DNA of 63,691 nucleotides, the filler included, from Reclinomonas americana ATCC 50394 (Eukaryota), in assembly GCA_048213135.1 (NCBI GenBank). It is 7 parts of 5 records of this genome, joined end to end, with 100 filler letters (N's around TTAATTAATTAA, not from the genome) between each part and the next. Parts side by side here need not be neighbours in the genome. Positions count along the whole stretch, not along the records: positions 23,123 to 33,705 come from PS015531.1; positions 33,806 to 41,731 come from PS015531.1; 5 more parts are not named here. The stretch is one strand, 5' to 3'. A model generated the notes under the pieces. That model worked only from the letters and a program-made list of their open reading frames with translations. It made no database searches and was not told the origin of the DNA. Both the position numbers and the translations under genes were made by a program. This document shows, in pieces, positions 1 to 63,691 of this stretch (position 1 is the stretch's first letter; each line of letters starts with the position of its first letter).

Positions 1-8
1 TACTACTA

Positions 9-11
<3 letters not shown>

Positions 12-82
<71 letters not shown>
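12..82. repeat. (CT)n microsatellite, intronic
   Basis: Perfect CT dinucleotide run just upstream of the AG acceptor at 101-102. Confidence 0.95.
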
Positions 83-86
<4 letters not shown>

Positions 87-102
87 CATTGATTGTGTCC
101 AG

Positions 103-249
103 GATGATCTGGCTCGCGGCTTTGACGAGGCCACCTGCCCCAGCTGCTCACTGGTGATTCGCGTAATCTACGACAAGGAGGACTTTGCCACCACTGATGC
201 GTCATCATCACCGTCGACGCCATCCGCACCACCTCTGATCAAGGTATAA
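103..249 (+). CDS. DPH3: Diphthamide biosynthesis CSL zinc-finger protein, last exon (5' partial)
   Basis: After AG at 101-102 the exon reads DDLARGFDEATCPSCSLVIRVIYDKEDF...KV*, matching the DPH3/KTI11 'ATCPSCSLxIxVIYD' signature. Confidence 0.9.
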   Translation, partial: DDLARGFDEATCPSCSLVIRVIYDKEDFATTDASSSPSTPSAPPLIKV

Positions 250-272
250 AATTAAAAGTAGAAGTAGATGTT

Positions 273-1077
273 TCATGAAAGCAGTCGCAGCTCGCGTCGC
301 AGGTACACCTGCCGACACACCGGGCACTTGTGCGAGTGTGTCTGGCCACCGGGGAGCACCTGTTGCAGGTCGCGAGCGAGCATCGTGTGGGGAGTGGCGG
401 AGAAGCGTTCGAAGCCCGCAACGCACTTGGCGTGGAAGCAGTGGGAGCAGGAGAGCAGCGAGCAGGTGGCCGGCGATGCGTCGTCCACCAGCATTGGTTG
501 TAGGCATATGGCGCAGGTGTCGGAGTCGGCTTCGCCGTCGTGCAGTCGCGCCAGTGCCGTGCGGCGGCAGCGTTGCCAGTCGGATTCGGCCCACACCAGC
601 AGGCGANNNNNNNNNNNNNNNNNNNNAGGAGGAATCGAGCGCAAACTTGACACGTCGCATGCGCGGAGTCGCCTGTGGTCTCTTCTCAGTCTCCTCGTCC
701 TCATCCGTACAGGGCGGAGGCGGTGACTGCAGCTGTCGTCAGCATTCGGGACGGATTTTTCCTCACACACTGCGCGCTGCGCATCTCACCTTGTGATTCG
801 TCGCCGCAGCATCATCTGCTCCCGTCGCAAACAGTGAGCTGATGATCATGGTGCAGTCGCATGCAGACTCGGTGGTGGCGGAGGCGGAGGCAGTGGACGG
901 CGGCGGCGGAGTTGACTTGTTGGTGGGCTTTTTGCTCTTTTGCAAGTGCTCGAGTTGCTGCTGGTGTTGCTGACGCGGTGTGTGGATCTGCGACCAGGTG
1001 GGCGGTGGTAGTCGGCGATTGCGGTGATGTGAGTGCGAGGCCGAGGCGGTCACGGCGGTGGAGCTGAGCGATCCCAT
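273..1077 (-). CDS. RING-H2 finger protein, RNF32-like
   Basis: C-terminus CAICLQPM...LLSCSHCFHAKCVAGFERF...CPVCRQVY; low-complexity N-terminus; one GT-AG intron at about 727-789; internal 20-N gap; start codon uncertain. Confidence 0.7.
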
Positions 1078-2031
1078 TGTCTCCGCACACATACAGCAAA
1101 TGTTTTGAATAAATGCCGGCAGGACCAATCAATGGGCAATGGCGGTTGAGTGGCGAATTCTGTTTCGCACTCGTCGTGGTGCGAATGAACAGTCGAGGTG
1201 ACCAGTAGCTGTAACGCCACGCGAACCAATAGCAGACAGCGGGCGGGCGGGTGCGGGCCACTGGCCTCGCCGACGTTCAAATTTACGGCGCGCCGCGCGT
1301 GAACAAACCGGCCGCGGTGTGGTGGCGCGGCGGACACGCGTACGAAGGCGCGAGTGGCAAGGTCGACGGCTACCGGCTTTCACAAGAAAAAACATGCTGG
1401 CTGTGCGGTTCACCTGTTCAGCATCGCAGGGAACTGCAGCACTGGCTGTTGTCGCTTTGGTACGGCGATCGCGGCGGAATTCTCACTCGCGACGTTGCCA
1501 GACGTCGGAGATTTGCTTAAAAATATATGTTGTGTTTAGCTTTTGTTTCGGGAAATCTACTGCCGGTGTAGACAAGCTGCAGCAGTCAGCGGTCGTTGTG
1601 ATCTGCAGCTGCGGGGTGCCCGGCCAGCGGTCCACGGATCGCACGAGGACGGAACAGTGGGTCGTCCCGTTGTCCGGTGACAATTCGCTACTGCCACAGT
1701 GGCTGTTGGACCACGAATGCTAACTCGACGGAATATTGTCGGTGGGGGGCCAGTGGTCGCACAGAGTAGCGGCGAATAGGAGAGTCCACCCATCCATCGA
1801 TAATTAAGATCTCACCTCGCACGCCAAGGCTACTAGGTCGTATTCGCCGACAACTGCAGGATTATTGTAATTAATTGTCAACATGAAGGTCAGCCACCAC
1901 CCGGCCCTCCCCCCCCCTCCCCCTCGTCTCTCGCACCTTGCTCATCGTCCATCGCCTCCACGCAGCGCTTTCACTACCAGGTCGAGGACGAGTTTGCCGC
2001 AGCAGGCTTGCGCCTCGGCTCGCCACTGGAA

Positions 2032-4396
2032 ATGTCGCCGCTGGACGCGACACCGATGCTGGACAGCACGTGTGGTGAGTCGCCGCTGAGTGCGGCACCC
2101 CTCTCACCACCCCCCCTCTCACACACCACATGCAGATCACTTCTCGTCCTTGTCGGTGATGCTGGCCGACAGCGGACTGCTGCTCGACGGCGACGACGAC
2201 TTCTTTTCGCCCGTGATCGGAGCCGGCCCCTCCTCATCGTCTTCGCTGTCGATGGTGGCCACACCCGCCGCCGCCGGCTCCTCAGCCCTCCCCGGGTCAC
2301 TGCCAACCCCGCCCACGCTGGCTTCGTCGTCATCGACATCGTCATTGGTGGCCGCCGCCGCCGCCATGTCGCTGGCCCCGACGTCGTACATGGAGCCGGC
2401 TCACTTGGCATTCGAGCACTTTTCTCTCGACCTGTCGGGTCCTCCGTCGACACAGCAGTCAACACCACAGCCGCCAGCGCCGCCGCCGCCACCGCCATCA
2501 TCATCATCGGCAGCACCGACGACACACGTGCAGCAACACGGGGGCGACGAGTCCATGGATACAACAAAACATGGCCACAGCACCGCCCACCACCACCTCC
2601 AGCCACAGCATCATCACCATCAGTCGCAGTACGATCACCAGTATCAGCACCAATACCATCCCCATCAGTACCACCAACAACAACAACAACAACACACGTT
2701 CCACCATCATCCACCACCGCCTCCTACTGCAGCTTCACTCATTGTGCCGCCACTGCCGTCCACGGCATCCAGCTATGCGGCCACTGGCTCGCACAGCCCG
2801 TTGACGCCCCCAGAGTCCGAGTATGGCGATTTGTCAACACTGCCCACGCCAGTGCCGCTGCACCAGCGACATCGCACGTTTGGCGGCGGCGAGTCACTGC
2901 TGCCGTCGTCGCCGCACATGTCCAGTCCCTCGTCGCTGAACGGTCGAGAACTGCCACCGCACCATCGGCACCACCGCTCCCTCCACTTTCAGCAACACTC
3001 ATCCAACTCGCCAGCACCGCGACGACTCTCCTTCTCGTCAATGTGCTCGTCGACCACATCGCGTTCCACTGCGTCGCCGTGCAGCAGCCCGAGCGACCAG
3101 GATGACGCGTACGTGCCGTCGCCCACCTCACCTGGCTCCTCGCCTTCGTCGTCATCGTCGTACGGATCGGCGAGGAAAATGCGCCGCCTCAACAAGGACA
3201 GTCAGCTCGTGGTCAAGGCCACTGTGCCGACCTCTCGCGACGGCAACACCAAGGTCGAATACAAGGTGCGTGTGCAAGAACGATCCAAGATACAGGCCAA
3301 AAGATGACAGTCACTCACCTCGTTCTCCATCTCTCCCCCACGAGCAGACGAAGCGCTCGAGCGTGTGGGGCAACATGCCGCGTGAGCTGTCTGCGGCTCA
3401 CACCCACATGGTTCGCGTCTCCACCTTTCTCGGCTCGCACGTGCAGCACATGACTCCGTCGATGCGGTTCACGCTCCACATTGTCGACACACAAGAGGAT
3501 GCCACCGAGACCGAATTCAGCTCCGACGTCAACGATCCGTACCTGGGTGCCATCGAGTCCGACGGTGTGTTGCAGCCGTGCATGTCGAAAAAAGAGGCAG
3601 CACTCACTCACTGTTGACACTGACACTCCCTCCCTCTCTGCCTCTCTGTCGATCGCAGTGCTGCATGCGGTGAATTGCACTGTCCTCGGCGTCCAGGTGC
3701 AGAGCGGATGGGCCACGGTGGTCATGTGCTTCCGCCTGAAGAAGGAGCCGCGCACTCGGTGCCCACACAGTCGCTTCGCCATCATGGTGGAGGAGCCGGA
3801 GCTTGGCATTTTTGCGTGCACCATGACGCCCTCCTGCAAGCTGTACCAGAGGTGAGTGCTGCGACGAAACACACACACACACAAAAGAAAATGGGTGAAC
3901 TGTGCCTTACCGTGCTGAGCAACGTGGCAGACGCACCAGTTGCACGGAGCGAGTATATGAAATGACTGGCAAGCCCAACAATCAGTACGGCCACGGTCAC
4001 CATCAGCAGCTCCAGCATTACCATCACAGCCAGCAGCGCTACGTGCAGCACGCCCATCATCAGCGATCGCAGTCACACACACCACCACCTGTCCCGCCCA
4101 TGTCGGGCTTGCCGCCGCCGCCGCCACCACCACCACCACCACCGCCAATCGTCCACGCATCGCAGCAGCATGGACCACCACCGTCTGCGTTGCCACCGCA
4201 CATGCAGCAGCAGCAGCAGTACGGGCCACCACCGTCACAACACCTCCACTCACCGCAGCAGCCGGCACTGCGGCCGCACTCCCATCTCGCCAGCGAAACG
4301 TCGTTCTCGCAACAGCCAAGATACACCTCGATGTACTCCATGGACACGGAGATGAAGCGGTCGTTCCACCAGGCGCACCACTCGTTCCACGCATGA
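2032..4396 (+). CDS. Putative transcription factor: S/P/Q/H-rich arms flanking a globular beta-rich core (5 exons)
   Basis: Hand-spliced GT-AG introns give one continuous ORF; core ...HMVRVSTFLG...RFTLHIVDT...VVMCFRLKKEPRTRCPHSRFAIMVEE...CKLYQRR; basic RKMRR segment. Function is inference. Confidence 0.55.
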
Positions 4397-4550
4397 GTGC
4401 AGTGCACGTGTGTGCGGCACCCTTTCTTCTCGTGGTATAATTTTGTGGTGTGTGCGTGTGTAGGCGCGCGTGTGTTTTGTTGGCGTCAGTGTGAGTGAAA
4501 TGATCGACCAAGTTAGAGACGCAGCACGACAATTAACCGCACGGTGCGTG

Positions 4551-5959
4551 TTACTTTGGATAACCACCGAATATATAGCCCTTGTCCACCAGGCCCGGCC
4601 GACCCGTGTAGTCGCGCTCCAGTAACCTGACGCTCGCATTCGGCGGATTCGGCTCTGCCTCGAACCACTGTGCGCACAGTGAATACATCTGCGGCACCAG
4701 CGCACAGAAATACACACACACACACGCGCGCGCGCGTACCTCCGGAGTGTGATGGAACCACATCATGAGGAAGGCTCGAATCGACACACCATGCGCCACC
4801 ACCACCACGTCGGTGACACCACGACTGATGGCTTCGCGATGAAAGGTGCCAAACGCCAGCTGCACGCGACAGGCCACATCGAAGCGACTCTCTCCCATCG
4901 GTACACGCGCCCAGAATGCACCGCCGGCGCGACGGATCCTCTGATATCGCGCCCACTCGACCTACAAACAACGCGCGCCCCTCCTCAGTCAGCAGTAGCC
5001 ACTGCGTCGTCGTGATGCAACCACACATAGATTACCGGAAACATTTTCGCAGCACGCGAGAATCCCAGTCCCTCAAACAGACCAAAGTCTTGTTCCTGGC
5101 GCGTAGACAAGCGGAAAGAAACGTCAACGACAGGTGTGTGTGTGTGAACGAGGCGGCGAAGGAAACGCAACCACGAGAAGCGGATGATCACACATTTCGT
5201 GAATCACATTGGAGGCGCGATCCATGATGATGCGACCAGTATCGCGGGCCCTTTCGTACGACGAGCTCCACAGCTTGACTTTGCCAGTGGGTCCTCCACC
5301 AGTGGCTGCATAAGTGAGGAGGGTTGAAGATCACGCGAAACAGGGCGATGAACGAGTACACGAAAAGGGAGAGAGAGAGAGTACCGGCCAATTCGCGATA
5401 GTAATCAGCAATCACATCGCCCGCTCGCGCCGCCATGCGCTTCCCGCGCTCGTGCAGCGGGAGCGCATGATCCGGCAGTGTGTCCCACAGAGAGTGATCG
5501 ACGTTGCCGACAGAGAGGCCGTGTCGCACCAGCAAGATGCGCTCGACGGCCTTGTTGCCGGCGGGTCCCAGAGCCGGCGCTCCTGCTGCTGCGCCGCTGC
5601 CAGTGCGTAGCACAGAGTGACGTTGCAGTGCGCACGGTGGAACCCACACCTGAGAGAGAGAGAGAGAGAAGTGGGGATGAGAGTGAGAGGGAGGACTGTT
5701 CACTTTCTAACGTTCTCTTCTCAACTCCGTCTTTTCTCTGTCTCTTTCNNNNNNNNNNNNNNNNNNNNGAGAGAGAGAGAGAATGGGGATGAGAGTGAGA
5801 GGGAGGACTGTTCACTTTCTAACGTTCTCTTCTCAACTCCGCTTTTCTCTGTCTCTTTCTTTCCTCCTTTACTGCACAGGAGGTGCTGGAGAAAACTGTG
5901 TGTGTGTGTGTGTGTACCTTGTGATGCCTTGCAGGCGGTCGATCATCCTCGTCAGTCAT
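4551..5959 (-). CDS. Histidine phosphatase / phosphoglycerate mutase family protein (At74-like)
   Basis: ILLVRHGLSVGN (RHG motif), WSSSYERARDT, FGLFEG, GESRFDVACRV, VVVVAHGVSIRAF, PNPPNAS; multi-exon; start approximate. Confidence 0.85.
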
Positions 5960-6158
5960 GATGATGGTGGAGGAGTTGCTGAACGATGCACCAACATGTC
6001 GTCCCGGCCGATCACTGCCACATGGTGCGAGCAGAGGAGAGGTGGGCGAGTGAGGTAATCTGCCGAGCAGTCTCCGCGCCAGAAACATAGAGAGAGAAGA
6101 AGTGATCCGTGGTATGGAATCCGTTCGATCGACATGATGACGATGATGACTACATTCT

Positions 6159-7888
6159 TCACATGTGTGCCAGCGGGCTCCGCATGAGTGTGGCAAACTC
6201 GTCGAGGAATGCGCTCACGGCCTCAATGTCGACTGCGCGCTCGTCGAATGACACGTAGACTTGCACTTGTGAGCGTGGTGGGAGCAGCGCGCCGCTGACT
6301 GGATCCACATGCGGAACGCGTTGCATGCTGTGATTGAGGTGCATGAGAACTCTTGATCGCCAGTGGGAGAAGAGAGGACGGCGGCGACGAAAAAAAACAC
6401 GCACCTGCCGACCGAGAGCACGCCGACTTGTCCCGGAGGAATGACGGCCGTGTAGGAAAGAAGCGTCTGGGTGGCCTCCGACACGGAGAAGACGGCAGCA
6501 GCCGATGCCGCTGGTGGAGAGGAGGAGGAGGAGGAGGACGACAGCAGAGCCTGAATTTCGCCCGTGCTTCTCCGCGCTGCATTCTCAATCACCACTGGCG
6601 CACCAGAGCCGGCATTCGAGCGCACGGCCACGGTGGTTGATCCGAGCGTCTTGAATGCGGCCTCGGAGGCGAGGCACAGGGCGACCGCACGCGTGGCCAG
6701 TGTCAGCATGCTGAGTTGACCTACGTGCGCACAAATCAGCATGACGAGCACGTAAAGCGCTGGTGAAAAACGCACGCACCAGACGACACGAGTGCAGCAG
6801 TCGAGTTGCTCAGCGGCACCGTTCGATTCACATACGAGTGCGGCACCAGCACCTTGGCGGCGGCAGCGAGCGTTGCCGCCGCGACACGCGCTTCATCCAC
6901 TGGCACATCGCGAAAGGCCGCACGCGCAGGTGGCACCGGGTACGGCGGATACAAGCCGGCTGGCGCGGCAGCAGCAACAGGTGATGGCGCCTTGGCGGCG
7001 GCCGGCACCGCTGCCGACAATGGTCCACGCTTGGCAAAATCGAGCACATCGGCCTTGGTGATGTGCCCGCGCGGCCCCGTGGCACGAATGCTCGACAGGT
7101 CGAGGCCAAGCGACAAGGCAATGACCAGCGCGGCCGGCGACGCCTTGACGGAGGCAGGAGGATGAGCAGAATGAGCAGCGACAGGCTGCTGTCGAGGCGG
7201 TGGTGTGGCCGGCGACGATGCCGCCGGTGGCGGTGGTGGTGGTGATGATGGAGGAGGAGGAGGTGATGGCGCAGCAGCAGCAGGTGCATCAGTGCTTTCG
7301 ATATCATACTTTTTCCCGACCAACGCCGGCGTCTCCACCAGCACCGCAATGGGCGTACCCACATTCAAGTCCCGCGTCCCACTCTGCACCAGCAGCGCTC
7401 CCACATAGCCGTCCTCCGGGCTCTCAAAGTCAATCGTCGCCTTGTCGGTCTCCACCTCGGCCACCACACTGCCCGTGCTGACCTGATCTCCGACCTTGAA
7501 TGTGCGTGTGAGAGAGTGGGTGTGTGAGAGAGTGGGTGTGTGTGAGAGAGAGAGAGAGAGGCACAGACCTTGACTCGCCACGTTGCCAGGTTTCCCTGCG
7601 TCATTGTCGGCGACAATGCAGGCATGCGCAATGTGATGAAATCCTTGACCACTGTGAGTGCAAGAATCAGCGTCACATATGCACACACACGCATACATGC
7701 ACAGGGGAAACAGTACCATCACTGAATGCTCGTTGCTGCGCGTGTGTGTGTGTGTGTGCGTGTGTGAGTGATGACATGAGCGCCTTGTTCACCGCTCTTC
7801 TCTGTCTCTCCAGCCCGCGCGCAACTGTTGTTGTCAGTGGAAATGTGCGCAGAGGTGCCAGCAGGCTGCGCCGCCCGAGCAGCCACAT
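6159..7888 (-). CDS. Pyruvate dehydrogenase E2 paralogue with inactive core (E3-binding protein / protein X-like), mitochondrial
   Basis: Presequence MWLLGRRSLLAPLRTF; lipoyl domain MPALSPTMTQG...EVETDKAT; peripheral subunit-binding domain ASPAA...ATGPRGHITKADV; degenerate acyltransferase domain ending SFDERAVDI instead of DHRxxDG. Confidence 0.8.
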
Positions 7889-8131
7889 GTCACACACACA
7901 AAGGCGAAGAGAGAGGGAAGTGCATTCGGATCGCCAATCAATGGAGATAGACTACACACTACACACTCCGGCGACGACAACGCGCACGTTCTTCTGTGTG
8001 TGTGTGGTGAAAGAGAGGGAGCGAGAGGGGCAAGCGGGCGTCTGAGTGTGCAGCAGACGTGCGCGCGCGTGTGTGTGGAGTGTGTTGGCGGAGATTTCGC
8101 AGACACACTCTTGCACACACAGAGAGCATAG

Positions 8132-9703
8132 ATGTCCTCGCCTGCCAATGTGCCCGCGGCATCACCACCACTCAACTCTACAACGCCAACAACCACAACA
8201 ACCTCCCCGTATGCACCATTGATTGAGGTGAGTGTGCGTGTGTGTGTGTGTGACAAAAGATGAGAGGTCTGACTCGCTGTCTCTCCGCAGCTTCTTGTGC
8301 ATGGCGACAGCGACTTCCGCTACGGCGCCTCGGTGTGTCAACGAGGCAGCGAGGACGACTTGCGCGATTTGATGAATGTGTGTGACTACTACACTCAATC
8401 GCGCTTTGCGCCTCGTCATGCCTCGGGCGACATGCCGGCGCGAGTCAAGGGCGCTGCTGCTGGTGGTGCTGCTGGTGGTGGTGGTGGTGTTGGTGCCAGT
8501 GGAGACAGTCCGTCCACTTCTCCGCTGCTCACTGCGCTGCCGGTGGTGCCCTCGTCGCTCGCGGAGGAGTACTGGCAGTCGCAAAAGGCGCGACAGCAGC
8601 AGCAAGCTGGTGAGTGGATGTCGCGTGTTGTGTTGCTCTCTCTCTCCTTCTCTCCCACCACGGCTACTTATGTCTCTCTCGGCAGTGCCCATGACGCCCG
8701 GTCCGTTTCCAAATTATCAGCCATTTGCTGACGCCGGAAGCGGCAGTGGGGCGGCTCCGGTGGCCGCACCGGCGGCTGCGGCGGCTGTCTGTGACGAACC
8801 ACAGCCGCCATGGATGCTGGATATGTCGCTCAATCTCATTCACCACGTTATCCAGCGAGATCTGTCGTGGATCAAGCAGGGTGCGTGTGTGTGCACGCAT
8901 CTCGGGAAGTGTGTTGTGTTCGCTGATGGTCGTGTGCGCAGGCGATCGGGGTCAGATCAAGAACGCGCTGACGCTGCCGCGCAGCTACTCGATGCGAGTG
9001 ATTCACGCGTACCTGAGAAGGCACGGCAGCGAGTACATTAGAGTCGCGCTCAGTCTGCTGCCAGACATTCTGCGCTCGCCGGTGCGTGGTTTGATACGAG
9101 CGCCATCTAGTTGTACCTCACACTTGACGCGCTCACCACAACGCGTCACAGGAGTTTGTACAGGAACACCACATCCGGACGGTGCGCAGCTGCACACAAA
9201 AGGTGGTGCGACACATCACGCAGACTGTCGCACAAGTTCCGCTGTTGCGTGCATGCCAGCCTGTCGGTCGATGGCGGTGGCTTAGATTCCTCATCTGTGA
9301 ACACGACACACAGACCGCTGAAGAGAATATGTTATGTGATCTGCGATGCGGTGGAGGAGCACACTAAGGGCATGGGAATGCAGATGGTGGCCACATTCTT
9401 CTTTCAGAAGCTACTGTGCCCCGGCATTGTGAGCCCGGAGACGTTCGGGATTGTGAAGGGTACGCCGTGCATGTGTGTTTGGTGTGTGTGTGTCATGGCA
9501 GTGACCCATGTTCACGCTGGTGTGCACTCGTGCAGTGGACCCGCTACCGGCGGAGCAGCAAAAACTGGCGTCGATTGCCAAGAATGTTGGCAAGTTGGTC
9601 CTCGCCGATCCCGACGCCGACTCGACAGCCGTGCAGTGGATCCACACGTTTCTCTCCGAGGTCATGGTGAGTGGGGGTTGGCAGAGGCGAAGGAGGGGAT
9701 GAC
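8132..9703 (+). CDS. RasGAP-domain protein, divergent (3' partial)
   Basis: LTLPRSYS (arginine-finger-like), FFFQKLLCPGIVSPETFGIV (compare FLRFxCPAIxSP), LASIAKNVGKL; multi-exon; runs into a linker. Confidence 0.7.
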
Positions 9704-9803
9704 NNNNNNNNNNNNNNNNNNNNNNNNNNNNNNNNNNNNNNNNNNNNTTAATTAATTAANNNNNNNNNNNNNNNNNNNNNNNNNNNNNNNNNNNNNNNNN
9801 NNN
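9704..9803. other. Artificial contig-joining linker (N-TTAATTAATTAA-N)
   Basis: Spacer of about 100 nt with stops in all six frames; equivalent linkers at 23023-23122, 33706-33805, 41732-41830, 52008-52107 and 58624-58723. Confidence 0.97.
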
Positions 9804-10224
9804 ATCCGCGCGGTCATACGCCGCCGACACCAGCGCCGACACAACATCTAAGAGAGATGTGTGAATGAACTGCTCTCGCAGTTGCAATGCATGTGTGTGC
9901 ATGTGTGTGCGTGTGACTCAACTCTCCAGGTGCACTGGGCGACCGCCTGCGCTGCCTCCGGGGCCACTGCCGCCGCCACTTGTGCGTTTGCGATCGTCGC
10001 CGGATCCTCCGCCACCAAAGAAGCTGGTGGGTGAGGATGATGACGATGCCATTCTGCGCAAACACACACACACACATACACACAGAGTGTGAGTGACACA
10101 AGGCAGAGAGAGAGAGAGACAGAGAGGACTCCACGCGCTCAACACTTTGTTGTTTAGTTGTGTTGCTGCAATCAGTCGACCGGGTGCAATCATCCGTCTT
10201 AACGTTGTTGTGTTTGCGGCGACC

Positions 10225-10999
10225 ATGTTTGCTCGTTTTGCAGGTGCGTCTCACTGCTTTCCGCAGTTGCATGCAATGCGTGGTGTGCGCTTGTGTGTGT
10301 GCGCGCGCGCGTGTGTGTGTCTCGTTTGCTCATGTTGGATGTCGCACGCAATGGCCCACTCCACACGCTCAGTCTCGCGAATGGTTTGTGTGTGTGTGCG
10401 TGTGAGAGCGAGTGAGTATGATTGCATGCGCTCATTGTGCTTTTTGTTTGCAGGCGTTCTCGGCTGCGGCCGCAGTTTCGTTTGCAGAAAAGAGAGAGAG
10501 AGAGAGTTGTCTTTCGTTGCGCCATGTCCGCGTGCTCACTCGTTGGCTTTCGGTGTGCAGCCCAAGCCGCCAGTCAAGGTGGCGATCACTGGTGCCGCTG
10601 GTCAGATTGGCTACGCGCTGCTCCCGCGCATTGCCAGGTGCGTGTGAGAAAGAGAGAGAGACAAAAGAGAGAGTAACGGTGTGTGTTTGGCAACGATGAG
10701 AACTCTTGTGCGTGTGTGGCACGTGTGCTGTGCACGGTCCGCTTGAACGTCCCGTGTGAGTGACGATACCTAATCTTCTCTCTGAGCCTTTCTCTGCTTC
10801 TTCGTCTTCGCCTTGCATCTATGCGTGCGTGCATTGTGCATCAGTCGCTTACTGCATTGCGTTTTCGTTTTTTTGTAGCGGCCAGCTGCTGGGCGCTGAC
10901 CAGCCGGTCATCCTGCACTGCCTGGAGCGCGCTGAGGCCATGAACGCCATGCGCGGTGTCGAGATGGAGGTGCTCGACGGTGCCTACCCGCTGCTCCGC
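10225..10999 (+). CDS. Malate dehydrogenase, MDH1 (cytosolic-clade) type, with putative presequence (3' partial)
   Basis: Exons 10225-10243, 10373-10383, 10454-10474, 10561-10637, 10879-10999 give [56 protein letters not shown]...GVEMEVLDGAYPLLR; remainder lost at an N gap. Confidence 0.9.
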
Positions 11000-11416
11000 G
11001 TTGCGTCTTCCTCTGTCGTCGTCGTCGTCGCTGATCATCGTCGNNNNNNNNNNNNNNNNNNNNNNNNNNNNNNNNNNNNNNNNNNNNNNNNNNNNNNNNN
11101 NNNNNNNNNNNNNNNNNNNNNNNNNNNNNNNNNNNNNNNNNNNNNNNNNNNNNNNNNNNNNNNNNNNNNNNNNNNNNNNNNNNNNNNNNNNNNNNNNNNN
11201 NNNNNNNNNNNNNNNNNNNNNNNNNNNNNNNNNNNNNNNNNNNNNNNNNNNNNNNNNNNNNNNNNNNNNNNNNNNTGTCTGTCCCGTGACACGGTGAGTT
11301 GGGCAGATCGTTTTCTTTCGCGCCAACTCGGTGCAGTAACCCTTTGAAAAAATAATGCGATCTGCTATACTATCGTGTTTTACATCTACATGCATTCATC
11401 TCTCTTTTCGTTCTCT

Positions 11417-13210
11417 TCATTCTTTCTTTTCCTGCTCGTCGTCACTGGTTGGCAGCTCTGCCATGGAGCCGTCACCAAAGCTCACGTGGCTCAGATGACG
11501 CATGTTCATCTGACTCTTTTCTCGCTGGTCTTGTTGATGCCGGTGGCGGCTGTCTTCGAGTCGCACGATCAGCTCGCGACCCATCTTGTCCCAGCCCACC
11601 AGATGCCGATGTCGCACGTACAGCTCCTCGATGCGTGCGCGCACCACATCGCGCAACTCCTCCACCTGCTTGGCCGTCGGCTCCGGCGTCTGCTTCACTT
11701 GGATCGGCTCGCCCACCACCATGCGCAGCGGGTAGCGGCGGGGGATGGGCAGGTACCAGCGACCAAACGGGAAGATGAGTGCTGTGCGCAGCATGCGCGA
11801 TATCGTCGTAATCCTGTGTCGGAGGGAGGAGGGTGAGGGCGGGGGAAAGAAAAGGCGAGGGAACGGGGAGGGGCGTGAGCGTACCAGCCGCGTCCGGAAC
11901 GGAAGCGGTCCAACGGCTGTGTGTTGCCAAAGTGATAGACCGGCACAATGTCGGCGCCGCACGAGAGAGCCATGCGCAAGTAGCCCTGCGAGGAGCGGTC
12001 AAGCTGTGTGTGGTGGTGGACGAGGATGGGCATAGCGTGCCACCAACCTGGTGGCCAAAGAACACCACCTCCTTGTCGGGCCTGCTCATCATCATCTCGG
12101 CCACACCACCGGGGATCACCTGTGTTCGCAGCAAGTGAGTGAGTCGGAACACGCGGCCCTCGTAAGTGCGCGTGCGTCACGCAACGGCGACATTGGAGCC
12201 GCGATTGAGGTACGAGACGGCGCACGACCACGTGGACTCGATCAGACCGAGCCACCGGTAGATCCACGAGACAATCGGCAAGCGCAGCACCACCGACGCC
12301 GCCAGTCCGACCACGGGCGAGAAGACATCAATCGACTGGTGCGTGGACGCCAGGAACTGCCCCATGGGAAAGACTGCACCACAAGTCGCGTGTGTCAGCT
12401 CAATAGCGCGTGCACGCTGCGTGTGGCACACGACGAATCCGCAGCGCAACTTCCATGCGGCATGTGCACGAGGAGGTATCTGGCATGCAGGTGGTAAGAG
12501 GAATCGAATTGGCACGCACAACAACTCACACGGAGAGAGACCTCTTCTGCGAATCCAGCGCAAAGCCCTCCGGCTGCAATGCACCACAAGTGAACAACAA
12601 CAACAACAACAAACAGGAATACTGGGGGAATAAATCATCGCGCGCCGCGCACTCCACACTCACCAGCACCACCTGGAAGTCAAAGTACTCGCGCCACAGC
12701 TGCCCACCCACATACGCACTCACTCGGCATCAGAGCACAGTGCACCAATCAACCATGAGCAAAGCAGGCGCACCTTCCACAACGACAGTCTCCGAAACGC
12801 CGGCCACGTTCGCATGGGGATCACCGAGGACACAACGATCAGAATCAGAAGCACCAGTGAGCTCCACACCACACCGTACTGCGGAGGCAGGCAGAGAGAG
12901 AGAAAGAGAGAGCAGAGTGAGTGAGTGTGCAAGAGAGTGATTGTCGTCTGATCGCCACTCACCGCGAAGGCGAGCCACGCGAAGAGCACCAGTGGGAGAA
13001 AGAAGGCAGCAGCCAGCATCAGCATAGTGACAATGGCCAGAGCCTCACTGCGAGAGAGCGCAAAGAGAGAATGAGTGTGAGTGAGTGAGTGAGTGAGTGA
13101 GAGTAACAGACAAGTCGCTGACTGCACGCTCACCGCCACCACGGCATCGACGGCATTGGTGGGCACATAGGCCACACATGCTTTCCATGCACACTCGGTT
13201 TGTTGTGCAT
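11417..13210 (-). CDS. Diacylglycerol/monoacylglycerol acyltransferase, DGAT2 family
   Basis: WREYFDF, HMPHGAVFP, VIPGGVAEM, GYLRMALSCGADIVPVYHFGN, VVGEPI motifs and N-terminal TM helices; multi-exon. Confidence 0.85.
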
Positions 13211-13280
13211 CGCTGTCTCTCTCTCTCTCGCGCAAAGAGAGAAAACGCTCGCGGACTGAAAATTGGGCAGAGAAAGAGAA

Positions 13281-15664
<2,384 letters not shown>

Positions 15665-15701
15665 AAGAAGTCTTGTCCTCCGTCCCAGTTCGCGACTCAA
15701 C

Positions 15702-16920
15702 ATGATTCTCAGAGCACTCGTCAGTCGCGCTCTCTTCAGCAGCAATCACAAGCTGGCGCTCGTCAACAAGTCCTTCCTCGTGCCCACACTACGCATCAGT
15801 TCGCGGGAAGATGGCCTCAGCGCACTCGACAAGGTCTCTCACAAGCTGTCTTCCACACACACACACACACACTGCATGATGCATGCTCATCACTTCTCAC
15901 TCGCACACGCAGATTCGTGCCACTGCTGCCTTCTATCGAGGCTCCCCCGTCGTCCTGTTGCGTGCACACACACACCCTTCTCCCCTGTCCTCTCTCCCTC
16001 TCTGACACACACGCATGTCAACAGCGACTATCGACCACCTGCCACACCACCGAGCGATGCAGATGCCACGACACCGGCCGGCACTGCAGAGATGAGTAGC
16101 AGTAGCGAGGAGGTGGCCGACTTTGTGCGCCACATTGCCGACACACTGCGTGGGGAGTGCGAGATGCTGCCGGTGGGAGTCACGCAGGCATCGCGCTACA
16201 GCAAGGCGATTGCGCAGGCCGCACGGTTGCCACTCGTGCGCGAAAACAGTCAGTCGGTGGTCGTTGTCAGTGGCAGCGACCAGCCAGCTGCAGCGCTGTC
16301 CTCTCAGCCCGCCACGCCTCAGCCTCCGCCTCCACCACCGGCACAGGTGCAAGCTGCACCGTTGGAGGCGCTGGTGTGGTCGCAGCCGGTGCGTGGCGGG
16401 CAGGAGGTGTATGCCAAGGACCGCAGCCTGGTGGTCATTGGCCACGTGCATGCGTACGGCGAAGTGCGGGCCGACGGCGACATTCACGTGTACGGCGTGC
16501 TGGAGGGCCAGGCGCACGCGGGGTACGTCGAATCGCCGCCGTTGCCGCCCCGTGTCAGTTCCCTCATACCTGTGTGTGCGCGCGTGTGTGTGTCATAGTC
16601 TGCGCGGCAATCTGAACTGCCGCATCTACGCGGCTGCCTTCAATCCGGAGCTGGTGAGCATCGCCGGCTACTACACCAGCATTGAACCGGAAAAGACGAC
16701 TGCATCGACAACAACGACAACGACGACGAATAATGCAGAGAATGCAGCTGACAGCGACGCTGCAGCAGTGGAGCACGAGGGAGACGGCACGCAGATCGCC
16801 AACAGCGATCTGGTCATGCTACGCTCGTCGCTGCGCAACCGGCCCGTCATGGTGTCGCTAAAGCCCGGTCCGCAAGAGACCGATCACCAGCTCGTGTTCC
16901 ACAGAATGGGCGCTCGGTGA
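15702..16920 (+). CDS. minC: Septum site-determining protein MinC, nucleus-encoded, putatively mitochondrial
   Basis: Exons 15702-15833, 15913-15956, 16025-16522, 16599-16920 (331 aa). N-domain AFYRGSPVVLD...MLPVGV; C-domain QPVRGGQEVYAKDRSLVVIGHV..GEVRADGDIHVYGVLEGQAHAG...IYAAAFNPELVSIAGYY; Arg/Ser-rich acid-free N-terminus. Confidence 0.92.
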
Positions 16921-17097
16921 CCAGAAGAGCAGCGAAGCTAGCAGTAAAGAGGAGGACGAGAATGACTTGGGAAGGCAGGCACCCTTCGATTGATCGATAT
17001 TGCAAAATACCGGAGGAAAATCGTTTTTGCGGTTTTTATTTCATTGGTGACGGAGAGAGGAAAAATCTGAACAGCACGCGCCTCACACACACACACC

Positions 17098-17358
17098 ATG
17101 TGGTTTGGCGGTCTCGAGATCGCCTGTGTGGTGCTGGTGAGTGCGGCTGTGGTGCTGGTCATCGGCATCAAAGTCGGCTCGATGTGGAGAAGAAGACGAG
17201 AGGAGCGAGAACTGGCCGAGACGGCGGCCATCACAGAGGAAGCCGTGCACATTGTAAACATGGCAGTGTCGTCGGCACCTGTGCAGTCGCCCAAGCTATC
17301 GCTGTCGGACGCGTCACTACAACTACAAAAGTTGCGACAGACACTTGTCTTTTCGTGA
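17098..17358 (+). CDS. Small single-pass membrane protein, 86 aa (hypothetical)
   Basis: ATG-initiated intronless ORF with an N-terminal hydrophobic helix followed by an RRRR stop-transfer. Confidence 0.45.
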   Translation: MWFGGLEIACVVLVSAAVVLVIGIKVGSMWRRRREERELAETAAITEEAVHIVNMAVSSAPVQSPKLSLSDASLQLQKLRQTLVFS

Positions 17359-17746
17359 TCGTGTTTGCGTGGAAGGAGACGCTCAATCCATCGATCACGG
17401 GGGGGAGAGNNNNNNNNNNNNNNNNNNNNNNNNNNNNNNNNNNNNNNNNNNNNNNNNNNNNNNNNNNNNNNNNNNNNNNNNNNNNNNNNNNNNNNNNNNN
17501 NNNNNNNNNNNNNNNNNNNNNNNNNNNNNNNNNNNNNNNNNNNNNNNNNNNNNNNNNNNNNNNNNNNNNNNNNNNNNNNNNNNNNNNNNNNNNNNNNNNN
17601 NNNNNNNNNNNNNNNNNNNNNNNNNNNNNNNNNNNNNNNNNNNNNNNNNNNNNNNNNNNNNNNNNNNNNNNNNNNNNNNNNNNNNNNNNNNNNNNNNNNN
17701 NNNNNNNNNNNNNNNNNNNNNNNNNNNNNNNNNNNNNNNNNNNNNN

Positions 17747-19382
17747 TCGACAGGGCATTCACTGACAGGAACGAGGAGGCGCCGGTCGATGAGACCGCAT
17801 CGTCTTCGTCGGCCACGTCCGAGTGCGTCTCACCGGCAAATGCAATTCGACAGCAGGTGGTTTTGTCGGCGCGCTTCCACAGTTTGCCGGGTCTCGATCA
17901 GCAGCTACACCACGCTGCCGCACCGGCAGTTAGCACAACACCACGAGCAGCAGCAGCGGGTGCGGCGGCGGCGGCCATGGCGATGAACAGCAGCTGCAGC
18001 AGCATCAATGTGAACACCGCAGCTGCAAGCGAGTCCGCTTCGCGATCGACCACGGTCAGCAGCTCCGCAGCTTCGACCGATGTCACTCCGGCCACCGTCG
18101 ACGAAGAGGGCGGCGAGGACGAACGGTCGACCGTGGTATCGTGGGTCACGGAGAACAATGCCGGCATGTGGGAAGTACAGCCGGCCTCGGTGCTGGTGCG
18201 TGGTGCAACAATCGCACATTACTACTTGTCAGTCGCAGCGCTGTGTATCTCACTCTGCCTGGTTCATGTACACAGATGATCTCGCAGACGCAGAGTGCAC
18301 TGCGCCAGCAACAAGTGCAGGGAGGCAAGGAGGAGGAATGCGAGGAGGAGAATGTGGGCATCGTGATCCCGCCACTGCTCTTCCCGATGCCGTCGGCCAG
18401 CAAGCGCGGTCAGCGCGGTGCCACACGCGTCGCGTCGCATAAGCGGACCGACTCCCACTCCAAGGCTCCACAACAGGCGCTCCCGCCACTGCCCACCCGC
18501 CAGAATACGCCCGACACAGACGACAAAGTGAGGGGAGTGGCTCGCGAGATCGCCCGCGGCTTCGCAGACCAGCCGCGAGTAACGTGGTGGCGCAAGGAGA
18601 CCGGAAACATGACGCCCTCGTTGCCGCCGGCAGCTACACCGCCCACAGTGCCGGCAAAGGCGCACTCACAGTGGATGTCGACCGCCATGTCGGCGCCAGT
18701 GTCCACTGCCGTGACGCCGCGTCGTGATCGCACGCATATCAATATGGCCTTGCGTGCGGCCGCTGCACCGCGGCTCGTGGACTGCGATTTCGACAACGAC
18801 GATGCACTGCTGTTTGACGACAGCGACAGCTACTCGGAGGCCATGACGGAGCCACCAGCGGCCTCCCTGTGCAGCACGCCGATTCCGCGCCTGGCCGACA
18901 CTGCCATGTCACGACAGCTGTCGTTCAAGATGCGTCCGTGGATACGTAGCGGTGAGACAGGAGAGTCCTCGCAGCAGGCGGCGCCGCCGACGGAGCCCGA
19001 CAGTTCGCGATCGCAGCGCACACAACCGACCACACCGACTCGTGCCTCTGCAGCGGCCGCAATGCAGCTGCTGCGTCGCAACAGCCTGATTCTGCTGCCG
19101 GACGGCGAGGTCCGCATGGTGAGCTCGCCGCGCTACCCACCACCACTGCCATCGTCGCGATCGACGACAGCAGCAGCAGCAGCAGCAGTTCCGGCGTCGC
19201 CGTCGGCACCGCTGACTCCGAAGCAGCCGCAACTCCCGCCGCTGTCCATTCCCAAGTCCCCACCGGCCACCATCGGTCCTCTCCCCGCTCTTGTGTCGCC
19301 GCTCTCGTCGCCACTGCAAAGACACCACAGTTCTGTGGTCTTGTCGCCGACACGTCGTGCGGCTGTCGGCACTCGGTTGTAG
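17747..19382 (+). CDS. Low-complexity S/P/A/T-rich hypothetical protein (5' partial)
   Basis: Two long coding-like frames joined by a likely intron near 18190-18275; stop at 19380-19382; no recognisable domain. Confidence 0.5.
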
Positions 19383-19475
19383 TAATCTCTTTTTAGTTGG
19401 TTTTTTCTCTTGTTTTGTTCCTGTTTAAGTTACGCTTTGACTATACTTCGTCGCTCCCTTTGTTTACTAGTGATA

Positions 19476-20371
19476 ATGATGATGATGAAGGCGCAGAGTC
19501 GTTTGTTAGTCGTCCTCATGTCCTTCTTCAATCATATCAAGTCGGTTTCTGATCTCTACTCATGCAAGTCGACGACGACGTATCGCTTCCACCACCACCA
19601 CCTGCACCAGTGTCGCGATCATCATCCTCGCAGTCACGGCCGCCTCAAATGGCGGCGGCGGCGGCATGTGAGGATCCGATCAAAGTGCCTGTGTATGGTT
19701 TGTGACCACAAAGTGCCTCTGCCTTGCTCCAGCCTCTCCTCTCCTCTCCTCTTCGCAGCACACTCACACATTGCTGTGGTGTGGCAGTGGAGATCTGCTT
19801 GCTGTCAACATCGACCGCCAAACGAAGTGCCGTCTTTCAACACGCAGAGGAGCTCTTGTCGCACTCGCATCCAGTGTTCACCGAGGGCGATGAGGTGTTG
19901 TTGTCTTGCGTGCACCTGTGCCTTCTGTGCGTGTGCGTGACGATGGATGTGATGATCGCAGATTGATTTCTCTGAGGACGCATTCTTGGCGAGACATGTG
20001 GAGCGCTTTCGGGTGGCCAGTGTCGGTGCCGACGGTGGCAGTGCCGAGAGTGCCGGTGTCCCTGCGGTGTACAACTGGCAGGCGGAGCTGCACATCAGTG
20101 TGTACCAGTTGAATGAGGAGGTGAGGCGCTGCGAGTTGTCTCTGTGGCTTTCCCGCGTTCTCGCTTGGCCAACCCCCGTGTGTCAAAGGGATGTGGGGAG
20201 GAGGCGGCTGACGATGAGGGTGCCGCGGAGGAGATTGCCGCGTGTTCGCACTGGACGCTGCCGGCAAGAGAGTTTGATGGCCTGTGGGATAGGTGTGTGT
20301 GAGTGTGTGTGTGTGGATCGATCATGTGAGTGCTCGTTGACTGAGGAATTCGTGTGCGCAGTCTGTACTTC
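19476..20371 (+). CDS. PCH2: Pachytene checkpoint protein 2 / TRIP13, N-terminal part (AAA+ domain lost at gap)
   Basis: Spliced product VPVYVEICLLSTSTAK...LHISVYQLNEEG...EEIAACSHWTLPAREFDGLWDSLYF matches the TRIP13/Pch2 'HWxLPxxEFxGLWDSL' region; start uncertain. Confidence 0.85.
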
Positions 20372-20391
20372 NNNNNNNNNNNNNNNNNNNN

Positions 20392-21455
20392 AAGCGAGTC
20401 ACGGTTATGCGCAAATGTGTAGTGTGGCACATTCCTCCGCCGTGCAGCGAAAAAGGCAAAAGTGGTGCGCGAGCCCAGCAGCACATCGGCCTCGCCCAGC
20501 ATCGCCCAGTCGAGCATGACGCGAGACAGCTTCTCATCGGCTGGACTGGGCAGGTTGGAGTTGTAGAACTTGCGCGTCTCGGCCTCCGGCGACGTCAAAA
20601 AGGCGCCAGAGACCAACGGCGACAGAGCGGTGCGGGCGTGTTTGAACTCGTCGGCGTCGTCGCTGGTGTAAAAGAGGCGGCACTCGATGCCCGCACACCA
20701 CTCGCGCACGCGATCGACAATACACTGTCGCTGGCTGGCGAGGAATTCGCCGTGTACGCGAGCGCTGCGCCCACCACCTGCAATGGTGTAGAGTCGATGA
20801 GTCAGTCGGCAGGCAAGCCAACAGAGACAACTGTGAGCGTACATAACAATCGATGCAGATGCGTTGCTGCACGGCAACGAGACGCCGACCACGCGCCGGC
20901 ACAAACCCAATGTCTTCCTGGAGGGCACGCAGCCGCCGCTCAAAGTCGGCGGCCAGACGACCGGTGACAAAGTGGGCGACCTCGGTGCTCAGCTGATACT
21001 TGTTCACCCGCACGCCGAGGTCGAGCAAGCGCGCCGAGTACACATCGGAGTCGAAGATGCCCTGCAGGAGGTCGGCGGCACCGAGTACGCGCAGCACCCG
21101 TCGATTGCCCAACTGCTGCTCCACGGAGCCCGCACGCACCGCAGCGACAAAGTCATCGCTCTCCGTCATGTGCACGCGCACCGTCTCGGTACGATTCAGC
21201 GGCGGCGGCATCAGATCGTGCTGCATGAACGGATGCACCGGTGGCACAAAGTACGCCGGAAACCACTGCAGATCCAGCAGGAAGACACGATCGGTGAGCA
21301 CCGCCAGCACCAGCAGTCCAGTGATCGCTCGCAGCTTGTTTCCGAGGCCACCCTCGATCGGTTCTGCACATCACACCTCGTGTCATGCATACACGGGCGA
21401 CATTCAAAAAAGCAAAGACAGCGACGTGCCTGCCACCAGAAAGCGCTGCTCCTCG
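20392..21455 (-). CDS. Fucosyltransferase-like GT-B glycosyltransferase (GT23/GT37/NodZ-like), partial
   Basis: GGLGNKLRAITGLLVLAVLTDRVFLL; LFYTSDD; VMLDWAMLGEADVLLGSRTTFAFFAA correspond to fucosyltransferase motifs; bounded by gaps. Confidence 0.7.
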
Positions 21456-22109
21456 NNNNNNNNNNNNNNNNNNNNNNNNNNNNNNNNNNNNNNNNNNNNN
21501 NNNNNNNNNNNNNNNNNNNNNNNNNNNNNNNNNNNNNNNNNNNNNNNNNNNNNNNNNNNNNNNNNNNNNNNNNNNNNNNNNNNNNNNNNNNNNNNNNNNN
21601 NNNNNNNNNNNNNNNNNNNNNNNNNNNNNNNNNNNNNNNNNNNNNNNNNNNNNNNNNNNNNNNNNNNNNNNNNNNNNNNNNNNNNNNNNNNNNNNNNNNN
21701 NNNNNNNNNNNNNNNNNNNNNNNNNNNNNNNNNNNNNNNNNNNNNNNNNNNNNNNNNNNNNNNNNNNNNNNNNNNNNNNNNNNNNNNNNNNNNNNNNNNN
21801 NNNNNNNNNNNNNNNNNNNNNNNNNNNNNNNNNNNNNNNNNNNNNNNNNNNNNNNNNNNNNNNNNNNNNNNNNNNNNNNNNNNNNNNNNNNNNNNNNNNN
21901 NNNNNNNNNNNNNNNNNNNNNNNNNNNNNNNNNNNNNNNNNNNNNNNNNNNNNNNNNNNNNNNNNNNNNNNNNNNNNNNNNNNNNNNNNNNNNNNNNNNN
22001 NNNNNNNNNNNNNNNNNNNNNNNNNNNNNNNNNNNNNNNNNNNNNNNNNNNNNNNNNNNNNNNNNNNNNNNNNNNNNNNNNNNNNNNNNNNNNNNNNNNN
22101 NNNNNNNNN

Positions 22110-23022
22110 CTGGCGAGAAGCGCGCGCGTGTGTATCTGTTTCCTTTTAATAGCTGTGCATCTGAAAGTTTATTATGAACACCGCAGTGGACGGTGGCTCG
22201 CTTCGTGGAGGAGTTGCATCGACGAGGCAACGCGGGTGCACGACCGCAGATGTTCGAACTGGCCTTTGCTTTGGCACTGCGCTGCTGCTACAACTGGGTG
22301 TACGCGCGAACTTTGGCTGGCGGCTACCGCCGTGTGGACAAACTGACGCAGTCGGAGGCATTCGTGGCCTCTGCATTCTCGTCATCCATGATTCGGTGCG
22401 GTGTTGTTGCTGCATGTGTGTGTGTTTCATCTGTCGCTTTTGCGCTGAAACGAGTGGATTTGCGTGCGCAGTACCAAGGGTCGCGATGCCATGGACGGCA
22501 TGGTGGTGGAGCTGGACGAGATGCACACCATCCTGAAGCGCGCCGGTGTCGGCCACGTCATTCGCGAGCAGGTTGTGGCGCAACTCATTGAGCATCTGGC
22601 TCGCCGAGTGGTGAACCTGGTGCTGGCCGACAAGACGCGAATGCAGTCGCAGACGTCGCTGCAGCTGAAGATGGGCGTGTCCAAGATCAGCGGCTGGCTG
22701 GCCTCGTCGCACGTCAACATGACGTCACTGCGCGACTCACTACAGGCGTTGGAGACCACGGCCGACGTGCTGCTCATTGCCAAGGAGCACTTGCTCGATC
22801 GGGAAACGCGGCGTGAGGTGCTGTCCACCGGACCGCTGCGTGAGTCGCACCTGATTCACCTGTTGTTGCACTACTCGGGCGATGAGTTGCGTACGAAGCG
22901 ACAGCAATTGGCCCTGTGGCACCGCCAGAAACTGACTTGCGCGCGCGCGTGCAGGTCGGAGAGTGTCGACGAGGTGCGTGAAATCGGACGCAAGATCCTC
23001 CAGCAGTGCCAGGCGGACGCGG
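22110..23022 (+). CDS. Dilute (DIL)-domain protein fragment
   Basis: QVVAQLIEHL..VVNLVL...SLQLKMGVSKISGW...LQALETTADVLLIAKEHLLDRETRREV...LIHLLLHYSGDE fits the DIL pattern. Confidence 0.6.
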
Positions 23023-23122
23023 NNNNNNNNNNNNNNNNNNNNNNNNNNNNNNNNNNNNNNNNNNNNTTAATTAATTAANNNNNNNNNNNNNNNNNNNNNN
23101 NNNNNNNNNNNNNNNNNNNNNN

Positions 23123-26100
23123 CGGAGCTCGCCGGTGGTGAGACGGCGGCGGCCGCAGCAGTAGCAGCAGTAGCAGCTGCAGAGGCTGGTGGTGGCGAGC
23201 TGATGCCAGTGGCCTCGCTGTCGGTTTCGTCAGCCGGCCAGTCAGAAGACCATTCGTCTTCCTCCACCGAGCCCGCATGGCTTACCGGCGACTGCGCACT
23301 CTGCGGTGGCTCGCCAGCCGGTGGGGCTGAAGATGATGCAGCGGGGGCGGCTGCCGGTGCAATGGTGACGACCTTGATGGTCGCCAGCTCACTGCGCGCG
23401 GTCTTGAGTGAGGCCTCCAGGTCGGCCACTTGTCGTTGATGAGCAGCCTCGGCGGCCTCATGCGCGGCTGTAGTCGTGGCCAACCGCGTCTCCAACGCAG
23501 CCACTTGCTTGTGCAACTCGTCCACCTCGGCCTTGTGGGCCTTGCCAGCGGCCGCCAGCTGCGCCTCCAACTCGCGAGATGCATTCGACTCCGCCTCATC
23601 GCGCTCCTTATCCATCTCCGCCACCGTCTTCTCCAGCTGCGCCAGCTGTGCGTGCAGCGAGGCCACGTCGGCCTCGTCAGTCTGCTTCGTTGACGCCAAT
23701 TGCCTCTCCAGTGCCGTCACCTGCTCGTGCAGCGTCGCCGCCTCCTTCTCCGCCTCCTGCTTCGCCAAGGCCAGCTGCTTCTCCAACGCGACCAGCTGAG
23801 CGCGCAACGCCGCCACCTCCGCTTGGTGGGCCTCCCTGGAGGCCGTCAACTGCATCTCCAGCTCGGCAGAGGCATTCTCTTCTACCTCCTCGACTTCGGC
23901 GGCCTCCTCCGCCACTCGCTTCTCCAGCGCCACCACTTGAGCACGCAGTGACGCCAACTCGGCCTCGTCCGACTCCTTTGTGGAAGCCAGACGCGCCTCC
24001 AGCGTGGCAATCTGCGCACGCAGGGCGCTCAGCTCCGCCTTGTCGGCATCGCGAGCCTCTGCCAAGTCTGCCGCCTCGTCCTCCGCCGTCTGCGCAGCGT
24101 CCTCCAACTCTTGCACCTTCGATTCGAGTTTGCTCTCTGCGGCACGAGCGGCCGCCAACTCCGCCTGCAGCGACTCCAGCTGGGCATGAAGCTCCGTCTC
24201 GGCCGCACTCCGCTCAGCATCCGCCTCGTCTTCGTCCTCCAGAGCCGCCGCCAGCGACACTTCCAGCGACTGCACCTTGGCCTGCAACTGCGCTGCCGAT
24301 GTTTCAGCAGCGTGCGCCGCGGCCTTGGCCACACCCAGATCGGCCTCGGCCTTCGCCGCACGCTCCTGTGCGGCAGCATACTGCGTGCGCACAGTGGCCA
24401 GCTCGCTCTCCGCGGTCTCCTGCGCAGCAACCGCACTATCGGCCGCCTCGCGCGCCGCCTCCAGTTGCGCCTCCAGCGTCCGCACAGTGTTCTCAAACTC
24501 GACCTGCCTTTCGCGCGCCGCATCCAGCTCGGCCGCCTCGGTGGCTCGCACTGCCGCCTTCTCCGCATTGCTCGACGCTAACCGGGCCTCCAGCGTGCGG
24601 ATCGTGGCATCGCGCTCGTCAAGGTCGCGCGACATCTCCCCGAGCAGCACATCCTTGGCGTTCTTCGACACCATCGAGTCGGCCAACTTCATCTCCAGCG
24701 AGCGCACAGTGGCCTCCAAGTCGGTGTGCTTCGGATCACTGTTGCGCTTGGTGGGCGTGGCTGCCGCTGTCGTGGCTGCCACCACCTGCGACTCGAGAGA
24801 GCGCACCAGTGTCTCCAGCTTCTCCCGCGCATGAATCGCCTGCTCGGCCTTGGTGGCGTTCGTCGTGACCTCCAGTTCGCGCTCCGACAACTTGGCCTGC
24901 AGCTCGGAAATGTGATGCCGGGACTCGGCGGCCGCTGCCGCTGCCGTCGAGTGTGCCGACGCCAACTGCCGCTCCATCTGCTCGCGCTCGTGGGCCAGCG
25001 CCTTGGACTGCGCCTCCAGTGAGTGAATCTTGGCGACCAGTTCGTCGTGCGCATGTGTCGCCGCCTGGATCTTGCTCTCAGCATCCGCCAGCGCCGCGTC
25101 TCGCTGTGCAAGTTGCTGCTTCTGTGCGTCCATTACGGCCCGCAACTCCACCACCTCCGCCTCGTCGACCGTCGACGAAGGCTTGTCAGCTGCTGCCGAT
25201 GCTGCTGCTGTTGCCTCCGCTGCCGCTGCCTCCGCTGCAGTGGTTGCGGCCGTGGCCGCCGCCAGCTGCGTCTCCAATGCACGAACAGACTCCTCCAGCG
25301 AGTGGCGCGCCTCGTCGGCTTGCCGGGCGCTGAGTGCGGCGGCCTCCTCCTGGCTAGCCACCTGACTGCGCAGCGACGCAATGGTGGCGTCGAGCTGCGC
25401 ACGCGCCTCATCATGCTCGGCAATCGCCTGTTGCAGCGAGCGCACCGTGTTCTCCAGCTCGGTGTGCTTTCGCAACACCTCCTCGTGCTCAGCAGAGGGC
25501 ACGGACGGCGGCGCAGCGGCTCGCTCCAGCGCATGCGCCGAGATCTGCGCCTCCAGCGACCTCACGGTGGCCTCCAGCTCTTCTTGCTTGCGCATCATGT
25601 CCTCTTCGGTGTCCTTGTGTCGCTGTTCAAGGGTCATAAACTCCTCTTCCAAGTCCCCATACTGCTCCTCAAGCTGCGCGTACTGTCGCTCCAGAATCGT
25701 ATGTGTCTGTCTCAATGTCGCCAGCTCTGCCTCTGCTGCGCCACCCTGAGGAACCGGACAGCAAAGAAAACGGAGACGGCCAGAAAGGGACATGCACAGA
25801 CAGACAGGAGGAGATACACCGAGTCAATACAAGTGAATACAGACACACACACACACGAGACAGGAAAACTACACACACCACTGGGTTGCTCTTGAGAGTC
25901 TCGATCTCCTGCTGGAGTTGAACGAGCTTCTCTTCATACTCAGCATCCAATTCCTACACGCACAAACGCACAACACATGAGAAGACAGTCACGGCAGATG
26001 TGTGCACACAGAAACAGCAAAACAGGAGGAGGTACCTCAATCATCACCCGATTCACCCCGCCACCCAGACGCTCAGCCACGCTATTCTCCCATTCTCCCA

Positions 26101-28561
26101 TCTCCGACTCTTCTGGTCTCGCTGCCCTGTTTTCCTTCCTCCCACCCTGTTTCCCTCCCTCCCCTTGCCAAAAACCCCCCAAACACCCCATGCCCAATCC
26201 CGAACTGTGCATCAGTGCGCGACTCACCTCCAGCTGCACCTCCAGTTCACGCCTCTTTTCTTGCGACTCGGCAAGCGCCAGCTGCGCAGCCGTCAAATCC
26301 TCCTGTACTCCTTGCAGCTCCGCATCCACATCGGCATGGTCATTCTGGCGCACAACACATTCTCTCCACATGAGCCTGCGTCTCGAAAAAAAATCTCCTG
26401 TGCACCCACACACACACGCACACACCTGTGCCAATTCGAGGTCCAGTTTCAGCATGGTGACCTGCGAGTGCAGTTCGCGATTCTCATCGGCCTTGTCGGT
26501 GAGCTCCTCCCGCAAGTCGGCCAACTGCAGCTCGAGTTCACGGATGCGAGCCATCATGGCCACATCAGCGCCCTTCACCGCAGGTGCTGCGGCGGCCGCA
26601 GCTGGAGCCGGGGCTGGGGCTGGGGCTGGGGNNNNNNNNNNNNNNNNNNNNNNNNNNNNNNNNNNNNNNNNNNNNNNNNNNNNNNNNNNNNNNNNNNNNN
26701 NNNNNNNNNNNNNNNNNNNNNNNNNNNNNNNNNNNNNNNNNNNNNNNNNNNNNNNNNNNNNNNNNNNNNNNNNNNNNNNNNNNNNNNNNNNNNNNNNNNN
26801 NNNNNNNNNNNNNNNNNNNNNNNNNNNNNNNNNNNNNNNNNNNNNNNNNNNNNNNNNNNNNNCCACGGGCTGTGCCGGGGCCGGAGCCACCGCCGGAGTG
26901 GCCTGTCGCGTTGCCAGCGGCGGCACAGCTGCGGCCACTGCCAGCGCTGGAGCGGGAGACGCAGTGGTCGTCGTCGTCGTCGTCGTCGTTGCGGCAGCGG
27001 GGGCGACCACACCAGGCGCTATGCGAGTGAGGCCCGGCGCTGGTCCGGGAACAGTCACGCCGACACTGTCATCACCGCAGGTAAGGAGAGCACGGAATTA
27101 GATTGGAGGGAGGAGAGAAGCACGAACCGAGTGGGCGAGCGATCGGCAGGTCTTCCGTTCGTCCCTCCTCCAGGCAGAATCGGTCCCGACGTGTGTCCAC
27201 CACGCTCCAGGCGAGGCGTCACGGCGGGCGAGTGCGTGTGAGCCTCGTCGTCATCACTGGCCTCACCCGTCTGGTCGTCAGTCTGAGGAGCACGCACAGT
27301 CAGCACATCAAACCCAGCAAGCAGACGACAAATGGCGAGGAGAAGAAGCAGAGAGTGCACGTCACCCCTGCGTTAGCCACACTCGGCTCGGTGGCCATGG
27401 AGCCGTCGGCCTCGCTGAGGAACGTCGACACCATCTCGAAACTGATCTCCGTGGCCAGGTCCTTGGGTGCCTTCATCGACTTGGTCACCAGACCACTGCG
27501 GCGACCGGCGAGCGTCGGCGCCACGTAGTCCGACAAGTCGAGCATAAGAGAGGCCAGCTTGCGCGCCTTGGTGCCCGGCGGCTGCTCGTAGTACACATTA
27601 AACTTGAACTCCTTGTTGTCAAAGGCGCCAGTGGCCTTCTTGGCGCGGAACAGAGTGCCGTCGAACTCGAATGACTCGTTGAACTCGGCCTGCCCGTGTT
27701 GCACTTTCACCTGCGTCCACGGCAGCAGTGAGCGCAATGATGCAGGCAGAGATTAGGCGGGCGGGTCTCTCTATTGCGCACCTTTTGCGTGTTGCCCGAG
27801 CGCTTGCCACCACGCTTCCACTCGACCCACACCAGCGCATTGTTCGCCTTGCCGGTGCTGTTGATCGAGGCAATCACCAGCGAGAAATGGTGATGAAAGC
27901 CTGCAGCCAAGAAAAACGAAGTTGAGGTCGATGATGCACAGCAAACTGCTCACTCTTTCTTCTCTGTGAGCAATCGAGAAATAGCTTTCCCCACGTGCAC
28001 ACACGCGCAGACAGAGAGGTGGGGGTGTGTGGGTGTGTGCACGTGTGAGGGAGTGTGCGTGCACAGAGAGGTCGGAAATGCACGGCCATGACGACACGCA
28101 CACACACCAAGACAACTCGGCCCCCTTCAAATGCTCAACTGCACGTGTGTGCGTATGTACACAGCTGTCTTGCCAAAGTGCGTGCACATCACTTTCTTGC
28201 ACGTCAGCTCACGCGTGCGACACACACACATGTGGTGAGCGACAGAAAGAGCGCGCGCGCACTGAGTCGCACACACACGATGATCAACACACAATGAACG
28301 CGTGTGAGTGTGACGCGTGGTGATCACGACGATCAACAAGAGAGAGTGTCGTCGAGAGGTGACACGTTGCGGGCGATTCTCAAAGCGATCGGCCGTGCAG
28401 CAGTGCGCGATCGAAACGGTCACATTGTGCGTGAAAGCGATGGAGAGAGAGATGTACACACAGAGTGGGAGAGAGTGCGACGAGTGTGCCTTGCCAACAA
28501 GGACAGTGGTGCGTACATGGATGGTGGTGGGGGGGAAGATACCTTGCTTACGGCGAAACAT
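23123..28561 (-). CDS. N-terminal C2 (EEIG1/EHBP1-type NT-C2) domain plus long coiled-coil protein (3' partial)
   Basis: MFRRKQG|FHHHFSLVI...VWVEWKRGGKRSGNTQK|VKVQHGQAEFNESFEFDGTLF...FDNKEFKF...LDLSDY, then a P/A linker and an A/E/L-rich heptad exon of more than 850 aa (23123-25748). Confidence 0.8.
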
Positions 28562-29224
28562 GATGCGATGTGAATGGGCCTGAATGGAGGAATTGGTTGG
28601 TGGATTCGATTGGACGACTCGAACTCTTGTCAACATCGTGCGCGGTCCCCCAGGCCGGTCCAGCCCCTGCCTCAGCTAGGGAAAGCATCCCCAAGGCTCT
28701 ACAGAGCTTATACAACTGCCGGGCTCGCTTTCTCGACTTGCATTGCTTCAAACCTGAACAACTACACCATTCCGAACGCCGAGTTTCTTGCTGACATTGA
28801 TTTCTGGCGTGAATACAACAAGAATTCTTTTGCAATCCCTCCCCTTAACAACCACTAATAACAGAGCGTCAATTTCCGTTTCACTATGCAAGTTTGTTTT
28901 GTGGTTCATGATACAAAATGCAACTCAAAGCCAACACGCTGCTGGAATTCACAGCGGACAACACACACACACACACACACACAACCCCACCCTCCATTCG
29001 TTATACACGCACACTTCCTCGTACACACACACGCCACGATGCCACTGCCGAGCACATTCCTCACTCACACCCCCAGAGGGGTGGAAAGAGGAACGCTCCC
29101 AGACAGGCATACTGCATCGCGACAGGAGTACGACAAAAAAAAAGAAGGAAAAAAAGCCAAAACACCACGTTTTGCGAATAACGCAGTTGCCAACCAACAC
29201 ACATACACCCATACAGCCAAACAA

Positions 29225-31861
29225 CTACAGTAGACACGCTACCGGGCGGCGCAGCCGGCAAAGCACAGCATGCACACCCAGGACCAGCTGGCCTTGCCCA
29301 TGCAGCCACGCGTCCTCGGTCGCACCGGATCGATGGCAAGCTTGCGGATCGACTCGGGGAATTGTCTGTGAGAAAAGGGAACGTGTAAGTAGGTGCGGTG
29401 GCATGCATGCATGCATGCAGAGAGAGGCGGCGTGTGTGGCGCAACTTGGCCTCCACGTCCACATCGTTCTGCTCCATGTGCAGCATGTTCAAGAACGCCG
29501 GCCACTGGCTCTTCAACTGAGGCAGTTGTACCGACTCGAGAGTGTTGTGGCTGAGCAGCAGTCGCTCCAAGTGCGTCGGCAGGCGACGCAGGTCGAACGT
29601 GCGCAGCTGGTTGTGCGACAGGTTGAGGACGCGCAGTTCGCTGGTCGCCGGTAATTGAGCGGCGTCGAACTTGGTGAGGGAATTGTCGGCCAGCGACAAC
29701 GACAATAGTGCCGCCGGCAGCGCCGAAGGCGTGAACGTCTCGATTCGGTTGCTGCGCAAGTCCAGATGCCGCATGCGCGACGGCAACTCCGACGGCAGCA
29801 CCAAGTCCGCAATGCCATTGGCCGACAAGTGCAACTGCTCGAGCGACTCGGGGAGGGAGCGCAAATCGGCGGATCGAATGCGATTCGACGACAAGTCGAG
29901 CCGACGCAGCGAGCGCATCGACGACAGGTGGAGCAGCGAGGCCTCGGTGAGGCCACACTTGGCCATGCGCAGCGTCACCAACGAGAGCGGCAAGTGGCGC
30001 AGGCTAAAGTCGCGAATCATCTGGTTCTCGCTCACGTCGAGGTACCGCAGCTCCGATGGCAGGCGCGCCGACTCGAAGGTGACGAGGCAATTGTGGTGGA
30101 CATCGAGCAGCCGCAAGCTCTGCGGCAAGAACTCCACTCGCAACTCCGCAATGGCGTTGTAGCCGACAAAGAATGCCTCCAGGCGCTGCAGTTCGGCGAG
30201 TGACCGAATATCCAGTCGCTCGAGTCGGTTGTTGTAGAGCGAGAGCGAGCGCAGGTTCCGTGAGGAAGCCACCTGCTCCAGGTTCACGTTCTCCAAGTGG
30301 TTGTGCGACAGGTCGAGGTGTTGGAGGGCGGGGAGACCGCGCAAGTCGATTGATCTAAGTACAGCAGCAACGATGAGTGAGTGCTAAATCAGGAAGCGAG
30401 AAATGCACTGTGGAGAAACGCAACGTCAGCTGGTTGTGCGACAAGTCGAGGTGCTTGACAGACTGCATCGGCAGCGCCGTCGAGTCGAACTCGGTCAGCA
30501 GGTTGTGCGAAATCACCACTCGTGTCAGGTTCGGCGGCACCAGCGACCGTGTCAGCCGTGTAATGTCGCACTGTGTGAGCTCCAGGGCACGGAGAGCCGG
30601 AGCCAGTGTGCTCAACGGCGTGTGCGCCTCACATGAGGCGTCGAGCAGGAAGCACGGGTCGATGCCGACAGGTCGTCGCCGTGACCACGAGCGGATCGTA
30701 AGCGTGCGCAGACCCGACGGCAGTGGCACATAGGCGTACTGCAGCGCCAGTGGTGGAGGCAGCAGCACGGCCGTGGTGTCGAGCACGCTGTTGGTGCAGC
30801 TGCTGGGTGCCGACGACTGCGGTTGCAGCGTGCCGGCGGCCGGCGTCGCCGGCTCCAGGCACGTCACCTCCTCCACGGAAACCTCGGGGATCTGCATCTC
30901 GCGCATCATCTCGTCCATGAACGAGATGGACGAGGAGCGGCGACGATGGTACTGCGACAGCGAGCGGAACGGTGTCGGTGGTGCGGCGGCCAGTGGATTC
31001 GCAGCCATGGAAGCCGGTGGCGCATTGGTCATCGGAGTCGGACCATTGTCGAGAGCGCCGCCGCCACCACCGGTGGTGGCGATCGGCGTCGACCGCGCCT
31101 CGTCCAGCAACGCACTCAGCTTGTGCGAGCTCTCCGATCGCACCGCAATGTGGAACGCCGTTGGCACATGCGACATGCGCCGCGGGCTGCTGCCGCCCGA
31201 ATCGCTAGAAGTCGTGTCGTCACCGGAGCAACTGGCACACGCACAATGTCAGCACAAGGGCGACACACACACATACACACACACACGCAGAGACGAGTGC
31301 GCAACTCCTTCAGCGGAACACGGAAGGCGGCAAGGCGCGACGGGAAGCGAACATTGGTGCGTGCCACCATGTTCAGCAACTCCTGGTTGAGCGACGGCGA
31401 CTGCTCAAACACTGCACGTGTACACCGAGCGTCAGACACACACACGCGCGCACACACACAGAGCGAGGGCAGCAGAGAGAAAGAGAGAGACGCAACACTG
31501 CACAGTCAACGATTCGATGGCAGGGAAGTGCAAGTGGGCACAGTAGAAGGGTGTCTGAGCTTCGCGCGCATCGCCATCGAAATGAATGAGACCACGCTCA
31601 AAGGCCGCACACAGGTCACGACAGGTGCGCCACAGTCGCTTGAAGTCACGCACTCGCAGGAACGAGCACACCAGTGCCAGAGAGCCTTCGCCAATCATGT
31701 CGGCGAGGCGCGGACCTCCAGTCACCAGTTCATGCTCATGCTCCGAGTGATCTGTGTCGACAGTCAGCACACGTGTCACACTGTCTCTCTCACACAGTCT
31801 GCTCAGGGATCGTACCTCCTCGGGCGCTGAGAATGAGCGCAGGTGTCACTGCCGAGTCCAT
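29225..31861 (-). CDS. Leucine-rich repeat protein with N-terminal F-box-like motif
   Basis: More than a dozen LxxLxLSxNxL repeats with LP linkers (about 29460-30600); N-terminal LALVCSFLRVRDFKRLWRTCRDL is F-box-like; ends approximate. Confidence 0.75.
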
Positions 31862-32393
31862 TTTGCTGCGACACACGCAATCATGTGTGAAACAGAGGTG
31901 GCGCACACTCACATTCTCAACTGCGTCACAATCGACTCTCTCTCTTTTGCGTACACGCGTGCTCTCACTCAGAGACGAGACTGCACATGGGCGACACCGC
32001 CACACACACACAGGGACAGAGGCGGAGAGAGACAACATCGGACTTGGGACGTCGTCCCAGTGATTTTCTCAGTACAAAGTCGTTTCGATGACACGCACCT
32101 GTGTTTGCTCGCTCAATCGTACCCTTGCACTCTCGCCGGTGGGAAGCCACGCACACTCGTACACTCACTCACGCACACGCGACGAGGGGGTGAATCCAGA
32201 GTGATATTCAACGTCCGACCTTTCTCCTCTCGCCTGCTTCTCTTAAATTCCGGACACGCCGACCAATCGAAAATGAGGTTCCTTCCAAAGTGGCGCAGCC
32301 TCGCACGTTACACTAGAGAGGAATACAGCGTGCATGTGTGTGCGTAGGCGCATGTGTGTTTTGTTGTTTTTAAAAAGTGCTTGGAGTCCTGGA

Positions 32394-35300
32394 TCACAAG
32401 CTTCGACGTGCGTCTGCGTGCGATATCAATCGGTGTCGGAGCGATCGCTGTTCTTCTTTGGCGCCAGAGACGGCAGCTGGTCCAGTGGTACGCACCTGCA
32501 TACGTGCCATGTACACAAAATTAAGCATCGGTGAGCTGCATGCACGCCTGCTGGAGAACGCAACTGCACTTTCATGTCAGACACGGACTCCAGCAACTCG
32601 GCCGAGTTGGAGCCCTTGCGCGTGATCGAGAAGCGACTGCCGGCAAGTATCGCGTGTGGTCAGCACTCATCGCTGTGCTGTTGTGTGAACTTGCAGAGCA
32701 CATATGTACGCACCGTACGCGTTTAGGCGTGGCATCTCCACCGACACCCGTGACTCCTTCTGTGTGCCCAAGCGCCAGCATTGCATATGACGACTGGATG
32801 CGCTCGAGGATGGAGTCCTGTGCAGAGGCACTCGACAGCGTGGGATCGACCTCCAGTCGAGCTCGTTCGCGCGTCACGTATTTCTCGTATTCTCTTCCGT
32901 ACGACTGCACATGCACGCACGCACAAGTGAATCAAACGACGACAGTCCGCCGGTTCAAAAGACACCAGCAGCACTCACCTCGAGAATGAAGGCAATCAGC
33001 ACACTGGAGGGCGCACAGAAGAGTTGAGTGACAATGACGACAGGAATGTGAACGCAGGCGGGAGACGCAACTTGATGAACACCACCACCATGATGAGCCA
33101 CCAGATGATAAAGTAGATTCGTGCAGCGCGGTTCGTCACGGCCACATAGCCGGCCACGATGACCTGCCAGTTGTTGACCTATATATACGCGGATGGATGT
33201 GAGCGACGTCACTACGCTGGCAAGTCTTCCTCACGACGCGTAAACGCACGACTTGGAGCTCGAAGAGAACAACTAATAGCACAAACAAATCAGTGAGTGC
33301 GCAAAAAATAGGAAGAGCAAACGCAGCGGCAAGACGCCTGACGCACCAAGAGCAGACGGCAAGTCATTCATGTTGTTCGAGAAGTATTTGGCTTGCACGA
33401 ATGGGTTGTCGGGCGTCAGGGCCGGATTGCCCTGCGATCACTATCGGTGAGACGGTGCAAGCGAGACGACGGTGGCTGTGGCGACACACTTCGTAAATCA
33501 GTCCACCAAAGACTGCAGAAAAGAAGAGCGTGTTAACTAACAAGCCAGCAGACGAGAAACATGGAGAACGATGTGAGCGTAACTGCCAATGCCGATAATG
33601 GCGTAGGCATAGTATACACCCTGCAGCAACAAATGAGGGCGCGAAACCACCATTTCCACATGCGGAGCGAGGCGACGCAACAAACACGACGGCGCCATAC
33701 GGCCCNNNNNNNNNNNNNNNNNNNNNNNNNNNNNNNNNNNNNNNNNNNNTTAATTAATTAANNNNNNNNNNNNNNNNNNNNNNNNNNNNNNNNNNNNNNN
33801 NNNNNCGGAGAACGCGCAGCATAGATGACGCGAGACACACCGAGAATGTTTTGTAGTACAATGGCCTCCGGCTCCTTGGTGGTGACACCACACTGATAGT
33901 CCAGGTTGGATGTGGCGTAGTGAGCACTGACCATCAGATTGATGGTGTAGGCCACCAGGAACACGTCGACAATGGCGTCGAACCACCTGTGGGAAGCTGG
34001 TTGAACACCACCTGCTTATTCGACCAGCGCTCAACTTGACCGTATGCACGCAACTGCGACTTGATGAAGCGAATGAATGCCTGATTTCCCTTGGTGTGGT
34101 AGATGCATCGGAAGAGCCACTCGAAGAACGTCTGGCTCTCCCACGCCGACTTGACCTTGTAGCTCAACACCTCCAGGAACTCGGCAAACTCCTCGCGAGG
34201 TACACACGACCATCACGTTAAGGAGCCAACAAGTCACGAATGTACGCACACACTGCCTCGCACTGACGTGCACTGCGCACAAAGGATATTCAAAAAGCCA
34301 TTGCCGCTGCGGTTGAGCGCGCTGAATGTGATGTCGATCTTCTCCAGCGGGTAGTGCGAGCGGACAACAATCATCGCGTTACGGAAGGTAACATAGTCGA
34401 TGACCTCCACCGGCGCCACGGACTGTGCGTCTTCCAGGTCGCCGGCCGAGGCAGCACTCTGTGGTGACATGAGTCCCGAACCCGACGCGCCCGTGCCAGC
34501 TCCAACTAGCGCAGCCGCACTGCTACCGGCAGCCGGTGTCATTTCCGGCGATGTGGTGTCATTCTCGGTGCCTGTGCAACGACGACACACGAGATGAGTG
34601 CATGGTACGCGCGTCATCAATCAGAGGCACATACCATCTTGTTGACCCTGTTGATCGTGTTGCCGGGCGCTTGCGCTATTTGCCGGCGACGTGACGGGCA
34701 TTGTGCGAACCGTGCACAGCAGATCAAAGGCCATGGACAGCGCAGCAGTCTTCCAGTAAATGATGCGGGATCCGGCACGTCCAGCATGCTCACGGTAGCG
34801 CGAGTAGACAGACGCAAGCACTGCCAAGGAAGCACACTGTTTTAGGGACAGATCATCAGGAGCGTGACAGTTTGCGGCGGAGGCGTCGCGTACCGAGGGC
34901 CATCAGCATGTACAAGCAGATGATAAGGAAGGCGATAAAGATCAAGACATTCCATCGGCTGCGGGAACAACAAACTGTCGGTACAGAGCGAGTAGATTGC
35001 ACATAGACACATACAACAGCGACGCACTTGTCATCGTATGCTGGCATCATGATAGTACACAGCGCGGCGAGGCGTCAGTCAAGGAAACCACAGCAGAGGA
35101 TATCAACAACAACAACAACAATGGTGACAGCAAGGATATTCTGGAAAATTCGCTGTGGTGAGGGTCACCAGCATGTTGAACCAGGAGTCCCAGAAGCCGG
35201 CAAACATCAGACATCCTTGATTGCTAATCGTGCAAGAATACAGTGATCAGCCGACTGCAAACTCAGACGATGGGAGTTGAGAGCTCACCTGGCCTCGAAG

Positions 35301-36515
35301 AAGATCATGCAAAACAGCACAAAGCTCTGCGCGCGCACACATAAGAAGGGAAGTCGTATTGTGTAGCAGAGTGGTGCAGCCGCAACGCACCAGATGCACG
35401 AGACCGACGCAAAACAGCACGTCGAGAATGTCGGGGATGGTTCGCAGCAAATTCATGAACGTGGCACGCGTGACGTGCGATGATTCGATGAGGTACAGAC
35501 ATCGCAGGAGGCGCAGCCAGAGCCAACCCTCGCCAAGAATGGCCCAAGAGATCAACAATCCAAGAATGTTGAACAGCACCGCCACCGCCATGACCACGAG
35601 CCATGGTCTCCTGTTCTCATGAGAAGCCGGCACACAGACGATCAGAGGAGGCGGATACGTCTTGTTGTGGCGAAAGGCACGCACCCCAAGAACTCCTTGC
35701 GTCCAAGGGTCACGTAGTCGAGCACCACACGACACATGAGAATCGTCAAGAGAATGAGCTTGAGAAGTGCAGCCAACTGCATCGCGCGGTGTGAGTGAAC
35801 CACACACGAGGAGCACGACACACGCTCGATAGCATCACAAACCCAATTCGGCAGCTCGGCAGGCGCAGGAGCCTCAAAGGCACCGAGCACCATAAGAGCG
35901 ACCACATCGGCTGCGAAAACAATCTGTACCCAAACTGCACACCCATCCGAAACCCTCCCCGTGTTCAGAAGCATTCAGCAGCACATACACACACGCAGTT
36001 CTCTCGCAACTCTTGTGATAGAACTTGTACCATCTGCCAGTGGCGTGCCAAGTGAGTTTGAATTGACGCAAGCATACTCACAAAGAAGAAGAGACGCACT
36101 TGAGAGCTGTGGGCGTGGTCAAATGGAACGGTGAGCGACTCGCACGCGCATCACCCAAGTACGTGCCCGCTTGCTCGTACAACTGCATCACATCGCCAGC
36201 ATCAAAACAGAGGCGTCATCATACAGTGTCTGTGTGATGACGCACTGTCCTCTCCTCTGGAGTCCACGAGGCACGAATGCTCTTGGTGGACGTCCAGTGG
36301 TCCTTCTCGCGGCTTCCATCCTGCGCACGCAGTGGTGAGCGGAGAGGGAGACACACGAACTCGCGCATTTATAACGCAAACGCAACTGCATCACTGTCGG
36401 CTTGCGCGCTTCCTCCAGCAGGCGCCGGGGCACCATCGTTACCAATCTCCACTTGCAACTGCTCAAACTCCTCAAACACGCCCTCATTGCGACCTGAGCG
36501 GTGTGGGCTAAACAT
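32394..36515 (-). CDS. Two-pore channel (TPC), split across a contig linker
   Basis: Domain I filter VTLTTANFPDIMMPAY; EF-hand-like NRSGNGFLTREEF; domain II IFGGLIYEGNPAL...NNMNDLPSALVVLFELQVVNNWQVI...NVLIAFILE. The N-half (33806-36515) and C-half (32394-33705) are collinear; IIS2-S4 are missing at the join. Confidence 0.88.
34200..34289 (-). other. U12-type (minor) AT-AC intron, 90 nt
   Basis: Minus strand: donor ATATCCTTT, branch TCCTTAAC (34224-34217), acceptor AC. Removal yields GFLTREEFAEF. Confidence 0.93.
35055..35139 (-). other. U12-type (minor) AT-AC intron, 85 nt
   Basis: Minus strand: donor ATATCCTTG, branch TTCCTTGAC (35086-35078), acceptor AC. Removal restores TTANFPDIMMPAY. 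Confidence 0.93.
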
Positions 36516-36856
36516 CTCTCTCCCCCTCTGTCACCAAACTCACGCACGCGCGCCCCTCTTGCTCTTCTTTTCGAACTCAGTCGCTCACTGCACGGAAATG
36601 AGAGAGAGACACGCACGCGCCCACACGCACGCGTCCACACACACACAGAGAGACAGCCAACGAAGACGCGCGCAAGCAGGACGCAATCAAATTGGTTGCC
36701 TCTCGACGTCGTTCTCATTGTTTCTCTGCGCGCACTTGCTGTGCACTGCGCGTAACTTGTACATCACCGACCTGTGAAGCGTTGGGACCATCCGCAGCAG
36801 CAGTAGCAACGTCGCATCGCTGGCAGGACATTCTCGACATTGAAAAACGAAACGAA

Positions 36857-37476
36857 ATGCTCGTGCGACAGCTCCTCTCTCTCGTGCGCTCGCCTGCCGC
36901 ACCGCGTGCAGGTCTCTCCATCGCTCTATCTGTCTCCCACTCGTTCACTCACTCTCTGTGTCACAGGATGCAGGATTGCATCACTGTCATCGTCAGCCTC
37001 GCCCACTGTCTCCATCGCCGTCAACGAGCGCAACTGGGACGCCGAGGTCATCAAATCCACCAAGCCTGTCATTGTCGACTTTTACGCTGACTGGTGCCGG
37101 TTCGTTGACTCCTTTGTACACACTCCGATGATCAGCGCGCTCACACTCACTCACTCACTGATGCAGACCGTGCCACATGATTGGTTCTCCTCCTTCTCCT
37201 CCTCCCATCCTTCTCACCGGTGAGAGTTGACTGTTGACTCCGATTTTCTCGTCATTTGCAGCTCCGGTGCTCGAGGAGGCCGTGGGTGCGACCAAGGGCG
37301 CGGTGAAGCTGGTCAAGGTCAACGTGGACGAGTCGCCGGCGCTGTGCGGTGCGCCCTTTTCGATCAGCTCCATCCCCGCCGTGTTCCTCCTGCACAACGG
37401 CAAGGTTGTCTCCAAGTTTGTCGGCTTCCAGGCCGATGTGCTGCAGTCGATGGTGAAGTTGGCCAAGGATCTCTGA
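36857..37476 (+). CDS. Thioredoxin, putatively mitochondrial
   Basis: Presequence [40 protein letters not shown] (active site split by a 17-nt micro-exon at 37167-37183); KVNVDE; SSIP. Confidence 0.92.
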
Positions 37477-37649
37477 TGACGCAGCGGTGCACGTACGCAC
37501 GCACCCCTCTCTTCTCTGTGTCTGTGCAGTGAAGAGAGAGAATACCAGCATAGATTCAATCGCTTATCATTTTCCTTTTCCTCAATCTTCCTTGGCGCCC
37601 TCATGCATCGGCGTCGACAGCCATTTCATCTGCACACCGAGGGAGCGTG

Positions 37650-40600
37650 TTAGGAGATGGAGTGTGGGGTGACACGGGATCGTGTCAGCAAACCTTCGCT
37701 TCCGCCACCAAAAAGATCGTCGTCGGCTGCTGCTGCTGCTGAGGCGGCTACTGTTGTGCTTGCTGCCGGCTTGGATGCGTCGTCGTCGTCGCCAGAGCCA
37801 AACAAATCGTCGTCTTCGTCCTCGGCATCGAGCACCTTGCGCCGCTTCACCGCCGGTGTGGATTCCTCCTCGCCCACATCCGACAGCCTGTCCTCGGTCT
37901 CGACCTCGTCGGCCTCGTCGCGTGGTCGCTTGCCGCGAATCTTGCGCTTACCAACCTTGTTCTTGCGCTTCTTCGGGCTGTCCGAGTCGCTGTCGCCTGA
38001 GTCCTCGGCCTCCTCACTCATCTCCTCGTCTCCTTCCTCCTCCTCGTCCTCCTCATCGCTGTTGCGTTGACGGTGAGAATGCAGGGAAATCGCTCGCCAT
38101 CCCACCCTCCCATCTACTCACCTGGCTGCTCGGCTCTTCTTCTTCTTCTTTTTCTTGTCGGCCGACTTGGCGGCCGCCTTCTTCTTCTTGCCCTTAGCCT
38201 TCTTGGAGCCGTGTCGCCAGTCAATCTGACCGTCGTCTTCCTCCTCTTCCTCTTCTTCCTCCTCCTCTTCGTCCACCTTGCGCTTGCGTGGCGCCTTCTT
38301 GCCACCACCACCGCCACCGGCCGAGCCTCGCGCTCGCGGAGCTCCACCTGCACTGCTCTTCTTCTTCTTCTTCTTGCCGCCGCCAGAGCCGTCGCTGTCG
38401 TCTGAGTTGGCAAGCAACATTAGACACGCGCGTCATTATCTCGCCCACACACACACACAATCGTCTCACTGACCCCCTCCACTCACCATCCTTGATGATG
38501 GTCGACTTCCACGTGCTCTGCACCTGGCGGAAGCGCTCTCGATCGGCTTCAGCTCGTCGTCGCATCTCCTCTTCGGCGGCAATCTGCCGCTGCTTTTCCT
38601 CTTCCTGCAGCGAATGATGAGTGCAAATCACAAAAATAGGTGAATAAAGACGCACAAACCTCACGGGCTCGCATCTGCTGCAGACGCGCTTCCAGCTCCT
38701 CGCGCTTGGAGTCTCGCTGCGCCTTGGCCTCCTCCTCCTGTCGACGCACCGAGTCCACCATTTTCTCCAACTTGCCGCGCCACTCGGCACATTCGTGCGA
38801 CTTGTTCTTCGCCAGCTGATGCAACGACGTGTGACGTTCGGTCCAGTACGCACCCACCACTGCGGCGTCACGACTCGGATTGTCCTTCAACTCCTCCGCC
38901 TTGCGTTCCACAAAGCGGAAGATGCTGCGCCCCACGGCCATTCACACCTATCAGAGATGCTGGCGACGCGGGAGCAAAGGGGAAAACCAAACGCAACTGG
39001 TGTGCCGAGGTCATAATGTCGCGGATCTTGATGACGGTTGCGGCGCTGGTGATGATCGAGCGCACCTTGTCCACACACATTTGCTCCTGGATCAGTGCAA
39101 TGTCGAACCACGTCTGCAGGTCCTCCGGTCGCAGGTGGGCGACCTTTTGCAGCGTCGACAGCGCCGTTTCCAGGTGACCGGCACAGTAGTGGGCGCGGGC
39201 CAAGTACTTCAAGATTTCCACGTCCGAGTTGTGCGATACCTTCAAGCATGTCTCGTACTGCAACAACAGATAAGTGGCAACCTGATGCGAGGAAAGGAGG
39301 GGGAATAGAGCAGTAGCGTACCAACTTGATGGCGTCGGCGTACCGCTTGTACGACACGTCAATGTGCGCCAGATTCAGCAGCACCTCGGGGATGATCTTG
39401 CCGCCCTCGCGCACCTGTGCGCGTGTCTCGTGTCAAAACAACAACACGCAAACAGCGCTATGGAGTACACTCTCCAGCAAACCTTCTGGAAGATCTCACG
39501 TGCGTCGTCCAGGAAGCCACCGTCGGCCAACAGCACACCGAGCGCATTGGCGGCGTACACATTGTCGGGATCCACAAGGAGCGCCCGATCAAAGAACTTG
39601 ACGGCGTGCGCACGGTATTTCTCGTGCTGCGGCACCGCATCCACCAAGTGATGAGCAACACACTCGCATCACGCAGCAACCGATGATTGTTGTCAGCTAC
39701 AGACCTTCTTCTTGAGCACATCGATGCACGAGTTCTCGTAAAAGATCTTGCCAAGCGACAGCAGGGCCATCATGTCGCGCTGGTTCATGCCGTTGAGAAT
39801 GTCCTCAAAGTGACCCTGCGCCAGGCTCCACTCTTCGCGCATCATGTGCAACTGGCCCTGCAGGGAGCGCACATCGGGGTTGTCCTTGGCAATGGCTGTG
39901 GATCATTGCAAGTCGTGAGTGGAACGACAGCGTGCTGCGGAGGAGGAAATACGACGCACATGCTGCTACAGAGAACCACCGACCAGCCATCCGGTGATTG
40001 CCCGTGTCGCGTGCCATGATGCCGAGCCGCAGGTATGCTGTGCCAGAGAAAAAAGAGTGAAAAGACCTGGCTACGGATAAAGCACATCGCGCATCTCACC
40101 GTCCAGGTAGCACGGGTGGCTCTTCAGCAGCTCCAGATACATCTCGCGCGCCTCGTCGGCGCGGTGCTTGTCCTCCATCAGTCGTGCCATATTGTAGCGA
40201 ATGGTGATCTGTGGTGCGCGAGAGCCAAACTGAGTCTCATGCTCCGTCAAATAACGCAGAGAGCTCCTCCACACACACAACTTCCATTTCCTTGAGGCGA
40301 TCCTGCGTGGCCGCTAGAGCATTGATGTCGGGAAGCGAAGCGAGAGCGGCGTCACTGGCCTCGTTGACGGTGTCGATGAGCTGCTTCACTTCATCAGCAG
40401 CACGCAGGGTCAACTGGAGAGCCGTCCGATGCGAGCGCTCTGCATGGTCCAACAGCGACATGCTCGAGTTGATGTGCTCATCGTCTACATCGCCCACATC
40501 GTGGTGCACAAACTGGAAGTGCTGCGCATCCGAATCGGAGCGCAGTGCTGGAATGGAATGACAGCAGGTGAGCCCTTCCACGACACAAACAAACATATCA

Positions 40601-41731
40601 AGAGAAGCGCAATCAGACCTAATGAGCGCTGCAGGCAGCCAATGTTGTTCCACACTTCGGGGGTCAAACCCAATTTCCGGTCTCGTGCAATACGCACGGC
40701 GCGTTCGTACGCTGAAGAGGTGTCACAGTCACAACCACAATCGGTCGCAGAATCATGCATCATCGACACAAACCAGCCAGTGCGGTCTTTGGCTTCACGC
40801 GCTCCAACAGTTGCCCCTGCATGACCCACCCGTCGAGGTCGTCGGTGACCACCGAGGTGAGCTTCTGCACCACCTGTAACGCCTCCGCCTCACGTCCGAG
40901 CTTCATGTACAGCGAGCCGAGAATCTGCAACAAGTAATAAGTTTCCCCCATGTTCACACACACACACACACTCGTTGTCGCCGTCTCCGGTACGGACCTT
41001 CAGCGTCTCGTAGTTGTTGGGATAGGCATCGAGCACCTTCTCAAACTGCTCCAACGCCTTGTTTTCGTCACCACGGTACAGGTAGATCTGACCGAGGCCA
41101 AAGAGCGCCAGTGAAAACGTGCTGGACTTGTCGACCGCCTGGCGATAGTGTACAAAGGCAGTGTCGAAATCGCTGTGCAAGTGCGCCACCTTGGCGAGAA
41201 TGAAGTGGCTCATGGCCTGCACCTCCACCACTCGGGTATTGTGCAGGGCGACTTCGGCGAGTTGCCGCGCCTGCACACAAACACGCATACTTAGCTCGCA
41301 GTCGCAACAACAATAAGAACCACACTGCACGCAAAACCTCTGCGACACGCCCGAGGAAGAACAAGTGGTCGGCCACGTAGTTGAGCACCACAGAATGATC
41401 GCCATTCAGCTGGTACGCCTCGCGAATCAAGTTCAGGGCGCGATCGAGCCGATCTGGCTTGTCGTCCTGCAGCTCGCACACCGCCAGGCCCACGCGCGCC
41501 TCCACACTCTGCTCGTCGAGGGCGAGCACTCGGTCAAAGCAGTCGCGTGCTCGATCCACACGCTTCTGGTGAAAGTAGCAGTAGCCGAGACCGAGACGAA
41601 CATTCGCGGGCACCGTCGGGTTCAGCCGCAACGCCTCCTTGTACATCTCAAACGCCTTGTCGTACTCGCCCTCGGTAAAGTGCACGAGAGCCTGGAGGAG
41701 GGAGATGAGGGGATGCGCAATGTGAGGAGGC
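37650..41731 (-). CDS. CTR9: PAF1 complex TPR subunit CTR9 (5' partial)
   Basis: TPR arrays; VRLGLGYCY, NNYETLKILGSLY, TIRYNMARLMED, YAANALGVLLA...AREIFQKVRE, VLLNLAHI; acidic/basic low-complexity tail. Confidence 0.9.
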
Positions 41732-41830
41732 NNNNNNNNNNNNNNNNNNNNNNNNNNNNNNNNNNNNNNNNNNNNTTAATTAATTAANNNNNNNNNNNNN
41801 NNNNNNNNNNNNNNNNNNNNNNNNNNNNNN

Positions 41831-43700
41831 NAACTCATCAGCGTGGATGTCCACCTTTTGACCGTCGAGTGTCACAGTGACTGCGCGTGCATCGCGCGCG
41901 GACGAGGAGGCTAATGAAGAGGAGGCAGCAGCCGCAGCAGTGGAGGAGGAGGAAGAGGAAGACAAGGAGGAGGTGCCGATGCGAGAGCCCGAGGAGTGCC
42001 GCATGCTCGAGGCCGACCCCAGGCGATCATAGGAGAAGAGGTCGGCGTCCACCTCCATCTCGAAAATCTCAATACGATTGACTTCACGTGACAACGACGG
42101 AAGACAACTCGTCGCTGGGGAACTTCACACTGTGCTTGTGTGCAGCACTGCATATGTTCATAATACAATCTCAATCGTGCGATTGGTGAAGAGGACGGCG
42201 CTAAAGATCTTCTTGGCGGCTGGTCCGATCGCGGGGTTGCCTGCAAGTGCGCGCGAAGGTAGGTGGAAGGAAGAGATGGCTTGCTTGCGTGCTACGTGCG
42301 CCGTGTACGAACCACTGATGTCGAGGTGGCGCAGTGAATCGGTAGCTTGCATGAGGAAGCTGGCGCAGCCAAGGGCGCCGGGTCGGCCAATCCCGTTGGC
42401 TGTGTGGCGATCGGGTGAGCTTTTCTCTCTCGCGGTGTCTAGATCTTCGAGAACACACGCCCTGCTTACCTGCGACACTGAGAGAGCGCAAGCCGCATGC
42501 TGGCGACGCGGCCACCTCGACCATCGACTGCACACCATCGTCGCCAATGGCGTTGTGACTGAGATTGAGTCGGTGGAGAGTGGAGTTGTGGGCCAGCGCG
42601 TGGGAGAGCGTGACGGCCGATCTGGTGGACATGCGAGTTACTGTGGACAGCAGGGGAGTGAGGGAACGGAGTCGGCGAGGAACAGCACGAGGCAAACAAA
42701 AGTACATGTCAAATCGAGCGTCTCGAGCGTGCGGTTGTGGCGCAGCGCTTCTGCCAGCAGCGTGACGCCGTCGTCGGCGAGTGGATTTCGACCACAGTCG
42801 AGGTAGCGCAGCGGTGTCGACGCGAGAAGCACGGTGGACAGCGCCCGTGCACCCGTGCTGGTAATGGAGTTGACTGGCGGGGGGTGGCGGAGGAGTGAGC
42901 GATCACATCACAATCAGAGAGACGCGGCAGAGGGTACAGCCACACACACGAAACAATTGAGGCTGAGCGACGTGAGCGTGCTGTTCACCGACAGCGCCGC
43001 GCCCAACACCTCCATGCCCGCGTCGGCGATCTCATTGCCGGCCAAACTCAGCATGCGAATGCCACCGCCACCGTCACCTCCAACAACATCGTCACTCATC
43101 ATCTCCACATCCTCCTGTTCACGCACCAACCACAGCGCCACGATCGCCGAGCCACCGTCTCCCAGTCCATTCTGACTGAGATTGAGGGACTCGAGCGAGC
43201 GACTGGCCCGCACTCCCTCCAGCAGCAACGTGTTCAAGTGCTCTCCATTCTGCCGCATCAGCGCACTCTTGCCAATGTCCAACGAGCGCAGTCGACAGTT
43301 CCCATCGCGCAGCGCATCCCCCAACAATCGCGACGTGTCGCGCGGTGGCACCCCCGCACCCGCCATACTCAGCCCGCGCACTGCACTCTTGCCCGACCGC
43401 ACCGCTGCCGCCAAGAAACGCAGTCCATCCGCACCCATGGCATTGCGCGACACGTCGACACTGGTCACCTCCGACAGCTCCGCCTTCAACGCCGTGGCCA
43501 GCCGGTGCACGCCAGTGGCAGTGAGCGCATTGTCGGCGAGATTCAGTGTACGCAGAGCACACGGCATCTGCATCAGTGTCGCCAGCTCGGCATCACAGAG
43601 TCGCGACGAGTGCGCGTCGACACGTCGCACTCCTGGAAAGAGCTGACACAGACGGCCCAACTCGCCACGATGTCGCGCTGTGCTCACCTGTACATTGCTC
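41831..43700 (-). CDS. Ribonuclease-inhibitor-like LRR protein (NLRC3/CARMIL-type repeats)
   Basis: 28-aa repeats such as LESLNLSQNGLGDGG, LSLAGNEIADAG, LAEALRHNRTLETLDL, LHRLNLSHNAIGDDG; ends uncertain. Confidence 0.8.
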
Positions 43701-44220
43701 AGTGCCGCCTCTGCGTGAAAGTGCCAGTCAGCTGTGTGGTGACAGAGAAGGAGGGAGAGAGGGAGGGAGGGCGCACCAAAGGCCGAGCACCACTCGCGAC
43801 TGACTCGCCATTGTGCGACAAAGTCGGAGCACTCGAGAAACGCTGGCGATCAGAGGAGACCGTGGGTACGAGAGCAACACTTACTTTGTGACAAAAAGGA
43901 CGCACGCACAGAAGATGAGCGACCACGCGCTTGTCTCAAATGCCGACATACGAAACGCAACGACGTCGTCCGTCCTGCAATCTTGACATGTTGGTGTTCA
44001 TGCATCGCGGTGGCGAACAGTAGGAAACGTACGCGCGTGTCTGCACCGATCGGCAGCTGCGAGAACGCAGTCTTTTGGCGATAACAACGAACGTCGATGT
44101 CCTGTTGAAGTCTCCTCAATCGATCGATCGCCTCTCGCGCGCGCCCCCCGCTCTCCCACCGATCTCCTCTGCAGACGTTCCCCTCTCCTCCTCCTCCCTC
44201 TTCTCCTCCGTCGATATAAC

Positions 44221-45039
44221 ATGAGGCATCGTGGCTTTATATCACTATCGCTCGAACTGCTGCTGCTGTCGTTGTTGGTGGCGTTGACCGCGCCCGCAGT
44301 GATGGCCTCGCGCGCTGTTGATCAAGGTAAACGCTGCTGTACTTTACGTGTGTGTGTTATGTGTGTGTTTGTGCGAGATGGCAGGCGGTTGCTCAACCGT
44401 GTCTCACGCAGATTCCTCGAGCATCTCTCGCTCCCCGGCGATGCGCCTGCTGGCCTCCTCTGCTGCCTCTTGTTGCGTTTACTTAATCCCCCCTTCTCCA
44501 TGCTGCACACGCGTGGCGGTACTGATGCACTCACACGCGTGCAAACCACACAGCCATGACAATGCCTTCCAATGCCACTGTGGCGACGGCACCACACACG
44601 CACATTACCGCAAAGGTGCGTGTTGAGAGAGTCGATTGAGTGTGTATGTGTGGGGGTCATCGCAGCGGAAGATTTAATTCGCTCAATGACATGGCTGCCA
44701 TCTGCTGCACAGGCGACGACGGAGCCCGAGGGCACGCTTGTGACGCCCATGCCGGCCATCATCGCCTTTGGATCGGCGCTGGCGAGTGAGGAATCGACGG
44801 GATTGGGCCTGTTGGCGAAACGCGACGGATCGCATGTGCCGTCGCTGAGTGCGGCCGATCAGTTCTCGTGGGCGTCGTCGAGCGCGTCGGGCGCGCTCGC
44901 CACCGATTCCTTGTGCGGGTTTGGTGGGCGCCAGTCGTATCTTTGTTGTGCCACGCGCTTGGCAGTCGGTATCTCTGGTTTCCATCCGGCTGCCGGCGCC
45001 GGCTGGCGAGGTTGGGGCCGAAGCGTCGGCGGTGCTTGA
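44221..45039 (+). CDS. Hypothetical secreted protein
   Basis: Signal-peptide-like MRHRGFISLSLELLLLSLLVALTAPAVMA followed by short plausible exons; no family recognised. Confidence 0.4.
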
Positions 45040-46925
45040 ACGAAGTACCCCTCTAGGTTGGTGGTGTCTCCCCCCAGCTGCTGCGACAATCGTACTGCAG
45101 AGNNNNNNNNNNNNNNNNNNNNNNNNNNNNNNNNNNNNNNNNNNNNNNNNNNNNNNNNNNNNNNNNNNNNNNNNNNNNNNNNNNNNNNNNNNNNNNNNNN
45201 NNNNNNNNNNNNNNNNNNNNNNNNNNNNNNNNNNNNNNNNNNNNNNNNNNNNNNNNNNNNNNNNNNNNNNNNNNNNNNNNNNNNNNNNNNNNNNNNNNNN
45301 NNNNNNNNNNNNNNNNNNNNNNNNNNNNNNNNNNNNNNNNNNNNNNNNNNNNNNNNNNNNNNNNNNNNNNNNNNNNNNNNNNNNNNNNNNNNNNNNNNNN
45401 NNNNNNNNNNNNNNNNNNNNNNNNNNNNNNNNNNNNNNNNNNNNNNNNNNNNNNNNNNNNNNNNNNNNNNNNNNNNNNNNNNNNNNNNNNNNNNNNNNNN
45501 NNNNNNNNNNNNNNNNNNNNNNNNNNNNNNCTCACTCTTGACAATGCAGAGCGTTTGTTTAGTATGGACGGGCCACCGCGTGCGTTGCTTGTCGGTATTG
45601 TGCGACAGTGCCCGGCTCGTGCGCGTCCACCAGTCAAAACACTGATGTTGGCCCACTTCTTTGTGATCTTGGTGGTGTGCGTGCACGATTTTGAGGGCGA
45701 CGACACGGACGCGGTTGACGACCACGAAGATGTGGCGTCGGAGGTCGCCGTGTTGGCGCACTGATAATAATGCGTGATGCCTCTCTCTCTCTCTTTGTCT
45801 CTCTCCCTCTTCTCTCCTGTTGCTGTCGTGGTGGTGGTACGAATGTGAAATAGTTGGATCTCTTGCGGCACCCTTGCGATCGCATCGCTCCTTTTTACTC
45901 CCTTGGTGATTGCAGGCCCCGCTGCAGATACCGCGCTCGCGATATCCAGCTCGCGTCGTGGTGTCCAGGTTTGAAGTACTGGTGCTTGCAGAAACTGGTG
46001 TGCAAGGCTGGTGGTCGACAGGTGCGAGTGGGTCACACACGAGCCACATTTCCGACGAGAGAGTGAGAGAGGAGAGAGAGAGAGGGGTCGTTTTCCCTGT
46101 TTCTGTTTCTTGTACATCGAGCAGTGCATGTACGCAGTGCGCGTTATGGACCGCGTGAGGACCCCACGGGAACGTGGTCGGTCAGCAACCCCGTATTTTC
46201 TCGAGTGTGTGGTGTTGGCGCGAAACAATCTCCACATTTCCGTGCACACGAAATTCGAATATCGGAAATCGCATGTCGGCACGCAGCGTGCACTCTGCGC
46301 GTGAGGAGCATCGCCACACTCTTTGTCGCGGCACGGACTGCTGGTGGGGAGCGTGTGCTCAGGTGTGTGNNNNNNNNNNNNNNNNNNNNNNNNNNNNNNN
46401 NNNNNNNNNNNNNNNNNNNNNNNNNNNNNNNNNNNNNNNNNNNNNNNNNNNNNNNNNNNNNNNNNNNNNNNNNNNNNNNNNNNNNNNNNNNNNNNNNNNN
46501 NNNNNNNNNNNNNNNNNNNNNNNNNNNNNNNNNNNNNNNNNNNNNNNNNNNNNNNNNNNNNNNNNNNNNNNNNNNNNNNNNNNNNNNNNNNNNNNNNNNN
46601 NNNNNNNNNNNNNNNNNNNNNNNNNNNNNNNNNNNNNNNNNNNNNNNNNNNNNNNNNNNNNNNNNNNNNNNNNNNNNNNNNNNNNNNNNNNNNNNNNNNN
46701 NNNNNNNNNNNNNNNNNNNNNNNNNNNNNNNNNNNNNNNNNNNNNNNNNNNNNNNNNNNNNNNNNNNNNNNNNNNNNNNNNNNNNNNNNNNNNNNNNNNN
46801 NNNNNNNNNNNNNNNNNNNNNNNNNNNNNNNNNNNNNNNNNNNNNNNNNNNNNNNNNNNNNNNNNNNNNNNNNNNNNNNNNNNNNNNNNNNNNNNNNNNN
46901 NNNNNNNNNNNNNNNNNNNNNNNNN

Positions 46926-49900
46926 CGTGTGTCTCGACAGGATCATATGTCCTCTTTCGTGCGCTAATTTTTTGTGTTCAGTGGCTGCTCGACCGTGCCG
47001 CCGGCACAGACGCAGCCGCAGCCGCAGAACCCATGCGATGCCTGCCACATGGTGCGTCATGTTGGGCGCCATTTAGTGTGAGGCGTTTGTTTGCTCATTC
47101 TGACCGAGGTGTGTGTGCTTGTTGCAGAACTGCAACCAGAGCCCAAGCCCCACCGCATGCCACGACGCCTGCCAGGCCACTGGTGGCCCGTGCTTGAACA
47201 CCACGTACCAGCAGCCACCGCCACAGAACCCGTGCGATGCATGCCACAACTCGTGTGTTGGCGTGAACAACACTTCCGCGTGCCACAACGCCTGCCAGGT
47301 TGCCGGTGGCCCGTGCTGGAACAGCGCGAACCCGCAGCCTCAGCCACAGCCGCAGAACCCGTGCGATGCGTGCCACATGGTGCGTCTTACAGTCAACCAT
47401 GCAAATTGTTTGCAGACTCTGACTGTCGTGTGTGCTTCACAGAACTGCAACCAGAGCCCGAATCCGGCTTCATGCAACGACTCATGCCAGGCCGCTGGTG
47501 GCCCGTGCTGGAATGGCGCGTACCAACAGCCGCAGCCGCAGCCGCAGAACCCTTGCGATGCGTGCCACATTGTGCGTCGTGCAGCCGTTGGTGTGAACGT
47601 TTTTACAGGCTCTGACTGTCGTGTGTGCTTCACAGAACTGCAACCAGAGCACGAACCCGGCTTCATGCAACGCCGCATGCCAGGCGACGGGTGGCCCGTG
47701 CTGGAACGGAAACGCTCAGCCGCCGAACACCAGCGGTGGCAACAACAACCGTGACTTCTGCATGGAGCAGCTTCACCAGTGCGGCATCATGGCCCGCAAC
47801 TGGTGCGTAGTCATTCGTTTATTTTGTTGCTTCATTGACTTACTTGATTTTTTTGCCTTGTTTTGCAGCTCGATCCAGAACTGCAACGGCCAGTGGTCGT
47901 GCGCTGTGTGCACCCCGCAGATTGATGCTTGCATTAACAACATTGGCTCGTTCCCTCAGGTTAGTGTTCAAGTACACACAAGGATTGTACGTTTTGATTC
48001 TCACGACGTACGTTTGTGCAGTGCCAGGGCCCGTGCTTCAACCTGTATGCCGGTTGCGGCCACCAGGCTGTCGACTGCGTTCTTGCTGTGTGCCCGTTGT
48101 CGCTGTTTGAGGCCGACGTGTGCCAGCAGTGCAAGGATCAGTTGAGCCCGTGCTTCGCCCAGGCCGACGCCTGCACCCAAGCCAACCAGCCGAACCAGCC
48201 GTACTATCCCCCGGCTACTGGCACTGCGCCGCCGCCGAACCAGCCGTACTACCCTCCGGCTACTGGCACTGCGCCGCCGCCGAANNNNNNNNNNNNNNNN
48301 NNNNNNNNNNNNNNNNNNNNNNNNNNNNNNNNNNNNNNNNNNNNNNNNNNNNNNNNNNNNNNNNNNNNNNNNNNNNNNNNNNNNNNNNNNNNNNNNNNNN
48401 NNNNNNNNNNNNNNNNNNNNNNNNNNNNNNNNNNNNNNNNNNNNNNNNNNNNNNNNNNNNNNNNNNNNNNNNNNNNNNNNNNNNNNNNNNNNNNNNNNNN
48501 NNNNNNNNNNNNNNNNNNNNNNNNNNNNNNNNNNNNNNNNNNNNNNNNNNNNNNNNNNNNNNNNNNNNNNNNNNNNNNNNNNNNNNNNNNNNNNNNNNNN
48601 NNNNNNNNNNNNNNNNNNNNNNNNNNNNNNNNNNNNNNNNNNNNNNNNNNNNNNNNNNNNNNNNNNNNNNNNNNNNNNNNNNNNNNNNNNNNNNNNNNNN
48701 NNNNNNNNNNNNNNNNNNNNNNNNNNNNNNNNNNNNNNNNNNNNNNNNNNNNNNNNNNNNNNNNNNNNNNNNNNNNNNNNNNNNNNNNNNNNNNNNNNNN
48801 NNNNNNNNNNNNNNNNNNNNNNNNNNNNNNNNNNNNNNNNNNNNNNNNNNNNNNNNNNNNNNNNNNNNNNNNNNNNNNNNNNNNNNNNNNNNNNNNNNNN
48901 NNNNNNNNNNNNNNNNNNNNNNNNNNNNNNNNNNNNNNNNNNNNNNNNNNNNNNNNNNNNNNNNNNNNNNNNNCTACTGGCACTGCGCCGCCGCCGAACC
49001 AGCCGTACTACCCTCCGGCTACTGGCACTGCGCCGCCGCCGAACCAGCCGTACTACCCTCCGGCTACTGGCACTGCGCCGCCGCCGAACCAGCCGTACTA
49101 TCCTCCGGCTACTGGCACCGCGCCGCCGCCGAACCAGCCGTACAACAACAACAACAACAACAGCAACCGCGACTTCTGCATGGAGCAACTCCACCAGTGC
49201 GGCAACATGGGTCGCGACTGGTGCGTGGACTGTCGTCGTAGTCACTTGGTTCTTTTGTTGCTTCGTTGACTGACTTGTTTTTTGCTTGGTATTGCAGCTC
49301 GATCCAGAACTGCAACGGTCAGTGGCCGTGCGCCGTGTGCACCCCGCAGATTGATGCCTGCATCAACAACATCAGCTCGTTCCCTCAGGTTTGTTCACAA
49401 GCAAACCAACAAAGTGTGAGAATTTTAATTGTTTTTTGGTCTCTCGATTCTGACGACGTACGTTTGTGCAGTGCCAGGGCCCGTGCTTCAACCAGTATGC
49501 CGGTTGCGGCCACCAGGCTGTCGACTGCGTTCTTGCTGTGTGCCCGTTGTCGCTGTCTGAGGCCGACGTGTGCCAGCAGTGCAAGGATCAGTTGAGCCCG
49601 TGCTTCGCCCAGGCCGACGCTTGCACCCAAGCCAACCAGCCGAACCAGCCGTACACTGCGCCGCCGCCGAACCAGCCGTACTACCCTCCGACTGCTGGCA
49701 CTGCGCCGCCACCGAACCAGCCGTACTACCCTCCGGNNNNNNNNNNNNNNNNNNNNNNNNNNNNNNNNNNNNNNNNNNNNNNNNNNNNNNNNNNNNNNNN
49801 NNNNNNNNNNNNNNNNNNNNNNNNNNNNNNNNNNNNNNNNNNNNNNNNNNNNNNNNNNNNNNNNNNNNNNNNNNNNNNNNNNNNNNNNNNNNNNNNNNNN

Positions 49901-52007
49901 NNNNNNNNNNNNNNNNNNNNNNNNNNNNNNNNNNNNNNNNNNNNNNNNNNNNNNNNNNNNNNNNNNNNNNNNNNNNNNNNNNNNNNNNNNNNNNNNNNNN
50001 NNNNNNNNNNNNNNNNNNNNNNNNNNNNNNNNNNNNNNNNNNNNNNNNNNNNNNNNNNNNNNNNNNNNNNNNNNNNNNNNNNNNNNNNNNNNNNNNNNNN
50101 NNNNNNNNNNNNNNNNNNNNNNNNNNNNNNNNNNNNNNNNNNNNNNNNNNNNNNNNNNNNNNNNNNNNNNNNNNNNNNNNNNNNNNNNNNNNNNNNNNNN
50201 NNNNNNNNNNNNNNNNNNNNNNNNNNNNNNNNNNNNNNNNNNNNNNNNNNNNNNNNNNNNNNNNNNNNNNNNNNNNNNNNNNNNNNNNNNNNNNNNNNNN
50301 NNNNNNNNNNNNNNNNNNNNNNNNNNNNNNNNNNNNNNNNNNNNNNNNNNNNNNNNNNNNNNNNNNNNNNNNNNNNNNNNNNNNNNNNNNNNNNNNNNNN
50401 NNNNNNNNNNNNNNNNNNNNNNNNNNNNNNNNNNNNNNNNNNNNNNNNNNNNNNNNNNNNNNNNNNNNNNNNNNNNNNNNNNNNNNNNNNNNNNNNNNNN
50501 NNNNNNNNNNNNCTGCTGGCACTGCGCCGCCACCGAACCAGCCGTACTACCCTCCGGCTACTGGCACTGCGCCGCCGCCGAACCAGCCGTACTACCCTCC
50601 GGCTGCTGGCACTGCGCCGCCACCGAACCAGCCGTACTACCCTCCGGCTACTGGCACCGCGCCGCCGCCGAACCAGCCGTACAACAACAACAACAACGGC
50701 GACTTCTGCATGGAGCAACTTCGCCAGTGCGGCAACGTGGGCCGTGACTGGTGCGTGGACTGTTATCGTAGTCACTTGGTTCTTTTGTTGCTTCGTTGAC
50801 TGACTTGATTTTGCTTTGTATTGCAGCTCGATCCAGAACTGCAACGGTCAGTGGCCGTGCGCTGTGTGCACCCCGCAGATTGATGCCTGCATCAACAACA
50901 TTGGCTCGTTCCCTCAGGTTAGTGTTCAAGTACACACAAGGATTGTACGTTTTGATTCTCACGACATAAGCTTGCGCAGTGCCAGGGCCCGTGCTTCAAC
51001 CAGTACGCCGGTTGCGGCCACCAGGCTGTCGACTGCGTTCTTGCTGTGTGCCCGTCGTCGCTGTTTGAGGCCGACGTGTGCCAGCAGTGCAAGGATCAGT
51101 TGAGCCCGTGCTTCGCTCAGGCCGACGCTTGCAGCCATGCCAACCAACCGAACCAGCCGTACACCGCGCCGCCGCCGAACCAGCCGTACTACCCTCCGGC
51201 CACTGGCACCGCGCCGCCGCCGAACCAGCCGTACTACCCTCCGGCTGCTGGCACTGCGCCGCCGCCGAACCAGCCGTACTACCCTCCGGCTACTGGCACC
51301 GCGCCGCCGCCGAACCAGCCGTACACTGGTGCTGCCAACTATTACCCACCGTCGACTGCTGTGGCATCGCCTTGCGATTTCTGCCGCCAGGTTTGTAATT
51401 TTGTTACCCGACGTCCTTTGTCATTCTGCCACTCATGCGAGCTTATTTTGTTGTGTAGAATTGCACTGGTGCTGCCGATCCGAGTGCTTGCAACAACAAC
51501 TGCGACATTGGACCGTGCAACCCGGGCACTGCCGTGTACTACCCACCGGCTGGCACTGCTGCATACTACCCGCCGGCTGGCACTGCTGCGTACTATCCAC
51601 CGGCTGGCACTGCTGCTGGCTCCTACGTGCCGCCGCCACCGCCGCCGGCTGAGGGCACTGCCGCATACTACCCGCCGGCTGGCACTGCTGCGTACTATCC
51701 ACCGGCTGGCACTGCTGCTGGTACTTACGTGCCGCCGCCACCGCCGCCGGCTGAGGGCACTGCCGCTGGCTCTGCCAACTACTACCCGCCGGCTGGCACT
51801 GCTGCCGGCACGGCACCGCCACCACCACCGCCGACTGCTGCCACTGGCACTGCTGCATACTACCCGCCGGCTGGCACTGCTGCTGGCTCCTACGTGCCGC
51901 CGCCACCGCCGCCGGCTGATGGCACTGCCGCTGGCTCTGCCAACTATTACCCGCCGACTGCGGCCACTGGCACTGCCGCATACTACCCGCCGGCTGGCAC
52001 TGCTGCT
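46926..52007 (+). CDS. Large modular Cys-rich / Pro-Tyr-rich repetitive protein, probably extracellular (partial)
   Basis: About 4 NPCDACHxNCNQSPNPASCNDSCQAAGGPCWN modules; 3 DFCMEQLHQCG...CFAQADAC modules (about 47750, 49170, 50700); NQPYYPPATGTAPPP tandem repeats; YYPPAGTAA repeats. Confidence 0.75.
48193..51325 (+). repeat. 45-bp coding tandem repeat (NQPYYPPATGTAPPP), several arrays, partly collapsed into N gaps
   Basis: Unit aaccagccgtactaccctccggctactggcactgcgccgccgccg seen at about 48193-48284, 48974-49143, 49670-49736, 50513-50680 and 51178-51325. Confidence 0.95.
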
Positions 52008-52107
52008 NNNNNNNNNNNNNNNNNNNNNNNNNNNNNNNNNNNNNNNNNNNNTTAATTAATTAANNNNNNNNNNNNNNNNNNNNNNNNNNNNNNNNNNNNN
52101 NNNNNNN

Positions 52108-53553
52108 AAGAGCCCATGGTCACCAGACCGCCAACGCCCATGCCGCCGCCACCGCCCACGCCACCGCCGCCCATCATGTGCACCCCACCGCCGCCGCCGC
52201 CGCCGCCGATACCCGTCATGTGCGAGTGCTCAAACATGCGGATGCCGCCGGAGCCGACACGTGCGCCAAACACCGGCACACCGCTTGACATGGCCGTGGC
52301 CATGCTGTCGACGCCCATCATGACGGCGTCGCCGCCGCCGCCACCGCCGCCGCCAGCAACGACTGCCGCCGGCACTCCGCTGCCGCCACCACTCAACATT
52401 GAGGCCACCGAAAACATGCTGCGGTCGGCCATTTGCAGTGAATGTACTGGGGGTGGCAGTGGTGGCGCGGGCGGCTCGAGTGAATATGGCGGCCGGTGGT
52501 GGTCGACAAACGACACACGACGGTTCATCTGTCGCGGCATCGGCGGCAGCGTATCCGACGTGTGCGAGCTGTGCCGCGAGTGCGACAGATTGCTGCGGCG
52601 GGACGACGACGAGTGCTCAGGCGAGTAGTCGCCACCAAAACCCTCAAAGGAACCCACACTGGTGTGCGACACGGGCGACACGGCGTCCACCGAGCGATTC
52701 GGCGCCAGCAAGTGACCACCGTTGCGAAGGCCGGCCAGCGTCACTGCAAGAAACACGGTAAGCAACGCACAGTGGTGAGGAGGAGGCGAGGAGAAGACGC
52801 AACCGTGATCGGTGTGATGACGCGAGTGCTGGCGCGGGCGTGTGCGGCCCGCAGTCTCCCCCGACGACGACGACGACACCGATCCGCGCGACGCCTGCTG
52901 ACTGGTGCCGCTGTACGCGACCACCGTCTCATCCAGCGTATACTTGCGCGAGTGTCCACCTGCACGATGCTGCTGCTGCTGNNNNNNNNNNNNNNNNNNN
53001 NNNNNNNNNNNNNNNNNNNNNNNNNNNNNNNNNNNNNNNNNNNNNNNNNNNNNNNNNNNNNNNNNNNNNNNNNNNNNNNNNNNNNNNNNNNNNNNNNNNN
53101 NNNNNNNNNNNNNNNNNNNNNNNNNNNNNNNNNNNNNNNNNNNNNNNNNNCCCAAGGGGAACGCATTAAAGTGGTGCGCCTTCTCTCCGTCATCCTGCAT
53201 GGTGACGTCGGCCACGTGCGCATTGGCGCTGCGGGCAAACTTGCCGCGCGCAAACAGGAACGCCTCCGGCACGCTGGTGCGGCGACCGAGGCCCAGACCA
53301 AGCATGCCACCGCGACCATCGCCACCGATGCCTCCGCCGCCACCACCAACGCCACCACCGCCGGGGCCACCGAGACCCATCATCATACCGCCGTACGGCG
53401 ACGAGAGTGGTGGCGTACCTGGTGGCGTGGCGGCGCCGGGCATGTGCATCAGCACACTGCCCTGATGCATGTCGCTGCCGCTGACCACACTGCTGGCCGT
53501 GCTGCCGGCGTACATGGGCGTGGTGCGGCCGGAGGACATGTCGAGCGAGGGCG
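52108..53553 (-). CDS. Low-complexity Gly/Met/Ser/His-rich hypothetical protein fragment
   Basis: Long coding-like frame interrupted by gaps and one likely intron near 52745-52805; no domain recognised. Confidence 0.45.
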
Positions 53554-55131
53554 NNNNNNNNNNNNNNNNNNNNNNNNNNNNNNNNNNNNNNNNNNNNNNN
53601 NNNNNNNNNNNNNNNNNNNNNNNNNNNNNNNNNNNNNNNNNNNNNNNNNNNNNNNNNNNNNNNNNNNNNNNNNNNNNNNNNNNNNNNNNNNNNNNNNNNN
53701 NNNNNNNNNNNNNNNNNNNNNNNNNNNNNNNNNNNNNNNNNNNNNNNNNNNNNNNNNNNNNNNNNNNNNNNNNNNNNNNNNNNNNNNNNNNNNNNNNNNN
53801 NNNNNNNNNNNNNNNNNNNNNNNNNNNNNNNNNNNNNNNNNNNNNNNNNNNNNNNNNNNNNNNNNNNNNNNNNNNNNNNNNNNNNNNNNNNNNNNNNNNN
53901 NNNNNNNNNNNNNNNNNNNNNNNNNNNNNNNNNNNNNNNNNNNNNNNNNNNNNNNNNNNNNNNNNNNNNNNNNNNNNNNNNNNNNNNNNNNNNNNNNNNN
54001 NNNNNNNNNNNNNNNNNNNNNNNNNNNNNNNNNNNNNNNNNNNNNNNNNNNNNNNNNNNNNNNNNNNNNNNNNNNNNNNNNNNNNNNNNNNNNNNNNNNN
54101 NNNNNNNNNNNNNNNNNNNNNNNNNNNNNNNNNNNNNNNNNNNNNNNNNNNNNNNNNNNNNNNNNNNNNNNNNNNNNNNNNNNNNNNNNNNNNNNNNNNN
54201 NNNNNNNNNNNNNNNNNNNNNNNNNNNNNNNNNNNNNNNNNNNNNNNNCCAGTACCCGCCAGCGGACCACGATCTCGAGTCGGCCTCGGCCATGGAAGAC
54301 GACGATGGTGGTGGCGGCGGCGGTGGCGGTGGCGACGACGACGGTAGGGGCGGCGGCGATGACGACGACGATGCGGTGGCTGAGTCGATGCCAACGCAAC
54401 ACGCAAGGTCACCACCAGCATCTCGTGTAGGGTTTGGCGCACGACCGCCAGTGGCCCCTCCTCGGCCCTCGTACTTGTCGATTGTTCTCGACTGATGCTC
54501 TCAGCAAAAAATAATGGTGTGGTTAAGCAGCGGTGTGTGCGTGGTCTATTTTCTTTCTGTAGGTATGCGCCAATTCTCTCCCTGTAATGTCTATCGCTGT
54601 GTGTCTGTGTGTGTGTGTGTGTCATCCCGCCCCCGCTTGTGTGTGTGTTGTTATTTCATGAATGTTGTTTGTCAATTTTGAACCCGAGCCCGAAGTGCGC
54701 CACGGGAGGGAAGAGGTGTGCTGCCTCTCTCCCTCGGGTGCCTCGCTAAGAAAAGAGAAGCAAGACCTGTAATGTATGCGAGAAGAAGAAATTCGTGGGG
54801 GAGGGGCGAGGGGTGGAAGGAGAGGGAAGGGAAGGACAGGGAAGAAAGTTGTTTGTGGTTGGCACTCTTCTCATCGGTCGACAAGGGCACGATGCGCGCT
54901 CCGTCCTGTTCCATCGCTCTCCCTTCCGCTGTGTGTCCTCTTTATCTTCTCCACTCCTTCCGTTCCCCTCTCTTCCACCTTGTCTACCGACTCGACGCCC
55001 GCTGAACTCAACGTGAGGGTGATACGCATGCGCAAACCACAACACGATTCACTGGAGACACAAAGAGGAAAGGTGGAGACAAAAAAGAGGGGATCCAATC
55101 GCGGTGACACGCTCCGTCCGCTCTGCCGACT

Positions 55132-57770
55132 CTATTCGTCGTCGGGCACCTCCGTTTTCGCCGTCGCCCCGAGGTTGATGGCTGGCATCTCCGCGCTGTC
55201 GCCGTGGTGGCTGTGATCACACGTCTCGTCGTGCACATGGCCGGCGTGGTGGTGCGGGTGATCGCACGGTCCGTCATGCGGGGCATGGTGGTGGTGACCG
55301 TGGCCGTGGCCGTGGCCGTGGCCGTGATGGTGGTGACCGTGGTCGTGGTCATGGTCGTGGTCGTGGTCGTGGTCGCACGGTCCATCGTGCGGGTGGTGGT
55401 GGTGGTGGTGACCACCGTGGCTGTGTCCGTGCTGATGATGCGGATGATCGCACGGCCCGTCGTGCGGGTGGTGGTGATGCTGCTGCTGTTCTGCGCGTCG
55501 CGCCAGGTGATCCAACATGGCCATGGTGCGCTCGCGGTGCTGTCGGACGTGGAAGCTGCAGATGCCCTCGCGACCGGGTTCGTCTAAAGGAGAAGAAGAA
55601 AAACAAAGGTCAGTTCTCTCACGCAAGAGGGAGATAGGGAAAGGCGCGCAACTGCTGGTCACCACCAGCTGCATGGGTGTCTTTCGCACGACGTCGGCGA
55701 GCAGCAGGCCCGGCTCCACGTCGCGCTCGCACGGAGTGCGCTTCTCCTTGCGCTTGCCGTCCTTCTCGGTCAGGCGCACGTCGATGATGCCGCACTTGGG
55801 AATGGCGGCGAAACTGTGAGGCGGGGGAAGTGAGGGAGAGGAGAGAGAGAGGACAGAAGGAAGGGGGAGGGGCAAGAGAGAGACGGAGAGAGAGATGGGA
55901 GGAAGAGAGAGATGAAGCACGATAACGAGAAGAGTATCGGCGGGCGAAAGGAGCGGCGACTGTGGCACATTGACTGACGAAGATGGCTGTGGCACAAGGA
56001 GGCGAAAGAAGAAGAGAGAAAAGGTGGGAGCTGTGTGCACACGAAAGTGAGTGTTTGGAGGACGACGGGCAGAGGCAGGAGTGCTGCAGAAATCAAGAGA
56101 TGAGAGCGGAAGGCGAGAGCAATTGACGAAGGTGGCTGCGGCACAAGGAGGCGAAAGAAGAAGAGAGAGAAGGTGGGAGCTGTGCACAACTGTGTGCACA
56201 TGAGAGCGAGGGTTGGAGGGCGACGAGCAGAGGGCTGGAGTGCAGCAGAAAGCAGGAGAGATGAGAGCGAAAGGTGAGAGAGAGAACAAAAAGAGCAACT
56301 GACGACGACGGCAGCTCACAGAAGGTGAGGGACAAAGTACAAAGACGGGTGTCGCAGCAGTGGGAACTGCAAGACTGAGCATTGGAGGATGATGAACGAC
56401 GGAGTGCTGCAGTGAAACTAAAGACGGCGAGGAAAAGAGAAACTGACAAAGGCGACTGCAGCGCAGAGAATGCAAGAGTAGAAGAAGAAGAAGAAGAAGA
56501 AGAAGAAAGAGAGGTGTTGCAACAGTAGGAGCAGTACCTAAACAAGAGAGTGAGAGAGGCGCAGTGCGAGGAAATCTCGGTGAATGCTGCATGCAGTGCG
56601 ATCGATCAGACAATACATCGCAGGCAGACAGCAGATAGAGCACACACGAACTTGCACAGAGAGAGAAAGAGAGAGAGCAGCAACTGACACAGGAGACTGC
56701 AGCACAGTGACGCGAAAAAAANNNNNNNNNNNNNNNNNNNNCAACAGATAGAGTGCGAGAGTGCGAGGAATGCATGCAATGATCGATCAGACAATACGTC
56801 GCAGCAGAGCAGACACCTTGCACACGCAGAAAGAGAGAGAGAGAGAGAGAGAGTGAGAGTGAGAGAGAGAGAGAGAGAAGACAGAGAGAACGNNNNNNNN
56901 NNNNNNNNNNNNNNNNNNNNNNNNNNNNNNNNNNNNNNNNNNNNNNNNNNNNNNNNNNNNNNNNNNNNNNNNNNNNNNNNNNNNNNNNNNNNNNNNNNNN
57001 NNNNNNNNNNNNNNNNNNNNNNNNNNNNNNNNNNNNNNNNNNNNNNNNNNNNNNNNNNNNNNNNNNNNNNNNNNNNNNNNNNNNNNNNNNNNNNNNNNNN
57101 NNNNNNNNNNNNNNNNNNNNNNNNNNNNNNNNNNNNNNNNNNNNNNNNNNNNNNNNNNNNNNNNNNNNNNNNNNNNNNNNNNNNNNNNNNNNNNNNNNNN
57201 NNNNNNNNNNNNNNNNNNNNNNNNNNNNNNNNNNNNNNNNNNNNNNNNNNNNNNNNNNNNNNNNNNNNNNNNNNNNNNNNNNNNNNNNNNNNNNNNNNNN
57301 NNNNNNNNNNNNNNNNNNNNNNNNNNNNNNNNNNNNNNNNNNNNNNNNNNNNNNNNNNNNNNNNNNNNNNNNNNNNNNNNNNNNNNNNNNNNNNNNNNNN
57401 NNNNNNNNNNNNNNNNNNNNNNNNNNNNNNNNNNNNNNNNNNNNNNNNNNNNNNNNNNNNNNNNNNNNNNNNNNNNNNNNNNNNNNACACAAACTCAACG
57501 CATTCGGGTTTTGCTTCTCCAACTGCGCCTTCTCCTTCATCAACATCGACAACAGCGCATCCTCATCGTCAGGCAACGCTTTCACCGCCTTTTTGCCTGC
57601 TTTTCCTCCCTGCTTGCCTCCCTTTGCTCCTGCACCTGCTCCTGCTCCTAATGAGACCGCACCACCAGTCTCCTGCTGCTGCTTGTTGCCTTTGCCTGTG
57701 CACACGCGCGTGAGAGAGAGAGAGAGACGAGTGGAGAGAAGAGTAGAAAAGGTGAGAGACCTTTGCCCAT
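55132..57770 (-). CDS. Hypothetical protein with Cys/His motif and His-rich metal-binding tail
   Basis: MGKGKGNK...DDEDALLSMLMKEKAQLEKQ, then ...PKCG...TPC...GICSFH..., then 3x HDGPCDH, (HD)n, (HG)n and HVHDETCDH; stop at 55132-55134. The long intron contains gaps. Confidence 0.6.
55955..56200. repeat. Degenerate direct repeats in a long purine-rich intron
   Basis: ggcacaaggaggcgaaagaagaagagaga(a/g)aaggtgggagctgtg occurs at about 55991 and 56140; a second pair (gatcgatcagacaatac) lies at about 56600 and 56781. Confidence 0.7.
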
Positions 57771-58221
57771 TCGTTTCGTTGCAAAAGAAATGTCCGATCG
57801 ATCGGAGCTCGACGTTCACGTGTGCTTACAGCAGAAGCATGCGAGGCAGAGGAGTGCGTCGTTCTCACCGCTCACAAGTCGTTCCTCTCATTGTCGACTT
57901 TTGCGATTAATTATAGAAATTGCAACACAAAACGTCGCGTTGCAGCTGTGCTCGTCATGCAAACACGCGCGCAGGCTTGTCATTGCTCCTCATGCGTACG
58001 CACACGCCTTTGGATCCCAAACCGTTCCTCTCATCGTCGACGTTCACAAAAAACACAAAATTGCAGCAAGAAACGACCACATTGCCGTGCTTTTCATGTA
58101 CATATGCAGACTTGCTGCTACTCTTTCATACGCACGCGCTCTTGTGCTTCGCTGGGGTTGTTTAGATGGTGCGTTGATCGACGTCGACCCGCGGGATTTG
58201 CGCCGGACACTTTCAATCACA

Positions 58222-58522
58222 ATGGCAAGTGGGAGCGGAAGCAGCGCTGATTACCTGAGTGGGCCCAAGCTGCGCGCGTGGACCAAGGAGGATCTGAAGA
58301 CGTTCAGCAAGGAGCACCCTGAGGTGTGTTTTCTTTGCATAAAACGTGGCGGCCATTTCGCACCTCTCACTCGTTTGTTTGTTTGTTGTGCAGAGTGCGC
58401 GGCAGTTGAACACGTTGAAGACGACGGGTGCGTTTTGTGCGGCGACGGGCACGCTCAGCTCGTTTGCAGTGGCGCGCTCGTTTTGGCGAGTGACTCACAA
58501 GTTGCGTGTGATGCAATGAGAG

Positions 58523-58554
<32 letters not shown>

Positions 58555-58623
58555 CATGAGGGAAGAAGGGGAGTGCAGTGTGCTGCTCTCTCTCTCTCTC
58601 TCTCTCTCTCTTCGCGCAGTCTG
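58222..58623 (+). CDS. Succinate dehydrogenase accessory subunit SDH6-like (3' partial)
   Basis: Spliced GPKLRAWTKEDLKTFSKEHPESARQLNTLKTTGAFCAATGTLSSFAVARSFWRVTHNL resembles the plant SDH6 pattern LPxWxxxDVEEFIxxDPxxGPTLKT...AWKY (recalled, not searched). Confidence 0.55.
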
Positions 58624-58723
58624 NNNNNNNNNNNNNNNNNNNNNNNNNNNNNNNNNNNNNNNNNNNNTTAATTAATTAANNNNNNNNNNNNNNNNNNNNN
58701 NNNNNNNNNNNNNNNNNNNNNNN

Positions 58724-60619
58724 TTTCCACCCACATCGTTCCGCATCAGCGACGAGGTGCGTGAGTCTCTCTCTCTCTCTCTTTCCTCTGGTTGCACGAC
58801 GAACTCACTTGCTGACCGGCAGGCCGCCGACTTCCTGCGCACGCTGCTGCAAGTGGATTCGGTATGCCGCCCAACGGCGGCCGAGGCCCTGGAGCATCCG
58901 TGGATGCGTCGCCCGAATTTGCTCATCATGTCCGGCTACTTTCGTGCCAAGGTGCGAACCGCAGGCTCTGGCTTTACCTGTTCCACTCGTCCTCATTGAT
59001 CTCATATGCCAGGAGGAGGAGGAGGACTCGATGGTTGTCGATCCGCTGCACTGGGAGGGCTCGGCATCGATGAGCGCGTCGATGATGAGCAGCTACTCGA
59101 TGACCGTTTCACGGACGCGCGTGAATTCTGCCGACCTGCCGCCTCTGGTGCGAGAGGGAGACGACGAGGAGGCGCAGCCGTTCTTTGACGACGAAGAGCC
59201 AATGAGACCAGCCGAGGTGCGCGCACATTGTCATTCAGTTGGCCTTGTTTAACCACTCAATAATCTGGATTGTGGTGTGCGCAGGAGGCAGAGAGATCGC
59301 TGTTGGTGTCGGTTCGTACGCATTTGCTCACATCATGCAGCGTCTTCTGGTGACGCTAACTCACTGCGATGGCGTGTTTGCAGATCGCGGCCGTGGATGA
59401 CGATGCGTGCTTCTATTCTGCGTCGGTTGCAGATCTGCCACTGGTTTCGCTTGCCAAGGTCTGTGTGTTTGTGCGTGTCTTTCTTGTTCTCCTTGTTTCC
59501 CTTCCCCCTGACGCGCTTCACGTTGCAGCCACCTGCGATGCGATCACCAGCAGCCGCACAACCTGTGCCCGTGGGAGGAGGGGCTTCCCGACCCATTCTG
59601 TCACCCACTCTCTCGGACGAAGAGGAGGTGGAGGAAAGAACAGACAGAGTATCGCAACAACAGCAGGCGGCAGCGCCGACCGCCACAGCCATCGCAGTTC
59701 CAGTGCCCGCCGCCACAGGCGCCGCTCACTCGGCCACCGACGACCGCGCTCTCACCACCACCGAGTCCTTCTTTGTGTACGACCCGACCATGATGCAGGT
59801 TCCGCTGGTGCAACTAGGAGGTGCTGCTGGCGCCGGCGAGGACAGTGGTGTCGATCTGTCGTCGACAACATCACTCGTGGATGTGCCGCCGCCGCGGACG
59901 CCAAGCAAGGTGCGTGCGGTGTTGTCCGAGACAACTTGTGCCTGAAGTTGTCGTCTGAAACGGCGGAACGCGTGTTTTCTCTGATTCATCCTCGCAGGCG
60001 GGCACTGGTGGAGCGCTGAAAATGGCCTTTGTGGACGAAGATGAGTGCGACATGTCGGTGATGTCGGGCTCCCTGCAGGAGCTGTCGATGTTTGCGGCCG
60101 AGCCGGTGCCGGCCTTTTTCCCCCGCCCACCTCCGCCGCCAAGCGACAGCGAGCACGTCGTCAGCGGATCCTCTGCGGCGGCTGTCGCAGTCCCCGACGC
60201 TCCGCGGGTGGGCATCGTGTACGCTGCGCCCTCTCCAGTCGTTGCGCGCCTCGCTGTGCTCAGACACGACGATCTCCGCCCCCCTCACTCTTGTTTCGTG
60301 TGTGTGTGTACAGGCGAGCTCCGCCAAGTTGATCAATCTGACAGGAGACTCGAAGAAGTCACGGCGCGCGCTGGATCTGGTGGAAGACGAGCACATGGCA
60401 CTGTCCATGTCGCCCGACCGACGTGCGATGTTCGCGGACGACAGCGTCGAGGACGGCGCTTTCGCGCGCTGCAATCTCGGCTCCAGCCCACCGACCGACG
60501 CTCGCGATCTGGGACTGGAGCCAGACGATGCATTCGTGTTCGAGTCGGTGCTGTCGAGGAGGCAGTTGCAGCAAGACGCAACAGCCGTCGCAGCGACCGC
60601 GGTGTCCTCGGCACAATGA
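58724..60619 (+). CDS. Ser/Thr protein kinase, end of catalytic domain plus low-complexity tail (5' partial)
   Basis: ISDEAADFLRTLLQVDSVCRPTAAEALEHPWM is kinase subdomain XI (CAMK-like); acidic/Pro-rich downstream exons to the stop at 60617-60619. Confidence 0.75.
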
Positions 60620-60658
60620 AAACAACGAAAAAAGAGTGTTCGATCGTGTGGGAGCGTA

Positions 60659-61345
60659 ATGCTCATCCACGCCCTCCGACGCGCTCTCCCCACACTGTGC
60701 ACCGCCGTTCGACGCCGATCAGCGGCCGTCCTGTCATCATCGTCATCCGATCCGACAATGAACAGCGCCGCTCACCTCGACCTCCTCTCACGCGCCCAGT
60801 GGCGCACCTGGCTGCAGGCCAACCACTCCACCTCCACCGGCATCTGGGCGATCTTCCCCAAGAAAACCTGCGTCCGACCCGGCGAGATCACCTACGACGA
60901 TCTCATCGAGGAGGCACTGTGCTTTGGGTGGATCGACAGTCGCCCCGGCAAGGTCGACGATCGCCGCACAAAGCTGTACCTGTGCCCACGCAAGAGCAAC
61001 GGACGGAGCGGATGGGCGGCGACCAACAAGGCCCGCGTGGAGCGACTTCGCGCCGAGGGTCTCATGACGGATGCCGGTGAGCGTGTCATACAGCGGGCGA
61101 TCGCCGATGGATCGTGGGCGCTGCTGGACAGCAGTGAAGCGGCGCAGGAGCCCGACGATCTGCGACACGCGTTGAGCGTGGAGTACCCGGGCGCGTTGCA
61201 GCACTGGGAGGCCTTCCCGCGCGGAGTCCGCAAAGCAATTCTGCAGTGGATTGCGTTGGCGGTGAAGGCGGAGACGAGGAGAGCGCGCGTGCAACAGACG
61301 GCGCAACTGGCGCAGCAGAACATCCGCGCCAATCAGTACCAGAAG
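60659..61345 (+). CDS. Exon 1: presequence plus YdeI/OmpD-associated (OmdA) family domain
   Basis: RAQWRTWLQANH...YDDLIEEALCFGWIDS...PRK...GWAATNKARVERLRAEGLMTDAG...PDDLRHAL...RKAILQWIALAVKAETRRARV are hallmark bacterial YdeI motifs; intronless; second ATG at 60758. Confidence 0.88.
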
Positions 61346-61421
61346 GTGGGCGGGGGGAGTCGACATCGTCGAGTCGATATCGACCTCATTTCGTTTTTGT
61401 GTGTGTTTTGAGTGAGCGCAG

Positions 61422-63691
61422 GCAAGCATGGACGTGGACGAGGTGAGCAACAGTGTGTGAGCGAGTCAGAGAGCACTGTTCTCACTCTTGTGTGCAGACA
61501 AAGAAGAAGACTGGGCGCAAGCGTGTGGCCGAGCAAGACGAAGAAGAAGAGGAGGATTCTCCTCAACAGAAGCGCCCTCGTGCTGCGGTCAGTGTGTGTG
61601 TATGTGTATGCATAGTGTGCGTAACATGCATCTCAACGTCTCTCCTTGTGCAGAAGCGAGGCAAGAAGGTTGCGGAGTGAAGGAGTGAGAGAGATGCTTT
61701 TCAAGTGACTCTCATTGTGCTGTGTGTGTGTGTGTGCGCGCACGCAGGCTGCTGCAGCGGCAGAGTCGGAGGACGACGAGGAAGAGGAGGAGGAGGAGGC
61801 AGTGAAGAAGCCCAAGGTGTTGTTGATGCGTTTCGTGTGTTGTCTCTTGTCGGAAAAATGTGACACTCTCTGCAGGCCGGCAAGCGAGCTGCAAAGCAGG
61901 GCAAGCGCGCCAAGGTGTGTGATGTGCGTTTTGTAGTGCTGCTCTTGTGCTTCGCTGAGCGATTGTGTCGCAGGCGGCTGCCTCCTCGGACGATGACGAC
62001 GATGATGAGGACTATGCAGAGAAGGGCAAGCGAGGCAAGCGTGGTGCCAAGGTACTCGTGTACGCGCACGCACTCTTCTTGCCGGCGTGACTGACAAACA
62101 TGCAGGCCGACGGTGACGAGGTGATGGCCAAACCGGTGGGGAAGCGAGGCAAGCGTGGAGCGGCCAAAAAGAAGCAAGAGGAGGAGGAGGATGAGAGTGG
62201 CGGTGACGACGACGACGACGACGCGGGACCCAGTTCCGGTCGTGCGGTCAGCTCGTCGTGCAAGGCGGATCTGCAGTGGAAGGAGGTGACCGACATTCCT
62301 AGCAAGTGGGAGGATCTCATCCGCGCTCCGCTGTCGCCCAAGCAGATGAAGAAACTGCGGCCGACTGTGCGTTGGCGTGCCAGCTCGTCTCCGCGTTTGT
62401 TGTTGACGGCTGATTGTGTCTCCTGTCGGCAGATCTACACGCGACCCGCCCGCGATTTCATGCTTCCAGTGCCTTCGTTTGACAAGTTGCGTGCGTGCTG
62501 CTGGTTGTGGTGCGTATGTTTCACTGAAAGTGGAGTGCATGCGTGTGTGTGCAGGGACTCGGAACTGAAGAGTTTCGGCTCTCTGTTGCTCCCCGTGCTG
62601 CTGCATGTGCCACTCACTCACCCCCTCCTGTCACCAACAGTTATCACCTACAATGTCAACTCGTTGCGCGGCATGATGGTGTGTGCCTCGCGGTCTCCTG
62701 TGTGTGTTTCGAGTCACTCACCTGCACCCGCAGACCAAGCGAAAGGCCGAGTTCCTGGAGCTGGTGGCGGAGGAGGATCCAGGTTGGGTGGTGGTGTGGT
62801 TGCTCGCCGCAAGTGTATGCGCGGTCGTTGTTCTCATGGTTGCTGCCACCGCAGACATTTTGTGCCTGCAAGAGACCAAGTTGAAAACTGGCGATGTCAC
62901 CCAAGAATTGCGCAACCTGCTCCCCGGTTACACGTCGTTGCGTGCTGCGCCTGCCATCTTCAAACCACACGTGATTGCGGGTCTGATCGTCTTACAGGTA
63001 CTGGAGCTGCAGCACGACGACGCTCGGTTACGCGGGCACAGCGTTGCGTCTCGCACTGTCCGTGTGTTGCCTCCCGTGCTATCGACTCATCGCCGTGCTG
63101 CCAGTGTGTTCACCCGCATCAATCCGCAGCACGTTTCGTACTCGTTCAAGTCTAAGCACGACGGGGAAGGGCGTTTCATTCACCTCGAATTCGGCGGCTT
63201 CCATCTCATGTTGCGTCTTGTTTCTGAGCGTGACCACACGTCCCATCCGTCTTTCACTGCGTCTGCATTCTCCGACAGCAACACCTACGGTGCGGCGCAC
63301 AGCTCCACCGCCCTCTGTTGTCTCACCACGCACTCATGTTCCCTCTCCTCCGATTGCAGTGCCGAACGCGGGTCAGGGCCTCAAACGCCTCAGCTACCGC
63401 GTCAATTCGTGGGACCCAGACTTGTTTGACTTTATGAAGGAGCTCGACAAGACCAAGCCCGTCGTGTGGACCGGTGATCTCAACGTTTCGTAGTTTCTCT
63501 TCCTCAGTCTTCTCCTTCTCCTTCTTTCTCTCCTCCTTGAGAACTGTGGGGGCGCTGTAGATGTGTGGCTTCGGTCTTCCTCACAACGTGTGGTTTGACG
63601 ACGCTGCAGGTGGCTCACACGGAGATTGACATTTTCTCGCCAGAGACCAACGTTTCGTGCTGCTTCTCTTTGTCAACAATGTTATGCGTTG
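61422..63691 (+). CDS. APEX1: AP endonuclease (APE1/ExoIII family) with K/D/E-rich N-terminal linker (3' partial); probably the same gene as the YdeI exon
   Basis: Spliced [66 protein letters not shown]; 17 short exons including 11-, 15-, 17- and 21-nt ones. Confidence 0.92.

Follow-up and report, generated by a model that had tools for sequence, protein, structure and literature searches.

A number of introns in Reclinomonas americana ATCC 50394 (GCA_048213135.1) appear to begin with GTTGCGT or GTTTCGT and not with the GTGCGT of the main donor class, which raises the question of whether these motifs are genuine 5' splice sites and, if so, how a signal apparently displaced by one nucleotide could be recognised. 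The window, i.e. the whole 64-kb stretch of DNA that was analysed (63,691 nt, filler included), consists of seven parts of five records joined with filler, which are not necessarily neighbours in the genome, and the draft assembly contains numerous gaps and stitched scaffolds. A preliminary description had listed 20 sites of this kind, and both motif and strand were found to be correct at all 20. Judged from the genomic sequence, this study confirms that GTTGCGT, GTTTCGT and the related GTTGGGT constitute an abundant second class of U2-type GT-AG donors (the variant class), which is both real and unusual: shifted donors have been known only as a human rarity, while here they seem to serve about one in eight introns.

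Results

Donors placed by protein homology

Exon boundaries were established using our own protein-guided spliced aligner (guide proteins P0082 and P0083), in which GT..AG was the sole splice-site requirement, and support was assessed by freeing the donor dinucleotide and by forbidding each donor in turn and recording the loss of score. With any donor dinucleotide permitted, the aligner still picked identical GT positions. Exact homology on both sides was obtained for seven of the 20 sites (13910, 14970, 62783, 62937, 63043, 63210 and 63485, all on the plus strand), the junctions being gap-free against P0082 or P0083 or contiguous in Pfam coordinates, with the homologous frame restored.

Two of these donors lie in a gene of glycoside hydrolase family 1 (GH1), a beta-glucosidase family. 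At the GTTGCGT donor 13910..13916, the exon 13836-13907 corresponds to positions 82-105 of the Pfam GH1 profile and the second amino acid of the next exon (13981-14046) to position 108, the profile resuming there from 107/108, which is contiguous on reading the frame. The GTTTCGT donor 14970..14976 was placed by the P0083 spliced alignment without indel (FNHY|TSKYV); forbidding it cost 86 units, and the Pfam match covers 251-295 and then continues from 296 onward. The other five were placed by the P0082 spliced alignment in the APE1 domain of the YdeI-APE1 gene: GTTGGGT at 62783..62789 (a loss of 21 units when forbidden), GTTGCGT at 62937..62943, 63043..63049 (23 units) and 63210..63216 (19 units), and GTTTCGT at 63485..63491 (5 units; TGDLN|VA). 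Support at 62937 is modest, since moving the donor to the tandem GT at 62934, 3 nt upstream, loses only 5 units, while the donor at 63210 precedes an exon of only 11 nt (63279-63289; ...FHL|iNTY|vPNAGQGL).

Homology was one-sided for two further sites, both GTTGCGT. In the malate dehydrogenase (MDH) gene (11000..11006, plus strand) the match to solved MDH structures extends as far as query residue 40, whose codon is the last one ahead of the motif, and an N gap (11044-11275) lies downstream; in a two-pore channel gene (33065..33071, minus strand) the exon 33074-33178 matches residues 623-657 of TPC3 (6v1q_A) to the last residue, and the donor was predicted by each of the two finders described below, donor-blind and trained. 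The remaining 11 of the 20 sites are ab initio predictions.

Donors predicted by gene models

Two gene models were employed, namely a donor-blind finder in which only GT was specified for donors and a trained model, which learned the variant class from its own output. The two-pore channel gene has three more predicted donors on the minus strand: GTTGCGT at 34048..34054, whose downstream exon had no match among solved structures, GTTGCGA at 36004..36010 and, in the trained model only, GTTGCGT at 36380..36386. Both models predicted GTTGCGC at 55646..55652 (minus strand) and, on the plus strand, GTTTCGT at 10475..10481 and GTTGCGT at 15957..15963, in the N-terminal parts of the MDH gene and a MinC gene, respectively. 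The remaining ab initio calls are all on the plus strand. GTTGCGT at 58501..58507 is weak, as a scaffold linker follows its predicted acceptor after 4 nt, and GTTGCGG at 61669..61675 lies in the low-complexity coding sequence of the Lys/Glu-rich linker of YdeI-APE1. A 17-nt exon of this gene (62555-62571) is preceded by GTTGCGT (62486..62492) and followed by GTTTCGG (62572..62578); the P0082 alignment skips this micro-exon, and the reading ...ELK|IITYNVN, which fits ..VKVVAWNVN of P0082, was not the aligner's choice. At GTTTCGT 63652..63658 the P0082 homology fades, and the window ends before any acceptor.

Eight donors beyond the original list were predicted, all on the minus strand. The donor-blind finder placed GTTGCGT at 30418..30424 between two long exons of an LRR gene (flanking exon coding scores of 87 and 114 bits) and, under a strict filter, at 31490..31496 and in a TPR-protein gene at 38991..38997. 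Both models called GTTTCGT at 42948..42954 in an LRR gene and GTTGCGC at 29439..29445 and 31299..31305, and the trained model only called GTTGCGT at 52797..52803 and, in a DGAT2-like gene, at 12179..12185.

Frequency of the variant class

The donors listed above account for 16 of the 26 GTTGCGT and five of the 13 GTTTCGT copies in the window. All three motifs are over-represented relative to dinucleotide shuffles: GTTGCGT occurs 26 times against 14.4 +/- 4.1 (at least 26 in one of 100 shuffles), GTTTCGT 13 times against 6.6 +/- 2.7 (the observed count being reached in one of 100) and GTGCGT 114 times against 74.8 +/- 7.9 (reached in none of 100). The donor-blind finder chose GTTGCG more often than any other donor hexamer except GTGCGT, with six of 82 predicted donors where 0.74 were expected (P = 1.2e-4), and with trained acceptor and coding models it was used by 12-13 donors versus 19-21 for GTGCGT. 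Of all 12 hexamers obtained by permuting T, G, C and G behind GT, only two were frequently called as donors, namely GTGCGT (21 of its 114 copies) and GTTGCG (16 of 69, 23%); the remaining ten were called in 0-6% of copies.

Depending on which of five filters was applied, GTT[G/T]CG donors made up 15/135, 11/80, 15/115, 11/73 or 23/202 of the predicted introns, i.e. approximately 11-15%. Together with the seven homology-fixed junctions and the gene-finder rank, this share bears out the claim that GTTGCGT and GTTTCGT are genuine donors of a mainstream second class. A recount of the YdeI-APE1 gene using the ab initio model and spliced alignment reproduced the eight of 18 donors of GTTGCG or GTTTCG type reported previously, or nine if GTTGGGT is counted; seven of the 18 are fixed by homology. 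The spread of the class is very uneven, since eight of 18 in one gene has a P of about 0.001 at a background rate of 13%, and a pure recognition model leaves this unexplained.

Base profile around the donor

Base profiles were compiled for 27 variant-class donors, 53 main-class donors and 56 non-donor copies of the motif. The main class has the consensus (A/C)AG|GTGCGTG, and from −2 to +8 the variant profile is the main-class profile slid by one base, except at +2. At −1, G falls from 40 of 53 main-class donors (75%) to two of 27 variant donors (7%; P = 3e-9), while A rises from three of 53 to 12 of 27 (P = 7e-5), equalling the 42% of A at main-class −2. On the intron side, variant +4 (G 78%, T 22%) resembles main-class +3 (G 62%, T 19%), variant +8 (G 37%) resembles main-class +7 (G 47%), and T, present at +6 in 62% of main-class donors, occurs at +7 in 21 of 27 variant donors (78%) as opposed to 14 of 56 non-donor copies (25%; P = 1e-5). 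The contrasts drawn in the preliminary description therefore hold, and its proposal of a main motif displaced into the intron by one nucleotide agrees with a profile that, exon side included, fits a +1 register.

Two qualifications apply to the exon side. Compared with the non-donor copies (eight of 56), G at −1 is not significantly depleted in variant donors (two of 27), so that the usual enrichment of G is absent while active avoidance is not demonstrated. Moreover, the six variant-class donors fixed exactly by homology carry C (five) or T (one) at −1 and none carries A, and the preference for A consequently stems from the less certain sites.

Discussion

Pairing with U1 and a possible mechanism

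The standard 5' end of U1 is AUACUUACCUG, and the standard U6 box is ACAGAGA. Using the U1 5' end as printed in PMC4856993, the 27 variant sites form on average 5.11 Watson-Crick pairs in the shifted register versus 2.96 in the canonical one, whereas the 53 main-class sites form 5.75 canonical versus 2.19 shifted pairs. Variant sites thus display the sequence characters of a +1 shifted register, namely more U1 pairs in that register, no G at +5, and G at +6.

On balance we incline, with reservation, to the reading that the second U2-type GT-AG class is the main signal (A/C)AG|GTGCGTG read one nucleotide further in, with docking in the +1 register. The G that ends the exon in the main signal would become intron base +1, a U in place of the normal +1 G would supply the obligatory GU, and all other preferred bases, on exon and intron sides alike, would fall one position later. 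The machinery of the main class would then dock in the +1-shifted register, the U1 5' end first and thereafter probably the U6 ACAGAGA box, through the putative pairs A−1:U10, G+1:C9, U+3:A7, G+4 with position 6, G+6:C4, U+7:A3 and G+8·U2, leaving U+2 unpaired opposite C8, while the catalytic core would set cleavage at the sole available GU.

The earlier suggestion of a shifted register stands as regards genuine donors and a slid profile, but plain shifted pairing to an ordinary U1 appears too weak. With the standard U1 end, nearest-neighbour means for the variant class, computed for the RNA duplex alone with unmodified bases, are near zero in all registers (canonical −0.26, shifted −0.62 and bulged −0.49 kcal/mol), and −4 kcal/mol or better is reached by only one of 27 variant sites versus 40 of 53 main-class sites. 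As the shifted duplex is near zero, ordinary U1 pairing by itself would seem insufficient on paper, and a lineage-specific factor probably makes the shifted register workable; candidates are a base modification, proteins of the U1C/Luc7 type, or a U1 whose positions 5-6 match the local G-C at +3/+4.

A related explanation, which we regard as unlikely, is a dedicated or co-evolved snRNA, either a U1 end that differs at positions 5-6, matches G+3/C+4 of GUGCGU and binds both classes, or an additional paralogue of U1 or U6 that reads GUUGCGU directly. It would account for the near absence of a duplex between the standard U1 end and the variant class, and a hypothetical U1 end matching the local consensus gives −6.2 kcal/mol for variant sites in the shifted register and −8.9 for the main class, the shifted register being best at 25 of 27 variant sites and 21 of 27 reaching −4 kcal/mol or better. 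Irimia and Roy (PMC2483917) made the same proposal for the GTGCGTG donors of Ostreococcus. The composition of main-class +4 (C 45%, T 30%) and +3 (A 9%) is likewise unlike selection by two pseudouridines. As far as is known, other GC-rich algae with GTGCGT donors nevertheless retain the standard U1 end. According to the excerpt of PMC13326754, moreover, the U1 5' end is strictly conserved even in Fritillaria, with 95% non-canonical introns. The window itself contained no snRNA genes.

Rather improbable is a bulged register, in which U1 pairs normally at G+1, U+2 or U+3 bulges out and U+3 to U+7 pair like main-class +2 to +6. This arrangement retains the G+1:C8 pair, fits the intron-side profile from +3 to +8 as well as a shift does, and has a human precedent in the bulge +2/+3 register (Roca et al. 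2012; Tan et al. 2016, PMC4856993), which likewise has one extra U after GU and was predicted for 68 of 201,541 5' splice sites (PMC4856993). It expects, however, a normal exon side enriched in G at −1, whereas this base occurs in only two of 27 variant donors, and as the exon side has slid too, a shift of the whole register is favoured over a bulged U. Bulging was also the best register at none of the 27 sites with the standard U1 end and at only two with the hypothetical matched end.

We consider it similarly improbable that donors are degenerate, such that GT alone matters in short intron-defined introns and GTTGCG is frequent through a GT/GC-rich repeat composition, with no register involved. 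Donors are indeed heterogeneous, with GTACAC, GTATAC and GTACTC homology-fixed or predicted, and about 30% of predicted donors, many of which may be false calls, fall in neither class; yet the ten permutations of identical composition are seldom called, T at +7 distinguishes donors from non-donor copies, and composition cannot be the cause of an exon-side preference that has moved by one base. An artefact, be it GTGCGT with a spurious sequenced T, wrong exon boundaries or a mobile introner family bringing its own end, is very improbable in spite of the draft, gapped and stitched assembly and of gene-finder errors at some introns (e.g. 63027 and two AT-AC introns), since an extra intronic T would leave the last base of the exon unchanged, seven boundaries are homology-fixed without indels, and all-against-all blastn of the 25 variant and 53 main-class introns, of similar median length (69 and 72 nt), returned nothing beyond the simple repeats (GT)n, (GA)n and (CT)n.

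Comparison with known systems

The closest parallel to the preferred +1-shifted reading is provided by human shifted-register 5' splice sites (Roca and Krainer 2009, as described in part in PMC4856993), which, in that account, also have GU followed by U+3, lack G+5, carry the consensus one position late with cleavage at GU, and have the exon-side preference displaced too. They differ in their great rarity, the whole set of validated non-canonical registers amounting to 1.5% of 201,541 human sites (PMC4856993); in the motif shifted, which is GUAAGU and not the local GUGCGU; and in a much stronger predicted pairing with standard U1.

The excerpts of two papers on Mamiellophyceae green algae report canonical donors of the form AG|GTGCGT(G) (Irimia and Roy 2008, PMC2483917; Verhelst et al. 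2013, PMC3879977), and the main class in the window shares the G|GTGCGTG consensus and a CTGAC-type branch motif; these excerpts contain no mention of a GTTGCG class. As described there, introns are scarce in those genomes except in one AT-rich region and the distance from branch site to acceptor is 43-52 nt, whereas the genes of the window are intron-dense, their introns have about 55% GC and the branch site lies about 21-23 nt from CAG. Larvacean tunicates, as far as the excerpt of PMC13326754 extends, are another case in which the usual 5' splice-site rules do not hold throughout a lineage although its spliceosome is still of U2 type, and the authors of that paper keep a shifted U1 register as a possibility; larvaceans, however, lose the GT/AG dinucleotides themselves, whereas the introns of the window retain GT-AG and have only the surrounding signal displaced in register.

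Intron type

Introns of both donor classes are alike in length, branch motif and 3' end. A branch motif of CTSAY type was present in 84% of 25 variant introns and 83% of 53 main-class introns, the median distance from branch to acceptor was 23 and 21 nt, respectively, and the acceptor was CAG in 23 of the 25 variant introns. Minor (U12-type) introns were considered and rejected, the variant class having neither an RTATCCTT 5' splice site nor a TCCTTRAC branch site. RTATCCTT occurs just twice in the window, both times in AT-AC introns separate from the variant class.

Results

Homology places intron starts at the variant motifs

All 20 coordinates at which the preliminary description had reported shifted donors carry the motif assigned to them. 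GTTGCGT is present in 26 copies against 14.4 expected and GTTTCGT in 13 against 6.6, values that are each attained in one of 100 shuffles; taken alone, this excess is only suggestive. Relatives were sought with single exons, which yielded one close relative protein each for the APE1 domain (P0082) and the glycoside hydrolase family 1 gene (GH1, beta-glucosidase family; P0083), and these were used in a purpose-written protein-to-genome aligner whose sole splice rule was GT...AG. Spliced alignment to P0082 placed seven introns, five of which have variant-type starts on the plus strand (GTTGGGT at 62783; GTTGCGT at 62937, 63043 and 63210; GTTTCGT at 63485) with indel-free junctions, and alignment to P0083 placed a further seven, one of them beginning with GTTTCGT at 14970. 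When any dinucleotide was permitted as donor, the aligner returned the identical 14 positions, every one of them GT. Forbidding each aligned variant donor in turn cost between 5 and 86 score units, the weakest being 63485 and 62937, the latter having a tandem GT 3 nt upstream. In this tandem arrangement (62934 and 62937, plus strand, GTCGTTGCGT) the second GT is favoured by just 5 units, equivalent to one residue, and alternative use of the two donors is possible.

Donor 13910, which lies outside P0083, is fixed by Pfam, with positions 82–105 of the GH1 profile before it and 107/108 onward after it. Homology to solved malate dehydrogenase (MDH) structures, among which that of Arabidopsis is the best solved relative, ends at the codon just before the motif at 11000, and two-pore channel homology extends to the residue just before the motif at 33071. 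For exon 33860–33985 no relative was found among solved structures, and donor 34054 is a predicted one. A representative search with a channel exon of 73 residues yielded 11 weak matches, which aligned poorly at the locus (scores 64–119) and were judged not homologous; a metagenome scan with a GH1 exon gave two distant loci, identical at 38% and 57% along short segments, which were left aside. In total, 15 junctions are fixed exactly by homology, and the six GTT[G/T]CG donors and one GTTGGGT among them are not a frequency estimate, as the genes were chosen because the preliminary description had flagged them.

Donor-blind prediction recovers the same class

A gene finder was supplied with a three-periodic coding model, intron length, acceptor and GT, and with no further donor information. 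In its first form it called 82 introns, including nine that start with GTGCGT (1.22 expected) and six that start with GTTGCG (0.74 expected, P = 1.2e-4). With the coding and acceptor models trained and the donor model still absent, GTTGCG again ranked second, at 12–13 introns vs 19–21 for GTGCGT. Across the 12 permutations of GT followed by T, G, C and G, only GTGCGT (21/114) and GTTGCG (16/69) were frequent donors, the remaining ten being called at 0–6%. Under five filters the GTTNCG share of predicted introns was 15/135, 11/80, 15/115, 11/73 and 23/202, with confidence limits of roughly 6–25%, in sets that include false calls and lack three homology-proven variant donors. Listed donors account for 16 of the window's 26 GTTGCGT copies and 5 of its 13 GTTTCGT copies. 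The count previously given for the YdeI-APE1 gene, eight variant donors in 18 or nine with GTTGGGT, was reproduced; it lies above the 13% background rate (P ~0.001), an excess for which a pure recognition model does not account. Sequence and homology together provide good support for the variant class as real donors.

Variant donors show the main-class profile displaced by one base

Profiles were compared between 27 variant donors, comprising 19 from the preliminary description (GTTGGGT at 62783 being set aside) and eight added here, and 53 filtered main-class donors with G at +5 that were the same in both gene-finder runs. The main class reads (A/C)AG|GTGCGTG, with G at −1 in 40 of 53. Between −2 and +8, variant donors match this pattern moved one base into the intron, the U at +2 excepted, which bears out the earlier view of a motif slid by one nucleotide: position +4 is G in 78% and T in 22%, resembling main-class +3, and +8 is G in 37%, resembling main-class +7. 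Also as previously described, T at +7 is usual (21/27, vs 14/56 where the same hexamer is not a donor) and G at −1 is mostly missing (2/27). The enrichment of G at −1 is solidly lost in the variant class, while its preference for A at this position (12/27) rests on less secure sites, since of the six variant donors whose position is set exactly by homology, five have C there and one has T.

Loss of G at −1 bears on two other explanations. A bulged U at +2 or +3 would account for an additional base within the donor and should leave the exon side in place with its G at −1 retained, which is found in only 2 of 27. A spurious T introduced by sequencing would likewise lengthen the motif; it cannot alter the base before the intron, and leaves the loss of G at −1 unexplained.

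Other kinds of intron

Variant and main-class introns do not differ in length (medians of 69 vs 72 nt), in possession of a branch motif (84% vs 83%), in acceptor score or in acceptor triplet. Variant introns resemble one another only in simple repeats and thus do not constitute an introner family. A U12-type identity is rejected, as U12-type signals are absent from them and the only two RTATCCTT motifs in the window lie in separate AT-AC introns.

These two likely U12-type AT-AC introns are located in the two-pore channel gene on the minus strand, from 35139 and 34289 downward. Both start exactly with ATATCCTT, end in ...GTGTAC and contain a branch-like motif, TTCCTTGAC or CTCCTTAAC, 55–66 nt in. 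Their removal restores the reading frame (...TTANFP-D-IMMPAY and ...GNGFL-T-REEFAEFLEVL), and a gene finder restricted to GT-AG mis-called both places. Their likely presence implies a minor spliceosome in the organism.

An additional donor type without G at +5 (GTACAC, GTATAC, GTACTC, GTACCT and GTACTT) was observed at 14277, 14684 and 62052 on the plus strand and at 26035, 5384 and 42705 on the minus strand. Exonic AG precedes four of the six, and two are fixed by homology in GH1.

Pairing with U1

Pairing was assessed with the standard U1 5′ end (PMC4856993). Variant donors form on average 5.11 Watson-Crick pairs in the +1 register vs 2.96 in the canonical one, and main-class donors form 5.75 in the canonical vs 2.19 in the shifted register. 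The shifted helix of variant donors has two interruptions. The preliminary interpretation is supported in part: a second donor class, its motif slid by one base, stands. Nearest-neighbour energies of variant donors with the standard U1 end are close to zero in all registers, with 1/27 reaching −4 kcal/mol vs 40/53 of the main class. For a hypothetical U1 end complementary to GUGCGU, the shifted register of variant donors gives −6.2 kcal/mol and is the best in 25 of 27 sites, the main class giving −8.9. Stable shifted pairing through such a locally matched U1 end is a purely hypothetical prediction, not evidence. Conservation of the U1 end extends even to tunicates whose introns are 95% non-canonical (PMC13326754).

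Discussion

We infer that the variant donors are read by the same recognition surface as the main class, one base out of register. A fuller scheme, which we consider unlikely, would make the major spliceosome routinely two-register, the U1 5′ end (positions 5–6), a modification or a protein partner having co-evolved with the local GUGCGU so that a displaced helix serves more than one intron in ten. In that helix the U at +2 would be left unpaired opposite C8, and U6 would also engage one base late.

The variant class is best filed as an abundant new form of a phenomenon known as rare. Shifted and bulged 5′ splice-site registers in humans are curiosities, examined minigene by minigene. PMC4856993 treats the shifted register as a published special case and puts validated non-canonical registers at 1.5% of 201,541 human sites, the +2/+3 bulge accounting for 68 sites. 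Literature searches over the main texts of an open-access collection gave no description of a lineage in which shifted or GTTGCG donors are mainstream. AG|GTGCGT(G) donors like the main-class consensus occur in Mamiellophyceae (PMC2483917, PMC3879977), which differ from the window in the density and composition of introns and in branch distance, their intron-dense region having AT-rich introns without a branch motif; Plasmodiophora introns measure 55 ± 7 nt and Andalucia is intron-poor.

An organism with approximately one intron in eight on a displaced signal would offer natural test cases, numbering from hundreds to thousands, for how U1 binding, hand-over to U6 and the choice of cleavage site are coupled. 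If two-register reading were true, the lineage would provide a natural example of 5′ splice-site register being uncoupled from cleavage-site choice genome-wide. The organism would also offer a test of whether co-evolution with a divergent consensus is possible for a U1 5′ end that hardly varies, a question posed for GTGCGTG donors in 2008 (PMC2483917) to which the literature consulted gives no answer. Gene finders with a single donor model will mis-annotate genes with variant donors; the model trained here, which learned the variant class from its own output, overlooked the homology-proven donors 13910, 62937 and 63043.

Genes and other features of the window

The window is eukaryotic DNA of ~56% GC with tightly packed genes and numerous short introns; GC3 is 78%, with NCG and CTG as preferred codons. 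It contains 5969 N, and its six 100-nt linkers (9704–9803, 23023–23122, 33706–33805, 41732–41831, 52008–52107 and 58624–58723) each consist of 44 N, the six-frame stop spacer TTAATTAATTAA and 44 N, which makes the window a pseudomolecule stitched together from seven or more scaffolds. Two genes, one for the two-pore channel and one for a kinase, run on across linkers, and scaffold order therefore appears syntenic. Neither snRNA genes (Rfam, gathering thresholds) nor tRNA genes (ARAGORN) were found in the window.

Pfam searches of open frames and single exons identified genes that include those for MDH, a DGAT2-like acyltransferase, MinC, thioredoxin, and TPR and LRR proteins, besides GH1, the two-pore channel and an APE1-type endonuclease preceded by a YdeI-like domain. 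GH1 and the intron-containing nuclear MinC gene are ~80 nt apart (15660–15743, plus strand). The C-terminal exon of the latter is most like proteobacterial MinC clusters, and such a proteobacterial-type nuclear MinC hints at a mitochondrial Min system.

The YdeI/OmdA-like domain (60725–61345, plus strand) lies upstream of the APE1-type domain (62433–63691, plus strand) in a single open chain, connected by a Lys/Glu/Asp-rich linker. The YdeI exon matched 80 proteins, with a top identity of 55% and bacterial-type annotations on the nearest relatives; the window's own protein was absent among these 80. YdeI-APE1 may represent a fusion to a domain of bacterial type. The APE1 of a relative resembles green-algal SAP-APE1 clusters. 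Two micro-exons occur in the APE1 gene on the plus strand, one of 11 nt (63279–63289) fixed by homology (iNTY) and one of 17 nt (62555–62571) that is a prediction only.

In an AT-richer, gap-ridden part of the window (~46970–52010, plus strand), a gene segment carrying a weak EGF_CA-like exon is present in three copies at ~1.5-kb spacing, with introns that are near-identical among the copies (donors 47803/47960, 49221/49389 and 50751/50918).

Follow-up and report, generated by a model that had tools for sequence, protein, structure and literature searches.

Minor introns are enriched in the genes of voltage-gated Na+ and Ca2+ channels, and every Nav or Cav alpha gene carries at least one of them, according to the sections of PMC6865273 drawn on here. 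In the passages used from PMC6259924, the conserved AT-AC site of these genes is placed in segment S1 of domain I, and the two introns of the domain I pore loop are described as conventional. Both sources bear out what the earlier note on this DNA had stated, namely that animal Nav/Cav genes carry AT-AC introns. For human SCN5A, the consulted part of the PMC6717393 supplement gives a minor intron with the donor ATATCCTTT and the branch site TTCCTTGAC. Among protists, minor introns are documented in Blastocystis, Acanthamoeba, Phytophthora and Saprolegnia. As regards two-pore channels (TPCs), no TPCN entry occurs in the searched tables of human and mouse genes with minor introns, which list SCN5A and CACNA1A, and in the literature searched no paper pairs At4g03560 with U12, or TPC1 with the term 'U12-type intron'. 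No TPC term occurs in the portion of the PMC10639083 supplement that was covered, nor in the corresponding portion of the PMC11347168 supplement, the latter being a weak negative because that supplement is not a full gene list. PMC8767276 gives no within-domain intron positions.

The locus described here lies on the minus strand of a 63.7-kb window, by which we mean the whole stretch of DNA that was analysed. Two segments of one gene in this window are very probably genuine U12-dependent AT-AC introns, and the gene that they interrupt would be a functional two-pore cation channel gene. The earlier note had proposed these two introns, with their donors, branch sites and AC acceptors, and both direct reading and a script find them exactly as it described, at the positions collected in Table 1. 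Its assignment of the introns to the U12-type AT-AC class, within a two-pore channel gene, finds strong support in the sequence, in the statistics and in the protein motifs that splicing restores.

Table 1. Features of the TPC-like gene, in window coordinates, listed from the 5' end of the gene.
Feature	Position	Strand	Basis or remark
TPC-like gene, ~21 exons	32572..36515	-	exon chains; PDB matches to TPC2/3/1; Ion_trans neighbours of the S3-S5 exon
Exon for domain I S3-S5 (in-frame part: P0001)	35391..35610	-	PDB and protein-atlas matches
Intron 1, predicted U12-type AT-AC, 85 nt, phase 2	35055..35139	-	lies within the Asp codon of NFP-D-IMMPAY, the filter-I motif
Intron 1 donor, ATATCCTT	35132..35139	-	direct reading and scan
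Intron 1 branch-site motif, TTCCTTGAC	35078..35086	-	branch A 35079, distance to the intron end 24 nt
Micro-exon, 27 nt, (D)IMMPAYDD(N)	35028..35054	-	flanked by intron 1 and a GT-AG intron; ungapped against human TPC2 273-304, by eye
Intron 2, predicted U12-type AT-AC, 90 nt, phase 1	34200..34289	-	splits position 9 of the EF-hand-like 12-residue loop NRSGNGFL-T-REE
Intron 2 donor, ATATCCTT, then T	34282..34289	-	direct reading and scan
Intron 2 branch-site motif, CTCCTTAAC	34217..34225	-	branch A 34219/34218, distance to the intron end 19/18 nt
Artificial assembly linker interrupting the gene	33706..33805	.	44 N + TTAATTAATTAA + 44 N
Exon for filter II and IIS6 (VNNWQV...)	33072..33178	-	PDB matches and exon chain

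The gene is taken to be a divergent two-pore channel. All four PDB matches of the open reading frame that holds selectivity filter II and segment IIS6 were to TPCs (two TPC2 constructs, TPC3 and TPC1, with E values from 2e-4 to 0.024), the matching stretch corresponds to residues 652-691 of TPC2, and VNNWQV is identical to residues 652-657 of the human protein. Filter I, once spliced, reads NFPDIMMPAY, to be compared by eye with NNPDVMIPAY of TPC2. The exon for domain I S3-S5 gave 14 PDB matches, all of them weak and all to the S3-S4 regions of BK channels (E 0.013-0.097), and 23 of its 30 matches in the protein atlas fell among Ion_trans clusters, with a best score of 0.92. Segments S1-S6 of domain I and S1-S2 and S4-S6 of domain II can be read from the model, with tool support for the domain I S3-S5 exon and pore II only. 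A TPC has two tandem six-helix Ion_trans repeats in one polypeptide of some 750-850 residues, and the approximately 850 codons of the model, placed between the neighbouring genes, are compatible with the size of a two-domain channel and not of a four-domain one. The likeness to known TPCs comprises both pores and a size that would suit two domains, whereas the protein differs from known TPCs in being very divergent, its single exons being without relatives in large protein collections. Specifically, word-based searches of these collections with the S3-S5 exon and the pore-II reading frame found no relatives, Pfam returned no family at E <= 1 for seven single exon pieces, and the pore-I exon had no match in PDB. 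An exhaustive HMMER search yielded three weak matches only, to unrelated membrane proteins, and in a metagenome scan by protein none of 602 pattern matches was confirmed as a relative. The Pfam and PDB searches used single exons, the whole spliced protein being analysed in scripts only, and for most searches such exons offer too little length and too much divergence to give matches.

The gene model opens with a candidate ATG at 36515 and closes with the first stop in frame, which ends at 32572. A scripted rebuild from the coordinates gives about 850 codons with all exons open. Nineteen introns are visible, 17 of them GT-AG and two AT-AC. The GT-AG introns measure 48-76 nt (mean 67.5, n = 17), and the AT-AC introns, with 85 and 90 nt, are the two longest of the gene's 19. 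The nine central exons (35603-33806) form a 407-codon open frame only if both AT-AC segments and six GT-AG introns are removed. These six central introns were picked by eye, and the other 11 of the 17 GT-AG introns were placed by chain searches that admitted YAG acceptors only: about five in the upstream part, beginning from the ATG, which is the least certain part of the model, and six downstream of the assembly gap. Less certainty attaches to the 5' exons and to the last exon than to the rest of the model. The acceptors of the modelled GT-AG introns are CAG in 14 cases and TAG in three.

Reading across the artificial assembly linker is coherent, leading from S1-S2 of domain II to S4-S5 of the same domain, with a part of domain II (approximately S2-S4) missing there. 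Since the reading continues sensibly, the order of the parts around this linker is right. Upstream of the gene lies a thioredoxin/Ctr9-like region, whose Ctr9-like reading frame pointed to no lineage in a protein-atlas search, and downstream of the gene lie LRR genes. The position of the gene within a fragmented draft, and the linker inside it, might suggest a decaying pseudogene, or segments that are retained in the RNA and whose splice signals are relics. Such decay is very improbable, as all modelled exons are open, the motifs of the channel are intact, and the splice signals of the two introns are perfect, a state not to be expected without selection.

Intron 1 interrupts the coding sequence of selectivity filter I. 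Its donor ATATCCTTG follows aga, and its 3' end, CTGTGTAC, with TAC as the last three bases, is followed by tat. Splicing in phase 2 yields ...TTANFP-D-IMMPAY..., and if the intron is retained the frame stops at 35105-35103. The spliced sequence NFPDIMMPAYDDNRWNVLIFIAFLIICLYMLM was aligned by eye with residues 273-304 of human TPC2, from filter I to IS6, and shows 15 identities in 32 positions with no gaps; the alignment spans the AT-AC junction, the micro-exon and the next GT-AG junction. All GT/GC-AG and AT-AC pairs around this junction were enumerated, and 13 combinations preserve the frame free of stops. Each of the seven conventional GT/GC-AG options is forced onto the sole AG (acceptor 35041), and NFPDIMMPAY is produced by 35139..35055 only. 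The junction can be regarded as fixed, because the conventional options delete DIMMPA and the other AT-AC pairs either are without U12 signals or insert 12 unrelated residues (e.g. with the ATATCCTC donor at 35103).

Intron 2 lies in the linker between the two domains. Its donor ATATCCTTT follows tga, and its 3' end, GTGTGTAC, again with TAC as the last three bases, precedes ctc. Removal in phase 1 yields ...NRSGNGFL-T-REEFAEFLE..., and retention leads to a stop at 34236-34234, so that the claim of the earlier note that neither frame stays open without splicing is confirmed at both introns. The same note had stated that splicing restores the pore motif TTANFPDIMMP and an EF-hand loop with GFLTREEF. 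The first motif stands, aligning with TPC2 without gaps, and the residues of the second are indeed joined; the naming of the latter as an EF-hand, which follows the general rule for such loops, is tentative. This rule is a position pattern over 12 residues, with which the loop NRSGNGFLTREE agrees at positions 3, 5, 6, 8 and 12, position 1 being occupied by an unusual Asn instead of Asp. Searched singly, the two half-exons of the loop had no match in Pfam, and in PDB two irrelevant matches and none, respectively.

At this second junction 38 combinations stay open, 32 of which are conventional GT/GC-AG pairs, and the frame alone is not decisive. It could be proposed on these grounds that intron 1 alone is U12-type and that segment 2, or a part of it, is removed by the major spliceosome, for example as 34263..34192 or 34251..34192, particularly as some of the available donors (GTGCGA, GTGTGC) are similar to donors used elsewhere in the gene. 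All 32 conventional options, however, require GAG or AAG acceptors, whereas no modelled GT-AG intron among the 17 has such an acceptor, an argument that is partly circular because the chain searches admitted YAG only and six introns were chosen by eye. They also pass over a perfect set of ATATCCTTT, TCCTTAAC and TAC, and they replace the loop NRSGNGFL-T-REE by unrelated residues. Only with the AT-AC pair do positions 3, 5, 6, 8 and 12 of a 12-residue loop hold S, N, G, L and E. Removal of segment 2 by the major spliceosome is improbable, and the U12-type assignment is preferred for both introns.

The splice signals were compared with the U12 consensus as given in the part of PMC6259924 used here (donor ATATCCTTT, branch site TTCCTTRACYCY, acceptor YAS). 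The donors agree with ATATCCTTT at eight of nine positions in intron 1 and at nine of nine in intron 2, the branch cores agree with TCCTTRAC at all eight positions in both, and the two TAC acceptors are compatible with YAS. On both strands of the window ATATCCTT occurs at two sites, which are the donors of these two introns, and TCCTTRAC occurs at three, two inside these introns and the third at 7642 on the plus strand; GTATCCTT is absent from both strands of the window. By our own estimate, given the size and composition of the window, an 8-mer should turn up in it about once, and for single motifs chance occurrence could thus be considered. The composite pattern ATATCCTT-N40-70-TCCTTRAC-N8-25-AC, on the other hand, has two matches, whereas none of 100 dinucleotide-preserving shuffles had any (mean 0.00, largest count 0). 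Both matches lie exactly at the intron positions that the frame requires, and chance is hardly credible as the source of these signals.

In one respect the introns do not conform to the textbook. Their branch A is located 24 nt (intron 1) and 18 nt (intron 2) from the intron end, which exceeds the optimum of 11-13 nt stated for U12 introns in the consulted part of PMC3584512, although only two introns are concerned and the norm of this lineage may differ. Counting from 8 nt past the branch A, the first AC met is the acceptor in each of the two introns. The long spacing, together with the U2-dependent AT-AC introns reported in PMC1557818 (as far as that source was drawn on), could favour the view that the major, U2-type spliceosome removes the two introns, which would then be uninformative on the minor spliceosome. 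Against this, the full U12 donor and branch consensus is present in both introns, and these motifs are found in none of the gene's 17 GT-AG introns. To our knowledge, U2-type AT-AC introns do not have U12 donor and branch motifs, and there is very little likelihood that these two belong to them. A distinct polypyrimidine tract is not expected in U12-type introns. The pyrimidine fraction at positions -20 to -4 is 0.65 and 0.41 in the two AT-AC introns and 0.41-0.82 in the GT-AG introns of the gene; pyrimidine content does not discriminate here, because the AT-AC values fall within the GT-AG range. Recognition of both introns by the minor spliceosome remains the favoured reading.

It was also considered whether the two introns could be copies of one mobile element. 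Their interiors align with a score of -10, compared with a shuffle mean of -9.3 (sd 3.4), and being unrelated they do not support such an origin, which was rejected. Because the two introns are similar in nothing beyond their signals, the splice signals have been kept independently. The introns interrupt codons in phases 2 and 1, and they sit in a long gene rich in introns; such phases and such intron density are typical of minor-intron genes in the part of PMC10639083 consulted.

How do these introns compare with those of related channels and of other protists? With the AT-AC introns of animal Nav/Cav genes they share the class, the consensus (ATATCCTTT, TTCCTTRAC, YAC) and the voltage-gated cation channel superfamily to which the genes belong. 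The locations differ, however. In Nav/Cav genes the U12 site lies in IS1, whereas here the AT-AC introns lie in the Asp codon of filter I and in the inter-domain linker, and the intron at the start of IS1 (36010-35935) is GT-AG, with the donor GTTGCG. The branch-to-acceptor spacing is also longer in the TPC-like gene. The resemblance concerns intron class and gene superfamily and does not extend to position. A linker with an EF-hand pair between the domains is a feature of plant TPC1, which the single predicted EF-hand-like loop in the linker of the present gene may resemble.

Like the minor introns of other protists, the two introns are short and occur in a unicellular eukaryote, and the AT-AC subtype has a share of 77% in Blastocystis. 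The Blastocystis pattern differs in phase, which is 2 and 1 here and not 0 (PMC10639083, in the part consulted). A further difference is that the introns described here (85 and 90 nt) exceed the major introns of their own gene (48-76 nt) in length. A metagenome locus (L001), the sole match to a degenerate DNA pattern that combined the filter-I motif with a U12 donor, was rejected as an AT-rich chance match that is not a channel gene.

Removal of the two introns would follow the established scheme of U12 splicing. U11, and later U6atac, would base-pair with the ATATCCTT donor, U12 would base-pair with the branch site, TCCTTRAC, and the acceptor would be whichever suitable YAC comes first beyond it, while the other 17 introns of the gene would be taken out by the major spliceosome. 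We infer that the RNA is spliced in the cell at the predicted AT-AC sites, and if it is, the organism would have kept a working minor spliceosome. Retention of U11, U12, U4atac and U6atac, which the earlier note had proposed, would be a reasonable expectation because two perfect, frame-critical introns are found in an otherwise intact gene; a search for snRNAs within the window was negative, both at the gathering threshold and at E <= 1. It is also plausible, as the same note had anticipated, that predictors limited to GT-AG introns would truncate or frame-shift the gene at the selectivity filter and at the Ca2+-sensor-like linker.

A more far-reaching interpretation is that the TPC gene holds ancient minor introns that were lost or converted in animals, in a lineage that is a database orphan and is without an earlier record of minor splicing, and that the filter-I intron represents the minor-type ancestor of one of the conventional domain I pore-loop introns that Nav/Cav genes conserve. 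We consider this unlikely on the whole. If it were true, minor introns would have been tied to the channel superfamily before the duplication that led from two-domain to four-domain channels. On the one hand, knowledge of how minor introns work is unchanged by the present case, which is an unsurprising addition to a known phenomenon. On the other hand, the two-pore channel would join the ion-channel genes that carry AT-AC introns, and the introns would provide a clean sequence-level marker of minor splicing in an unannotated organism with no close relative in protein collections, of use in annotating this genome and in marking the lineage.

Two further reading frames of the window were noted. 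A GH1/MinC-like frame was considered as a sign that the contig is a bacterial contaminant, and this was rejected, the frame being without any prokaryotic relative. A lipoyl-E2 frame is conserved, yet its best protein matches reach only 31-38% identity.

Two features of the two-pore channel gene bear on how its transcript would be spliced. First, a very short exon lies between introns of the two types, and both spliceosomes, acting across it, would be needed for this micro-exon to be recognised. Second, thymine at position +3, present in five of the 17 modelled GT-AG donors, is unusual, as judged from the sequence: GTTGCG occurs in four introns (36386, 36010, 34054 and 33071, minus strand) and GTTACG in one (33583, minus strand). 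These donors were called by continuity of the open reading frame, backed at 33071 by a match to TPC IIS6. Upstream of the channel gene there is a Ctr9-like TPR gene (37600-41405, minus strand) with numerous introns and a long Lys/Glu-rich tail; no U12-type donor was seen in its introns.

Micro-exon of the channel gene and artificial spacers in the window
Feature	Position	Description
Micro-exon, 27 nt	35028-35054	U12-type intron upstream, GT-AG intron downstream
Artificial spacers, n=6, identical	9704-9803, 23023-23122, 33706-33805, 41732-41831, 52008-52107, 58624-58723	each 44 N + 12 bases + 44 N

The scaffold consists of contigs joined in series. The 12-base core of the spacers, TTAATTAATTAA (bases read in one spacer), carries stop codons in every frame. 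Plain N gaps, 20 to 776 bases long, also occur in the window. Long hairpins at 58520-58622 and 7673-7767 matched, on either strand, a large number of miRNA-precursor models unrelated to one another, all scoring well below the gathering scores; the former adjoins a contig linker and is possibly a palindrome created by the assembly. G+C is low in 44000-58000 (0.32-0.53 vs 0.55-0.64 in the rest of the window) and gaps are numerous; this stretch presumably consists of repeats, and its long ORFs gave no Pfam match.

Pieces of Glycosyl hydrolase family 1 are spread across several frames at 14138-16595 (plus strand), where, within one ORF, a GH1 piece is followed by the C-terminal domain of MinC (E 1.3e-14), a division protein of bacterial type, here in a eukaryotic context. 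Since a search for a prokaryotic relative of this ORF found none, it is no obvious contaminant, and it could be an organelle-division gene. An OmdA/YdeI domain, of a family known mostly from bacteria, is located in the ORF at 60620-61408 (plus strand; E 5e-13).

Follow-up and report, generated by a model that had tools for sequence, protein, structure and literature searches.

Layout of the locus

The window analysed here is a stretch of 63,691 nt from Reclinomonas americana ATCC 50394, and the locus occupies its final part, derived from record PS015536.1 (positions 58,724-63,691; 4968 nt, with no Ns within). The end of one gene, an open reading frame of the YdeI type and a series of exons resembling those of an APE1/ExoIII nuclease follow each other on the same strand. 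All coordinates given for the locus in a first-pass annotation of this DNA were reproduced on re-checking, and the features are as follows.

60,314-60,619, plus strand: last coding exon of the upstream gene, in a coding-like frame (GC3 0.76), ending with TGA at 60,617-60,619
60,659-61,411, plus strand: YdeI open reading frame, 250 aa, ending with TGA at 61,409-61,411
60,659-60,757, plus strand: presequence-like extension of 33 codons, Arg-rich, missing from bacterial homologues
60,758-61,345, plus strand: YdeI core, 196 aa, with an N-terminal alpha/beta domain (putatively of the DUF8412 type) and a C-terminal helical OmdA domain, intronless
61,346-61,421, plus strand: candidate intron 1, 76 nt, GTGGGC...GCGCAG, phase 0
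61,422-61,442, plus strand: exon 2, 21 nt, holding ATG 61,428, from which a stand-alone APE1 could start instead
61,498-61,587, 61,654-61,668, 61,748-61,816, 61,876-61,914, 61,974-62,051 and 62,106-62,366, plus strand: linker exons, all introns in phase 0
62,433-62,485, 62,555-62,571, 62,641-62,678, 62,734-62,782 and 62,855-62,933, plus strand: first five APE1/ExoIII exons (coordinate model)
62,998-63,042, 63,105-63,209, 63,279-63,289, 63,360-63,484 and 63,610-63,651, plus strand: last five APE1/ExoIII exons (coordinate model)

The upstream exons are probably the C-terminal end of a gene resembling protein kinases, since the exon at 58,823-58,951 matches the end of the Pkinase profile (positions 237-263 of 263), with an E-value of 0.0029 that falls under the cut-off. 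The TGA of this gene lies 39 nt ahead of ATG 60,659 and shares its frame with the YdeI ORF; a read-through from kinase to YdeI over this single stop codon was considered and dropped, given that no in-phase intron was seen by eye and that the Trp codons of YdeI are all standard. Rfam gave no matches on the window.

The complete gene model comprises 18 exons and 17 complete introns, with an 18th cut at the window end, and encodes 608 aa in a single frame. It agrees with the first-pass annotation that the exons chain without a stop and that the first seven introns are all in phase 0. The linker exons encode acidic runs alternating with basic motifs, and the linker as a whole (61,422-62,571) amounts to 213 aa with 48 Lys or Arg, 55 Asp or Glu and four basic clusters, being of low complexity and without homology support. 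By sequence match, the exons that follow are those of an APE1/ExoIII nuclease: for one exon of 41 aa the E-values are 3.2e-12 against Arabidopsis ARP (8ka3), about 3e-5 against human APE1 chains and 1e-5 to 4e-5 against APE1/ExoIII chains, two further exons match as well, and another stretch matches ARP 8ka3 at 8.2e-6. Pfam Exo_endo_phos (PF03372), applied to unspliced fragments only, gave E-values of 0.007-0.012, under the cut-off. Both contig and window end at 63,691 inside the nuclease domain, so that the C-terminal catalytic Asp/His would lie beyond the stretch.

APE1-type enzymes occur with various N-terminal additions. Among solved structures, the nuclease exons match best that of Arabidopsis ARP, named in its entry as chloroplastic DNA-(apurinic or apyrimidinic site) endonuclease. 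To judge by this name it is an organelle-directed enzyme of the APE1 type; it too carries an N-terminal addition, which is a SAP-type domain rather than YdeI, and it has no intronless bacterial-type exon. Human APE1 (APEX1) belongs to the same nuclease family and has a short, disordered, charged tail that carries localisation signals, but no folded accessory domain, whereas the gene modelled here would place a folded bacterial module of 196 aa and then the charged linker ahead of the nuclease.

The YdeI exon and its bacterial relatives

The OmdA domain is readily recognized in the YdeI ORF (Pfam PF13376, E-value 4.6e-13, scoring 49.3 bits where the gathering cut-off is 25.6), as well as in the core alone (2.9e-13). 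For the N-terminal domain, the DUF8412 type is assigned indirectly, through the annotation of homologues: DUF8412 (PF28474) gave no match to the core in the copy of Pfam used, while precomputed PF28474 assignments are present on every homologue listed and in 100% of the members of the three Atlas clusters shown. DUF1801 (PF08818) gave no signal in this domain even at an E-value of 10, and an NCBIfam search returned no matches.

The search for similar sequences returned 2496 matches with E-values of 1e-3 or less, reaching 4.5e-67 for the best one, and among the matches listed all relatives are bacterial or metagenomic proteins of about 197 aa. The best bacterial matches share 57-61% identity over 76-97% of the query, 61% being the closest identity in the collections searched; metagenome loci reach 57% and nothing closer. 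The 30 Atlas matches are without exception clusters that carry the same pair of families, and Bacteria make up 100% of each of the three displayed. The alignment runs from end to end, with M34 corresponding to the bacterial start and K229 to the bacterial end, which bears out the earlier placement of the domain end (...ANQYQK) at 61,345, directly before a GT. In a quick tree, YdeI is nested inside a clade of 33 rows (SH-aLRT 99) on a terminal branch of 0.51, compared with a median of 0.27, and no row was flagged as long. A bacterial origin of this exon is thus well supported by sequence comparison, and lateral acquisition, as the first-pass annotation had proposed, appears to be the best reading, because a whole, conserved gene of bacterial type is embedded between intron-bearing eukaryotic genes.

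The core resembles the stand-alone bacterial YdeI/OmpD-associated proteins (DUF8412 and OmdA) along its full length, being collinear with them and sharing both their start and their end, but these have no presequence, no nearby introns and no nuclease attached or adjacent. As had been noted earlier, the exon also spans 687 nt without an intron, whereas exons in the remainder of the gene, with its 17 complete introns and the truncated 18th, average 67 nt. Several observations favour a live gene over debris, namely the conserved columns (37 of the 39 conserved at >=80% are intact, exceeding the bacterial median), the confidence of the AlphaFold2 model of the core (pLDDT 96.2), a host-like GC3 (0.82 in YdeI; 0.71-0.77 in host exons) and the absence of Ns.

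The structural comparisons turned up no solved structure for the YdeI family. A profile search found no relatives in the PDB, and with Foldseek neither the whole core nor its C-terminal half had a match at E<=0.001. VIA-align likened the N-terminal domain to alpha/beta sandwiches of the IF3-C, Alba, TusA and Smr kind, at Z-scores of 5-7.7, a range the tool calls common, and gave a best Z of 4.5 for the C-terminal half; no function was drawn from these likenesses.

The 33-residue extension ahead of the core was described previously as Arg-rich and free of acidic residues. The first part of this description stands (five Lys or Arg, pI 11.8), but the extension does contain one acidic residue, at position 31. 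By its Arg-rich, acid-poor composition alone, it would qualify as an organellar (mitochondrial or plastid) presequence.

A combination of YdeI with a nuclease is not a common architecture, and it turned up in no protein search made. A word-based search for longer proteins containing YdeI found two, neither with Exo_endo_phos, and nothing scored in the corresponding search with the unspliced APE1 ORF. HMMER over 1.84 billion representatives gave 5542 at E<=1e-3; among the best 150 of these 5542, 17 proteins are clearly longer than YdeI, and a Pfam scan of the 17 detected no nuclease, although fusions may yet occur further down the list. The fusion partners seen for bacterial YdeI are HAD, Cdd1, DUF1801, SLT and metallo-beta-lactamase, with no ExoIII. 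The literature searched yielded no publication on a YdeI/OmdA module joined to APE1, so that such a module as an N-terminal addition to APE1 appears in neither the databases nor the print sources covered.

One gene or two

The relationship between YdeI and the nuclease depends on the spacer at 61,346-61,427. Left unspliced, candidate intron 1 adds 21 codons to YdeI before the TGA at 61,409-61,411. Read as an intron, it has a donor at 61,346 that is the sole in-phase GT among the four GTs in range, and an acceptor at 61,419-61,421 that is the sole CAG between 61,340 and 61,445 and whose frame fits the downstream exons. The donor, GTG preceded by AAG, sits precisely where homology to bacterial YdeI stops, and AAG likewise precedes five of the seven linker-region introns. 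Its composition (T 32%, A 14%) is close to that of the other introns (31% and 13%) and unlike that of exons (15% and 24%), its length fits a model in which 16 of 17 introns measure 54-79 nt, and it carries a branch-like CTCAT 33 nt from its 3' end, an instance of the motif CT[CG]A[CT] that occurs in 12 of the 17 introns, a threefold enrichment relative to exons. The 21 read-through codons have a GC3 of only 0.52 (11/21) against 0.76-0.82 in exons (P 0.015). Taken together, the position of the donor at the homology boundary, the intron-like composition, the branch-like motif, the lower GC3 of the tail and the uniqueness of both donor and acceptor lead us to favour the reading as an intron. On this basis it seems fairly likely that YdeI and APE1 share a fused transcript, whose main mRNA would encode the presequence, YdeI, the charged NLS-like linker of about 213 aa and the APE1 nuclease. 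The parts, their order, the compatibility of their frames, the bacterial ancestry of YdeI and the conservation of its fold can be regarded as established at the level of sequence, and the splicing of the intron is what we infer.

The existence of an in-frame chain should be interpreted with caution. Among 5000 dinucleotide-preserving shuffles of the 82-nt spacer, 1323 (26%) still yielded an in-frame GT...CAG link of 50-130 nt, and in 482 (9.6%) the donor of such a link lay no more than two codons from where the homology ends; at a control locus in the same window (ATG 15,702 to MinC), more than 89 in-frame chains are possible. Such chains are abundant in the stop-poor DNA found here, and an in-frame chain alone is weak evidence for a fusion, because 26% of shuffled spacers give one too. 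Nor does a pyrimidine tract with CAG before an ATG have to mark an internal exon, since the probable start codon of MinC likewise has one in front of it.

A less probable arrangement, though one that has to be taken seriously, is that of two tightly packed genes: a presequence-bearing, stand-alone YdeI whose 250 codons run up to TGA 61,409-61,411, and an APE1 starting from ATG 61,428, with transcripts that overlap or abut, which would seem to be customary in this genome, and with the in-frame GT...CAG being a coincidence, as it would be in 10-26% of cases by chance, or a rarely used site. The usual APE1 layout is a charged N-terminal tail beginning at Met, and ATG 61,428 would give just such an ordinary stand-alone enzyme. 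Bacterial YdeI homologues stand alone with C-terminal tails of 2-25 aa, a range into which the 21-aa read-through tail falls, and no fused relative was found in the searches made. The first-pass annotation had argued against two genes from the 16 nt between the stop at 61,411 and ATG 61,428. This gap is correct, and it is tighter than two other same-strand stop-to-ATG gaps in the window, but the force of the argument is weakened by their lengths of 39 nt (60,619 to 60,659) and 37 nt (15,664 to 15,702, from GH1 to the probable MinC start), on account of which very tight spacing of separate genes looks normal here. Features of the spacer itself also count against two genes: the tail has a non-coding-like GC3 and ends in hydrophobic residues encoded by a T-rich tract, the composition and the branch-like motif are intron-like, and the donor falls where the homology stops.

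It is very unlikely that the YdeI ORF is non-working (having been inserted recently, or lying as an upstream ORF within the leader of APE1) or a bacterial/eukaryotic assembly chimera, for although the contig has just 4968 nt in a fragmentary assembly, the window is joined from seven short contigs and no relative of the organism carrying the gene was found in the collections searched, the bacterial part has exactly the bounds of its ORF, lies without Ns between same-strand, intron-bearing eukaryotic exons on both sides, follows a eukaryote-style presequence in frame, matches host exons in GC3, keeps its conserved columns intact and has a terminal branch that is not unusually long.

For the fused gene, we suggest the following scenario. 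A bacterial ydeI of the DUF8412 and OmdA type would have been transferred to a site with the upstream gene on one side and the 5' end of an APE1-type gene on the other. It would then have adopted the codon composition of the host and acquired its Arg-rich organellar presequence, either by gain or by capture, while the ancestral stop region of ydeI would have become the 76-nt phase-0 intron. Alternative starts at 60,659, 60,758 and possibly 61,428 could then give rise to organellar and nuclear forms, as far as composition alone can indicate targeting. The YdeI module may help the nuclease to locate or retain repair intermediates that are abasic or nicked, for which contact between the two domains would be unnecessary because the linker is long and disordered.

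YdeI proteins and damaged DNA

The idea in the first-pass annotation that YdeI binds damaged DNA gains one independent experimental lead. In a published lesion pull-down, Bacillus subtilis YdeI (P96666) was strongly enriched, with log2 values of 6.58 on an abasic-site bait and 6.31 on an rU bait, alongside Nfo, MutM and ExoA, the last being a homologue of APE1 (PMC10220248). B. subtilis YdeI has the architecture PF08818 plus PF13376, and PF13376 was also detected in the B. subtilis control genome; OmdA is the sole domain it has in common with the YdeI described here, as it is a stand-alone protein with an N-terminal DUF1801, in contrast to the putatively DUF8412-type N-terminal domain of the latter, which gives no PF08818 signal. 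The YdeI family is basic, with a median pI of 9.4 and 41 of 46 members above 8.

Across 162 bacterial ydeI loci (1.12 Mb), tblastn at E<=0.01 with a 166-aa partial APE1 query, which limits sensitivity, detected no ExoIII gene within 5-6 kb of ydeI. Pfam domains of the 148 nearest neighbours at 80 genome loci, for which there was no control set, are heterogeneous and include DnaN (1), GyrB (2), RecA (1), DinB_2 (1), WYL regulators (2), SAP (1) and DUF1761 (7).

Taken as a whole, the locus is an interesting but unproven lead towards an altered APE1 architecture. If YdeI and APE1 are two genes, an ordinary lateral transfer beside APE1 remains. If the join is real, it would be a clear-cut example of lateral acquisition in which a whole gene from bacteria has turned into an exon of a eukaryotic gene central to DNA repair, and it would agree with the sole experimental hint of an OmdA-domain protein on abasic DNA (PMC10220248). 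It would also provide a testable hypothesis for a large family of unknown function, namely that its members bind abasic or nicked DNA and stimulate, or hand over to, an AP endonuclease. The furthest-reaching version, which we put forward as a doubtful proposal, is that bacterial YdeI/OmdA is a binder of abasic sites or base-excision repair intermediates that was captured laterally and welded, via a new intron, to an AP endonuclease directed to organelle and nucleus. Were this true, lesion binder and nuclease would be united in one chain, and the fusion would serve as a ‘Rosetta stone’ for thousands of uncharacterised bacterial proteins.

Layout of the YdeI/APE1 contig and parts of the YdeI reading frame

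Seven short contigs make up the window, each separated from the next by a spacer consisting of 44 N, TTAATTAATTAA and a further 44 N, so that gene adjacency across the spacers carries no meaning; other stretches of N, 20-776 nt long, resemble scaffold gaps. The final contig (58724-63691; 4968 nt, 0 Ns) ends where the window ends, and on its + strand the exons of an upstream gene are followed by one uninterrupted ORF and then a long run of short exons.

Features of the window
9704-9803, 23023-23122, 33706-33805, 41732-41831, 52008-52107, 58624-58723: spacers with stops in all six frames
within 15360-16600, + strand: last exon of a GH1 glycosidase, stop TGA 15662-15664
60617-60619, + strand: TGA stop ending the last coding stretch of the upstream gene
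60659-61411, + strand: YdeI ORF
61346-61421, + strand: candidate intron 1
61422-62571, + strand: charged linker

The YdeI ORF matches Pfam OmdA (PF13376, E 4.6e-13), and a homologue search gave 2496 matches at E<=1e-3 (best 4.5e-67), with identities of 48-62% among those listed. Stand-alone bacterial proteins of ~197 aa align with it collinearly between Met34 (ATG 60758) and Lys229 (61345); their starts line up with ATG 60758 and their C-terminal ends fall 2-25 residues beyond the position of 61345. The first 33 codons, before ATG 60758, are Arg-rich, acid-poor and without bacterial counterpart. Going by Atlas clusters the N-domain is probably of the DUF8412 type, a DUF1801 signal being absent even at E 10. 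The module is basic (pI 9.6) and its fold is predicted with a pLDDT of 96.2 (95 for the helical C-terminal half including OmdA, 61019-61345). Its first 85 residues look like the IF3-C/Alba/TusA/Smr group of small alpha/beta sandwiches, with Z scores of 5-7.7, a range that VIA rates as common; against solved structures the C-terminal half reached a best Z of 4.5 in VIA and gave no Foldseek match at E<=1, and a profile search with YdeI gave no match. The YdeI/OmdA family appears structurally uncharacterised, and the predicted fold of the core is little guide to function.

One exon of the upstream gene matches the extreme end of a protein-kinase domain (E 0.0029, below cut-off). The TGA of that gene and the YdeI ORF share a reading frame, and only 13 sense codons separate the TGA from ATG 60659. 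The shared frame is probably a coincidence (1 in 3), and would be relevant if the stop were read through, or an intron had gone unrecognised, at 60617-60661.

Proposed splicing of YdeI to the APE1 exons

The exon chain proposed in the first-pass annotation translates without a stop, and the extended gene model reads 608 residues in one frame from 18 exons, with 17 complete introns and an eighteenth that runs off the window end. The 3' exons encode a nuclease of ordinary APE1/ARP type: Arabidopsis ARP (8ka3) is matched by an exon of 41 aa at E 3.2e-12, numerous APE1 chains match the same exon at ~3e-5, and two additional exons also give matches. Pfam searches with unspliced nuclease fragments remained below cut-off, and the final portion of the domain lies past the contig end. 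In the linker (~213 residues; 48 K+R, 55 D+E) acidic runs alternate with basic clusters, and since the exons at 61422-62366 repeat a unit of acidic run followed by basic motif, the sequence suggests growth by exon duplication. The introns through 62105 (intron 1 and six in the linker region) are all in phase 0 (7/7), and intron 7 contains an in-frame ATG (62100) in its final 6 nt.

A spliced YdeI-APE1 fusion transcript is plausible, and is the reading we somewhat favour. The donor of candidate intron 1 comes immediately after the final codon with homology, has the AAG|GTG form common to 5/7 linker-region introns, and is the sole in-phase GT (61346) of four in range; 61419-61421 is the sole CAG nearby, and removal of the intron would leave YdeI in one frame with ATG 61428 and all downstream exons. 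Its length of 76 nt is typical (16/17 introns measure 54-79 nt), as is its composition (T 32%, A 14%, against 31%/13% in introns and 15%/24% in exons), and it holds a CT[CG]A[CT] motif seen in 12/17 introns and enriched threefold there relative to exons. The GC3 of the read-through tail is 11/21, versus 0.76 in exons (P 0.015).

That YdeI and APE1 are instead two separate genes is less probable, though several observations speak for it. The 16 nt remaining between the genes had been considered too short, an argument that loses force because separate genes in the window lie 37-39 nt apart: the upstream TGA is 39 nt from ATG 60659, and the GH1 stop 37 nt from ATG 15702. A pyrimidine tract and CAG also stand just before ATG 15702. 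When the 82-nt spacer was dinucleotide-shuffled, an in-frame link was still possible in 1323/5000 cases (26%), and beside the homology end in 482/5000 (9.6%), while the GH1/MinC control locus allowed >89 in-frame exon chains; the in-frame link alone therefore deserves less weight. Finally, the architecture search revealed no protein combining YdeI and Exo_endo_phos among the best 150 of 5542 matches, in collections without a close relative of the host.

The spacing at the control locus is as tight as at the YdeI start. The ORF beginning at ATG 15702, the probable MinC start, is Arg-rich and presequence-like and shares its frame with a MinC_C domain (Pfam E 1.3e-14); the locus probably represents a nuclear-encoded, organelle-targeted MinC.

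Origin of the YdeI gene

The YdeI exon is, as far as sequence can tell, a live and laterally acquired gene, and the case for lateral transfer, as first proposed, is solid. All relatives found are bacterial or metagenomic proteins; 30/30 Atlas matches are clusters carrying this pair of Pfam families, and the three clusters displayed consist 100% of Bacteria. A quick maximum-likelihood tree of 119 rows (window YdeI, proteins P0003-P0040 where 180-240 aa long, and genome loci aligned over 165 columns or more; anything shorter excluded) nested the window sequence within a 33-row clade of metagenome proteins (SH-aLRT 99). The exon runs for 687 nt without intron, the remaining 17 exons averaging 67 nt. 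A dead insert or artefact is very improbable, as YdeI keeps 37/39 (0.95) of the columns conserved in at least 80% of 46 bacterial homologues (bacterial median 0.90), its GC3 of 0.82 resembles neighbouring host exons (0.71-0.77) and its fold is confidently predicted; chimeric assembly is likewise unlikely, because the bacterial part coincides precisely with its ORF, bears an in-frame eukaryote-style presequence and has intron-bearing exons on either side.

Novelty of the proposed fusion and a possible role at DNA lesions

N-terminal additions to APE1/ARP-type enzymes are known. None of YdeI type was found in the databases searched, and if spliced as modelled the YdeI addition would be new for APE1-type enzymes. 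Bacterial YdeI can be fused to HAD hydrolase, Cdd1 (PF11731), DUF1801, metallo-beta-lactamase and SLT domains (proteins P0123, P0154, P0052, P0170, P0001, P0141), and P0171 carries a Lys/Arg-rich C-terminal tail beyond YdeI reminiscent of the window linker. Literature searches found nothing on PF13376 or COG4430, nothing relevant on AP endonuclease HGT or domain fusion (10 of 23 matches listed) or on OmdA and endonuclease (10 of 24 listed), and no YdeI/OmdA link to AP endonucleases beyond one proteomics study by lesion pull-down (PMC10220248).

The initial suggestion that YdeI binds nucleic acid or DNA lesions gains this one independent lead. In that study, B. subtilis ydeI (P96666) was enriched on abasic-site (log2 6.58) and ribonucleotide-in-DNA (log2 6.31) baits, alongside exoA, nfo and mutM, and the supplement assigns it PF08818 (DUF1801) and PF13376 (PMC10220248); the PF13376 profile also matches in our B. 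subtilis control genome. The B. subtilis protein therefore shares OmdA with the window protein but not the N-domain. The functional inference is suggestive. The gene neighbourhoods of bacterial ydeI gave no repair signal. The only recurrent neighbour among 80 bacterial genome loci was a DUF1761 gene, directly upstream on the same strand in 7/80 (6 Bacteroidota, 1 Spirochaetota).

Bacterial genome loci with DUF1761 upstream of ydeI
L100, L110, L121, L129, L135, L147, L160

The fused protein would run from an organellar-type presequence through a folded basic YdeI module and the charged linker to the nuclease. Because of the pull-down lead, with OmdA shared, and a mostly basic family (pI >8 in 41/46 members), it is a reasonable hypothesis that the YdeI module may bind abasic or nicked DNA and feed it to the nuclease.
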